Assembly (NCBI GenBank): GCA_028534125.1
Contig: CM052816.1
Location: 42,410,001-42,474,000 of the forward strand
Source of the DNA: Lama glama
Lineage: Eukaryota
DNA length: 64,000 bases
Direction of reading: 5' to 3'
Part shown: positions 1 to 64,000 of the stretch, in pieces
Layout: each line of letters starts with the position of its first letter
Numbering within the stretch: the stretch's first letter is position 1
Program-made: the position numbers and the translations under genes
The notes under the pieces: model-generated
The model's input: only the letters and a program-made list of their open reading frames with translations
Told to the model about the DNA's origin: nothing
Databases searched by the model: none

Positions 1-1750
1 TCTCTTGCCCCATGGCCACTGCCAGTCTCTTTACAAAGACTATTGAGATCATCAGCGTGAACTTCCTCTACATCTCACACCTCCCCTGCCCACACTTTCA
101 TCTATTTTTATCTGTACCCATATGTGCCAGCTTTCTTCTCATTCCAGAGGAAATGACCTCCCTTTTTTAGTTCCTAACTAATTCCTTCACCTGTGCTGGC
201 AAATTCCATGCCTCCCACACAGTTCAGAATCACCCTTATTCTTTCTCTCTCTAGCTTGGTTACTTCCCTGAACACCTAAGAATTCATTTGTAAAACCAAC
301 AAACAAAATTCCATCATCTCTATTTTTCTCCTTCCCCTCACTAAAAGGACAGAGGGCAGTTCCACCCCATGTTGACTTCTTACCTCCTGTCCACTCTTCC
401 ACAGACTGCAGTGTGGATTCCAGACCTTACATTCCACTCAAGGGTCTCTCGTAAGACTGTAACACCACCCTCACACCCCACCCCCAGTTGCTAAATCCAA
501 TGCATTTTTTTTCTCCATGCAAACTTTAGCTGACCTCTTTGTGACAGGTAACACTATTAAGCACTTCCTTCCTCTTGAAATTTTCTTCTCTTGACTTACA
601 ATTCCTGCTTCTCCTCTTAACATGTATAACCATTTTCCTTTTCTCATCCCCCCTTTTTTGCCTCTTGTTCTGTTGTTGTACTCTTAAAATGCTCATGCTC
701 CTATGGCACTAACCTTGGCCTTCTAACTCATTACTCAGAGCGTATTTTCCTTAGAAAGTTCCACCTCCTCATCTTGGAGCCCCAACTCCCAATTCTTCCA
801 TAGAGCTACAGACCCATATAGCCAGCTGTCTTCTGGGCATCCAAAGGGTAACAAATCCCACACTGAGTTCATAATTCCCTTCATTCCCAACCTACCCACC
901 CCAAACCACTAACTTGACCCTCTTGATTTCTCTTTCTAATGAAAGGAATCACCATCTGCTTAATCCCACCCATGTAGGATCCCTGGGAATATGACAGCTC
1001 TCCCACATTCATTCAATCTGTCCCTGAGGCTTATACAATCAACCTCCTTAACATCATTGCCATCTATTCCCTCCCTCTCCATTCCCATTGCTTCTGCCTT
1101 AATTCAGACTCTTTTCATCATTAAAAATGAGTAAGAACTATGTTTGCTGAGAGCACTATATGCTGGGAACTTAACATACACAATAATCACAAAGAAGAAT
1201 AATGTACAAAGGTACTATTATCCATATTTTTACAGATGAAAAAATTAAGACCCAGAGAAGAAAAACAGCCTCCCAAGCTCACACAGTCCAGAAGTGGCAG
1301 AGCCAGGGTCTATCCAAATTTAAGTCTTCCTAGCTCCAAAGTTCACAACTTCTCTTCCATTTTATTAACCTCCTGTGGCAATAGCTTTCTAACTGGTTTC
1401 CCTACATCTTGTCTCACATTCCAAGTCCAATCCAATCTACGATGCAGACAAAACCAGTGTTCCTTTTTTAAAAATTAGTTTTATTGTGAAAATAACACAT
1501 ATTCAGAAAATGTTTACAAAATAAGGGCAGCTTAAATTATTATAAAGTCATCTTTCTAAAATGCAAATCTAATTTTATTTCTGACATTTTCCTAACCTTT
1601 TCAAAGTCTCTCTGCTGCCCTTTGGGTAAAATGAAACCTTAGCAAAGTGCAGAGCGTCCTCCAGGATGTCACTTCAGCCTCATCTCCTGCCAGGCCAGAT
1701 ATCCCACCCTCCACTCCAGCCTCACAGGCTGCATCTCCATGCTCTGGACT
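1..1750 (+). mobile_element. L2 LINE remnant, interrupted by a MIR and a short L1 piece
   Basis: Typical L2 ORF2 3' motifs: ccagttgctaaatccaatg, gagctacagacccatatagccagctg, tctttctaaaatgcaaatct. Confidence 0.7.
1125..1355 (-). mobile_element. MIR SINE
   Basis: core ggtactattatccatatttttacagatgaaaaaattaagacccagaga. Confidence 0.85.
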
Positions 1751-1870
1751 TTGATCTTACCTGGATCCCAACAAAGAATCTGAGGTGTGTTCCTCTCTAC
1801 TCCTTGCTTTACCCCCTACATTAGATACCTCTTTTGCTTTTCAGAAATTATGTCTGACTGCTCTTTTCAG

Positions 1871-2146
1871 AAGATGCTGTATCTATAGAGAAAAGGACTC
1901 TTGGCAACATTGCAGGGCCAAAGCAGTGCAACTCATAAAAGGCTTCAGTGTTCACATGGACCATCAGAACCAGTGAAGTTCTGACATATGTAAGACATGT
2001 CTACTCTGTCCAAAAAAAAAGGAAGATTTGAGGCAATCATCACTTATAGTGGGTAGGAGGAAGGACTCTACTTTGACTAAAGACTACAATACAGCAATTT
2101 CTACCCACAGCCCCTTACCACCCCAAAATTCCAGTCAAACCAGTTG
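1871..2146 (+). pseudogene. Decayed exon-like segment, copy 1 (possible Ig V-type domain relic)
   Basis: ctcttttcag acceptor, TTG|gtaatg donor, 276 nt; clearly homologous to 3567-3853; all plus-strand frames interrupted. Confidence 0.35.
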
Positions 2147-2179
2147 GTAATGTTGATTTATTATTATTGCCATTATTTT

Positions 2180-2615
2180 ATGTAACCCATCTAGCTGTGC
2201 CAGCTAGAACCCTCAGACACATCCTTGACATGTCCCTCCCTGCCCCCTCAACCTATCACAATGTCCTATTTTGCTTCCTAAACTATCTTTTGAAGCTACC
2301 CACACTGCTAGCCATCTCCAGCATTACTTTCCTCAGGCAAGCTATCCTTGTCTCTCAGCTGAAGTACTGAGATAGCCTCCTAGCTAGTTCACAGAATACA
2401 GTTTGACTTCTCAGCCAGTCTTTATTTTGGAGCTAGTTAACTGCAAAACACAGATATGATCATACCACCACCCCACCCCCATCCCTGCATGATTAAGTTT
2501 TTAATGTCTTTACTTTGATAACAAAGTCAATGTTCTTCAATATTCCCAGCACCTAGAACAAGATTTGGCACACAGTAGGCACTCAAAACACTTTCCTTAA
2601 ATGAATGAATGAATA
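2180..2615 (+). mobile_element. L2 3' fragment
   Basis: ends cacctagaacaagatttggcacacagtaggcactcaa...tgaatgaatgaat. Confidence 0.75.
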
Positions 2616-2699
2616 TAGCCTTCATCTATAATCTTTTTTTCTTTAATCAAGAATTCCTATTCTCTTGACTTTCTTTCTGTTCTATGTTCCCACTGTTCA

Positions 2700-3066
2700 C
2701 TTGGTTTTTCCCTCTGTTTTTCATCCTCTTCCTTTCTCCCTTCACTAAGTTAATTCCTACCTCTTACTTCAGTTCAGAATGTAACTGTCATGTCTCCAGA
2801 GCAGCCTTCCCTTACCAACCCAACTAGTCCAAAGTCCTTCTTATAGGCTTTCATTGCCTCATGAGCCTCTTTTCCACAGTGCTTGTTACATTTCCAGTTC
2901 TATATGTGCTTGAGTAATTATTTTACTGATGTCCCCTGCCCTGCTAGCCTGTAGCACTATGAAGGCAAGACTGTGTCTGTTTTCCCTAATCAACATATCC
3001 CAGGCACTTAGCACAGCGTTTGACACTCAGGAGACATTCAATAAGTAGTGAACAGATTAATAAATG
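2700..3066 (+). mobile_element. L2 3' end
   Basis: ctgtagcactatgaaggcaagactgtgtctg...cttagcacagcgtttgacact...cattcaataa. Confidence 0.75.
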
Positions 3067-3566
3067 CATTATAAATTAATGTACAGAGTGCTCATCCCTT
3101 TTACAATTTCAATATTGAGCTGAAACCTAGAAGCTCATTTGAGAGTCAAATCGCAGAAGATAGTTCTCTTCCCACTTTTTTTTCTTTGAAAGTCCTAATG
3201 AAGTTCAAAGTACAACTGCTGAATTGCCAGGACACAATGCTTTTAAATATTATTTCATCTGAATTGTTACAGGACAACTGTACTTTTTAAAAAGATACCT
3301 TTTCTGGGTTTTGAGAACCAAAAAATAAACATGGAGGCAAGTTTTGCAATAATTAGCCTGAATAAAATAAAATCTCTCTAACCTAAAGTAAGACCTCTCA
3401 TAGTACCAATGAATGACTGTTTTGAAGAAATCACTGTTTTAAGCAACAATTCATGTAGTCAATATGCCTGTCATTCCTAGGAAAATTAAACCATGAAGTC
3501 ATATAGTTTTTAAATGATTGATGTTAATATATCTTTTTAAGGAACTAGGTTTTATTACACTTTTAG

Positions 3567-3853
3567 TAAGATGCTTTGTCGAAAGGAAAAGAGATCTCTT
3601 GCCACATTGCAGGCCAAAGGCAATACAGTCCATTGTAAATACTACCACCTACTTGGAAATCAATCATCAGAAACGGAGAAGTCCTAACAGACTTAGGGTA
3701 TAACTTTCTTCTCTGACGTGGAGATGTGATGCCATCATTTTAACTTCTGGATAATTTATGGTGGTGTGGAGATGGAGTATAGAGTCGTCTTTGGTTAAAG
3801 ACCATGCCAGAGTTGTTCCCAACTCTACCCAACAATTCAGGTGTAGAACTGAG
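3567..3853 (+). pseudogene. Decayed exon-like segment, copy 2 (possible Ig V-type domain relic)
   Basis: acacttttag acceptor; fragments IAGQ-x-TVHCKY and DNLWWCG across frameshifts. Confidence 0.35.
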
Positions 3854-4029
3854 TTAATACTTATGATACTCTAGCCTTATAGGTTGGTGCTAGGTCCCTC
3901 CCTTGTATTTATTTCTTTTATTCAAGATCCCCTCAACCATTTCCCTCCTATGGTAAGCACTCACTCTAATATACTTACTACATATATCATGGGGTATGTG
4001 CATGTCCTTATAAAGCACAAACACTGGCC

Positions 4030-4735
4030 TATAGGCCATCTATGATCTGGTGCCAACTAAGTCTGACTTCATCTCCCCCCACTCTCACAATCTCACTCTA
4101 CTTAGGCCACCCCAACCTCCTAGCTATTTCTTGAACTTACTATGCACACCTCAGGGCCTTTGTACCTGCTATTTCTTCTACCCAACACACTCATTGCTAA
4201 CATATCCACATGGCTCACTCACTTCCTTCATGTCTCTGTTCAAACATTGCTTAATTTTTTAAAGGGGGAAGGGAAAAAACTTTCCCTAATCATTCTATTG
4301 AAAAGCATAATCCCCCTTGTCACTTTCTGTCTCTGTATTTTGGATTTTCTTAGTTGCAGTTGTTGTCACCTGAGATAGTTTTTGTACCTATCTTTGTTTT
4401 TTGTCTTTCTCCTTCACTGGAATGAGAGGCGATAGGGCATCCTGGTTAAAAGCCAGACCCTAGAGTTAGAGTTACTGGGCTTGCATTCTCACCCTACCAC
4501 TTACTATGTGATCTTCAGCAGGTAGCCTGGTCCTCCATTTCCTTCATTCAAAATGGGGATGATGATAGTGTCCACTGCATATGGTTACAATCTGATCTGG
4601 CACACAATCTACGCTATTTAGTATTACCTGCTGTTACTATTATTACATTTATTTTTGTTACTAGAATTAAGCTCCATGGAGACACGGACTGAGTTTTCTT
4701 TGTATTCTCATTAATTAAATAAATAAATAAATAAA
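4030..4735 (+). mobile_element. L2 3' fragment containing a MIR (~4425-4640)
   Basis: cctcagggcctttgtacctgct; MIR ccacttactatgtgatctt...aaaatggggatgatgatagt. Confidence 0.7.
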
Positions 4736-4759
4736 TGCTATTTTGCATGTGTATGATTT

Positions 4760-5380
4760 TTTAAAGAAAAAATTTTAAGTATAAGATGCATATAGAAAAC
4801 TGAACATCACAATTGTACAGCTCTGTGAATTTTCACAAATAAACCCATGAAACTATCACCCATGTTAAGAAATAAAACATTACCAGCCCACCAGAAATCC
4901 ATTCCAATAACTATGACCCTCTCCCCAAAAGTTACCACTATCTTGACTCCTATCATTACAGATTAATTCTGCCTATTTTTGAAATTCGCATAAATAGAAT
5001 CATATAGTTGGAACTTTTTAGTAACTGCTTTCATTAGTTGTAGCACATAGCAGTCATTCATTCATTCTCACCACTGTATAATATTCCAGTGAACACTGTA
5101 CGATAGTCCGTTACTGTCTTCTAATGTAGAACTATACCATAACTTACTTACCCATTCTCTGGCTGCTGGACACTTGAGTGGCTGGTTTCCAGCTTATTAT
5201 GAATGGTGTTGCTCTAAATATTCTCAGATATGTGTGGTGCACATAGATATGCATATGTATCTGCCTAGGAGACTAATTTACTGGGAAGTAGGGCATACTT
5301 CTGTTTGGCTTTAGAAGATTCTGCCCAACAGTTTTCCCAAATGGTTGTACCAAATGTAATAGCAGTAGGTTAATGTTCCA
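4760..5380 (-). mobile_element. Old L1 (L1ME-like) 3' region
   Basis: tgtacagctctgtgaattttcacaaat, tttgaaattcgcataaatagaatcata, acagttttcccaaatggttgtacca. Confidence 0.75.
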
Positions 5381-5574
5381 GTGTTCACGTACTTTTAAGC
5401 AACATAAATATTGTACAATAGATTTTGTCCTCTTTCCCTCTGTTTTCACTGAAGACTATGCTTTTAAGATCTACATATGTTGCTCTACACTTATTTCCTC
5501 TAACTACTTCATAATATTTAACATTATGCTTTCATCAATTAAATTGTCTTTCTGACTTTTTTGGAATGGTGCTT

Positions 5575-6062
5575 GTCAGTGTACTAGGTGTTTGTTTGCC
5601 TGCCCACCACCCATTCCCCTCTTCTTCCACTCTGATAACCACCCATGTTCATTGACATGGACAAATGGTCCAGTCCCAGCCCCCAGAGTGACTCTTAGGT
5701 CATTCAAACCAATCACAGTACTTTTATTTCCCTTATGACCTTGTTCTGGTCAATGAGACCTGAAGAGAAGTTTGTGCAGGATGGAAAACTGGGAAAGTTG
5801 CTTCTTCTGAAAAGGTTTCTTAGCTCTTCTACAGAAACACAAGGAAGAAATCCTCTTTTCTTACCTGGGCATTGGTGTGAGATTATGAGAGCTGGATCTG
5901 CTGCAGCCATCTTGTGACCAGGGAGGGAGCTGGATAAAAGATCGAAAAACTGAGTCCATCATGACAGTACTAAACCAGGAGCACCCTACCTCCAGACTTG
6001 TTAGATGAGAAAATCATATTAATCAGATTCTTTTTACTTGGCAACCAAAATGGTCCCATTAC
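5575..6062 (+). mobile_element. MaLR LTR (MLT1-type)
   Basis: gagctggatctgctgcagccatcttgtgacca; 3' end tttacttggcaaccaaaa. Confidence 0.7.
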
Positions 6063-7144
6063 AACAATTAAAACACTAGCATTTGCTTGTTCTTTAAAAG
6101 CAATTATATATTTGAAATGTATTCATATAACACTGTTTCTCAGACCCTTTACTTTGTTTTAACTAATTTCAATTTGATGATATTTATTGACTATAAGTTT
6201 AATTTTATGACACTGATCATCTAACAAACCAGTATCTATTTCAACTTACTGTTCAGCATTGTGCAACTTGTTCATTTATAATTTTAGAACACAGTTGACA
6301 TTGAACAAATATGGTCTGCTAATTAAAGGATATCATAATACATTTGAAATAGTGTTTTAACCTTGTAACTTAGAAAAACTATGTTAGCCCCAAATTTTCA
6401 AAATAATGTCATGTCTTCTATAATAAATATAGTTCATAAATTTTAGAGCAACTTTTATTCATTTTAATTTTTAGATAGGTAATTCATACATTGATATAAT
6501 AAACATGTCACTTACATGGATTCTTGATTTATTTGACAAGTTTTTTATAGGCTAATTATAATTTCAGTCTTTTATCTTCACACAATATAAAATAATATAA
6601 TGACACTTGCTGGAATGTATATTCTGCATTAGCCACTGAAACTGGGCCTTTGTAAATATGATTTAATTTTACTTCTAAGAGGTATTTTTATTCTAATTTT
6701 TAGCAGAATGAAATAAGGCTCAGAGAGGCAAACACAGCAAGTAAGGAGCATGGCTGGAATTTGAACCAAAATCTGTTGGATTATAAAATATGCTTTTAGC
6801 TACTTTGCTATATGATTCTTCTAATTTTTTACTGTGATAACTATATGTATATTTAATGCCATAACAAAGTTTTAGCCCTTTAAAATAAGCTAAAATAATA
6901 ATTATAAGTAATATCTAACATTTATTGGGCACTTCCTGTGTCCTATGCAATTGTTCTAAGTGTTTTAAACATATTAACCAATTTACACTTTGCCAAATTT
7001 ATCTTCAGATTAATAGTGATTTGGGAATAAACAGAGCAGCCTTTAAAAAAGCAGGAATCTTAAAATTAATTAATATTCTGATCATATTTAACATAGAGAT
7101 AAACTGGAGGACAATAACTGTTTTATGTCATTTGGGAACTTCTT

Positions 7145-7685
7145 CTATTGTAATGGACCAAAAAGTCCCAAACCAAACTGACTTATGCCAAAAAGATAAT
7201 AGTGACTTAAGTAGTTGAGAAATCTCCAGAGGCAGAGCTCTTCCAAGTAGGGATAGATTCTGGCCTCCGTAATGCTCCACAGCTCATTTTTTCCCCATCT
7301 TTTCACTCTATTTTTATCAGCTACCCCCATTTTGTTGGCTTCTTTCTCATACTCTAGTTGGTGGTTCCTAGCACCACCAAGTTCTCCCCTTCTGATGACA
7401 AGATAAGAGGCAGCAGCTCCCACCTCACATATACCCAAATTCAAGGCCAGAGGGACTTTTCTAACAGTCTTAGAATTACTCTGATTGCCCCGGCTTAAGT
7501 TACTCCCCATTGAAATTATTCCGTGGCAAAGGAGATGCAGTTTCCTTAGTTTTGGTTGTAAGTAAGGAGATTCTGGTGAGGGATATGAAACTCACTGATT
7601 GCCTTAGGCCAGAGTCACTGACTCTATCTCTAGATCCAAAGGTAGAAAGGTGAGTCCTTGGAGGAAAATCAATGGAACAAATGCT
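7145..7685 (-). mobile_element. MaLR LTR (MLT1-type)
   Basis: cccaaaccaaactgacttatgccaaaaag...cagcagctccc...ctctgattgccc. Confidence 0.55.
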
Positions 7686-7774
7686 ATTGTAGATGGTCCC
7701 CCAATGAACCACACTTTCTGTTTTTCACATCTTTTGTAGTCCCTTTCCCTCAAATCTGGGTCCTATACCTAACT

Positions 7775-8775
7775 TTTTTTTAATAGATCTTATTTTTAAG
7801 AAAAGTTTTAGATCTATAGGAAAAATGAGGCCATAGTACACACGGTTCTTACATTCCCCCTCACCAATTTCTCCTATTATTAACATCTTATATTTGCATG
7901 GTACATTTGCTACAATTCATGAAAACCTATTAATACATTAATACATTATTATTAACTGAAGTCCATAGTAATCCATTCAGATTTCCTTGGTTTCTGCCTA
8001 ATACCTTTTTCTGCTCTGGATACCATCCAGGGTACCATATTACATTGATTTGTCATTGTCCTTTGGTTCCTCTTAGCTGTGACAGTTTTTCAGAATTTCT
8101 TATTTTTTGATGATCTTGACAGTTTTGTCTTTTTTTTTGAAGGGGGGTGGTAATTAGGTTGTTTTTTTTTTTTAATGGAGGTACTGGGGATTAAACCCAG
8201 CACCTCATGCGTGCTAAGCACACAATCTACCATTGAACTAGACTCTCCCCATTGATGACCTTGACAGTTTTGAGGGATTGATCAAGTATTTTGTAGGATG
8301 TCCTTCTATTGGAACTTGTCTGGTGCTTTTCCCACAGTTAGACTGGGGTTATGGATTTTTGGAATGAAGAGCACAGAAGTGCCATTTTCATCACAAGATA
8401 TCAAGAATATATACTGTCAACACAATTTATCGCTGTTGTTACTAACATTGAACATATTTCTGAGATCCTTTTTCTTTCCCACCTTCCATTCTGCACTCTG
8501 AAAGGAAGTCATTATGAGCAGCACACACTTAAAGAATAAGGATTCATGCTTCCCCTTCTTGAGGGTGGAATATCTACATACTATTTGGAATTCCATTTCA
8601 AGGGAGATTTGTCTTTTCTCCCACATATATTTATTTATTCATTTATTTATATCAGGATGAACTCAACAGATCCCTGTCCTATACTTCGTGTTATAATCCA
8701 ATACTATGTTATTTATTTTATTGGTCAAATTGTCCCTGCTTTGGCTGTTGGAAGCTCTACTAGTTGGTATCTGTG
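7775..8775 (-). mobile_element. L1 (L1MB/MC-like) 3' UTR
   Basis: atttctcctattattaacatcttatatttgcatggtacatttg; agcacagaagtgccattttcatcaca. Confidence 0.8.
8128..8251 (-). mobile_element. Camelid tRNA-derived SINE (Vic-1-like)
   Basis: ggaggtactggggattaaacccagcacctcatgcgtgctaagca; 21-bp TSD ttgatga(t/c)cttgacagttttg at 8107-8127 and 8252-8272. Confidence 0.9.
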
Positions 8776-10394
8776 TATGACTAGTCTTTTACCAACTGAA
8801 TGAAACAAAAGTGATGCTGCATGGCTTCCAAAGCTAGGCTGTAAAAAAAACCTTGCAGCTTCTATAAGAGTCTCTTGAACCTTTACCCTAGGAGAAACAG
8901 CCACCATAAGAATTCTAACTACCCTGAGATTGTAATGCTGTGTGGAATCCCAATGTAGCCACGTGAAGAGAGAGAGAGAGAGATCACTTTCTAGCTCTTC
9001 CAGCCATTCTAGCTGAGGAGCCAAATATGTGAGTCAAGAAGTCATCTGAGATGTCCGACTCCCTCAAGCCTTCAAATTACTTAGACCTCAGACAACATCT
9101 GACTGCAACCATTTGAGAGGCTCCAAGCAAGAATTTCAAGCTCAGTTGAGCCCAGCCAACCTACAGAACAATTAATGAGGGATAGCAGTGAATTGCTGTT
9201 TCAAGTCATTAAATTGGGCGGGGGGGGGGGCAGTTATGATGTAGTAAAAGATACCTGAACCAGATGCAAAATTCTACTAGATGGATGTTAAATCTCAAAC
9301 TGGATCAAGTTTTATTAAACAGCATATAGAGAAGACTTTCTTGTTTTATCACCCTGAAGAAATCATTTATCGAGACATATGTGACAAACTGTTAATGAAC
9401 CTCTTTCTTATCAAATAAAGTTATTTAACCTCTGAGGCTCTTGAGGTAACATTCTGGTCAGAAACATTGCTCCACACGAGTAGTTAGGCTTCCTCAAAAT
9501 ATTAGTGTCGATTCAAAACCAGTAATATTAGTCTTGAATAACTCTGCCGCCTGACTAACAATTAGTCAAAGAAAAGTAGGCTTCAGAATAGAATTTTCAG
9601 GAAGCAGAATCTTTAAGAATCTAGAAACCTGAAATATTTCCCAGTGTCATGGTGGGAAATATATTTCTACATTTGAGACAATCTAAATTTCTATTGGCAC
9701 TTTTACAGGGGCATGTGGGGAACACAGTTCTCCATTCTATCTCCATTCTACTAGAGGGCAGAACATGTTGCTTTTCTACATAAACTATACACTTCCAGGC
9801 GTCAAATGTGGGCCAGGGTCAGAGGGCTGGAGGAAATGGGGGCATGGTGAGGAAAGAAGCCAAAATATACTTTTAGAAGAGATAAGTGTCCATATTAGCT
9901 TACCAGATTAAAGGAGGCTGTCAAATCATTTTTTTTTCTTCAAGGGGAGATATATTGGATTTCTGTTTTATTCCTGGTTCCCCTCTTCTCTTTATTCATA
10001 TTTCCTATCTCTCATTGAGAACAGTTAGATCTCATTTTATTTGCAAATATATTTAAGCTTCATTAATATGGATTCATTTTATTTAGATTTGAAGTAACTG
10101 ACTTGGTTTGGGTTTAAGTTTATCCTTAGTAATATATAAAGTATTTGCCTAATAAATCAATAGAACAAACAAGGCTAAAAAGGGTTTATTTCAAAATAGT
10201 TAAGATCAAAATATTTTTTGGTCTTAAACATTACTGTGTGTCTATAAATAAATTTTGCTAATCCGCAAGCAAGTCTTACCTATGCACTGGAAATTCAACT
10301 TGGAAACACATATTAATTAGTTTAAGTTGCCAAAATAATAAAAAGATATTTCTTTTTAAATATTCACCAAGAAGGGCCACTAGAATCGAGACAA

Positions 10395-10483
10395 AAAGGT
10401 TCCTTGAGACCAGAGACCAAGTCCTGCACATGAAGCCTGGGCCTTAGGAGGCATTCAATAAATGTGAACTGAATGAATGAATC
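10395..10483 (+). mobile_element. L2 3' terminus
   Basis: gaggcattcaataaatgtgaactgaatgaatgaat. Confidence 0.7.
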
Positions 10484-10504
10484 AAAGATTCAAATTTCAA
10501 TAAT

Positions 10505-10965
10505 TGAAGTTTAGGAATCTGTTTAACAGAGAGGTCTCAAATGGCAGTTCATGGGCCAAATTCAGTCCAGATTCTTGTCTGGTTCAGACTGAATATTGTT
10601 ATATTTTATTTTTTTAAAAAACGATCTTAAATTCATTTGGTTAAAAAAGGTATACAGTGAAAAGTCTCGCCCACCGTTATGTCTTACCTACCCATCTGCC
10701 CCCAACTTCTCTCAAGGTAATCTTTTATTAGTTTTGTGTATATTCTTCTAGTTTCTTTAGGCAAATGATAAGAAAATATGCATAGATAATTTTAAGTTCC
10801 TCTTTTTTACACAAAGGTAGAATATTATACATACTGCTTTTTATCTTGTTTTTTCCACCAAATTTACACTTGGAGATCTTTTTTCCTACCACCCTAAACT
10901 AGTCAAAATTTTATTCATTGCATTTCATGCCCAGCCATGGAAGGCATTTGAATTACAGCCAGAGT
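10505..10965. mobile_element. hAT-Charlie MITE (MER102/MER58-like) interrupted by an L1 fragment (~10600-10885)
   Basis: catgggccaaattcagtcc and gaaggcatttgaatt ends; L1-like tacagtgaaaagtctc, ttttacacaaaggtag. Confidence 0.5.
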
Positions 10966-11155
10966 AATACTATCAAAGGCAGAGTGGGAGAGACTTGTTT
11001 TGCCCAGTTCATCACACCAAAGTAGCTGAGCAGAGGTGGGGAGGCCACTATACAGTCAGATGTCTTAAACATAGTGAGCACATCCTACATATGAGTTACA
11101 GTGAATGAACTGCAATATAACATTCACAGAACATAACAGCCCCACTCCCCACTTT

Positions 11156-11210
11156 ACAGACACACAGACAGACAGACAGACAAGACACACACACACACAC
11201 ACACACACAC
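11156..11210. repeat. (GACA)n/(CA)n microsatellite
   Basis: direct observation. Confidence 0.95.
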
Positions 11211-11349
11211 TGACCTAGAAAAGCTAAATCAGTGACAATGCCAGAATTTGTGAGAAAAATATCAACACTTCCCTCCCTTTACTCTCATTGCCCAATCCCT
11301 CCAGGCCAACTCCCTACATTACACTTTCCAAAGGTAAATTCATCAGATG

Positions 11350-11490
11350 TAGTGTTTCCCAGACTTGTCTAATGCCCAGAATTTTAGGAGTCTTTGTTAA
11401 AACTTTGGGTTTCTAGCCTCATCCCTTGGATATTCTTATCTAGGTCTGAATCTTTGCTTTTAGGATCAAAACATTTGGGAAAACTGTTTT
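11350..11490. mobile_element. MER5-like hAT MITE
   Basis: agtgtttccca ... tttgggaaaactg inverted ends; tttgttaaaac. Confidence 0.5.
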
Positions 11491-11676
11491 AAGGTATTGC
11501 TAAATATATTCTCATGCCTGTGCTGAAACAGTGCTCTTAGGGGCAAGTAGCTATAATTAGATCCTGAGTACCTTATTAGATGTCTTTTCAAATGGCTATT
11601 TTAAATCAATCTTCTTTTAGGGAAGAGCTGCCCCAAGTTTTTCACTATGATAAACATGTAAAAAGTTAGTACTTAT

Positions 11677-11786
11677 TTGGCACATTGGAGGAGGTCACTG
11701 TCAGCCAGAAGCAACAGATTCAGAAGGATGGCAAGAAAAGAAATGGTATTTCACAGTACAATACTTGGTAAATTTTGTTTGAGCAT
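11677..11786 (-). pseudogene. Exon with RGS terminal helices (AQT/KIYQVLYCEIPFLFLPSF*)
   Basis: tttacctttctcctttccctcaag acceptor; decayed donor CAA|ataagt; restoring one A in ACAAAATT gives AQTKIYQVL, like RGS AQxKIYxLM. Confidence 0.55.
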
Positions 11787-11809
11787 CTTGAGGGAAAGGA
11801 GAAAGGTAA

Positions 11810-12030
11810 ATGGCATTTGTTTATCTCTGGTATGCCTGGCACTATACTTAAAATGACAAAGGTTTTTGTCTTGCATACAATCTACTGAGCGCAGACAGAT
11901 GTGTATTACTTCCTCCATTTTAAAGAAAAACAAACTGAGATAGTCAGATTTAGATCAAACCTCTCTCAAAAGCAGAGTCAAGAGCAACAATATGAACTGA
12001 TATCTCTGGCTCCCATGTCCAAACATTTTT
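11810..12030 (-). mobile_element. MIR SINE
   Basis: tatgcctggcactatact...cctccattttaaagaaaaacaaactgaga. Confidence 0.6.
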
Positions 12031-12176
12031 TTTTTTTTTTACTGTTGCCTCAAATGGTAACCAACACGTATCTCAAAGATTAAGAGATGTTCAAGAAAAG
12101 CTCAGACGACACAACTTCTCTTAGATATATTTTGGCTTCAACACTAGTCACTGAGTGCTCTGAACACAATCCTGTC

Positions 12177-12649
12177 TGTGGTAGCCAGTCTCCAAGATAG
12201 CCCCCTGCAACCCTGCCTCTTGGTGTTCACAGTCTGATATTCCTCCTCCCACATAATATTAGGATTGGTCTGTATGATCAATAAAATACAGCAGACACAA
12301 TGACATGTGACTTCAAGGCTAGGTCACTCCCTCTGGGGGAATCTAGCTCCCATGAGGTGAGGGGATTCGAGCGGCACCATGGAGAGGACCTCATGGTGGG
12401 GAATTTCCAGCAGTCATAGGAATAAGCCGTCTTGGAAGTAGTTCCTTCAGCACCAGTCAAGCCTTCAGGTGACTGCAGTCTCTGCTGATATTTTGATTGC
12501 AACTTCATGAGACACCTCGAGTCAGAGCCCCCCAGCTAATCTGCTCCCAGATTTCTGATTCACAGAAACTATGAGATAATAACATGTTTGTTGTTTTAAG
12601 CCACTAACTGTTGTAGTTAGCTGTTACACATCAATATATAACTAGTACA
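12177..12649 (+). mobile_element. MaLR LTR (MLT1F-like)
   Basis: tgtggtagccagtctccaagatagcccc ... tgttgttttaagccactaa...ataactagtaca. Confidence 0.85.
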
Positions 12650-12727
12650 GGTTTCTATTACATGGATAGAAAAAAACAAAACACAGTAGATTATGTGCCT
12701 CTGTTACACTGATAGATTCCATAGTCT

Positions 12728-12770
12728 GTCTACGGCCATACCACACTGAACGCACCCCATCTCATCCGAT
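12728..12770 (+). pseudogene. 5S rRNA 5'-end fragment (tailless retropseudogene)
   Basis: gtctacggccataccacactgaacgcaccccatctcatccgat matches nt 1-43 of mammalian 5S rRNA with ~5 mismatches; flanked by the imperfect direct repeat atag(at)tccatagtc. Confidence 0.9.
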
Positions 12771-12823
12771 ATAGTCCATAGTCATCTGCGGGAAGGGAAA
12801 AAAAATAGCAAGATTTCTGTCTC

Positions 12824-12853
12824 TAGATAGATAGATAGATAGATAGATAGATA
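12824..12853. repeat. (GATA)n microsatellite
   Basis: direct observation. Confidence 0.95.
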
Positions 12854-13038
12854 TTTTTTAAAGATTTTTTTGTTACACTTTCCAAACACTATTAACTTTT
12901 TATTTTGCTTTATCAAGGACTTGTAGTGAAAACAGAACAAAAATGGCAGGGCAAGGTCACTTCAACTAAAGAGTGAGGGTAAATACCTATGTGAATTTGA
13001 TGTTTTAACCAGTATGATTGAAAAATAAAATAACCTAC

Positions 13039-13129
13039 TGAGTGGGTGGGAGAAATGGTTGTGTAAATCCAGCTAAGTGCTGTGCCAGACTCTGACATAC
13101 AGCATCTGATGACAAACTCTGTCTGCAGG
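13039..13129 (-). pseudogene. 91-nt exon, phase 0->1 (PADRVCHQ...*...SHPL)
   Basis: gtgcttcatctttag acceptor, TCA|gtaggt donor; internal TAG in the phase-0 frame; reading frame uncertain. Confidence 0.45.
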
Positions 13130-14031
13130 CTAAAGATGAAGCACATGTTTGCTCATTGGTTATCAACTAGAAAACAAGGACCATCTGTTAATTACCACCA
13201 GAAGACTTGGAGAGAGAAAAATAAATGGAATCAAATTTTCCTCTGTCCGAGGTAGATTTTTTTTTTTTTTTTGTCTTCATGCTCTGGGGAAAGAAGCCTA
13301 TAATTAGGTCTAAAGAAAGTTCATTTAAATCTCTGATAACTTCTTGATTATATATAATATAAATACAAAAACATTTCCAGGGGAGGAATTAACACTCAAG
13401 TGGAAATACAGCATATAGGTCATAATGTCGTGATAAATTTTCACTGTATTATAGGGATAGCAAATATTACCATGGCACACATATTTGGGCTTTACTTTTG
13501 CCAAGTATTTTACCATTATTTTTACCTACTACCCATTAAAGCAATATGGTGTAATAGGTTAATACTCTAAACTCACAATTTCTAAATGAGGGATCTCAGA
13601 CAGGCTAGATACGTGCCTGAGTAGTTTCTGTAAGCATTAGGGCTAAACCTGGGTCATATCGTCTAACTCTTGTATTGCCTAACTCTTGTATTGTCTTCAG
13701 TGTGGCAAGTCCCAGAATGGGGGTTGGGGATGAAGGGGAGAAGAGATGGTGAAGACAACCACTTAAAAGTAACCTCTTTCCCCTTACCCTCATCCCCGGG
13801 CATCTGGTATTCTTAATAAGACCTTTCCATCCTGCTCTAAATCTTTCAAGGGATCGCAAATAGTGTAGCTTGTATATCCTTACAGTCTAATCCAAGCTGT
13901 TCACAATCCTGTCCTACCAATCATTAACCTAAATGAGCTGACCAAGCATGGGCCTCCTGGCTACTGTCTAACAGGCAGTTCCACTGCCCTCTGTCTAGTA
14001 CATTTCAGGCCCATGAGAGAAGCAGTTCACC

Positions 14032-17000
14032 CAGGTCTATACCTAACATTTGTAGGACTAGAGCAAGAACACAAATGGAGGCCCATATTTAAAAGTTATA
14101 AATCAGGCTAACAAAATTATTAGCTAAAATATGTCTTATCTTTCTATCTTGACAATCAATAGGTTTTATATGGCTGAAAATCAGCAAAACAACAAAGACT
14201 ACTACTAAATGTAATTACTGCACCTGTCTAAATGATATTTGGATGAGTAATAAAGACATCCATAATTCATAAAATATTATATACTATTCTGTAAAATATA
14301 TTTTTCTTGCCTTTGGTTCACCAAAATTATTATGTTGTTGAATCAAGATTTTTCACATAATCTGAATTCTGACAGGAAATGCCAAATTAGATGGTCTTTC
14401 TTAGGTTGAAATTATTATATAGTTTTTAATTCTCTTTGGAGAAGCTTAGCGCTGCTGAAACAGTGGCAAATGGAATTGTCAATAAAATTTTTAAAGCAGT
14501 AGTTCAGAAGTGAACATTCATTTCACATATCATGCTCACATATTGTAATGGGTTTGCACATGATAAATTATCATCTCAAAAAATATTACGAAGTATTTTA
14601 ATTTCATCAGAGAGGTTGCTATCACATTGTGGTTTTTCAGGATCTCAAGACACTATGTAGATTCATATAATAATTCTTAATTTTTCTGCTTTTACATTTT
14701 TCAGTTTTAGGATATTATAAAAATTTTAAAACAGCAGTCTTGCTCAATTTGTTCCAATCTTTCTTTGGTTTCTAATAGCCAGAAAATAGCCTTTATAGAT
14801 ATTAATAGAAATTAGTTTGGGTTCTTTTTTTTATGTGAATCTTCTGCTTTGTAGTCATATGAACATCTTTATTTCTTCATTTTAATTTTTTTTTGGATTG
14901 TCAGTTTTACTGTATATTGCACATGTAGTTTCTATTTATAAAAACCACTTTCAGTTTTAAGAGTTTTCAACCCTGTTAAAAGTTATATAGCCAAATTTAT
15001 ATTTTTTTCCTAAGCTTTTGCTAACATTATTAACAGCAAGTAAATACATGGATAGACATACTCAAAATTAATTGCATTTTCTGGCAAAAATCACAATTCA
15101 CTATTTGAGAAATTTTCTGTTTTTTCATTTAACTGCTCTAGTACATTTTGAATCTTGTTTAAATCTAACTGCTTTAGCAGTATTTGATCAGCACTCCCAT
15201 TGTTTATCCACGAATATCTATTAGGTCAAATTTTCTGTTTTCCTCAAGATGTTCCATCTTTGAACGGATCTTGAAAATACTATATAATGTTTAAACTCTT
15301 CCAAAGAATGTCAACAATATCAGCAGTATTGACACCATGACTTTTAGTAACAAATTCAAACCATGTATTGTAAATAGCATAAAGAATCATTCTGGATTTT
15401 TCACCAAAATGACATTTGTTGTTAGCACCAGTATCACAGTTTTGCTCCCAACAATCTTTTAAATCAGAGCCTAAAATGGAAGTTGTTTTTTCAATTTTTT
15501 CCTCAAGTCAAAAGCTCTACTTTTCCCAACAGGTTTGAAACCAATGGAATATTTATAATTTAACCTTCTCCTGGTTATTCAACATATATGTAAATATGTG
15601 TTATTTATGTAGCAATACTTGGATCCTGGTGCAATCAAGGAAATAGTTCTTGCTTTTCAAAATTTGGAGGATGATTTTTTTAATCTCACTTTATTATCTC
15701 TTAAATAAATAATTTCATTTTTAATTCTCCTTATTAGAGAATTATTATTTGTTTCATTACTTTTATCCATCTTATGTTTTTGATCATTCTTTCATCAAAT
15801 TACAAAATAATTTCTATAAATCCTAGACATCTGCCACTACATTTTATAAATATTTTGCTGTTCTGTCTTGAAAGGCATGGCTGAATATTGGATATACAAT
15901 ATTATTCTTTAAAGAACATATGCCTATGTACTATTTTGACATTTCTATTTGTGGAATATTATCAGTTGATTCTTTTTCATTCTCATTGTTTTAATTAGTA
16001 ACTAAATATTCATTTAATAAATAATAAAAAGTTGCAAGAGTTTTTTAACTGACCCATCTAAGTTGTAGATTTAATGAGAATAATGTTCTTGTTCATTTGC
16101 ATTGTTCTGATCAGTAGTTAAATCTTCACTAAATAAGAACTTGTAATCTCTTGTTTACAATTTCTATTAATGTCATGCTCAACAAGACTGCTCACTTTCA
16201 TCATTCCTATAGTTTTATTTCTAGCTTAACTAGAACTCTTCTTTGAAATTTTTTCTGTTTCTTTTTTCTTTCCAGCTTTTTTCTTTTCTAATCTCTATTC
16301 TTGAATTCTGTATTTCAACCCCAATTCTGTATCTTCACTGGCCCTTCATTCTCAATGATCTAAAAGATTTAAAAGTAAAATGTTATTGTAGAAAGTGTAT
16401 AAAATTTGAATTTATTTTAATCAAAAATGTAAATTAAAAATGCAGAAAAATAAAAATTTTCATGTGTTAAAATTATTTTTCTTCTAAAATATATAAAATT
16501 ATTAAAATTAAAGGGCAAAATATAAGCTATAATGAATATCAAATTATAAAGTAAAATTAAATAATGCTGAATTTTATTTTAATACTTGAAATTTTAATTA
16601 ATCTGATTAAACATTTTTATAAAAATGAAACTATTTGCATTTCTAGCATTCAATATTCACCTAGTTGCCAATGTTAAGAACTAGTATCACACATTAAGTA
16701 TATTACACCTAGACATAAATGCATACAAATTTAAGAGCAATATGAATTGTTTAATACTGCAAAATATTCCTAAGCCATCATATGCAATAACTGCAAATTC
16801 TGAGCACATCTGGAGTAAATCCAGAACCATGAACTGCTTTATATGAAGAGAAGCAAGAAAGTGGATGCTCAGCACCACTGGGAAATGAAACTTCATACTG
16901 CAAGTATCCACTGCATTCATGCTATGAGAAGGATTTGACAAGTTAATTAATTTATCTTTTCTCTTAGTGAAGTGCTTCTGCTGTTCAACTCCTCCCTGGA

Positions 17001-17402
17001 TGGTTGAAGCCTTCTCCTTTTCATATGTTGCGGGTAGCATAACCCATAATACTTCACAGCATTCAGATACAATTCCTTCTTTTTTTTTTTCTTTTTTAAT
17101 GGCGGTACTGGGGTTTGAACCGAGGACCTCATGCATGCTAAGCATGTGCTTTACACTGAGTTATATTCATCACCCCCCCACAACTCCTTTCTATTTCCAG
17201 GAGGTAGGTTAAAAGATGTGGAAAAGAATTTCCCTTTAGCCTGACGAGTGTTAATCACAAGCATGAATGTTTAGCAATAGAAGTGCCAATTTTTTTTAAT
17301 AATTTACTGTTTATGTGTGGTACATATTTGTGATTTGAGGGTCCTCTGAAGCAGAAGCACAGGGTCCACAGCTTCTTTTTCCCAAATCTAAGTATGCTAC
17401 TG
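14032..17402 (-). mobile_element. hAT-Tip100 DNA transposon remnant (Zaphod/Arthur1-like) with decayed transposase
   Basis: Minus strand at ~14400-14500 translates ALKILLTIPFATVSAALSFSK, matching the hAT C-terminal dimerisation motif (LTIP..T.SAERSFS); weak inverted ends caggtctatacctaacatttg / caaatctaagtatgctactg. Confidence 0.75.
17079..17179 (-). mobile_element. Camelid tRNA-derived SINE (Vic-1-like), short form
   Basis: ggcggtactggggtttgaaccgaggacctcatgcatgctaagcatgtgc; TSD acaa(t/c)tcctt. Confidence 0.9.
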
Positions 17403-17639
17403 AACTCATCTTTCCATATTTCCTCTCCTCCTTTCTTAGTCCACTGCCTCAGGGCACATCAAAATCACTATCCTCTCACCCTGCCAGCCCAGTTTAAAGC
17501 CCTGACTAACTAATTTACTCTTTCAGGCACTCCATGATTTATTTTAGAATTTGAGCTGAAAAAGTTCTTCAGACTCTCACAAGTTGTACAACATTCTTTG
17601 TGAGAAGAGCAGAAGTCCCTCCAGTGAGGATGGGCCATC

Positions 17640-17980
17640 CAATTTTCATACATGCTGTTCCCTCACCTGAAACACGTGCTCTCCTCACTTCAGATATTTG
17701 ACTCATCTAGATCTCAGCTCAGTTGTAACTTTCACAGAAAAGCCTCCCTTGTCAGCCCCAATGAGTTCAAATCCCTTTTGGTTATATTCCCCCATCATCT
17801 TGTTCTCTTTAACAGAGTGATGATTTTATATTTATTTCTGTAATTGGGTTAGTGTTTGTCTCCCTCCATAGAGAGGAAATGACACAAGGATCATGCCTGA
17901 TTGTGTTTTGGAACACCATTATATCCCCAGAGCTTAGCCCACAATGTACACATAGGAGACACTCGAGATTTAATTAATTG
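17640..17980 (+). mobile_element. L2 3' end
   Basis: catgctgttccctcacctg...agatctcagctcag...tatccccagagcttagcccacaatg. Confidence 0.7.
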
Positions 17981-18742
17981 GGAGTCATTCAGCTGCATCT
18001 TACACTCTGTTTTCTTGGTTTTAGACCTTGGTCCATCATGTGGCTAAAAAACCTATCCGTCTTTTAGCTCTCAGCTTAATAGTATCTTCCTGGGAAAGCT
18101 TTCCCAGGCCTCTTTGACTAATTCAAATCTCTTTGTTTTTTTTATGTGAGAAAAAAGTGTAAACTCCAGTTGGCCTCCTGACACGATTTCACAACATGTG
18201 TTTACACCTGAGCACCTGTGCTTCAGTGAACACTCTCCCAAGTTGTGAAAAATACTGTGTTAAAAAAAACTGGCTTTGTGGTGGGCAAAGGCAGTCCGGC
18301 AATCTTAGGAATATTTTCACTGGCTTAGCAAAACCTTCAGTTTGGCTACAGAGTATGGCCAATTTTAGCAATAGATATATCTTCCCCAAATCAAGTATCT
18401 GGAACACTGACTGATGTGGGAACTAGGAAATACTTTATCTAATATGATCACATATTTTGAAGTAGCTCAGGATTTATCTACAGCATTCAATTCTACCTGG
18501 ACACCAAGCAGCCAGAGAAACACAAACAGCTATTTCCGGAAAGTTTCTTGACTCCTTTTTTGCAAGTTTTAACTTCATTACCATGAAATCATTTGTTTGT
18601 TATAGAATGACTTTCATCCTGGTTCTGCTGAAAACTTGAAAAACTAGACAAACCAATAAATGATGGTAAAGCGTCTCTCTCCATTTTCTCACTACTCCCA
18701 ATATTTGCTGGAGACAGACCAAACTCTAATTTAGCTTCCTGC

Positions 18743-18808
18743 CTCTTGAGCTTTCCTATAAACATTTGCAGGATATTTGGCCCGCTTCTTTACAGAATTC
18801 TCCTTGTA
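18743..18808 (-). pseudogene. Candidate 66-nt exon (YKENSVKKRAKYPANVYRKAQE), phase 0->0
   Basis: gctgtcttttctttttaaag acceptor; GC-type or decayed donor GAG|gcagga; a second acceptor-like site at 18956 (IDEDSDEKIKKIY) lies upstream. Confidence 0.45.
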
Positions 18809-19324
18809 CTTTAAAAAGAAAAGACAGCAAAATTGGACTATAATAGTTGGACACTGACATCACCACCCCCAAAATAACTATTGTAAGTTGAATCAGCAAT
18901 GAAAGTTTTTCAGCAGATAGATCTTTTTTATCTTCTCATCTGAGTCTTCATCTATTCTAAGTAATGGAAAAATTAATTGGAAATGGCAAGTCAAGACGGA
19001 CAGATTCAAATGGGGTACCTCATTCTCATGAGTTACTGAATGTCCGTGTGGCCTAGGGGGGCTGGCAAGCTTTGTCTCAAACAACTGAACTTTCTATCCA
19101 AAGTGTCTGAAGGGCAGAGAAGGATTTTATTAAACTCAGTTAGTTGAGAGAAATGTGGGAAAGCATTAGACTAATTACACTCAAACTCAAATGATCAAGC
19201 ACTAGTTCACTGGCTCAATTAGAAGCTCTACTAAAGGAGACTCAGAAGCAAAGAAATTTGTTAATGTGTTAAATAAATTAGCAAAAATATGAATATGACA
19301 TTTAATCATGCCAGAAGGCCTGAC

Positions 19325-19415
19325 CTCCATTTGGAAAACAATGAGATTATCCTGGCAAAAAAAGTGTACCATCAAGTTCAGAGAAAGCGTGCACTGTACA
19401 CCTTTTCTGTATGGC
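19325..19415 (-). pseudogene. 91-nt exon (PYRKGVQCTLSLNLMVHFFCQDNLIVFQME), phase 2->0, start of an RGS-like segment
   Basis: gccttccctgtttctcag acceptor, GAG|gtcagg donor; open frame; CQDNL..F.ME resembles RGS SEENL.FW.E. Confidence 0.65.
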
Positions 19416-19642
19416 CTGAGAAACAGGGAAGGCAAACATCTACATTTTGTTCTATTCATATGAAAACAAGGCTAAAATTGCTTTGAGGTCTTTACTTCAC
19501 ACAAAATAGCATTCATCTTTTTTTATTAAGGTAATATGTTAGAAGTAGAGAGCCTAATTCATTTGTTTTTATCAGATAATACAATGGAAGTAGAGGTCCT
19601 AATAACTGTCTATTATCTTGCTTCTAGCTATAAAAGACATAC

Positions 19643-19703
19643 CTCAGTAGTTTTATCTGCTGTAAAACAGCAGATGTTTCTCCCGAGATTCTGTCTAAGT
19701 TCT
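19643..19703 (-). pseudogene. 61-nt exon (ENLDRISGETSAVLQQIKLLR), phase 1->2
   Basis: ctttgtttgctctaaag acceptor, GAG|gtatgt donor; open frame. Confidence 0.6.
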
Positions 19704-20593
19704 CTTTAGAGCAAACAAAGCACTTTCCTTTGTGGTTGAGAGGAGCCAAGGAAAGAGTCCTTGTCCAATTCCTAGGAATTCCAAATAGCACTGCCATATT
19801 GCTTCCCACCTGGTCTCAACTGGGAAGTGAAAGATTATTAAAAAGTTTCAATCATTTTTCAAATGCAGAAATGTTTTAACTTTTTGCCTTTACAAAACCA
19901 TCATGTAAGTATGCTTTTCTTTCCTCCTTCCCGCTTTGGATTATTTGTTTTTTGGTTATTTTTTAACCGTAGGTAAATAAACTGAAGTTGTTAAGTGTTG
20001 GTCCTGATATAATATGAGTAGTAAATTGAAATCCTTTCCTTTAAAATAATAAAAAAAACTTTGATAGTATTCTAAAGGTAGAGATGGCTAAAAAGTCACT
20101 TGGGGCAAATGCTGAACAACCTTTCTGCAGTGTTTTCAGTTAGAGTTAACTTTAGGGATTATGGTTTTAGTAAACACTTTGCCTCTATTGGATAATAATA
20201 ACTCTGGCTTTCATTAGCTATTTCATTTCTTGGCTGAAATTACTCTGAAATAAATGAAAGTCTGTGTTTATTTTGTAAATATTTCATTCGTGGGTTATAT
20301 GTTACATTTTGTCATTGGTCAAGTTTTATTAAGCGGAGACAAAAAAATAACTTCATGGGATTTTATTAAATATCCATGTTTTAAAGGTGAAGTTGGAAAC
20401 AAAATTTCTTCCCTTTATCATGTTGCTTAAATCTTATTTTTCATCCCTACCCATCATTATTTAACTGGCTTGTTACACAAAATATGCCTGTAAGATTGTC
20501 TCATAACATTGCTATGTCCTTAAAAATTTCCATGACCCATATTTTGGATTCTACCTTCAAGACTTTTTAAATAGTGAATAATTTTACGCTTAC

Positions 20594-20664
20594 CCAGGAT
20601 CCAATCTTTCCATTACTGTTTCTGTTTTCTGTGTCCCAGTTCACAGGTTTTTAGTGTAAAGCAG
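20594..20664 (-). pseudogene. 71-nt exon (CFTLKTCELGHRKQKQ*WKDWIL), phase 2->1
   Basis: TGG|gtaagc donor; acceptor decayed (tgttttcttcttatgg); one internal TAA; phases match both neighbours. Confidence 0.5.
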
Positions 20665-21199
20665 CCATAAGAAGAAAACACATTTCAGAGGTTCTGAAAG
20701 CAACAGAGATTTGGAAACCCTAAATCCCCCATGAGTCTTGAGCCTAGCTACTAGTCTAACAGTATTATTTTATTATTGGGACAAGGTGAGAGGAGGCCCA
20801 GACAGCTTTCACAAGTGGCATTTCAGTGTAAAATCTTTTTTAGACTCTCATTAGCAAAGTGAAACCAAGGACATTATTGTGCTAATAAATGATGCCCTTC
20901 ACCCTCACCCCACAAGAGCCATCATAAAATCATCTAGATCCTGACCCTTTACAACCAGGTTTCCCCCAAATGATTGAACTATCATTTCCTAGCTTCTCTA
21001 GAGAACATCTTCCCCTCTGCTCACCACCATGGCTGCACAATCACTAGGGAGGTAGTACGGGGGATGCCTGGGGGGCAAGAAAGGGCAAGAGGTACACCTG
21101 TTCTGCCTCCGTTCCCCAGCCACCCTTAAGCAGGTTGTGCTACACCTACAAAATTTCCAGAGACTTCCTTCCACCATCACAAGTGTCACACAGAGACTT

Positions 21200-21300
21200 G
21201 GTGATGGTTAGTCTGTGTCAACTGCTCTAATCCTCCAGTTCCAAATTACCTAATCAAACAATAATCTAGGTGGTGCTGTGAAAGTTTTTTGTAGATGTGT
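21200..21300 (+). mobile_element. MLT2 (ERVL) LTR 5' fragment
   Basis: gtgatggttagtctgtgtcaact...taatctaggtggtgctgtgaaagttttttgtagatgtg. Confidence 0.65.
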
Positions 21301-21301
21301 G

Positions 21302-21304
<3 letters not shown>

Positions 21305-21345
<41 letters not shown>
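21305..21345. repeat. (CA)n microsatellite
   Basis: direct observation, ~20 units. Confidence 0.95.
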
Positions 21346-21351
<6 letters not shown>

Positions 21352-21364
21352 CAAACACATACTG

Positions 21365-21650
21365 TGGGCAGCTGTGGGTGCTGAGCCTGGGCCTCTAGCA
21401 TGGGACAGTCCAGAAGCCAGAATGGCAGAGGCGCTCACTTCTGCAGGCCCATCGCAGGGCGCCATCCATATTCTCCAGGGCTCCCTTGGATAGTGGTGGG
21501 TTTTGTAAATTATCTTTTGATGACATTTTCAGTTTAAGATTTTTAACCAGCAGTCTCTTACATGTATATTTGTAAATAATATCATGTTTCTGTGAAAATG
21601 TACTATCAAATAAAATGGGAGGAAAATGCCTTTTCTAGCTAATAAAAAAA
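21365..21650 (+). pseudogene. Retroposed mRNA 3'-UTR fragment (processed pseudogene remnant)
   Basis: GC-richer segment, then UTR-like tgtatatttgtaaata, AATAAA at 21609, A-tract at 21641-21651; atactg on both sides. Confidence 0.6.
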
Positions 21651-22369
21651 ATACTGATCAACAGGAATCTCGTAAGTAATACTAACTTGAAACAATGGAA
21701 AAACAGGACTTTTCAAGCACAAAGCTGGTTTCTTATGGCATGCTTCTAGAACCCTAAATACTAGGAGGCAGCTATAATTTTTAATTATTCTTTTGTGTAA
21801 AAAAAAAAAGATCTGTCATGTCAGCTAATTTTCCATCATAAAATGTTTAGGAACTTCAGAGAGTATGCAGTGACACTGATAAAATTCTCTCCATTCACTC
21901 CATGATACTAGAGTTATTTGTGATTCTGAGTTGAACAATATCACTTGCTTTCCTGGTCTATATTGCATTATGCACATTCTAGATTTGCAATCATTTATAA
22001 AGAAACAGGAAAAAAATACCAGATCCTAACAAAATAGGAAATGAAATCTTAAGTCAATTAAAATTTAAATAAATTTTAAGTATAAACTTCTGACTAATCT
22101 TAGAATCATCCAAGGTAACTGAATTAAGTATCTCTCTTTCAAAAATAAAATGGGAAACAAATATAGTAACAGTACAAGACTAGAGGACTGATCTATTTAT
22201 AACCATTTTATCTTTTGAGATGTGTTACAAATCTGCTGCTTATTTTTATTAGCATTTATTCTTTTTTGCTTTCAGAGCCCTGTCTAAAAAGAGAGAGAGA
22301 GAATATATCTAATTTCTGAGCAAGTATCAGCTTTTATTTGAGTCCAAAAAATCACATTATTTCTAATAT

Positions 22370-22625
22370 GGGAGGCAATATATCATGGTGGTTAAAGCAA
22401 CCAGACTTGGGTATAAATCCTAGTTTCAGTTGTCTGACTTTGTCAAATTAAACACTCTAAGCTTCAGCTTCTTCACATGTAAAATGGGGATAGTAATATC
22501 TTGCTCCCTGAGTCATTGTAATGGCAAATAAAGTTTTATACGTATATATTTAAACACAAGTAACTATACAACACACCCACATAGCCATGTATACATAAAG
22601 TATTTAACATGTTCAAAAAATAGTA
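22370..22625 (+). mobile_element. MIR SINE
   Basis: catggtggttaaagca...cttcagcttcttcacatgtaaaatggggatagtaata. Confidence 0.8.
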
Positions 22626-23137
22626 GATATCCTCCTAATTTAGAAATTGTCTTTACTCAAATTCATTACAGTTCTGTTCTAAGAAAATGTATCTTCTTGT
22701 TCAATATATTTTAAAACTAACATTTAAAAATGTCTATTTATGCTAATTATCACTGTGAAACATAAAACACAAAACTTTATTGTGTAGAAATTCTTGGGTT
22801 ATAAGCAAAAGAAATGGACTAAAGTAGAAAATGAATTCCTGGAAAGTTGTGAGATACCCCTCAGAAGCCATGTGAAAGATCCAGAATCTGGCGGGTCTGG
22901 AGGTCTAGACAGCAGAACCTAATGACTTTTCTTTTCTTCTTCAGGGCTGCTACAAAAATTTGGGCCAATAATTTCAGTCATTTTGTCACTCAAGATTCAA
23001 ATTCCAAGTGATAACATCTAAGAGGTCTAGATTGACTGAAGGAAAGTAGAACTCCCACAGTCCCACCTTTGCTTTGCCACCACAAAGCAGAGTCCAAGGG
23101 CTGTTACAGAGGAAGGACTAAGGGGTGACAATGAGAA

Positions 23138-24732
23138 CAAATCATAATAAAATTTATGTGGAACCATCAAAGACCTAGAATTGCTAAAGCATTACTGAAG
23201 AGAAAGAAAGAGGCTGGAGGAATAACTCTCCCAGACTTCAGACAATACTATAGAGCTACAGTCATCAAGACAGCATAGTNNNNNNNNNNNNNNNNNNNNN
23301 NNNNNNNNNNNNNNNNNNNNNNNNNNNNNNNNNNNNNNNNNNNNNNNNNNNNNNNNNNNNNNNNNNNNNNNNNNNNNNNNNNNNNNNNNNNNNNNNNNNN
23401 NNNNNNNNNNNNNNNNNNNNNNNNNNNNNNNNNNNNNNNNNNNNNNNNNNNNNNNNNNNNNNNNNNNNNNNNNNNNNNNNNNNNNNNNNNNNNNNNNNNN
23501 NNNNNNNNNNNNNNNNNNNNNNNNNNNNNNNNNNNNNNNNNNNNNNNNNNNNNNNNNNNNNNNNNNNNNNNNNNNNNNNNNNNNNNNNNNNNNNNNNNNN
23601 NNNNNNNNNNNNNNNNNNNNNNNNNNNNNNNNNNNNNNNNNNNNNNNNNNNNNNNNNNNNNNNNNNNNNNNNNNNNNNNNNNNNNNNNNNNNNNNNNNNN
23701 NNNNNNNNNNNNNNNNNNNNNNNNNNNNNNNNNNNNNNNNNNNNNNNNNNNNNNNNNNNNNNNNNNNNNNNNNNNNNNNCAAACAACCCAATCCAAAAAT
23801 GGGCAAAAGACCTAAACAAGCAATTCTCCAAGGAAGACATACAAATGATCAATAGGCACATGAAAAAATGCTCCATATCGCTAATTATCAGAGAAATGCA
23901 AATCAAAACTACAATGAGGTATCACCTCACACCAGTCAGAATGGCCATCATTCAAAAATCCACAAATGACAAATGCTGGAGAGGCTGTGGAGAAAGGGGA
24001 ACCCTCCTACACTGCTGGTGGGAATGCAGTTTGGTGCAGTCACTGTGGAAAACAGTATGGCGATTCCTCAAAAAGACTAGGAATAGACTTACCATATGAC
24101 CCAGGAAACCCGCTCCTGGGCATATATCCAAAAGGAACCCTACTTCAGGATGACACCTGCATCCCAATGTTCATAGCAGCACTATTTACAATAGTCAAGA
24201 CATAGAGACAGCCTAAATGTCCATCAATGAATGACTGGATAAAGAAGAAGTGGTATATTTATACAATGGAATACTACTCAGCCATAAAAACCGACAACAT
24301 AACGCCATTTGCAGCAACATGGATGCTCCTGGAGAATGTCATTCTAAGTGAAGAAAGCCAGAAAGAGAAAGAAAAGTACCATATGAGATCGCTCATATGT
24401 GGAATCTAAAAAAAAAACAAAAACAAAAACAAACAAAGCATAAAAAACAGAAACAGACTCATAGACATAGAATACAAACTTACGGTTGCCAAGGGGGCGG
24501 AGGATGGGAAGGGATAGACGAGATTTCCAAACTGTAGAATAGATAAACAAGATTATACCGTATGGCACAGGGAAATATACGCAGATCTTATGGTAGCTCA
24601 CAGAGGAAAAAAATGTGACAATGAATATATATATGTTCATGTATAACTGAAAAATTGTGCTCTACACTGGAATTTGACATAACATTGTAAAATGATTATA
24701 ACTCAATAAAAAGTGTTAAAAAAAAAGCAAGA
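23138..24732 (+). mobile_element. Young 5'-truncated L1 (ORF2 C-terminus plus 3' UTR), spanning an assembly gap
   Basis: ORF2 pieces [37 protein letters not shown] and WIKKKWYIYTMEYYSAIK; poly(A); perfect 18-bp TSD aaggggtgacaatgagaa at 23120-23137 and 24733-24750. Confidence 0.95.
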
Positions 24733-25432
24733 AAGGGGTGACAATGAGAAAACACATGCCCTATGTATATAGAAGTATTGACTTACATTGTTTTTCAGAA
24801 CTCATAAGCCCTTATAATTCACCATAATCACATGTATTGAACAGATAATAAGAGTCAGAAATTATGTTATTTCTTTAATGCCCAATGTACACAACACACT
24901 AACAATAATAGTGGAGAACCTGGGATTCTGAGTAACTGGGCCATATTCCCAAATAAGCTGATATCACCTGGAAGGGGTAATGATAAATTTCCATGTCCAT
25001 GTGAACAACAGGAGTGCACTGGGAAAATCTACTGTCTGTCCCCACCCTCTTTTCTCCCCTTAACTGGTGCTTGCCACCTTGGTTTCTGAAAGTGGCAGGA
25101 GTGGTGGCAATATTTTCCAGTTCCAACTTTCAGTTTGGATGGGCTTGCAAGGCAGGGAATAATGGTAGGTCCCTGAACCTCCACAAGCACCCAGGCTCAT
25201 TTGTTTACACTGGAAGTGTTCTAGTGATGCTGATCTCAAACTTCTGATGGATGGCAAAACTGATGGAATATGAACACTATCCAATTTAGACTCTATTTAG
25301 CTTCTCAACTATAATAAAGCTGAAATGTTTCCAATAGTGACAGAGGGTTAGATAGGTTTCTTTCTTTAAAAAAAAAGAAATCAGTAAGCTACTCAAGAAA
25401 TACAGTAGCATACCTAACAAGTAGTCACTTAC

Positions 25433-25465
25433 TTCAGGCTAATTTCTTTTAAGTTATCCTTAATT
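25433..25465 (-). pseudogene. 33-nt exon (IKDNLKEISL), phase 2->2
   Basis: actaatcagttttgttag acceptor; GAA|gtaagt consensus donor. Confidence 0.55.
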
Positions 25466-25964
25466 CTAACAAAACTGATTAGTACCTTCCAAAATTTGCA
25501 GCAGATTGAAAGCCATATATTAAGAGGTCAATGGGATTAGAAAGAAAATGTTGTCAAAAGCTCACTGATAATAGCAAATAGGTGATAGAGAAGAAAAATT
25601 GCCATAATTTTATGCAAAAATACACACACACAAAAACAAAAAACATTACAGCAGATGCCCTACACACCTCAGAGTGTCCTGAACCACATCACATCACAGT
25701 ATAATAATTGACATTTATAGTGATGGCTCTAGTCTTTGGGAAGTCTATAGCACACTACAGTATAATAATTTGCATTCATAATGATAGACCTAAGTCCCTA
25801 AGAACTCTATTTAAGGTAGAAAAGAATGTGATACTTTTTAGAAAGATAAGCAAGAAAAGTAATTCTTAAAAAGAGGCTGCATTTAAAGGGGATAAACTTT
25901 GGAGATTTTTAAATGTATAGTATCTTAGCCCTGAAGATTCTGGATAAAGATAATGAAAGTAAAA

Positions 25965-26150
25965 ACATCAGCCAACACTGATTGAGAATTTATCACTTGC
26001 CAGACACCGTGCTAAGTGCTTTAACTAGATAATTTCATTTAGTCCTCACACTAACCACAAGGTGGGAACTATTACTATTCCTATCTTACAGATGAGAAAA
26101 CTATCAGAGGTTAAGAGCTTACTCAAAGTCACTTTGTTAATAAGGATAGG
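25965..26150 (-). mobile_element. MIR SINE
   Basis: tgccagacaccgtgctaagtgcttt...cctatcttacagatgagaaaact. Confidence 0.85.
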
Positions 26151-26157
26151 TATATGA

Positions 26158-26430
26158 GATTTGCAGCAGCAAAGATGTCCCTAGAGATTGTCATAATAAG
26201 TGAAGTAAGTCAGACAGAGAAAGACAAATATCACATGATAGCACTTATATGTGGAATCTGAAAAACAAACAAACAAAAATGACACAAATGAACGTATTTA
26301 CAAAACGTAGAGACACAGAAATAGAAAACAAACTTATGGTTGCCAAAAAGGAAAGGAGCAGAGAGGAGGGATAAATTAGGAGTTCAAGATTTGCAGATAC
26401 TAACTACTATATGCAGAATAGATAAACAAG
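26158..26430 (+). mobile_element. L1 3' fragment
   Basis: ctagagattgtcataataagtgaagtaagtcagacagagaaagacaaatatcacatg. Confidence 0.9.
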
Positions 26431-26434
26431 GCTT

Positions 26435-27090
26435 TGCTGGGTAACTATAAGATTGCTTACTAGGTCTGTGAGTCTGTTGCTGTTTTGTAGATGTGTTCAT
26501 AGTGTCCTTTTTTTTTTCCTTTTTTTTTTAGAATTGACATATGAGTCATACCATATGGTATTTTTCTTTCTCTTTCTGGCTTACTTCACTTAGAATGACA
26601 ATCACTAGGTCCAACCATGTTGCTGAACATGGCATTATTTTATTCTATTTATGGTTGAGTAGTATTCCATTGTATAAATACACCACAACTTATTTATCCA
26701 GTCATCTGTCAATGGACATTTAGGTTTCTTCTGTGTCTTGGCTATTGTATATAGTGCTGCTATGAACATTGGGGTGCATATATCTTTTCGAATTAGAGTT
26801 CTCTCTGGATGTATACCCAGAAATGGGATTGCTGGATCATTTGGCAAGTTTATTTTTAGTTTTTGAGGAATCTCCATACTGTTTTCCCTAACAGCTGCAC
26901 CAAACTACATTCCCACCAGCAATGTAGAAGGGTACCCTTTTCTCTACACCCTCTCCAGCATTTATCACTCATGGACTTTTGAATGATGGCCATTCTGACC
27001 AGTGTAAGGTGATACTTCACTGTAGTTTTTGATTTGCATTTATCTGATAATTCATCATATTTCTCTGATAATTAGTGATACTATTTTTCA
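26435..27090 (-). mobile_element. L1 ORF2-end/3' UTR fragment
   Basis: ORF track 26635-26877 DPAIPFLGIHP...CTPMFIAALYTIAK...YTMEYYS. Confidence 0.9.
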
Positions 27091-28024
27091 TTCATGCTAC
27101 CTATCCATGCAGGTTGGCGAAGCCTCTGCTATTTGTAGTATGATGGAGCATCTGCTGTCTTAAATAAAGTTGGCTGCTATGCAGGGAGAAGAGAAAGATG
27201 GTGACTTACACCCTGACTCCTCCCTACAAGTCATGTGGCCATGACCTATTTCAAAGAGAAGTAGAAACCTACCATGCCCAAAGGAGGAGACCAGAATATT
27301 AGTGAACAGAACTAATGACTGACAGGCACAAATACATAACTAGAAAGCATGGGAGCAGTATCCAAATTCTGACTAAAGAAATGAGTTTAGAGCAAGTACT
27401 AGAGAAGTCCCTTAAGTTTTGTGTACCTGCTGAGGAGAGTGATTAGGGAACACAGGAGTGGGCCATATCCTTTAGAGGGTTCCATTCTCTCCACAAAAGT
27501 TTTCTTTAACAGATCTTGTTTAAATGTGATTATGTTGGGGGAATTATAGTTTCAAGGCAACCTTGCCCTTTGTACAAGTCATGAGGTTAGCAGTTATATC
27601 TAATACCATTGGGAGCAATGCAGAATAATCATTTTTATTTACTTTCTGGGGAGGAAATGTTCCTTTTACATTGTCTAGTGATAACACAAATGGAACCTCT
27701 TTAAGAAAAGAAATTGATTTTAGTATTAATGAAGCATTCTATATTCCCGTATGCTTTGTATGCTTAACAGTAATTATCATTGACACCCCTGGCACATGTC
27801 TCTGCTTACTTAATCCAACCAAGTCTCTTTATCAAGCAATTTATGCTTGGAGGTAAACAAATGAGGTTTGATTTCTTTGTTCTTTTGCAGTCTGCATTGG
27901 ATCTTACTGGTTCAGATCACAAAATAGTTTTTCTGTATACTTCCATTGGTAGCCTATGTAGAGAAAAGCTAAACATGCTCAACGTTATACTTTAAAGATT
28001 TGCAAATGTATGTTGGATGTTTAC

Positions 28025-28075
28025 GTATCTTCTGCATAACTCCAATGTAGGAAAATATTCCTTACAAAATTCTTG
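28025..28075 (-). pseudogene. 51-nt exon (SKNFVRNIFLHWSYAEDT), phase 2->2
   Basis: gctaatctttcttttcttcag branch point plus acceptor; TAC|gtaaac donor. Confidence 0.6.
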
Positions 28076-28204
28076 CTGAAGAAAAGAAAGATTAGCAAGG
28101 GGATTAAGTACACAGATACCTACTTTTTCCACAGAGCAAAGTAAGGAATGCAACACAGTACAAGCAACAAAATTACCTGGAGCAAACTTAAATAAGTATC
28201 TCAC

Positions 28205-28226
28205 CTTTTATACTGCCTATAGGATT
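28205..28226 (-). pseudogene. Candidate 22-nt micro-exon (ESYRQYK), phase 1->2
   Basis: atcttgttttgaag acceptor, AAG|gtgaga donor; bridges the phases of its neighbours. Confidence 0.5.
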
Positions 28227-29407
28227 CTTCAAAACAAGATGTATGTGGTTTTGCTTTCTATATAAAATAAATATACCCAAATAAAGTTTAATACAAATTT
28301 CTGTAAACTTAGGAAAGTGAGACACATTCCACATTTTGTGGCTCAGCTCACATCATCTATGATCCAACTAAACAACTAAAATTAATGTCTTAATCTCTAA
28401 TCAGAGTCAGGATTTTAAGCTCTAGTTTGTTTGTTTTTTTTTTTAGTCTTAATTCTATTATTATGATTGAAGTAAATGCTAAGAGGGTATCTACTGGAAA
28501 TGGGCCAGCTAAGTTATAAGAAAGTCTGAGGGGAACCTCTTATTCTCTTGGCAAAGGATTTACTTCAAGCCTAATTGACAGGAGATGAGAAAATATTAAA
28601 GAAAGATCTTACTTAAGAAATAAAGTATAAGTAGAAAAGAAGAAAAATAGAAAAGTGTTGTCTTTTAGGACCCATCACTTAATCAACTCTCAGGATCTGC
28701 TCTTTGATAACATTTTGACCTTGGAATTAGGACTCATCTATAGTAACAATCATGTTCTTCCTATTCCAACGGTGTTCATTAGAGAACTGAAAACTTTTGA
28801 ATTTTGCTTATCAATTTTTGTGAGAAGTCCAGCCCTGGAAGAACTGGAGCACAGGTTAAAACAGCTCAATCGAATCACCACCCAAAGCTCAGAGAATATC
28901 ACCTCTTTCTCCCATTAAAGTTTTCTGTTACCTAGGGCAAACCCTAATAATTGATAAGACAGGGCACAGCTATATTCACTAAAGTTCTAAACTCCTTAAA
29001 GCTTGTAAGGTAATAATTAAAACAGAAAACTAAAGAAAAGCTAGAATAGGAACAATAACAACAGCCCCTAAATTTGAGAGTACAAAACTAAGAAGGCAAA
29101 CGACATGGCTGTGTACAGGCGTGACAGAAACCATTTTGACAACAGAGCTGTGCGTCTTGTGTGCATGAAATGCATATAGGAAAAAGAAGATAAGCAAAAC
29201 CTTTATTCTACCTTCAAAATGAGTATCAAGCTAGAAGGTGCAAATTTAAAAGCTAACAGTATGAGGTAGGGTATGACAAGTGTAATGTATGATTCAGATG
29301 CACAGCAGCACAAGCTCTGGACATGGGTTCAAATTCCTAATTCACTGTATACAAAGAATGAGCATAACATTCTGGTTAGTGCTTGAGCTTTGGATTTAGA
29401 CAAACAA

Positions 29408-29795
29408 ATCAGTCACAGTTCAACCAGAGAAAAAGAACCAGTAGGAAGTTTATATGAAGAGGTTTATTGCAAAGAACTGGGGGCTGGCTAGGGAAGTCTG
29501 AAATCCATCAGGCAAGCCATCAGGAAGGGCAGGTTGGAACCCTTAGGCAACTGAAGCTGCAGTCTGCAGGCAGAATTTCTTCTTCAGGAAAGCTTCAGCT
29601 CTGCTCTTAAGACCTTTCCATTGTTTGAGTCAGATCCACACAGATTATCTAGGCTCATTCTTACCCAAAGTCGCATGATTATGAACTTTAATCACATCAA
29701 CAAAATGCCTTCATAGCAATGCCTAGACTAGTGTTTGAATGAATATCACTGTGGGGATTGTAGCCTAGCTAAATTGAAACACTAAACAGACCATG
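29408..29795 (-). mobile_element. MLT2-type ERVL LTR
   Basis: gttcaaccagagaaaaagaaccagtagga...gactagtgtttga...tgtagcctagctaaattga. Confidence 0.8.
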
Positions 29796-29799
29796 ATAA

Positions 29800-30120
29800 T
29801 AAAGCTGGATTCCCAGCTAGAGGGTTTCGAGAAAGTTTCTAAATTTCTTTAAAACCTTATTACCTGTAAAATGAGAAGAGTAAGAGTAACTATTGATAGA
29901 ATTGTTGTGAAGATTAAATAGGTCCTTATAAAGTGGGCCTAGCAATGCGCTTGGCATAGAGTAAATAAATATTCTGTAAATATTACCCGTCACCATAATC
30001 ATCCTCACTACCTGAGCAAATCAACTCCTATCTCTGAACTTCAATTTTCTCATCTGTAAAATCAGAATATGAATGCCTTACAATTCACATAAGTGATGTG
30101 AATATTAAATGAATATATAT
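29800..30120 (+). mobile_element. Two MIR fragments
   Basis: ctgtaaaatgagaaga...gttgtgaagattaaata; cttcaattttctcatctgtaaaat. Confidence 0.7.
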
Positions 30121-30489
30121 TGGAAGTGATTTGTTTTCAACTGTGCCAAAGTTAAGTTAGCTATCTAGGAAACTATAGAAACTCACCTATACATTTTCCA
30201 AAACACATTTTAGAAAACATATTTTCTAAAACTTCAACCAACAATTACAATCACAGAATTTTAAAAGTGAGTCCAGTTCATAGCAGTTTCTAATATATCT
30301 CAACATATCTTCAGTTTTATAAGTGGAAATCCCCCCAGAGTCCTATAGATATTGTAAAACAGCATCCAAACACACACACACACACGCGCGCAAACACAAG
30401 CACACGCACATGACTTATGGATTACTTTTTCAAAGCTATTGCCGAAACAGGGTATGTGAGAAAAAATATTTAGGGTATTATAGTAATAC

Positions 30490-30720
30490 TGGTTATTTAT
30501 ACCTTTATTTAGCTTAGTCTAGAGTAAGTCTACATAAGTTAGAAACCTAGCTCTACTGCTTTCTATCTGAGTGAACCCAAGCAAGTCACTCAGCTTTCTT
30601 ACACAGAAATCTCCTTATCTTTAAGATGAGAGTAGTAACATTACCTCCTTCATAGGATATTGTGAGGATTTAAAAGGCTGATACCTGTAAAGTGCTGAGA
30701 ACTTTCTGGTGTATAGGTGT
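30490..30720 (+). mobile_element. MIR SINE
   Basis: gcaagtcactcagc...cttcataggatattgtgaggattta. Confidence 0.7.
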
Positions 30721-31017
30721 CAGCTCTCTGAAAAGATCAATTCATGGCCTCCTAAAAGCTCAGAGGGATGCCTTCCTGGGTGAAATATTATACTCTTTCT
30801 TCAAGTTAAAGAAATAGGCTGTAGAAATTCACAATATCTCTTCCAAATTGAAATTCATTTGCTCTATAAAGGACAATTGGCAGTAACTATCAAAATTCCA
30901 TATGCATACATCTTCTTTTTCCTGAGAATTTATCATACAGGTACACTTGCATTGCAGTAAAAGAAAACAAACCAGTGGCTGTCAAAAGAGGACTGCATTC
31001 TCTTTTATTATGGTATA

Positions 31018-33406
31018 CAGTTATACCTTTTTAAATTGTGGTTCACAGGTAATGCAGTTTTTACAAATTGTAAGCCTGTGGCAACCCTGCTTAGAGCAAG
31101 TCTATCAGCATCATTTTTCCAACAGTCTTTGCTCACTTCATATCTCAGTGTCAACATTTTGATAATTCTTGAAGTATTTCAAACTTTTTCATTACTATTT
31201 TATGAGTTATGGTGATCAGTGACCAGTGACCTTTGATATTACTACTGTAATTGTTTTGGGGTGCCACAAATCACACCCATGCAAGACAGTAAACTTAATA
31301 GAGAAATGTGTGTGTTCTGACTGCTCCACTGATAAGCCGATCCCCCATCTTTCTCCCTCTCCTCTGGCCTCCCTATCCCCTGAGACACAATAATATTGAA
31401 ATTAGGCCAATTAATAACCCTGCAATGGACTCTTAAGTGTTCAAGTGAAAGGAAGAGTTGCACATTAAATCAAAGCTATAGATGACAGGTCAAAAGCTGA
31501 GATAAGCTGAAAGCTAGGCCTCCTGTGCCAAACAGCCAAGCTGTGAAAGCAAAGGGAAATTTCTTGAAGGAAATGACAAGTGCTACTCCAGTACATACAC
31601 AAACGATAAGAGAACCAAACAGCCTTACTGCCGATATGGAGACAGTTTTAGTGGTCTGGATACAAGATCAAACCAACCACAACAGTCTCTTAGGCAAACC
31701 TTTATCCAGAGCAAGCTCCTAACTCGCAACTCTGTGAAAGCCAAGAGAGGTGAGGAAGCTGCTGGAGAAAAATTTCAAGCTAGCAGAGGTTGGTTCATGA
31801 GGTTTTAAAAAAGAAGCCATCTCCATAACATCAAAGTGCAAGGAGAAGCAGCAAGTGGTGATATAGAAGCTGCAGCAAATTGTCCAGAAAATCTAGTTAG
31901 GATCACTAGCTACACTAAACAATAGATTTTTCATGTGAACAGAATATCCTTCTATTGGAAGAAGATGCTATGCAGGACTTTGATAGCTAGAAAGAAGTCA
32001 ATGCCTGGCTTCAAAGCTTCAAAGGACAGGCTGACTGTCTTGTTAGGGCTAATTCAGCTGGTGACCTGAAGATAAAAATGGTGCTCACTGACCATTCCAA
32101 AAATCCTAAGGCTCTTAAGAATTATGCTAAATCTACTCTACCTGTGCTCTATAAAATGGGAACAGCAAAGCCTGGATGAAAGCACATGTGCTGACATGGT
32201 TTACTGTATATTTAATGCCCAGTGTTGAGACCTACTTCTCAGGAAAAAAAAAACAAAAACGATTCCTTTCAAAGTATTACTGCTCATTGATATCTGTCCA
32301 CCCCAGAGCTCTGATGGAGACAGATAAGGAGATTCATGTGGCTTTCAATATGTATTCTGCAGCCCAAGGATCAAGGAATAATTTTGACTTCCAAGTCTTA
32401 TTGCTTAAGAAATACATCTCATAAGGCTATAGCTGGCATAGATACTGGTTCCTCTGATGGATCTGGGCAAAGTAAATTGAAAACCTTCAGAAAGGATTCA
32501 CTATTCTAGATGCCATTAAGAACACTTGTAATTAATGGGAAAAGGTCAAAATATCAGCATTAATAGGAGTTTGGAGGAAGTTGATTCCAGGCCTCATGGA
32601 TGACTGCGAAGGGTTTAAAATGTCACTGGAGGAAGTAACTGCAGATGTGATGAAAACTAGTAAGAAAACTAAAATCAGAAATGGAGCCTAAAGATGTGAC
32701 AGAATTGCTGCAATCTCATTAACAAACAAACAAACAAACAAAAAACACTTTAATGAGGAGTTGCTATGGATGAGCAAAGAAAGTGGCTTCTTGAGATGGA
32801 TTCTACTCGTGGTAGAAGTAGATTCTATGGTAAAAGTATATCCTGGTAGAAAGATGCTGTGAAAATTGTTGAAATGACAACAAAGGATTTTGAATATGAC
32901 ATAAAACTTAGTTGATAAAGCAGAGGCAGGGTTTGAGAGGACTGACTCCAATTTTGAAAAAAATTCTACTCTAGGTAAAATGCTGTCACACAGGAATGCA
33001 TTCTACAGAGAAATTTCTTATGAAATGGAGAGTCAATTGATGTGGCAAACTTCATTGTTGTCTTATTTTAAGAAACTGCCACAGTGACTCCCACCTTCAG
33101 CAAACACCACCGTGAAAGTCAGCAGTCATCAATATCTAGGTAAGACCTTCCACCAGAAAAAGATTGTAAGTCGCTGAAGGCTCAGATGATGGTTAGTATT
33201 TTTTAGCAATAAAGTATTTTTAATTAAGGTATGCATGTTGTTTCTTAGACACGATACTATTGCACACTTAACAAACCGAGTATAGTGTAAGCATAACTTT
33301 TACATGCACTGAAAAACCAAAAAATTTGTGTGATTTGCTTTATTGCAATAGTTGCTTTATTATAGTTGTCTGAAACCAAACTTACCATATGTCTAAGGTA
33401 TGCCTG
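31018..33406 (+). mobile_element. Tigger1-family (TcMar/pogo) DNA transposon, near full length, decayed
   Basis: TA|cagttatacc ... aggtatgcctg|TA; internal gaagctgc..tttcaagctagcagaggttggttcatgagg; inserted into an older L1. Confidence 0.95.
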
Positions 33407-33610
33407 TACAATGCAGTTGTAAAAAGGAATAAGGAAGCTTTCTATATAATGATGTGTAAATATACCCAAGATATATTAAATGAAAAAAGCAAAGCATAAA
33501 ACAGTGTAAAANNNNNNNNNNNNNNNNNNNNNNNNNNNNNNNNNNNNNNNNNNNNNNNNNNNNNNNNNNNNNNNNNNNNNNNNNNNNNNNNNNNNNNNNN
33601 NNNNNNNNNN

Positions 33611-33805
33611 NAAAATTGTAGAATAGATAAACAAGATTACACTGTATAGCACAGGGAAATATACACAAAATGTTATGATAAATCACAGAGAAAAAAATGT
33701 GACAATGAGTGTGTATATGTCCATGAATGACTGAAAAATTGTGCTGAACACTGGAATTTGACACAACATTGTAAAATGATTATAAATCAATAAAAAATGT
33801 TAAAA
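33611..33805 (+). mobile_element. Young L1 3' end following an assembly gap
   Basis: Near-identical to the 3' UTR at 24530-24725; probable TSD aaaacagt(g/a)taaaa on both sides of gap plus element. Confidence 0.9.
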
Positions 33806-34084
33806 AAACAGTATAAAAGGTGAGGATAGGGGCCAAGATTATAAATTCATGTCTGTTTGTATTTACATAAACAAACTCCAGAAGGATACAAAAGAAACAG
33901 ATAAAATGTGCCTCGTGTGGTGGTAGGACATTGATGGGACCCAGGTAAATGTTTGCCCCAGGGCCTGGGGCAAACATTGCACTGTTCACCTTCCTATATT
34001 TTCACTTTTGAACCATATAAATATGTTTCATATACTAAAAGTATATTTTCATAGAAGTCAAGTAAATGGTCAATGGTGCCTGTT

Positions 34085-34490
34085 GTATGAGTTAGGAATC
34101 ACAAAAATGCTGTGTCATAGACCATGCCAAGACCTAATAATTATTTATTCTTGAAAATCTATAGGTATCTGGGACTCAGCTGATCCAGACTAGGCTCAAC
34201 TGAGAGGCTCTGGTTCAGGCTTCAGTGCCTGGGATAGCCTTGCTTCTTACTCATATCAGTAGGTCTGCCCCCCATGTCTCTCACCCTCCTTGAACCAGCA
34301 GAAATGGAAGCACCAGATGACTATCAAAATTATACAAGGCCCTTAAATCCTAGGTTGAAAAGTGACACAGCTCCTGCCTACATGCCATTAGCCATAGCAA
34401 GTCAAGCATTGAGGAAGTATACTCTGCCCACAATGAAGCCATGGCAAGAGTGTGGATGCAGGGAAGGGCAAATGATTCAACATATCACCC
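34085..34490 (-). mobile_element. MaLR LTR (MLT1-type)
   Basis: ctcagctgatcc...tctctcaccctccttgaaccagc...cacatgccattagccatagcaagtca. Confidence 0.65.
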
Positions 34491-36557
34491 TTGCTGGTAA
34501 CTGCAGGCATCCTGAACATTCTAGAACTAGAACTGTGAATCACAGGTCTAAGGAATAGCAAAGAGTGGCATAACTTTTCTGAAGCTTGAATTCTCTATGA
34601 AAGTCACATTATGTCTTGAAGATTGTCTCTTCACTGTCTATCTGGATCATAAATGAAATGGAATCAAATAGAAGGTAAACTTATGAACTCACAGGACTAG
34701 AAGGGACTTTGGAGCATATTTTATCCAATACCTTTTACAGATAAGGTAACTGAGGCCAGGATACATTAAGTAAAACTAGGATCCACAAGAAACTGTAAGA
34801 AAAGTTAAGCAAAAACAGGACGCACTGAAAGACAGCTATAAGCCCTAAAGCATAAGTATTTATTTGGAGCCAAGAGCAGTATGAAAAGCTCAGGAGGTAC
34901 AGCAAAGATGCATAATATAGGAGATTGATTAATTAAAGTTTCCTTAAAGTCCACATGATTGGGTGACTGAAAGAAATAAAGAGGACAAACTGCCATGACA
35001 TGAACTATAAACAGCACTGACAGTCATAAATCAGGACAGATTTCATGCATACGAAGGAATTCTGATTTAGAGATAGATCTCAAAATCCATGAATATAATG
35101 TATATTAAATTTTTATTATGAAAAATTGTATTAGTTTTTTAAATTTAAAGGAGTTGAAGGGTATACAAAAAAGTAAGTTTCTCTTCTTTAGCGGACATCC
35201 ACTCCACCCTCCCCCGACTCTACCAGAGCAAAACACAGTAGCTTATGTATTACTCCATAAATGTCTATGCATTATAGGTTTATAGACATAAATACATAGG
35301 GCATTTGCATCTTATCCTAAGGATATATTTCTAAAGACCAGGCATAATGCAATATTCATTTTCCTAGGACTGTCAAAAAATAACAAATAATTTTTTTAAT
35401 CAGCTACAGTGGCAACTGCATTGAAAACAATTTATAATTCACTAGGCCCACCAGCTTGAAAACCTATACAATTTTTACATAATTCATTTTAATTTGAGGA
35501 AGCTCACAATATTTCATTTATACTGAAATACAAAGGATATAGAATAGCCAACGATTTAGAAGAACAGAGTTGGCAGAGTTACACTGCCTGATTCTTGAGA
35601 CGTACAATACAGCTGTGGTAACCAAGACAGAATGGTGCAGTGCGTTATGGGCACAAGGATCGGTGAATAGATAAATGGAACAGGATGCAACATATTCGTG
35701 GCAGTTTCATCATGTTAATTATTGTGATTGACCTGACGGTTTATTTCCCAAAGGCCCCACCTCCAAATACTATCACATTGGGTGAGGGTAAGGCTTCAAC
35801 ATATAAATTTTGAGGAACACACATTCAGAGTATAACAGCCAACAAAAGAGCCGTAACCAAGTTCAAAATTCAAAGGGATGACCAAGAGAATGAAGTTTAT
35901 TTAGCCATATTCACACAATAGAAACAGAACCAAAGATGGTCAATCCAGTCTTGCACCCAGAAATAGCATTACTCTTAAGGAAGCTTAATCTACACATACA
36001 GTGAGAAAAATATTCTCTGTTCCACCTCTAAGATTTCCCACTTAGACCAGGAACAAGTATTAAAGTCAACAAATCAAGGGACAAGGCCTCAAAAGGTACT
36101 ATTGAACTAAACTATATACCAAGCAACAAAAGATTACAGTTAATGGAAGCAAACTGGCCAATTAATTGAAGAATATGACATCAAAACCACTTTTTACAAT
36201 CCACAAGAATATCTGATAATTATGTGATTGAGAGAAACTGGAAGTACAAGATATAAAATGGGTGATGCCAAAAAAGAGAAGAAAGTAACAGGCTATTATG
36301 CCAATTAGGGCTTTTAAAATGTTTTTAAAGCTTAGATATTTAGCTATCACAGGACTGTCATTTTCACCTACTGGACCTACAGAGAGAAAACAAGGTATGA
36401 GAGGAGTTTCCTGCAATGTCTAGTTCTCAAAATATAAAAAGGGATTTTAAAAGTATAGAAAGTAATAAGGGAATAAGTAAACCTGCCTTAACATTTGCTA
36501 GAGAGCCCAATCCAAGCACTGTATGTTCACCATGTTTTGCTTCAAAGTCAATCTCAC

Positions 36558-36593
36558 CGTCCTGGAGTTTATGTTTCAAGTTTAGTGACTGCT
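36558..36593 (-). pseudogene. Candidate exon (EQSLNLKHKLQD), phase 1->1; alternative in-phase end at 36483
   Basis: ctactgtcatcag acceptor; donors ACG|gtgaga or CAG|gtttac. Confidence 0.5.
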
Positions 36594-38454
36594 CTGATGA
36601 CAGTAGCAATAAACACCACATAGCTTTGGTGCCCCAAGAAGTTATACTCCTGCTCCTGACATCAGAAGGCTTGACTTCTAAGCCCTAGTCTACCACTAGA
36701 TCAGCAGATAAATCATTTAATTCCTATGAAACTGGTCTACCATTTAGCCAGATGGAGAGGAACAGGGGAACAAAATGCTCAACAATATGTGATAGTGCCA
36801 CATTTTGAAGATGTGGCCTAGCCACATATGCTCACTGACTACACACTATGCCATTCTATTACCTGTTTTACATGGCCTGGTCGTTCAGTGTTTTCACTTT
36901 AATCCTAGGTGCTGAATTTTATGAAGACTTGCTTTATGAGGGTCTCTTTTCATTCATTGTGTAGGCACTCAGTGGGCCTTTTCAAACTGAAGACTCATGT
37001 TGTAGCATCTTATTCTGTTTTCTAACTTCTAAAATGGTGTTGAAATCTCTCACCTATTAATGACTCTATTTGCACATTTTATCAGAAGTCCTTTGAGGTA
37101 ATATTTTAAATGTACAGTCAACTCAATTATTAACTCTAATGGCATGTATACTGACTTTGGAATATGGCCTAAAAATTTGTAATGTATAGCATTTCAAGGC
37201 AAATAATAAAACTACTTGAAGAAAAGCCTGAGTTGAAGTTTTCTCATCTGCTTCCACATGTAATTACCTACATAGGACTGATAAAAATAAATTATGAAAC
37301 ATTTATATAATAGAACATCATGTTATTATTATTGTTGTTGTTGTAAGCCATTTGAGAACAAGTTGGAGACATCATGCCCTTTTCCACTAAATATTTCAGT
37401 ATATATTTCCTAGGAACAAGTCACTCTATCACATAATGCTTCTAACTTTAAGACCAACAGATTGAAGGAAGAAGATATACTAACACTAAAATTAACCATA
37501 TGCATAGGAATTGTACATATAATGTATCTACACTGGAAATAGTCCAAAAAGATTTAGTGATAACAATAAAAGCAGGGCCTTTTTGTAATGATTTCACTTC
37601 TTCTTTCTTCCTACGATGGAGGCCCCATGCCAAGCTCTAGAGTCTGGCAGCATAGCATGACCAGCCAACATCCAACATGTTTTCTAAAGCCAACATCAAC
37701 TTACATTTTATTACTTGTTTTTGATATGCAAAGAATTCTAATGTGCTATATTTAAATGTTGGTTTGTTCTGTATGTATGCCACCCTTTCTTCTTACTCTA
37801 TTTTAAAAGCTGGAGCTGTCCTAATTTATGAGTATGAAAAAAAAAGATTACTGTATTTGGACTTGCTATTTAAAACGCCTGAATATAATTCTTTCCTTCG
37901 TATGTTTTTTGGAATTTTCCCCTATCAGAAAGTTTATCAGGGTCAAGATCTAAGAATTGAAAATGTCCTACACAAGGAAAATGGAGTTCACCTGAAGCTT
38001 GTAACTGTGGTCACTTAAAAACTATTTCCTAGTCTTTACCAAAAATTTGAGACAAATTCTAGTCCAAAAAAATTTTTTTTTAATTCTAGGTAAACAAACA
38101 CCATCAACACATTTAAATGATCAACAAGGATCTACTTTTTAAACGATCTCTCCCAACTGTACGCTTGTGAAATAAACATAGGCTGTGCAAGCAATCACAA
38201 TGAGAATATTTACAAAAACTTGATAAAATTCAAAAATTGATATAAAGAATTGACACCGAATGTTAATTCAGTGACCAGGTATTATATTACCATATGGAAG
38301 ATTAAGAGAGAATGAGTTTAAATAGATCTCTGGGATATTTGAGATGGTTTCAAAAATAAATAAAGCAATATTATTAATAGCAGCTTTGCATTTTTGTGGC
38401 AAATGAAAGCCAGTGTTCCTTTCACTTACAAGTGCTTAATTAACACCTTAACAA

Positions 38455-39012
38455 ATGTAGTGGACATCTGTTGTTTATGTCTGCCCGCCATCCACTAGGC
38501 ACTTGCTCCTCTTTCACCCCATGTGGATTTGGAAAATTTGTCAGGCAGAAGGCCTTACTCAGCTCTGGCTTCATGAGCTGGGACAGTTCCTGGGCTAGTC
38601 AATCTTTATATCTTCTTCTGCTGTTCACAGAGACTGGGGCAATGGGTGAGCATATGACTCAAGCAGGACCAATCAGAGTCCCCTGATGAGATCCAGTATA
38701 TGGACCTCAAAGAGGCTCTCTCTCACTGATCTTGACTTACCAAGACCGGATCAGTCTGGAGGTGCCGTCTTTAACTACCACACACATAGAATCTGAGAAC
38801 AATGCCAGTACCTGGAATAATGCTGAACTGAGTGACAGGGAGAAAGAGCCAGGAATTCTGCTGGGTCCCCGATACAGCTGTGCTTACATCAGCAGCAAAC
38901 CTGGACTTTTGGGTTAAAAGAGCCAATAAATTCTCTTTTTAAGAATTTGAGCTGAGCTTGCATTAATTGGAGCTGGATTTCTGTCACTTGTAACAAAGCA
39001 TCCTGACTACTA
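38455..39012 (+). mobile_element. MaLR LTR (MLT1J/K-like)
   Basis: tgtagtggacatctgttg...gagccaataaattctc...ttctgtcacttgtaacaaagcatcctgact. Confidence 0.8.
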
Positions 39013-39488
39013 GACCAAGGCAAGGCGTTTCCAAAACACAATGTATAATTAAGGCATATATAAGTATACTTGAACAATGGTTGCTCCTAAATGGTACAAA
39101 AGCCAAATAAAGATTACAAAGTTAAATGAATGTAATGTCAGCTTAATTTTCTTATAACTTTGCAAATACTTCCAACTATTCACATATAAGCAGCCCTAGA
39201 CTGTCAGTTGTCAAGAAGAGAGAAGAAAGTGTGTGGACGTAAAGAGGAGAGATTCAGAGGGATCTCTGAGGGAACTCAAGACAAAGGAGCACAGACACCC
39301 TTGGTCTGAAAAGCTTTCGAAAGTCATAGCTTCAGTGTCTGTACATTACATGAAAGAATATTAGGTTATTTAGGTTCAAGTCTGAAGGTGCTGTAGTTAT
39401 AAAAGGAAATTCAGAAAATGTATTAGAGAATGTGACTCAGAATCTGAAAGACAAGTCTTGGGAATGGGGTCATGAAGTTGATTTCTAC

Positions 39489-39568
39489 CAGATTCATATT
39501 CCTGCAATATATTAAAAACATACTTCTTAACCAGATGTTTCACCATATAGGTTTGCTCTTCGGGAAAA
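39489..39568 (-). pseudogene. 80-nt exon, RGS C-terminal helices (FPEEQTYMVKHLVKKYVFNILQEYES)
   Basis: cttatattttaag acceptor, CTG|gtagaa donor; 1 nt short of a phase 1->1 exon, so a deletion is inferred. Confidence 0.55.
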
Positions 39569-40689
39569 CTTAAAATATAAGATAATAGCCGTTATAAATT
39601 TCAGCAAAATAGAGAATTGGATAACCAGTATCTGCCAAGTTCTTTATATAGTCCCAAGTGTTGCATATCTTTCCCTTTTCGCTCTTGGGGAAATAAATAT
39701 ATCTTTCTCCCACAATATGAAAAAAAATCATTGTCCAAAGTTTGGTCACAGCTGTGTAGGCTGGAATTCCTGTCACACGTCTCATGTGTGAATTCTCTCC
39801 TACAGGGCATGTTCTGTAAGCTGATCCTTGGGGTCATTTTCCTTTTTGCTTCACCCTCCCCAGTTAACTCCTCAGTCGGAAGAGAGATGCATTTCTAGAC
39901 CCAGGGAATCAAAGAACGACGCCAAATGTACAACATTATCTTTTAATGATTTGTATTCACATTCCTTCTAGAAAAGTATCTGGCAGCTTTGTCTTAACTT
40001 TGTTTGACAGTGCTCACCCTATCAATGCATGTACTCAATAAATGTTGACTGAATGAACAAATAGAACATACTAAGGAAAAGACATTATACTGGAAGCAAA
40101 ATTGAGGGTCTCAGATTTTAGATAATGGTCCAAAAACACAAAGCCATTAATAGTAGTCCCAAGTAGTCTCCTGATTCCTAATCTAATGGTCACCCACTAA
40201 GCCATTTTTAAATAATGTGTACATGAGAGACATGTTCTCAGGGTATAACCTGGGGTGTGGTCAATTCTAGACAACACTATAGCCCTCACTCTAAGTATAT
40301 CAAGTGTTCTTTTTTTTATCATTAGCAAAAACCAGTATTTGAATTCTTTATTAAACACAAAATTTTTGAGATATGCCTTAAAACAGATGGTGACAAACGA
40401 GTGCGTTGAGATCAAACAAGCTGAAACAATTACACTAGACTAGCCTAAGATATACAGGGCTTTTCCCTGAGAATACCAAAGCCATCCACTTGATTTTACC
40501 TTACAGTCATTCTTCTTGAATTCACAAGATCTTGAGTTGTTGTGTCCCTCTTTTATGCTCCTTGGTTAGAAACATATACCTCCCTAGATTGTACTTGAAG
40601 TTGGAAATTACATCATTCATCTTTGTATCACCAGAGCTTACCCCAAAGCCAAGATCTGACTCAACAGATGTCAGTTTGTAAGTGAGGAC

Positions 40690-41920
40690 TATCAGATATT
40701 CACATGTAAGATGATGAACCTAGAGCCCCACCTCAAACCATATGCAAAAATTAACTCAAATGGATCATAGACTTAAATGAAAGAGTTAAATAGAGACAAA
40801 TATAGGAGAAAATCTCTGAGGTATTAAATTAGGTAAAGATTTTTTTAGGTAGATACCAAAAACACATTTCATAAAGAAAAAATTAAATTAGACCTCTTCA
40901 AACTTTAAAACTTCACGCAACAAAAGACATGATTAAGAAAATAAAAAGATAAGCAACAGACTACAAGAAAATATTTGCAAACACGTATCTGATGAGGGAT
41001 TTACATCCAAAATATACAAATAACTCCTACAACTCAATAATAAAAAGACAAACGATGCAATTTAAAAATGGGCAAAATATATAAGCTGATTATTTCACTA
41101 AAGAAGATATGCAAATGGCTAATGGCTAATAAAGACATGAAAAGATGTTCAACATCTTTAGTCATTGAGGAAATGCAAATTAAAACAAGTATAAGATGTC
41201 ATTTCTCTTCCACTAGAATGGTTATAATAAACAAGGCAGACGGTAACACATGTTGTGAGGTGTGAAGAAAGGGAACCCCTCATACATTGCTACTGGGAAT
41301 GCAAAATGGTGTAGGTACTTTGAAAAACATTTTAGCAGTTTCTTAAAAAGCTAAACATAAAACTACCAAAAGAACCCAGCAATTCCACTCCTAGATATCT
41401 ACACAAGAGAAATAAAAACATATGTCTATACCAAGCCTAGCATAGAAATGTTCACAGCAGAATTATTTATAAGAGCCCTACACTGAAAACAACCTGAACG
41501 TCAAACAATGGGTGAACAGATATATTAAATGTGGTATACCCATATAATGGAATACTACTGGACAAGATAAAGGAAGGAACTACCAACACATGCTATATCA
41601 CATACAAACTCAAAAACATCTGACAAAGAGAAAGCCAGATACAAGAGATCATATTGTATGCTTCTACTTATATAAAGTGTCCAGAAAAAACAAATTTATA
41701 GACATAAAATAGATTAGTAGTTGCCTGGGAATGGGAATGGGGATAATTGTAAATAAGCATAAGGGATCTTGTTGGGAGGATGAACATGTTCAAGAACTGA
41801 TTTATGGTGGATGGCTGCACCACTCAGTAAAGTTATTAATAATCACTGAATGGTACACTCGCAATGGATGAATTTTGTAATGTGTAAAATATATCTCACT
41901 ATGTTGTTTTTTAAAAAGAC
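40690..41920 (+). mobile_element. L1 (L1MB-like) ORF2 end and 3' UTR
   Basis: aaaaattaactcaaatggatcatagac; MKRCSTSLVIEEMQIKT; acccagcaattccactcctag. Confidence 0.9.
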
Positions 41921-43187
41921 AAGTGAATGAATCACAGCTTCACTTATATGCCTTGAAAAGATTATTCTCTTGTCATTTATATTCTTTTATATGGCTATAC
42001 CACCCATTACAGAAGCTCTCTACTCTCCTTAACCTTAAGATTCTCACCCTCCTCCAACCCCCACCAAAACTCTCTCAAAATTCTTTAGTATATTTTAGCA
42101 AACTGTCCTAGTCCTTCCATTAACAACAGGGAAACATGTGCCCTTTGACAATGGCTCACTCACATTTTTACAGAGTCTTTATTTAGTACAGGTACATGAC
42201 CCTCAGAATGCTGACAGTTTGACAGAAAAGATAGGATTCACAGAAATAACTATGAGATAGAGGTTCTGAGGATGGTGAGATCCTACTGGCTGTGAATGGG
42301 AGAAAACTGAGAAAGTCTTCCTACACGAAGTGTCATCCAAACAAGACCCTGTATGACAGCGAGAATTCCCACACCTGGAAATGAGCAGTACAAGACCCCT
42401 ATGACTAGGGCCATTGGGTGAGTACATCTATTCTGAGTGCTCTGAGCCATATAGATCTTTATCCTTGATCTTTCTCTTTCATGTCAAACCATGTTCACCT
42501 TCTTTTGGTTCTGTTATCATGCCTAACTATTCAAAAAAACTCAGGCAGACAAAGAGCAGAAGCTGAAGAAATAATTGAGTTTTATTTGAGTTCTGTGATT
42601 GTTAAGTTATCCCCACATTTGCAATACATAATTGTGTCTTAGAAGGTACTATTTCACGAATGCTGTTTTTCTCAAATTTAAGCTCCTGACACCCAGAGAT
42701 AGTGTCACAGAGGGGAGGGCTAGAAAAGCAGTAGGAAGAGAAGTCCTGCCAGAACACAAGCTCTAAAGCTCTGGAAAAAGATACCTTCTTTAGTGATAAA
42801 TTTGCCAGACATGGGTACAATTTTCCCTGATAAATGTGAATCAAAAATTACTATGTACTATCTTCTGTCCGACCATGCATGGAAAATGAATCCCGACTTT
42901 AGTGGGAAACCCACTGAACCAGAAGTTTGACCCTTAGAGAAGCTATTGAATCACTACATGGAAAAATATTGCCTAATTTGCTTCTTTGGTTCCAAAGCAT
43001 TTTTATACTTTGAACAAAACATGTATAGGTAAAGTGTCACCATTTTCAATATTTCTGTCCTTTACTATTTATCACACAATGAACTAATTCAATCATTAAG
43101 CCAATACTTACAGAGTACCTACCATGTGCCAGGCATTGGGCTAACATTGATGAATGAGATAAAACACAAAGTTCAAGTATAGTTCAA

Positions 43188-43714
43188 TGTTTATAAAAGA
43201 ATTTTAATAGGAAAAAAAAATCTGACTTCATAATAAATCTGTTCCTTTGGCTTTAACCCTGTGCTCTGTTTCCTAGACTTAGTCTTGCTGTTCTGCATCA
43301 TTTGTAAAAGAATGCTGCCTATAGCCTGAAATACACAGGATAGCCCATTCTCAAGGCTCTGACCTTTAAGGGTATTAACACTTTTCCATTCATATAAAGA
43401 CAAAAAGGTGCAGGATAGAAAATAACATTTGTTTTGTTGGAGGTGTACAGGGATACCATGACCTGACCCACATAGACAGCTGCAAGAACAAAGGATTCTG
43501 ACATCAAGTTTGCAACAACTATACCTCCTTCCCTTTTGAATATAAAAGGAGCCTGAATTCTGATGTGGCAAAGATGGCTCTCTAAGATGTTAGTCTGCCA
43601 TCTTCTTGGTCTGCCGGCTTTCTGAATAAAGTCGTTATTCCTTGCCCCAAAACCTCATCTCCCGATTTACTGGCCTGTCATGAGGTGAGCAGAACAAATT
43701 TGGACTCAGTAACA
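43188..43714 (+). mobile_element. ERV1-class solo LTR (MER41-like)
   Basis: TG...CA ends (tgtttataaaag / ggactcagtaaca); TATAAAA at 43541; AATAAA at 43625; gttagtctgccatcttct motif. Confidence 0.8.
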
Positions 43715-43894
43715 GTATGGCCTACAATAGCCAAGATATGGGAGCAATCTAAATGTCCATCGACAGATGAATGAATAAAGATGTGGTGTGTATATATATC
43801 TATGCAGGACTCAGATATGGGCAATGAGATTACTGGCCACAGTAGAAGCAGTATAGCAGAGTAGCTAAAAGCCTAGATTCTGGACTTAGACTCT

Positions 43895-44490
43895 GTGGGA
43901 GACATAAACATCATAGCAGCTCAAAATCGCTTGACTATTCACTCCATGTTTTGATAGTTCCTTCCGTTGTCAATTTCACCTTCCCAAGGTAGCATAAAAA
44001 CAAAAACAAAAAGCTGCATTTCCCATTCTCCTCTGTAGTTAGTGTCTAGATATTAACTTAAATGATACACATTTGCTGCACCAAGGAAGACCTTGATGCA
44101 GAAGTGAGCTATGGAAGGAAATAGGCTGGTCACAAGGCATCATTCTACAGGCTCCAGAGTGGATGGCAGAAGCCAACACTTTTTAAGAATCAGCAGTGGT
44201 AACAACTTCTTGATTCATCCAGCTCTTGAGTATGATACCGAAAGAATCCTGACTAAGACAAAGCTTCAAAACTGGCTGACCCAGCTAAAAGCTTGTGCTG
44301 TAACACCCAACACAGGTATTTCCTCTATGATACTTTTCCTAACTCTGGTAAATCAATCTCATCCTCCTTTCTGCCCTCCTTTAACAGTGATAATTATTTT
44401 CAGTACATTGATAATTTTATAGTAGTTTCTTTGGAGACTGTTTGTTCTGGAAGCTTATATGTAAAAATTGTCAGCACTGAGATTATTACA
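43895..44490 (+). mobile_element. Old ERVL-class LTR (LTR16/LTR33-like)
   Basis: aaagctgcatttcccattctcctctgtagttag motif; subfamily uncertain. Confidence 0.45.
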
Positions 44491-44589
44491 CAAGGGGACT
44501 TTGGCACACAATTTCACTGAACCTAATGGAACTAACCTAATGAACTGAACCTAATGTTTGTGATGTGGTCCCTCTAGGACTCAGCACAG

Positions 44590-44750
44590 TAATTGATTCT
44601 CAGACCTTAGTGTCCATAAAGATTATGTGTAGAGCTTGTTAAAATGTATATTCCTGGGCTTTACCCACAGAGATTCTGATTTATTTGGGCTGAGAGGGGG
44701 CCCAGGAATTGCAGGTTATGTAGATGGAGGTGTTCCATTGGCTATACTTT
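44590..44750. mobile_element. MER5A hAT MITE
   Basis: gagcttgttaaaatgtatattcctgggc...cagagattctgattt...ggcccaggaat. Confidence 0.75.
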
Positions 44751-44838
44751 CTTTTTTAAATTGAAGTACAGTTGATTTACAACGTGTGTTAGTTTCAGAT
44801 GTATAGCAATGTGATTCAAATATATATATTATATTCAG

Positions 44839-44875
<37 letters not shown>

Positions 44876-45245
44876 TTTTTCAGATTCCTTTTCATTATAG
44901 GTTATTACAAGCTATTGAATATAGTTCTCTGGGCTATACGGTAGGTCCTTGTTTATGATCTATTTTATATGTAGTAGTATGTATCTGCTAATACCAAACT
45001 CTTAATTTATCCCTCCCCTCACATTTTCCCCTTTGGTAACCATAAGTTTGTTTTCCATGTCTATGAGTCTTTTTCTATTTTGTTAATAAATTCATTTGTA
45101 TCTTTTTTTAGATTCCACATATAAGTGATATCATATATTTGTCTTTCTCTGTCTGACTTACTTCACTTAGTATAATAATCCCTAGGTCCATCCATGTTGC
45201 TGCAAATGGCAAATGATATTATTTCATTTTTATGGCTGAGTTATA
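44751..45245 (-). mobile_element. L1 3' end (artiodactyl type) containing (TA)n
   Basis: ttgaagtacagttgatttacaa...gattccacatataagtgatatcata...ggtccatccatgttgctgcaaatggc. Confidence 0.9.
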
Positions 45246-45277
45246 TATATATTCTATATCCATAGAATATAAGAGGT

Positions 45278-45590
45278 TGTCTTAATATGTTCTGGTTTCT
45301 ATAATGAAAGTACTATAAACTGGATAGCTTATAAACAACAGAAATACTATTTTTCACAGTTCTGGATACTGAGACATCCAATATCAAGGCCCCAGAGATT
45401 TGGTGTCTAATGAGAGCCCACTTCTTGGGTCATAGACTGTATCTTTTCCCTTTGTCCTCACATGGCTGAGGGATCTGCCCTCATGAACTAATCATCTTTC
45501 AAAGTTGTTGCCTCCTAACACTATCACTTTGGGAACTAAGATTTCAACATATGAATTTTGGAAAGACATAAACATTCAGTCCATTGCAGA
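45278..45590 (-). mobile_element. MaLR LTR (MLT1A/MST-like)
   Basis: gcttataaacaacagaaat...cacagttctgga...aaacattcagtccattgca. Confidence 0.85.
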
Positions 45591-46036
45591 AGTGTTTGGA
45601 GTAGGAAGACATGAGCACTTCACAGAACATATTCTAACCCCAAAATGGACTTAATATAACTGTCTTTAAAGACCCTCTCCACTAATACCAAAGCAATCAG
45701 ACCTAGTACAGTAAATGCGAAAGCAAAATTACTCCCATCTGCTAATGACCTAAGACCACAAGAAGTAACTGAATCTGTTGACCAATTGCTTCAGAAATTA
45801 ATGATCCAATATTAAGTATGCCAAGACCCAAATATTCATTTTCCACATACAAATTTCAGCAGCACTCAAATGGAAAATACTAAATAATTCAATAGGTCAA
45901 CTAATGTAATTATCTGAGGTTATATCTTGAAGATAACTTGGCAGGCTTATCAGGCTGCAGACCAGGTCAAATTAAAACATTGCACATGATCCCTATTAAA
46001 GTTCCATACAAAAAGCTGGTAACTATTGATACTTAC

Positions 46037-46096
46037 CAATGGAATATGTGTTCTTTGCTTGTGATATAAAATTTAGGAATTCAACAGAATGCTTGT
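46037..46096 (-). pseudogene. 60-nt exon (DKHSVEFLNFISQAKNTYSI), phase 1->1
   Basis: aaatgtttag acceptor, consensus donor TTG|gtaagt; 112-nt intron from the previous exon; open frame. Confidence 0.7.
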
Positions 46097-46208
46097 CTAA
46101 ACATTTAAGCATATAAAACACCCCGTGGGATAGATGTGTTCCACTGGGGTGGGTGTTCTATTCTCATAAAAATGTCATCATCTACAAGACTCATTTTTTA
46201 GATCATAC

Positions 46209-46389
46209 CTCAGTCCTGCTCCATGAACTTCAACAGTTCCTCCTTTGTTTCTGAGCTCATATTAACTGTCTTGGTAAGGTTACTGACATCCAAAAAACTG
46301 CTCCAAGGGGTTGAACAATGGGAAACTATGTACTTTACTTTTGCTTCCAGAAAAAACATGGTTTCTTCATGGTCATTATAAGAGTCAAC
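46209..46389 (-). pseudogene. 181-nt exon, RGS core (VDSYNDHEETMFFLEAKVKYIVSH...VNMSSETKEELLKFMEQD*), phase 0->1
   Basis: poly-T aag acceptor and GAG|gtatga donor; 59 open codons then in-frame TGA at 46210-46212. Confidence 0.75.
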
Positions 46390-46729
46390 CTTAAAAAAAA
46401 AAAAAGGAGTCAACCATATTAAGAATATTTCTGACTTTTTAAAGTCCTTTAGAAAATGTTGCCCAGTGTGGTGCTTAATGTTCCTATGTGAAAATTCTCA
46501 CAGAAGACTACCCTCCTGCTTATAAAAATGTGTAGCCTTCTGACATAATGAAAAGTATATAGCACATGCACTGTTCATTTTTATTTTATCTACCAGAAAC
46601 CTTGAAGCCAAATTTAGTGCTCAATGACAATAATTATCTTTAGCTGTTTGGGGGTGATAATTAACTTTTTTCCTTTATTATTTGGTTCATAGTCTCTTAA
46701 TAGTGTGTTATTAATATCAAAGTCTCAAA

Positions 46730-48460
46730 TTATTTTTTTCTACTGGTTAAATCTAACATAAAATTCACTCACTTTAAATGTATGGTTTGAAGAGTTTTAA
46801 TTGTATATAATCAATTGTGGATCATCACTACAGCCAAGTTATAGAATATTTCCAGTACCCTAAAAAATCTCCTCTTTGCAGTTGATCCCTTCCCTTGACA
46901 CCAAGCCTCAGGCAACCACTGATCTACTTTCTGTCACTACAGTTTTACCTTTTTTAGAATTTCATGTGAATGAGATCATACAGAATATAATTTTGTGACT
47001 TCTTTCACTTAGCACAAGTATTTTGTTCCCTTTTTATTACCAAATAAAATTCCATTGTATGGTTATGCCACAAATTTATTCATTATTCAATTGATAGACA
47101 ACTGGATTGTTTCATTTGAGGCTATTATGAATAATGCAGTTGTAAATTTTTCTATGGACATATGTTTTCATTTCTCTTGGGTCAATACCTAGGAAGCAGG
47201 ACTGCTGGATCCTGTGGTAAGCATATGCTTACTGTATAAGGCAAAGCCAAGTTGTTTTCCAAAGTAGCTGAACCATTTTGCAATCCCACCATTAATGTAT
47301 GAGCATTCCGACTTCTCCACATCTTTATCAACACTTTGTTGCCAGGCTTTTTAATTTTAGCCATTCTACTGAGTGTGCAGTGATTTTAATTTTCATTTCC
47401 CTGATGACTAGTGATATTGCGTATCTTTTCATGTGCTTATCAGCCATATTTTTATATTCTTTTTTAAAGTATCTGTCCTTTATCTACTTTTATTAAGTTG
47501 TTTGTTTTCTTATTATTAACTATATGAGTTCTTTATATATGCTGAATCCAAGCCTTCTGTCACATATATGTTTTGCAAATACCTCCGCTTACTCTGAGAT
47601 GCCTTTTCATTTTCTTAACTACATCATTCACAGAAAAATGTTTTAAATTTTCATAAGGTGATTTTATCAATTGATTCCTTTTATGATTCATGATTTTTAT
47701 TATCTATTTGAGAAACCTTTGATTAACCCAGGCTTTTTCAACCTCTGTACTGTTGATAATTGGGATCAGATAATTCTTTGTTGTGGAGGCTATCCTGTGC
47801 ATTGCAGAATGTTTATGAGCATGTCTTGTCTCTACTCATTAAACAGTGTGCTCCCCACTGCAGTTGTGACAATCAAAAATTTTTTATTTTGGTTGTCACA
47901 ACTGACATTGCCAAATGTCCCTTGAAGGACAAATTACTCCTGGTTGAGAACCACTGGCCTAACTCAATGTCACAAAGATTTTTCTCTTAATTTTTTTAGA
48001 CGTTTTATAGCTTTAGCTTTTACATTTAGGTCTGCAGTCCATGCCAAGTTATTTCCTGTGCAAGGCTGATGTAAGAATCAAAGATCATTTTTTCCAGACA
48101 GATATTCAATTGTTCTAGCACCATTTGTTGAAAAGACTACCCTTTTCCCCATTAGACTACCTTGGCACGTTATTGGCAAATCATTTGATCTTATAAATTG
48201 GGATCGATTATTGAGCTCTCTATTCCATTCTGTTTCCATGTGTCTATCCTTATGCCAATACCACACAGTCTTGATTATTGTAGCTTTAGAATAAGTCATG
48301 AAATTAGGTAGTCTATATATCTTATTCTTCTTTAGCAAAATTGTTTTGGCTAGTCTAGGTCCTTTGCTTTTCCATACATTTTAGAACAAGCTTTTCAATT
48401 TCTTTTTCTTTAATGAACTTTTTATTTTGTAGTAATTTTAGATTGGCAGAAAAGTTGCTG
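46730..48460 (-). mobile_element. L1 (L1MB-like) ORF2 end and 3' UTR, interrupted by MER20
   Basis: ORF track 48078-48338 YSKATIIKTVWYWHKDRH; ggcaaccactgatctactttctgtcact. Confidence 0.9.
47728..47958. mobile_element. MER20 hAT MITE
   Basis: gataattctttgttgtggaggctatcctgtgcattgcagaatgttta...cctggttgagaaccactgg. Confidence 0.9.
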
Positions 48461-49090
48461 GGAAAATTGGATAGCTACAGATAAAACAATGAGATTAGAA
48501 TGTTTCCTCACACTATATGCAAAAATAAACTCAAAATATATTAAAGACCATGATGCATGAACTAAAACCATAAAACTCCTAGAAGAGAACATAGGCAGAA
48601 CACTCTTTGACATAAATCATAGCAATTTTTTCTTGGATCTTTCTTCTAAGGCAAAAAAAAAAAAAAGCAAAAATTTTTAAATGGGATCTAATTAAACTTA
48701 AAAGCTTTTGCACAGCTAAGGAAATCATCAACAAAACAAAAAGAACCTACAGAATGGGAGAAAATATTTGCAAATGATATAACCAACAAGGGGTTAATGT
48801 CCAAAATATATGAACAGCTTGTACAACTCAATGTTGAAAAAACAAACAACCCAGTGAAAAAAGGACCAGAAGACCTAAATAAGACATTTTTCCAAATAAG
48901 ACATACAGGTGGCTAATAGGCACATGAAAAGATACTTGACATTACTAATTATTAGAGAAAATGGAAATCAAAACAATGAGTTATCACCTCACACCTGTCA
49001 TAATGGCTATTATTGAAAAGTCTACAAATAATGTTGGAGAAGTGGAGAAAAGGGAACCCTTGTACATTGTTGGTGGGTATATAAACTGGT

Positions 49091-49284
49091 GGGGGGGAAA
49101 GGTATAGCTCAAGTGGGTAGAGCACATGCTTAGCATGCATGAGGTCCCGGGTTCAATCCCCAGTACCTCCTCTAAAAATAAATAAACAAACCTAATTACC
49201 TCCCTCCCCCTCCCCTAAAGATAAAATAAATAAGACAAAATAAAACATTAAAAAAATGACAAAAAAATAAAATAAAATAAATAA
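49091..49284 (+). mobile_element. Camelid tRNA-derived SINE (Vic-1-like), long form
   Basis: ggtatagctcaagtgggtagagcacatgcttagcatgcatgaggtcccgggttcaatccccagtacctcc (A and B boxes); A-rich tail; TSD ataaactgg(t/c)gg. Confidence 0.92.
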
Positions 49285-49514
49285 ATAAACTGGCGGAGCC
49301 ACTATGAAAAGCAGCATGGAGATTCCTCAAAAAACTAAAAATGGAACTAACATATGATCCAGCTATTTCACTCCTGGGTATATATCCAGCAAAAAAAACA
49401 AAAAAACTAATTTGAAAAGATATATGCACTCAGGGTTCATAGCAGCACTATTTACAATTGCCACAATACTGAAGCAACCCAAATGCCCAGCAACAGACAA
49501 ATGAGTAAAGAAGA

Positions 49515-49539
49515 TGTGTGTGGAGTGTGTTTGTGTATG

Positions 49540-49577
<38 letters not shown>
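49515..49577. repeat. (TG)n microsatellite
   Basis: direct observation. Confidence 0.95.
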
Positions 49578-49578
<1 letters not shown>

Positions 49579-51325
49579 AGTGGAATATTACTCAGCCATA
49601 TTAAAGGAATGAAAGCATGCCATGTGCAGCAATGTGGATAGACCTAGAGAATATTTGGCTTAGAGAAATAAGTCAGACAGAAAGACAAATACTGTGATAT
49701 CACTTACATGTGGAATCTAAAAAAATATGACAAGTGAATGTATATGCAAAACAGAAATAGACATAGAGAACAAACTAGTAGTTACCAGTGGGGAGAGGGA
49801 AGGAGGTAGGGACAAATTAGGGGTATGGGATTAACAGATACAAACTATGTATAAACAGATAAGCAACAAAGATATATTGTATAGCATAGGGAATTACAGC
49901 CATTATCTTGGAATAACATTTAATGGATCAAAATCTGCAAAAATACTGAATCAGTATGATGTACATCTGAAATTAATATAATACTGTAAGTTAACTATAC
50001 TTCAATAAAAATAAATAAAATGACTTTATGAAAAGCTTTCACTATTATAATATTAAGTATACATATACGCTGTATGAGTTCAACTCTAAGTTTTTTAAGT
50101 ACAGAACAGAAGACTAGAAGCTACTATGCCATAAACTTAATGGTGGTTAGTGGGACTGTAGTTGTTTTCTTTTTCTTCTTCCTACTTTCTATTTTTTAAC
50201 AGTGAGCCAAGAAAACAATAACATTTTTTATTTTTTATAAAAATATACCTTACTGTTGAATTTCTGACCTGGCAAAAACTTTAGAAAGCTAGTTCACTCT
50301 ATGTACTTCAATGATAAGAAAATTTCCTTATCAGTAGGAGTCACAGAGAGTTTAAAAAATATTTATCTAAGTCTACAAGGTGAGTTGATAGCCCTCTAAA
50401 AATTGACTGTCTCCTGACTCTTGATATATCACATTCTGATCATTTTCGTTGTGTTTCAGCTTTCATTTCTAGGGTTAAGGAAATGGCATGGTTCACATGA
50501 GCAATATTTAATTAAAACATTTTAAACTCTATTAAATAGAATACCTCAAACAAGCTTAATTTTAATATAAATGCTCTAGAACCTGAAAAATGGAAGGAAA
50601 TTTAGAGTTGTTTTCCAATGAATATTTTAAATGTAAATAAAAGTGGAGTTTTATTCTAGAAAGCTTTCCAGTTTTGAGATTTAAGATGAGTAATAAAGAA
50701 CCCTATAGTACATTTTATTTATTAAAAGCTCATTATTCCCTTGTTAGAGTTACTACTGTTTGTTTACAGTTGTCCAAACAGAAATGATTGAGTACAATGT
50801 GATCTTATAAATCAGGACTTTCTGTTATAAACTGTTTGACCTTTATGGTTCAACTCTCAGGATTTAAATGATATAGTACCAGAATTACTGATAATTATCT
50901 ACCAGATCATACATTGGACATAACAAACTTTAACTTGGTTTCAAATATCCCAAACAATTTTTTCCTGAAGTCTTTCTAAATATAAAAAAACATTTCTAGT
51001 TTAACATTTCATGGCACTGGAAGATAATCCAAAGAGAATGTTTAAGGTTAGTAGAGTGTTTATCTTATCAAAAGTCGTCTGGTCTCTTTGGGTTACTGTT
51101 TGGATTCTAGCTAATCAGGCCTATTTACTAGTTTAAGAACACTCAGCAATTAACCGTATTCAAACAGCACTAATTTGCTATGTTATTTCAGCTGGGAAAG
51201 CAGTTATATGAACCAATACAGCGTCCTTACTAAAAATAAATGACAGCACTTTCCACTCCCTAGGGAGTTAGTTTTTAAGTATGTCACACTGCCACACTGC
51301 ATAACAAAATCAAAGAGTGTGAAAC

Positions 51326-51409
51326 ATCTAAATAATACAAAACCCAAAAGACATGCCATGTTTTCAGATTTAAAAAAAAATAATAAAGTAACTGCCAACA
51401 AAAACATCA
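51326..51409 (-). pseudogene. Candidate exon, RGS N-terminal helices (DVFVGSYFIIFF/KSENMACLLGF)
   Basis: Strong acceptor ttgttttgtcttcctgcag, phase 2 start; frameshift in a T9 run; donor weak and uncertain. Confidence 0.55.
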
Positions 51410-51854
51410 CTGCAGGAAGACAAAACAAATATAAAGAGAATTTAAGAGGTAGGTTGTGGCCTCTTTTCCTTCATGAACCACTACCTTCCTTGTTTTTAAG
51501 ACTGCTTGGCTGTATTAGCAATTTTTAGCACACAGTAGCTCAAATCAACAATACATTTGCTCTTCAGACTTTGACACCTCCCCAGCTGCTAGGCCTGTGC
51601 TTAACCAAACAAGTACAGTAGAGCAAGTAGAACATTTATGTAACACAGAGACTATAAATGTTCTTTGAGAAACAAAGAGATCTACTCATTCTAGAAGATA
51701 TGACAAAGGGATAAGAACATTACACTTTAAAACAGATTTAAAACTCCTATGAGGAATTATATGTATCTCATAAATTTGTAGCTAAAAGCATCACACCATT
51801 TGTTTACTGACAATAAAATATCCTTTCTTTTCTCTAAATAATTTTTAAAAATTC

Positions 51855-52060
51855 ATTTAGCAGCTATCTGGTGTTAGATACTATACTAAGAACTTCACAT
51901 GCATTCCTTCATTTAATCCTTGAAACAATCCTATGAGGTGTACTTTTATCTTCATTTTGTAGATGGAGAAACTAAGACATAAGGTCATTCAACTATTAAA
52001 TACTGGACCATGGTTTGAACTCATGAGGTCTGACTTCAGAGCCTGTGTTCTTACCCACTG
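51855..52060 (-). mobile_element. MIR SINE
   Basis: tcatttaatccttgaaacaatcctatgagg...cattttgtagatggagaaactaag. Confidence 0.85.
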
Positions 52061-52452
52061 TGGACAAATCAAAATGACACTAAAGAATTTTCAGAATAAA
52101 AGAGATATCAAAATACGTGAAATAAACATTACTGATAATAAAATCATAAAACAATCCTATCTATGGTCTTTCTTTTCCCACTGACAGATATTTAGTGACT
52201 TCCCTTACCAACACTAACGCTTCCCCCTTTCTGCCTTTTTCTCTTAATACACGTGCACGCACGCATGCACGCACACACACAGCCACACTAATAGTACCTG
52301 TCGTATTGAAAAATACAGCAGGAAAAATGTTCTACTTCAAAAAATGGACTAAATGCTAAGTGAACTTATGGGGTAGGGAGGTGAAGAGAGATCCTTATTT
52401 AAACAATCGATTAGCTGTTCCCACTTGTGTGTTTACTTCTAGGTAAACTCAT

Positions 52453-52587
52453 TTACAGGTACATAGGAACAAGTAAAAAAGTCTCTCCAGACGATCTGGT
52501 TCCTGGATTTCCTTCACTTCTCTGCTCAAGTAGAAGGCCTGCTTTTTACCTGACAGAAACAAATGCAGTGGGTTTTCCAGAACAGAG
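52453..52587 (-). pseudogene. Candidate 135-nt exon (SVLENPLHLFLSGKKQAFYLSREVKEIQEPDRLERLFYLFLCTC), phase 2->2
   Basis: aatttatttttag acceptor; open frame; decayed donor AA|atgagt. Confidence 0.55.
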
Positions 52588-52637
52588 CTAAAAATAAATT
52601 TTCTCTGAATAAACTTAGCTCTTACTGAAGCAGATCC

Positions 52638-52846
52638 TGTAGACTATCATTTTCCAGCCTACAGAACTTTCAGTGATGAAGGAAATGCTTAACATCTCTG
52701 CTGTACAATACAGCAGCCACTAGCCACATGTGGCTACTGCAAACTTGGTATGAGGCTAGTGTAACTTAGAACAAACTTTTTAACTTATCTCATTTTAAAC
52801 AATCACGTATAGGTAATGGCTATCATTTGGACAGAATAGCTATAGA
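52638..52846. mobile_element. MER3 hAT MITE
   Basis: agaactttcagtgatgaaggaaatg...gcagccactagccacatgtggcta. Confidence 0.85.
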
Positions 52847-52849
52847 CTC

Positions 52850-53050
52850 ATCTCAATAACTACCATTCACTGAGTGTCTATTATGTGCTACAAAGCTACC
52901 TTTGAGGAAGGTAATATTTTGTCCCCACTTTACAGATAAAGAACTTGAGGCTAAAAGAGATTAAGTGACTTGCTCATGGCTTTACAACTAATAAGTGGTA
53001 AATTCTGGATTTTACACCCATGTCTGTCCCTCTCATGGCCTGAGACTTTC
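52850..53050 (-). mobile_element. MIR SINE
   Basis: ccccactttacagataaagaacttgaggct...ttaagtgacttgctca. Confidence 0.8.
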
Positions 53051-53054
53051 ACTA

Positions 53055-53250
53055 TCAGTTGTTCCCAACACTGGCTGCATATTAGCTGGTGTGCTTTTCA
53101 AAAATGCTCATCCTCAAGTCCCACGTCTCAGTAATTTTTATTTAATTGGTCAGGGGCAGAGCTCAGGGACATGCATATCTCTGAAACTTCCACTGTGCAA
53201 CGCAGGTGTGACCAAGTCCTCCTGGCAGTGGATGACCATTTTCGAATAGG
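53055..53250. mobile_element. MER5A-like hAT MITE
   Basis: cagttgttcccaacactggctgcatattag...cttttcaaaaatgctcat. Confidence 0.6.
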
Positions 53251-53894
53251 AGCTAAGATGAAGTTCTACTTCTACCTCTTCTCTTCAGCCTGGTTACCAG
53301 TTTAAGGCTAAAAAAGGTCCCAGCCCTTCTTTTTGCAGATCAGAGTAAATATCTAAGAGAGTTATTCTGAGCTAGGGTGAGGTCACATAGCTGGTGTTTT
53401 AATGGAGAAGAGACCGGCCTTGGGCATGAATTTATATGTAAGTGCTCCAGCTTTTGGTGTTGTGGGGACAGCAAACAAGCAAAAGTCAGGAAAGCTGTTA
53501 AGGGACTAAAGCCCTATGCAGCAACTCAGAAGCCCAATGGCAGACAAAGGCTGGGAGTATGTAGCATTTGACTATTTCTGGAGGTGGGGATACTGGGCTC
53601 TCCCAGACTTAGTTTTATCTTCTGCATCCTCTCTTTCTATCACTCCAATGTCCTCAGGAGTGGTCTAAGAGCCTTTATTCAGCTTTCTTCACTCTTCCAA
53701 GGTTACTTCTTTTTGTGTGTGTTAAGATATAGCTGACATACAACATTACATTAGTTTCAGGTGTACAGCATAGTAATTCATCACTTGTATGCCTTACAAA
53801 ATGACCACCACAATAAGCTTGGTTAACATCAGCATCAAACATCATTACAAAAAAATTTTTTCCTTGTGATGTGATAAACTGTCAACATTAATCT

Positions 53895-53995
53895 TTTTTG
53901 CTTGTTTGTTTTTCCCTTTAACAGAGGCATTGGGAATTGAATCCAGGACCTCATGCACACCAAGCACATGCTCTACCACTGAGCTATATACCCTG
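53895..53995 (-). mobile_element. Camelid tRNA-derived SINE (Vic-1-like)
   Basis: gggaattgaatccaggacctcatgcacaccaagcacatgctctaccactgagctata. Confidence 0.85.
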
Positions 53996-54260
53996 TACCC
54001 CTGTTGATGTTATTTTTAACAGAGATACCCTTACCTTTGCACTTAAGCGGTGATTAAAATTATGACTGTGAAATAAATGAAAGCAGATTTTGGGATTCAA
54101 GAGACTGAGATTCCTCACTTTCTGGATGAGTTCAGGTATCTGAATATGTATTTGGTAAATAACTTTGAAAAAACCAAAACAAAAAAGTTCCTTCAGAACC
54201 TTTGCACGTGACTCACAAAAGTAGGTAAAGAAGATGACATCAGTCTCTAGGGCAGGATTA

Positions 54261-56803
54261 CAGGTTTACCTCCTTTTATTGTACTTTGTAGGTACTATAT
54301 TTTATATAAATTGGAGGTTTGCGGCAATCCTGTGTCAGGAAAGTCTATTGACATCATTTTTCCAATAGCATTTGCTCACTTCATGTCTCTGTGTCACATT
54401 TTGGTAATTCTCAAAATATTTCAGATTTTCATTATTATAACAATTGTTTTGGTGATCTGTGTTCAGTGATATTTGATGTTACTACTGTAATTGTTTTGGG
54501 GTGTCATAAACTGTGCCCATATAAGACAGCAAACTTAATAAAGTTTGTGTGTGTTCTGACCTGCTGTTCCCCCATCTCTCCCTCTCCTTGGGTCTCCTTA
54601 TTTCCTGAGACACAACAGTATTGAAATTAAGCCAATTAATAACCATGCAATGGCCTCTAAGTGATCAGTGAAAGGAAGATTCGAACTTCTCTCACTTTAA
54701 ACCAAAAGGTAGAAATGATTAAGCTTAGTGAGGGAGGCATGTTGAAAGCTGAGATAAGATAAACAAGTTCCTTCTATATAGCACGGGGAACTATATTCAA
54801 TATCCTGTAGTAATCTATAATGAAAATGAATATGAAAACAGATATATGTATGTGTATGCATGACTGAAACATTATGCTGTACACTAGAAACTGTTACATG
54901 GTAAACTGACTATACTTCAATAAGAAAGAAGAAAGCAAGCAAGCAAGCAAGCAGGCAGGCAGGCAAGCAAGTAAGCAAGCTGAGATTGGCTGAAAGATAG
55001 GCCTCCTGCACAAAACATTTGACCAAGTTGTAAAGTCTAAGGAAAAGTTCTTAAAGGAAATTAAAAATACTACTCCAGTAAACACATGAATGATAACAAA
55101 GCAAAATAACATTATCGTTCATATGGAGATGTCTAGTTATAGTAGTCTGCATAGAAGATCAAAAAACAGCCACAAAGTTCCCTTAAACCAAGCCCTAACT
55201 CCCCTCAACTCTATGAAGGCCAAGAGAGGTGAGGAAGCTGCTGAAGAAAAATTTCAAGCTAGCAGAGGCTGGTTCATTAAAAAAGAAGCCATCTCCATAA
55301 CATCAAAGTGCAAGGTGAAGCAGCAAGTGCTGATGTAGAAGCTGCAGCAAATTATCCAGAAGGTCTAGCTGAGATCTCCAGCTACACTAAACCGTAGGTT
55401 TTTCATGCAGACGAAACACCCTCCCAATTAGAAGAAGATGCCACGCAGCACTTTCATAGCCAGAGAGGAGAAGTCAATGCCTGGCTTTAAAATTTCAAAG
55501 GACTCACTTGTTAGGGGCTAAGGCAGCTGGTGACCTAAAGTTGAAGCTAATATTCATTGACCATTCCAAAAATCCAAGGGCTCGTAAGAATTATGCTAAA
55601 TCTACTCTACCTGTGCTCTATAAAATGGAAACAGCAAAGCCTGGATGTGCTGACAACATGGTTTACTGAATATTTAATGCCCACCGTTGAGACCTACTAC
55701 TCAGAAAAAAAGATTCCTTTCAAAGTATTACTGCTCATTATTATCTGGCCACCCAATAGCTTTAATGGAGATGTACAAGGAGATTCATGTTGCTTTCAAT
55801 ATCTATTCTGCAGCCCATGGATCAAGGAATAATTTTGACTTTCAAGTCTTACTACTTAAAAAATACATTTCATAAAGCTATGGCTGCCATAGATACTGAT
55901 TCCTCTGATGGATCTGGGCAAAGTAAATTGAAAACCTCCTGGAAAGGATTCACCATTCTGGATGCCATTATGAATACTGGTAATTAATGGGGAAAGGTCA
56001 AAATATCAACATTAACAGGCGTTTGGAAGAAGCTGATTCCAACCTCCATGAATGATTTTGAGACATTCAAGACTCAGTGGAGAAAGTAACTGCAGATGTG
56101 GTGAAAACAGTAAGAAAACCAGAATCAGAAGTAGACCCTGAAGATGTGACAGAATTGCTGCAATCTCATGAAAAAAACCTAAACTGATGGGGAGTTGCTT
56201 CTTATGGATGAGCAAAAAATGTGGTTTCTTGAGATGGATTCTACTCCTGGTAGAAGCAGATTCTGTGGTAAAGTAGATTCTGGTAGAAAGAAGATAATGT
56301 GAAAATTGGTGAAATGACAACAAAGGATTTATAATATTACATAAACTTAGTTGATAAAGCAGAGGCAGGGTTTGAGAGGATTGACTCCAATTTTTAAAAA
56401 GTTCTACTGTAGGTAAAATGCTATATCAAACAGCATAGTATGCTACAGAGAATTCATTTGTGAAAGCAAGAGTCACAAGGAGTCACATCTTTGTGGCAAA
56501 CTTCATTGTTGGCTTATTTTAAGACAGGCATCAACACTGAGGCAAGACCTTTCACCAGCAAAAAGATTACAACTGCCTAAAGGCTCAGATGATAGCATTT
56601 TTTAGCAATACAGTGTTTTTAAATTAAGGTATGTACCTTGTTTTTTAGTTCTATTGCACACTTAATAGACTACAGTATAGCATAAACATAACTTTTATAT
56701 GCCCTGGGGAAACCAAAAAATATGCGTGACTCACTTTATTGTGGTATTTTCTTCACTGTGGAGATCTGGAACCAAACCTAGGACATCTCTAAAGGTATGC
56801 CTG
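54261..56803 (+). mobile_element. Tigger1-family DNA transposon, near full length, decayed
   Basis: TA|caggtttacctc ... aggtatgcctg|TA; transposase remnant [21 protein letters not shown]. Confidence 0.95.
54756..54976 (+). mobile_element. L1 3' terminus inserted in Tigger1, with (AAGC/AGGC)n tail
   Basis: gataaacaagttccttctatatagcacggggaactatattcaa...tatacttcaataa; TSD aagctgagat at 54746-54755 and 54977-54986. Confidence 0.9.
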
Positions 56804-57189
56804 TATGTTTTGTTTCAGGGACTGTAAAGGCTGAAAAGTGATAAACTAAGAAGAGAAAATGAGAATACTGGCAAAAATTTAAACAGAGGAATTGATACTG
56901 TGCTCATACACACTCCAAGGGTCCTGGTAAGCACTGGAAACCTGCATTTATCCTTGTCTTGGGTTAGGAGACCTCTAAATCGAATTCTGGGGGTTGAAAA
57001 GAAAATCAACAATGCAAACGAAACTCACAAAAATTTCAAATGCTGCTGTAAACATTACCCACTTAGACTAGCCAAGTATGTCTTTCTCTCCTACTAGAAC
57101 AGAGGAAAAATAAAAATAATTTGTGATTAAGATTCTCCTCAGGAATGGTGTGTGGCTATAAAATGCACTATGGAAATCATCTCTCAGTT

Positions 57190-57393
57190 CAGGAACTCAG
57201 CACAGCTGCTCCAATAAGAAGGTTGTCTATGTTCTGAAGCTCAATGAACTTGTATTCTAAGAATATGCCTTTAGAAGTAACAGCTCTGAAAGCCATGAGC
57301 AAAAAAATCTCAAGGATGATTGCAGCAAATGGCTTCAAATAAAAAAATCTAGTCTGTTGGCAAGTACCCTTTAGAAGGCAGGACTTGAATTCT
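57190..57393 (-). pseudogene. Candidate exon (EFKSCLLKGTCQQTRFFYL...), 3' boundary uncertain
   Basis: gattttatttcaag|A GAA TTC, phase 2 start; frame open to the stop at 57189 (ORF track); no clear donor identified. Confidence 0.4.
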
Positions 57394-58107
57394 CTTGAAA
57401 TAAAATCACCAATCATTCTTATGGCCTGCTGCTTACGAAAGTAGGGAAAACAGGTTTTTGGAGCTACAGCTGCAGATTCAAAAATGAGTATCAGTAGATT
57501 TTGCTTTAGTAATGTAAAAAGTAAAACATTCCCAAAGGGAACAGAAAGAATTAGCTAAGGATGTTTAGAGATGTGAAAGAAGATAATGGTAGAAAAAGCC
57601 ACTTCAAATATCTCCAGACTTGAATTTCAAGCCAAGGTTTCTTTTGAATCTTATCTATCACCCCAGGCCTTTTTTTCTTTCTTTCTTTCTTTTTTTTTTT
57701 CCCTTTCTTAATAGTAATATATGCCCAAGGCTTAAGAATAACACAGAGGTGTGTAAAACTAAACTGTTAAAATCTTCTGACCTCTATCTGTTCTCAATCC
57801 TGTTCCAAATCTCTAGAAATTTCTTTTTTTAAATCATTGCCTAGCTCTTAAGGTTAGGTTAAAGAAATACCTAGTCAGATATGCGTAAGTCTATTTCTCT
57901 GATCTCGAATTTTCTATTAGGGGCCAGTTGTGTAAGCTATAAGATAGGAGACAGAATCAAAAGATGGAAACTCTACTGCTCACTTCTTCCCAATCACTTT
58001 TGTGCCTTTGAGCAAAGAACGTCCTCCCTGGAATGCTTTTCCCCAGATGGAAAGTAAGAGAAGTGAAAACACTGATTCCTGGTTCACTTTGAATTTAAAT
58101 CTTCTGT

Positions 58108-58447
58108 ACCAGTGCTATCCAAGAGAAGCCTAAGTGAGCAACAAATGTGAGTCACATTAGTCACTTTAAGTTTTTTTCATAACCATTAAAACTAAAAAGA
58201 AGCAGGTGAAGGTAATTTTAATAATTTTTTCATAAATATATTCAAAATAGTATGATGTCAACATGTAAGCAACATTAAAACATTAAAATTTTAACAACAT
58301 AAATAATAGTTTCCATTCTATTTTTCCAATTAAGTATTCAAAATCTAGCGTGTATTTGACAAAAGACATCTCAGTTCAGACTAGCTACATTTCAAGTGTT
58401 CAGGAGTGACATGTGGTTAATTGCTACTTTCTGAGTAGCACAGCTTT
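58108..58447. mobile_element. MER33-like hAT MITE
   Basis: ccagtgctatccaa...aaaatctagcgtgtattt...gctacatttcaagtg...gacatgtggtta. Confidence 0.8.
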
Positions 58448-58500
58448 ACATTAGTGCTGGACATTATTTCAGAAAAGCTCTCTTCCAGTGAGTAGCTCAC

Positions 58501-58529
58501 TTCTGCATCTCTATACTTGATTGCCTCTG
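58501..58529 (-). pseudogene. Candidate 29-nt exon (QRQSSIEMQK), phase 0->2
   Basis: gttttgttgacag|CAGAGG...GCAGAA|gtgagc; phases match both neighbours. Confidence 0.45.
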
Positions 58530-58912
58530 CTGTCAACAAAACATTATTATTGATTATCATTTGTTGACAATATTTAATTATCAACCAGAAAGTGTTGAAT
58601 CTACTTAGACTTCTCATAGAGATTCAGTTATCAGATTGTTGATTAATACCAGTGCTGTTTCCGCATAATATATTTAGTCTTCAAGTGAATTTTTTCTTGT
58701 CTGGCTGTGTCACTCCTATTGAATTTTAGATCATTTACCCTGAGCTTCATAGAACAACTGGGACATAGTATTATTGTTAATTAACAATTTGAAAAGGAGC
58801 CTAAGCTTTTAAAAGCAGATTAAATCACTCACTTGTATCCTATCAATAATGTTCTCCACCTCTCAATTCTTTCACTAAAAACACACCTAATATTAAAAAG
58901 CATAAGCATTAC

Positions 58913-59139
58913 CGAGCAATGAAAGTCTAGTAGGTAAAATAGCATTTAACCATTGTACTGCTGACTTATAAATTCAACGAACTCTTGAATACCTTCCAAA
59001 GGCCAGGACCTGTGCTTGATTTTGAGGATTCCTACCTTGGTGGTTTAATTTCAAAGATTCCATCAGAGTAGCCCATTAGCAAAGGCTCTGGCATTTATGT
59101 ATTGGGGTAAGGGGTAGATTTGTAATCTAGGGTATCTTC
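58913..59139 (-). pseudogene. Candidate exon (RGS22-like N-terminal or first RGS segment)
   Basis: cttgtctatag|GAAGAT...TGCTCG|gtaatg. Reads EDTLDY...PEPLLMGYSDGIFEIKPP, then after a frameshift SWPLEGIQEFVEFISQQYNG*MLFYLLDFHCS. Contains several stops. Confidence 0.5.
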
Positions 59140-59269
59140 CTATAGACAAGCCTTCACCCCCACCCTCCCTTCAGACACATTTTTAAGTAGATTCCTTCCT
59201 ATCTCTCCAAGTCTATTCTGCCTATAAAACAAAATTCACTGAAATATACTATATACCACATTTGGTGTG

Positions 59270-60330
59270 TGCTATAAATTTAAAAGTAATACATGTTCAT
59301 TGTAAAAGAAAATATTCAAACAACTCAGAAGTATATAAAGTAAAAAGTTCTCCCCTCTCATAGTGCATTATTCCCAGGTGCACTCCTCAAAGGTGACCAC
59401 TGTTAAGAATTTTACAAATATCATCCCAGAATTCTCCAAGTATATATAAACATGTGTATACATATGTATACACATATGTATTGAGAAAGTATTTTTAAAG
59501 TAACACATGATTATGAAGACAATTCAGTTAACACAGAAACATATAAAAATGGAATGATCCATATTCACATAGAATATCTGAGGGAGTATTTTTAAACAAA
59601 GTACCACGATTATGGAGAAAATGCAAATTATGGTAAAATGCAAATTGTAAAATACAAAGTGAAATTTTCCTTATCTCACATCCCCACTACCCAGAGCTAA
59701 TAAAAAATTCCCATAGCTCTTTTTGTGTGGCATCCTTTGTGAAATTTTCGATGAATACACAAGAATATATATACACACACATACATATATATGCCCAACA
59801 TACATATGAATATATAGAGAATATATATATTTAATGTAGTTATGAAATACAGTTTTTATTGTGAAATCAATATATGCATAGGTAAGTGTACAAAACAAAG
59901 TGCACCCCCTTGCAATCACCACCCACATTGCCAGCCCCTTAGAAGCCCTCTTCATGACTCCTAATCACTACCCCTCCCACCCACCTCTCAAAGGTTTCCA
60001 CTATCCTGACTTTTAGAGTAATCAATTCCTTGTTTTTCTTTTTAATATTACCATCTAAGCATGCATCATTAAGGACTATAACTTTTCCAGCTTTTAGATT
60101 TTTAAATAAATTGAGTCAAACCATATATATTCTTTTGTGTCTTGCTTCATTTATTTGTAATATTTATTTATTTTTAGCTTAATACATCTTGGGCATCTCA
60201 GTCAATATATAATTACCTCATTCTTTTAATTCCATGATATAAAATTGAACAAATGACCTGATAAATACCAAATTATTTTCACTCTTTTTGGTTATTATGA
60301 TAATGTTATAAAGAACATCTTGGGCATTCA
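59270..60330 (-). mobile_element. Old L1 (L1ME-like) fragments
   Basis: aaaagtaatacatgttcattgtaaaa; aaaggtgaccactgttaa; ccactatcctgactttt. Confidence 0.6.
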
Positions 60331-60654
60331 TTTTCTTAAATCAATTATTTTAACTTAAAAAGTAATCTTGCTGCTAATGTAAAATGAAATGAGGTGGCAG
60401 GTTAATTATTTCAGAATTCTTAAACAAAGTTCAGTTCCAGTATAATAAAATTTTATCAGGGGATGACCCTTTTTTCTAAATTCTAGACCTCTTTTCAAAA
60501 CTTACATTTTGCTTAGAGGCAAGGAGACATCTTTAGAGCAAACTGGTGTGTTTTTCAAAGTATAGCACCTAGATTGCTGGCATCACAGTTATAGGAGGTT
60601 CTTATTAAAATGTGTATTTCCCAACATTCAACATCGTTGGAAATGAGCCTGATA

Positions 60655-61135
60655 AATCAGTTAGGATACAGTCTAAACTGTTATAACCAAGAGATTATAA
60701 AATATAGTGGCATCAACAAAATAGAAGCTTACTCCACTTACTTCTTCTTACTTACTGGACTGTTAAGTCCAGTACAGTACAAGGTGGCCAACGTAGAGAA
60801 GGCAGCTCTACTCTAACCACAGAATCGAACTAATGCTGTCTTGTTGCTTGCATAGTAAAAGCTGGTCCCCGACCATGTCTATGGGCTATCACATTCTCAG
60901 AAGAGGGAAGGGGAAAGCAAAGAAGTAGAGCGCAAGCAATTTGTCAGGAAGTGAAGAAGTTGTGCACATTCCATTGCCAGAAAAATACGTACAGCTAGTT
61001 ACGAGGCAGGCTAGGAGCATGTGGTTTCTGGCTCTGTTGGCCATGTGCCCTTCTAACATTGGCAAGGAGCAGGGTCCAATTACTAAGAGGAAGAAGAGGA
61101 TGGATATCAGGGGGCAATTAGTAGTCTCTGCAACA
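60655..61135 (-). mobile_element. MaLR LTR (MLT1-type)
   Basis: cagttaggatacag...agtggcatcaacaaaatagaag...ggggcaattagtagtctctgcaaca. Confidence 0.7.
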
Positions 61136-61289
61136 CTTGGGAATCTACATTGTTAGGTGTTCCAAGTCCTCTGTCTTCAAGGTGTGACCGGTCACTGGGC
61201 TGGAGAAATGCTCTTTTATATTTGGTTTAACATCATTTCTCCCAAGTATCCCTGGAACTTCATGAGCTAGCTATACTTATTGAGAAAAC

Positions 61290-61356
61290 CAGGAACAGCC
61301 AAGACATGGAAGCAACCTAAATGTCCATCGACAGATGATTGGATAATGAAAATGTG

Positions 61357-61403
<47 letters not shown>

Positions 61404-61845
61404 ATGGAGTACTTCTCAATCATTAAAAAAGAAATAATGCCATTTACAGCAACATGGATGGACCTAGAGATTACCATACTAAATGAAGCAAGTCAGAAAG
61501 AGAAAGAAAAATACCGTATATAACATATGTGGAATCTAAAACAAACAAACAAAAAGACACAAATGAACTTATTTACAAAACAGAAATAGACTCATATAGA
61601 AAACAAACTTATGGGTAACGGGGAAAGCAGGGGAGGAGTAAATTAGGAGTTCAGGATTTGCAGATACTAACTACTATACATAAAATAGATAAACAGTCAT
61701 ATTGTATAGCATAGGGAATTATATTCAACATCTTGTAATAACTTATATTGAAAAGGCTATGAATATATATGTATAACTGAATCACTATGCTGTACACCAG
61801 AAACTAACACATTATAAACTGACAACACTTCAATTAAAAAATTTT
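61290..61845 (+). mobile_element. L1 3' end containing (TA)n
   Basis: agccaagacatggaagcaacctaaatgtccatcgacagatg...acacttcaattaaaaa. Confidence 0.9.
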
Positions 61846-61989
61846 TCAAAGATCCTCTATCCTTAAAAATCTATATATGTTCAACATAGAAGTTATTGAG
61901 ATCAATAGTTTGGATATAAAGAAGCAAAATTTGGGGCAATTGTTGAAAGACAGCATCCAAGGCCAGCCCAGTCCTAACATTCATGATAC

Positions 61990-62190
61990 GATTAATTGAC
62001 ACTGAGCATTTACACTCTGCAAGGCACTGCTCTATGTGCTTCACTCTTGCAAGGATCCTAAGTTAGGTCCTGTAATCAATCATCTTCAGTTTACAGATAA
62101 GGAAACTGGGGCATAGAGATGTTAAGTTACTTGATGGGTCACACAGCTGATAAGAGTAATGTGCTTAACCACTAGCCTATACCACCAACA
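61990..62190 (-). mobile_element. MIR SINE
   Basis: agtttacagataaggaaactggggcatagagatgttaagttacttg. Confidence 0.8.
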
Positions 62191-62759
62191 TACAAAGAGA
62201 AGCAGGCATAGTCTACTGGAACTACTGATAATTATGAGTCATGTTTACCAAAGTTCTGATATATATTGCCTTTATACAGAGTATTTCTTAAGTAACAAGT
62301 TTTATTTTATGTGTGAGGTTAGAAGCTGTTTTATGCACAGATAAAGCAATTAGCAAGTCCTCTGAACACTATGATGACAAACATCTTACTTCATCATTAT
62401 CAATTACTATTTACCAATTTCTATTCTGAGTCCTGGAGATTTACTGGGTGGATCTGGTTCTTATTTTCATCATGGCTCCTTTAAGTAAAATGATGCCCCC
62501 AAATCTGCATTTGACTTCAGGCATGCAAGACACACTCCAAGATGAGTGGAGGGTTTACTAAGACAAGGAATGCTGTATTTCCCTCCAAAGGCCAGTGTTA
62601 TTTTTGCCCCTTAAGCTTCATCTCATTTTATTGCTTCAATGCACTTAGAACTGTTAAGCTCATGGTTTGCTGCATCCTAGAAACAATTCTGACTATAATA
62701 AAAGAATAGGCATTATTATTATACAAATTATTGAGAATTTCCAATCTATTGTATACATC

Positions 62760-63118
62760 TTTGCAGGGCATGAATTAAATGGGTAGCATGAAGAAGTTCC
62801 TTTGTGCTGAGAGAATAGTTTCATATATTGGTTGTGGTGAGAGGTACACAAATGTATCATGGAATGAAACTACATCCCATACAAACACACATACATGCAC
62901 ATAAATGTATGCAAAGAAAAAATAATGAAAATGGAATCAAGTCTGTAGTATAGTTAACATTATTGTACAATGTCAATTTCCTATTTTTGGTGTTATATTA
63001 CAGTCTTTACATATAAGATGTCACCACTCAGAGTTGGATGAAAGGTACATAGGAGTCTGTGAACTAGTTTTTGCAACTTCTTTTGAGTCTACAATTATTT
63101 TCAAATAAAATGTTTTTA
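62760..63118 (+). mobile_element. Old L1 3' UTR
   Basis: tgtcaatttcctatttttg...taagatgtcacc...ttgcaacttcttttgagtctacaattatttt. Confidence 0.75.
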
Positions 63119-63144
63119 TGATGGGGCTGGGGGTGGCAGTGGAA

Positions 63145-63295
63145 GGGTGGTTCTCAGACCAGCTTTGGCATCAGCTGGGAACTTGGTAGAAATAAAGAAA
63201 CTCAGGCACTACTCCAGACTTACTAAATTAGAATCCACATTTCAACAAGAACTACATATGATTCATATGTACATTAAAGTTTAGAAGCATTGCTA
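63145..63295. mobile_element. MER5A hAT MITE
   Basis: ggtggttctcag...ctgggaacttggtagaaat...gtacattaaagtttagaagcattg. Confidence 0.75.
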
Positions 63296-63383
63296 TACAA
63301 GAAAAAAAAAGTGATATTCAAGTATTTCTCACTCCTCTTGAAAAGTTTCTTCATTTCAGTGTCAGAAGGTTATTTTAGAGGCC

Positions 63384-64000
63384 CAGGACTGCTTCATTGG
63401 AATGCAGCCAGTTCAGCAACACAGCGTACTGGCTCAGAAGACCCTCCTCTTTCCATGAGATTTAATACTCTATCTTGAAATTCTTAATAATTTTATCTTT
63501 ATGGTTTCTAAGTGAAGTACTATGAGACCACAGCACACATACTAGGAGCTTGGAGTATCAGCCCACTTCCCTGCCTCGCTGGGATGGGTTTTTAGCTGCC
63601 CTGGAACTTAAGAACCCCTCGGCTTCCCCCTTCCAGGTCCTCACCCATTGCTACTGACAGCATTGCATTACTCCCTGAGATATCTCAGAGCAAGGCATGG
63701 TGGCAGCCATCCCCATCCCAGATGGACAGCACCACAGGGTATTTATCAGTGACTGGTGGGCGGAAGAGAAACTTTCACCCACCTCCAATCCAGGTATCTA
63801 GCAAATTCCAGCATAGAAGTTGCACTACCCTCAGAGGTCCCTCATCCACCATAGGTTCTAATGGGCTATAAGCACAGGGGAAGAGATGTCTGATCCAACT
63901 TCTCTGCCCTCTGCCAGGACATGGGTCTGTCCAGCAGCTGGTGGAAGGAAGAACCCAGCAACATGGGTGGTTAGTCACAGAATCAGGCCTTGTCAGAATC
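63384..64000 (+). mobile_element. hAT-Tip100 element (MER45B/R-like), running off the window end
   Basis: caggactgcttcattgg...gctcagaagaccc...tcttgaaattcttaataattttatc matches the recalled MER45 5' end. Confidence 0.7.

What the first reader, a model, noticed from the sequence alone, without database searches (positions are those of the whole stretch)
11677..59139. Hidden ~47-kb multi-exon gene relic encoding tandem RGS-like domains, possibly an undescribed RGS22/RGSL1 paralogue
Seen: about 18 minus-strand segments with polypyrimidine-AG acceptors and GT-type donors, each in a repeat-free island, which the ORF track does not reveal as a gene. Established: RGS domains follow the pattern F..FL..E.S.ENL.FW..VE.FK...KA..IY....P.EVNID..T.E.I.......F..AQ..IY.LM; RGS22 and RGSL1 are large proteins with several divergent RGS domains. 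Inference: the spliced translation contains about three such segments (59/57 kb, 51-39 kb, 19-11 kb). It resembles, but does not match, RGS22 or RGSL1 as I recall them, which suggests a separate family member lost in this lineage and perhaps intact in other vertebrates.
Basis: partly seen in the sequence, partly recalled or inferred. Interest (0 to 1): 0.85.

Follow-up and report, generated by a model that had tools for sequence, protein, structure and literature searches.

The report
Possible fossil RGS exon, unproven gene
In this stretch of non-coding mammalian DNA, one 275-base piece possibly is the decayed remnant of a G-protein-regulator (RGS) domain from a long-dead gene, at about even odds against chance, while the proposed 18-exon, three-domain gene found no support.

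Summary
Splice-like minus-strand segments exist, but the other strand has nearly as many (18 vs 11, p=0.26). No piece hit RGS in Pfam, PDB or the ESM Atlas, and no protein search returned an RGS protein. I built an RGS profile from 38 fetched domains. The DNA just upstream carries the missing N-terminal RGS motif (4 of 392 random neighbours as good). The span shows a minus-strand transcription-type skew, and 57416-57044 is conserved in another mammal (92/120 vs 37/73 codons). It is not RGS22: the bovine chain is in PDB and is not hit. Verdict: one possible RGS remnant; the multi-domain paralogue is unproven (about 20%). Splicing and orthologous loci could not be examined. The scan had not noted this on other DNA.

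The parts
46209..46483 (-). Candidate decayed RGS-domain exon (about helices 1-6); 90 stop-free codons, then TGA and a GT donor; its own acceptor is weak
   Evidence: Rank 1 of 4260 tiles, E 0.9; rank 1 of 118 open runs, P 0.001 uncorrected; glocal 1/91 shuffles as good; 2/93 and 10/93 decoy profiles as good; acceptor -0.9, donor 7.7, stops per frame 9/1/7
46382..46415 (+). Poly(A) micro-insertion: 13 A flanked by an exact 9-nt direct repeat; on the minus strand it creates the T-tract acceptor at 46389
   Evidence: 1 of 9 long A/T runs has such flanks; L1-type origin is inferred
46037..46096 (-). 60-nt candidate exon after a 112-nt gap; strong donor, weak acceptor; RGS helix-7-like only with a frameshift
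   Evidence: adds no more than random 60-mers (69 of 197 as good)
57044..57416 (.). Block conserved with another, unnamed mammal; frame-breaking indels between the two; coding or regulatory nature undecided
   Evidence: P0009/P0010; 92/120 codons identical vs 37/73 in the flank (p=0.0003); RGS test not significant
59036..59139 (-).
19325..19819 (-). Two well-formed AG..GT segments (19819-19643, 19415-19325); no RGS signal
11677..18958 (-). Further reader-type segments near 18.96, 18.81, 12.79 and 11.79 kb; strong acceptors, no RGS signal
54263..56805 (.). Tigger-like transposon copy (label recalled), absent at this site in the other mammal
   Evidence: 77% to a second copy at 31494-33408; P0010 reads across the empty site
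11677..59139 (-). Span with T>A and G>C excess on the minus strand in non-repeat DNA
   Evidence: TA +3.6+-0.8%, GC +3.8+-1.1%; outside, TA -2.3+-1.6 and -0.9+-2.8, GC +7.1 and +7.3

Best explanation
The span is non-coding today and is likely part of an old minus-strand transcription unit that possibly keeps one decayed RGS-domain exon at 46483-46209 from a gene that would have died early in or before placental evolution. Inferred: the gene was dead or the DNA intronic when that tail was inserted, and decay since then erased most other exons. The protein, if it existed, would most likely have been a divergent, non-catalytic RGS-fold scaffold like RGS22.
For: Best of 4260 six-frame tiles and of 118 open runs against a blind RGS profile. 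Spliced glocal alignment 20.0 vs 9.8+-3.1 and 14.1 vs 6.9+-3.2, 1 of 91 shuffles as good in each; plus strand 8.0 and 7.2. Sub-region 0 of 116. These tests share one signal and are not independent of each other. hhalign: 67 co-linear columns, P 0.0024, probability 12%. Minus-strand skew has the sign reported for non-template strands of human genes (PMC10030826, passages). Six RNA-labelled runs hold 11-44% of the words of 45900-46500; two of them are labelled reproductive system. Negative library searches are weak: a clear hAT fossil in this window scores only 15.6 bits when targeted and is missed in a longer read-through.
Against: Local spliced score equals the null (20.0 vs 20.0+-1.9, 148 shuffles). 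Decoy profiles reach it 2 and 10 times in 93. Best hand-repaired score 11.5-12 bits, while intact fetched domains score 68-155 bits in Pfam. With the insertion cut out at DNA level the glocal scores fall to 11.6 and 4.2 (my cut removed one base too many). The single motif blocks are at chance. Exon 46096-46037 adds nothing. No relative among 1.84 billion representatives, none in PDB, Pfam or Atlas. AlphaFold with RGS rows gave pLDDT 66 and no Foldseek match at E<=0.001. The stretch is not among the 22 most protein-like windows by composition. The acceptor at 46483 is weak. The family was chosen by eye from many, so p near 0.02 is modest. RNA word shares fit spliced exons (0.32-0.48) and unspliced DNA of a 2.5-4% diverged relative (0.28-0.46) equally.
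Confidence: 0.47

Rival explanations
1. Chance over-reading: the span is ordinary intronic, lncRNA or intergenic DNA with a conserved regulatory element at 57.4-57.0 kb. The exons are chance AG/GT sites in T-rich DNA and the RGS likeness is the best of many possible motif matches.
For: Segment counts 18 vs 11 (p=0.26). Open runs of 90 codons or more are common: 33 real, 21-32 in 15 shuffles. All library searches empty. Two of three regions at null. In the conserved block visible changes fall evenly on codon positions 1 and 2 (13 vs 10), with frame-breaking indels.
Against: The upstream motif sits in place and in order (4 of 392); glocal 1 of 91; the RGS signal, skew and acceptor excess are all on the minus strand. 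Synonymous changes in the frame of P0010 are invisible, so that frame is not excluded as coding.
Confidence: 0.45
2. The locus is the camelid RGS22 or RGSL1 orthologue, or a gene lost only recently and intact in other placental mammals.
For: A 90-codon open stretch and some well-formed splice sites would fit a young loss.
Against: Bovine RGS22 (9fqr_Ha, 1257 aa) is in the PDB copy and none of six window pieces hits it at E<=10. A close intact relative would have been found by phmmer if the library holds it; the collection does hold vertebrate proteins. Earlier notes place SH3TC2, CD14, SLC22A4, CCDC152 and SPEF2 on this piece (unchecked). These are human chromosome 5 genes, while RGS22 and RGSL1 lie on 8q22 and 1q25 (all positions recalled). 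RGSL1 itself could not be fetched.
Confidence: 0.04

Closest known systems
RGS domain, Pfam PF00615
   Same: Order of motif pieces over profile positions 7-84.
   Different: Score far below the gathering cut-off of 23.9 bits; the Asn and Phe of the conserved core motif are absent; extra residues before the helix-5/6 loop; C-terminal helices not found.
RGS22 (radial-spoke protein with four divergent RGS domains that lack G-alpha contact residues; PMC13443885 and PMC11779644, passages read)
   Same: A large AT-rich multi-exon locus with possible reproductive-tissue RNA would fit. By eye the 46-kb stretch loosely resembles residues 681-737 of the bovine chain as printed; not scored by any tool.
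   Different: No phmmer hit to the bovine chain from six window pieces or from the orthologous ORF; only one domain-like stretch; different chromosome context (recalled).
RGSL1
   Different: No sequence could be obtained, so no test; its human position (1q25, recalled) does not fit this piece.
Fossil genes behind mammalian lncRNAs and unprocessed pseudogenes (GLCPs; PMC5577775, passages and supplement searches)
   Same: Would be the same kind of object. That paper reports that sequence similarity to the lost gene is rare and short, and that conserved pieces can reflect enhancer overlap.
   Different: No syntenic intact gene is identified here. The supplement tables give Ensembl ids, and searches for RGS, regulator and signaling found nothing.

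Membership tests
RGS domain (PF00615) | Profile match at or above the gathering score (23.9 bits) | tested here: not met
   No RGS family reported for 20, 27, 15 and 5 queries; own profile gives at most 12.0 bits after repair
RGS domain (PF00615) | Co-linear run of conserved motif blocks | tested here: inconclusive
   1/91 shuffles, 2/93 and 10/93 decoys, 4/392 neighbours; local score at null
RGS domain (PF00615) | Nine-helix bundle fold | tested here: inconclusive
   pLDDT 51 alone and 66 with RGS rows; VIA best Z 4.4, no RGS listed; Foldseek RGS10 at rank 13, E 8.6
RGS22/RGSL1-like multi-RGS proteins | Three or four tandem RGS domains | tested here: inconclusive
   Only 1 of 5 sub-regions beats its null. 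The test is weak for such domains: two real RGS22 domains scored 0.5 and 1.4 bits against an intact three-RGS protein
RGS22 (orthologue) | High sequence identity to mammalian RGS22 | tested here: not met
   Bovine chain present, not hit at E<=10
RGSL1 (orthologue or paralogue) | Sequence similarity to RGSL1 | not testable with these tools
   No RGSL1 sequence was returned (one search gave 3 proteins of 8000 scored, none RGS22 or RGSL1)
Unitary pseudogene / GLCP | Disabled reading frame | tested here: met
   Stops or frameshifts in the candidate chain; also true of any non-coding DNA
Unitary pseudogene / GLCP | Intact orthologue at the syntenic position in another vertebrate | not testable with these tools
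   No vertebrate genomes are held; protein searches found none
Unitary pseudogene / GLCP | Excess, codon-patterned conservation at exon coordinates | tested here: inconclusive
   Excess at 57416-57044 (92/120 vs 37/73); no position-1/2 bias; third positions invisible; other segments untested
Spliced transcript (pseudogene RNA or lncRNA) | RNA joints at the proposed splice sites | not tested
   No read alignment was obtained; word shares are ambiguous

The most novel reading that the evidence does not exclude
The span is the fossil of an undescribed third large multi-RGS gene related to RGS22 and RGSL1, a likely axonemal scaffold, lost in or before placental mammals, still transcribed in the germ line and intact at the syntenic place in non-placental vertebrates.
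Probability: 0.2. Interest if true: 0.6.

Novelty: new member of a known kind. Interest (0 to 1): 0.3.

Why it matters
RGS22 is a metazoan radial-spoke part needed for coordinated ciliary beating (PMC13443885). A lost third relative would mark a change in sperm or cilia structure on the way to placental mammals, and could be studied in frog, lizard or chicken. As a class, fossil genes of this kind are known and number in the hundreds (PMC5577775). If the likeness is chance, what remains is an ordinary conserved non-coding element and a small poly(A) insertion that creates a splice-acceptor-like site.

Tried and rejected
No whole genome is held. Pfam on open frames and stop-read-through pieces: no RGS. 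phmmer of the 58-aa core against 1.84 billion representatives gave 5 hits, all internally repetitive proteins with short matched stretches, rejected as spurious. Word-index search of the core: 0 of 1 candidate. ESM Atlas: no usable hit, recognition 1585 and 1370. PDB phmmer/hmmsearch of six window pieces, P0010 and alignment A4: no RGS chain. Related-locus scan of metagenome contigs: 0 of 589 pattern matches confirmed. The RGS motif pattern in viral contigs: 0. An attempt to fetch RGS22/RGSL1 with an alignment gave only a Dictyostelium protein and two SNX13. Two AlphaFold models and two fold searches: uninformative. The first spliced-alignment run had too cheap introns and was discarded. The join used a wrong frame for the 60-nt exon and was redone. 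Composition test: no support. hhalign of the 57, 18.8 and 51.4 kb pieces: P 0.19, 0.15, 0.17. Rfam: only two tRNA-like SINE heads. A human chr5 lncRNA with coelacanth similarity (XLOC_056958, 57 kb, three exons) could not be tied to this window, and by my estimate its position and strand do not fit; I read 60 of 78 chr5 places in that table. Literature searches (listings only) showed no third RGS22/RGSL1-like gene; subscription papers and bioRxiv supplements are not covered. A whole-window six-frame Pfam scan was not completed. Earlier scan notes: no look-alike by place or sequence; two searches returned unrelated notes.
Full report
Setting. The window is AT-rich, CpG-poor mammalian DNA with gaps of 600 N. 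It carries L1, Tigger-like, hAT-like and tRNA-derived SINE pieces (most labels recalled). No whole genome is held. Earlier, unchecked scan notes call the genome a camelid and place SH3TC2, CD14, CCNI2 and SLC22A4 21-33 Mb before and CCDC152 and SPEF2 32-37 Mb beyond this window. From memory these are human chromosome 5 genes, whereas RGS22 and RGSL1 lie on 8q22 and 1q25.

Are the exons there? I read the whole minus strand and scored splice sites with a simple matrix of recalled frequencies. In hand-masked non-repeat DNA of 11677-59139 there are 18 AG..GT segments on the minus strand and 11 on the plus strand at acceptor>=8 and donor>=6 (p=0.26). Strong acceptors are 55 vs 31 (p=0.013). Stop-free runs of 90 codons or more number 33, against 21-32 in 15 shuffles. 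The span has a minus-strand skew, TA +3.6+-0.8% and GC +3.8+-1.1%; outside it TA is -2.3 and -0.9 while GC stays positive at about +7. G and T excess marks the non-template strand of human genes (PMC10030826, passages), so this fits long germ-line transcription of the minus strand. Replication skew or my mask could contribute. Of 24 listed runs, 14 DNA or untyped runs hold all sampled words of 45900-46500 and six RNA-labelled runs hold 11-44%, two of them labelled reproductive system. Those shares fit spliced exons and unspliced DNA of a slightly diverged relative equally. No read alignment was obtained, so splicing is untested.

Library searches. Pfam reported no RGS family for any piece. The 58-aa core found only five repetitive, unrelated proteins among 1.84 billion representatives and nothing by word index. 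The ESM Atlas gave no usable hit twice. The PDB copy holds bovine RGS22 (9fqr_Ha), yet six window pieces do not hit it at E<=10. That excludes the orthologue but not a remote paralogue. These negatives are weak for old relics: an evident hAT fossil here scores 15.6 bits when targeted and is missed in a 700-aa read-through.

A purpose-built test. A degenerate RGS motif fetched 114 metagenome loci; eight of eight tested ORFs are RGS by Pfam. From these and three fetched proteins I built a 38-domain profile. Blind over 4260 six-frame tiles the best is at 46449, E 0.9; with the first, 25-sequence profile it was third. Among 118 open runs of 70 codons or more, 46497-46210 is first (P 0.001, about 0.12 after correction) and 57554-57189 twelfth. 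A splice- and frameshift-aware aligner chooses 46477-46213, profile positions 7-84. Its local score equals the null (20.0 vs 20.0+-1.9). When the alignment must span most of the domain it scores 20.0 and 14.1, with 1 of 91 shuffles as good in each; the shorter span was chosen after seeing the alignment. Block-shuffled decoy profiles reach these values 2 and 10 times in 93. By sub-region only 51.5-36 kb stands out (0 of 116); 60-51.5 kb (30 of 150), 36-20 kb (108 of 110), 20-11.6 kb (41 of 150) and 11.6-0 kb (39 of 131) do not. A canonical profile is, however, poor at RGS22-type domains: two real ones scored 0.5 and 1.4 bits against an intact three-RGS protein.

A correction to the anatomy. The T-tract before 46389 is, on the plus strand, a run of 13 A between two exact copies of a 9-nt word; no other of the 9 long A/T runs has such flanks. 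I read it as a retroposed poly(A) tail with its target duplication, so this acceptor is not ancestral. The open frame runs through it, and the 23 codons upstream supply the Phe-Leu-Lys, Glu, Leu, Trp pattern at the spacing of the profile. Offering that neighbour raises the core from 4.7 to 12.0 bits; 4 of 392 random neighbours with the same 30 choices do as well. The downstream 60-nt exon adds nothing (69 of 197). Removing the insertion at DNA level lowered the glocal scores, because a frameshift is then needed (the cut was one base too long). hhalign gives probability 12%. AlphaFold, even with 17 RGS rows, gave no model that Foldseek matches to RGS.

The 57-kb segment. Its open frame hits a cluster of 12 unnamed ORF calls with no Pfam family. 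They are read-throughs of orthologous DNA of another mammal: co-linear with 57416-56806, then across the empty site of the Tigger-like block into 54.2 kb. Codon identity is 92/120 in 57416-57044 and 37/73 beyond; for the part outside the query frame it is 45/60 (p=0.004). The flank includes the stretch after the transposon, and an indel-rich bin between them (14/20) was left out of both counts. The block has three frame-breaking indels and no bias between codon positions 1 and 2 (13 vs 10), which argues against four of the five other frames; the fifth has a stop in the camelid. It is a conserved non-coding element, or a former exon in the frame of P0010, where silent changes cannot be seen. 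Its RGS likeness is not significant.

Mechanism and verdict. Best reading (0.47): a long-dead minus-strand gene of which one RGS-domain exon is still faintly legible; a later poly(A) insertion made a new acceptor. If real, the protein would most plausibly be a non-catalytic RGS-fold scaffold like RGS22, which has four divergent domains lacking G-alpha contacts and sits in radial spokes (PMC13443885, PMC11779644; passages). That step is inference by analogy. The chance reading is almost as likely (0.45), since the family was picked by eye from many. The class of object is known (PMC5577775; passages and supplement searches). My searches found no paper on a third such gene. Interest 0.3: cheap to settle with a multi-species alignment and synteny, which were not available here.

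Noticed in passing
window 3549-3627 and 1852-1930: Two similar copies of an about 80-nt element 1.7 kb apart, same orientation (local alignment); no Rfam match.
   Followed up: partly
window 14300-16400 (-): Decayed hAT-type transposon; dimerisation region scores 15.6 bits, below cut-off.
   Followed up: partly
window 31494-33408 and 54977-56805: Two Tigger-like copies, 77% alike; the second is absent at its site in another mammal.
   Followed up: partly
window 63937-63783 (-): 155-nt segment with the strongest acceptor-donor pair tested and one open frame, 51% GC; no Pfam match; may be LTR-derived.
   Followed up: partly
window 49098-49171 (+), 53922-53993 (-): tRNA matches in Rfam, likely heads of tRNA-derived SINEs.
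   Followed up: no
L035:3-1445 (+): A 481-aa protein with three RGS domains from a metagenome contig; its best PDB match is bovine RGS22 (E 1e-9), only slightly ahead of RGS2. Organism unknown; RGS22 is described as metazoa-specific.
   Followed up: no
P0009-P0020: The protein collection holds unnamed ORF calls that are read-throughs of non-coding mammalian DNA; they can serve as a view of orthologous DNA.
   Followed up: yes
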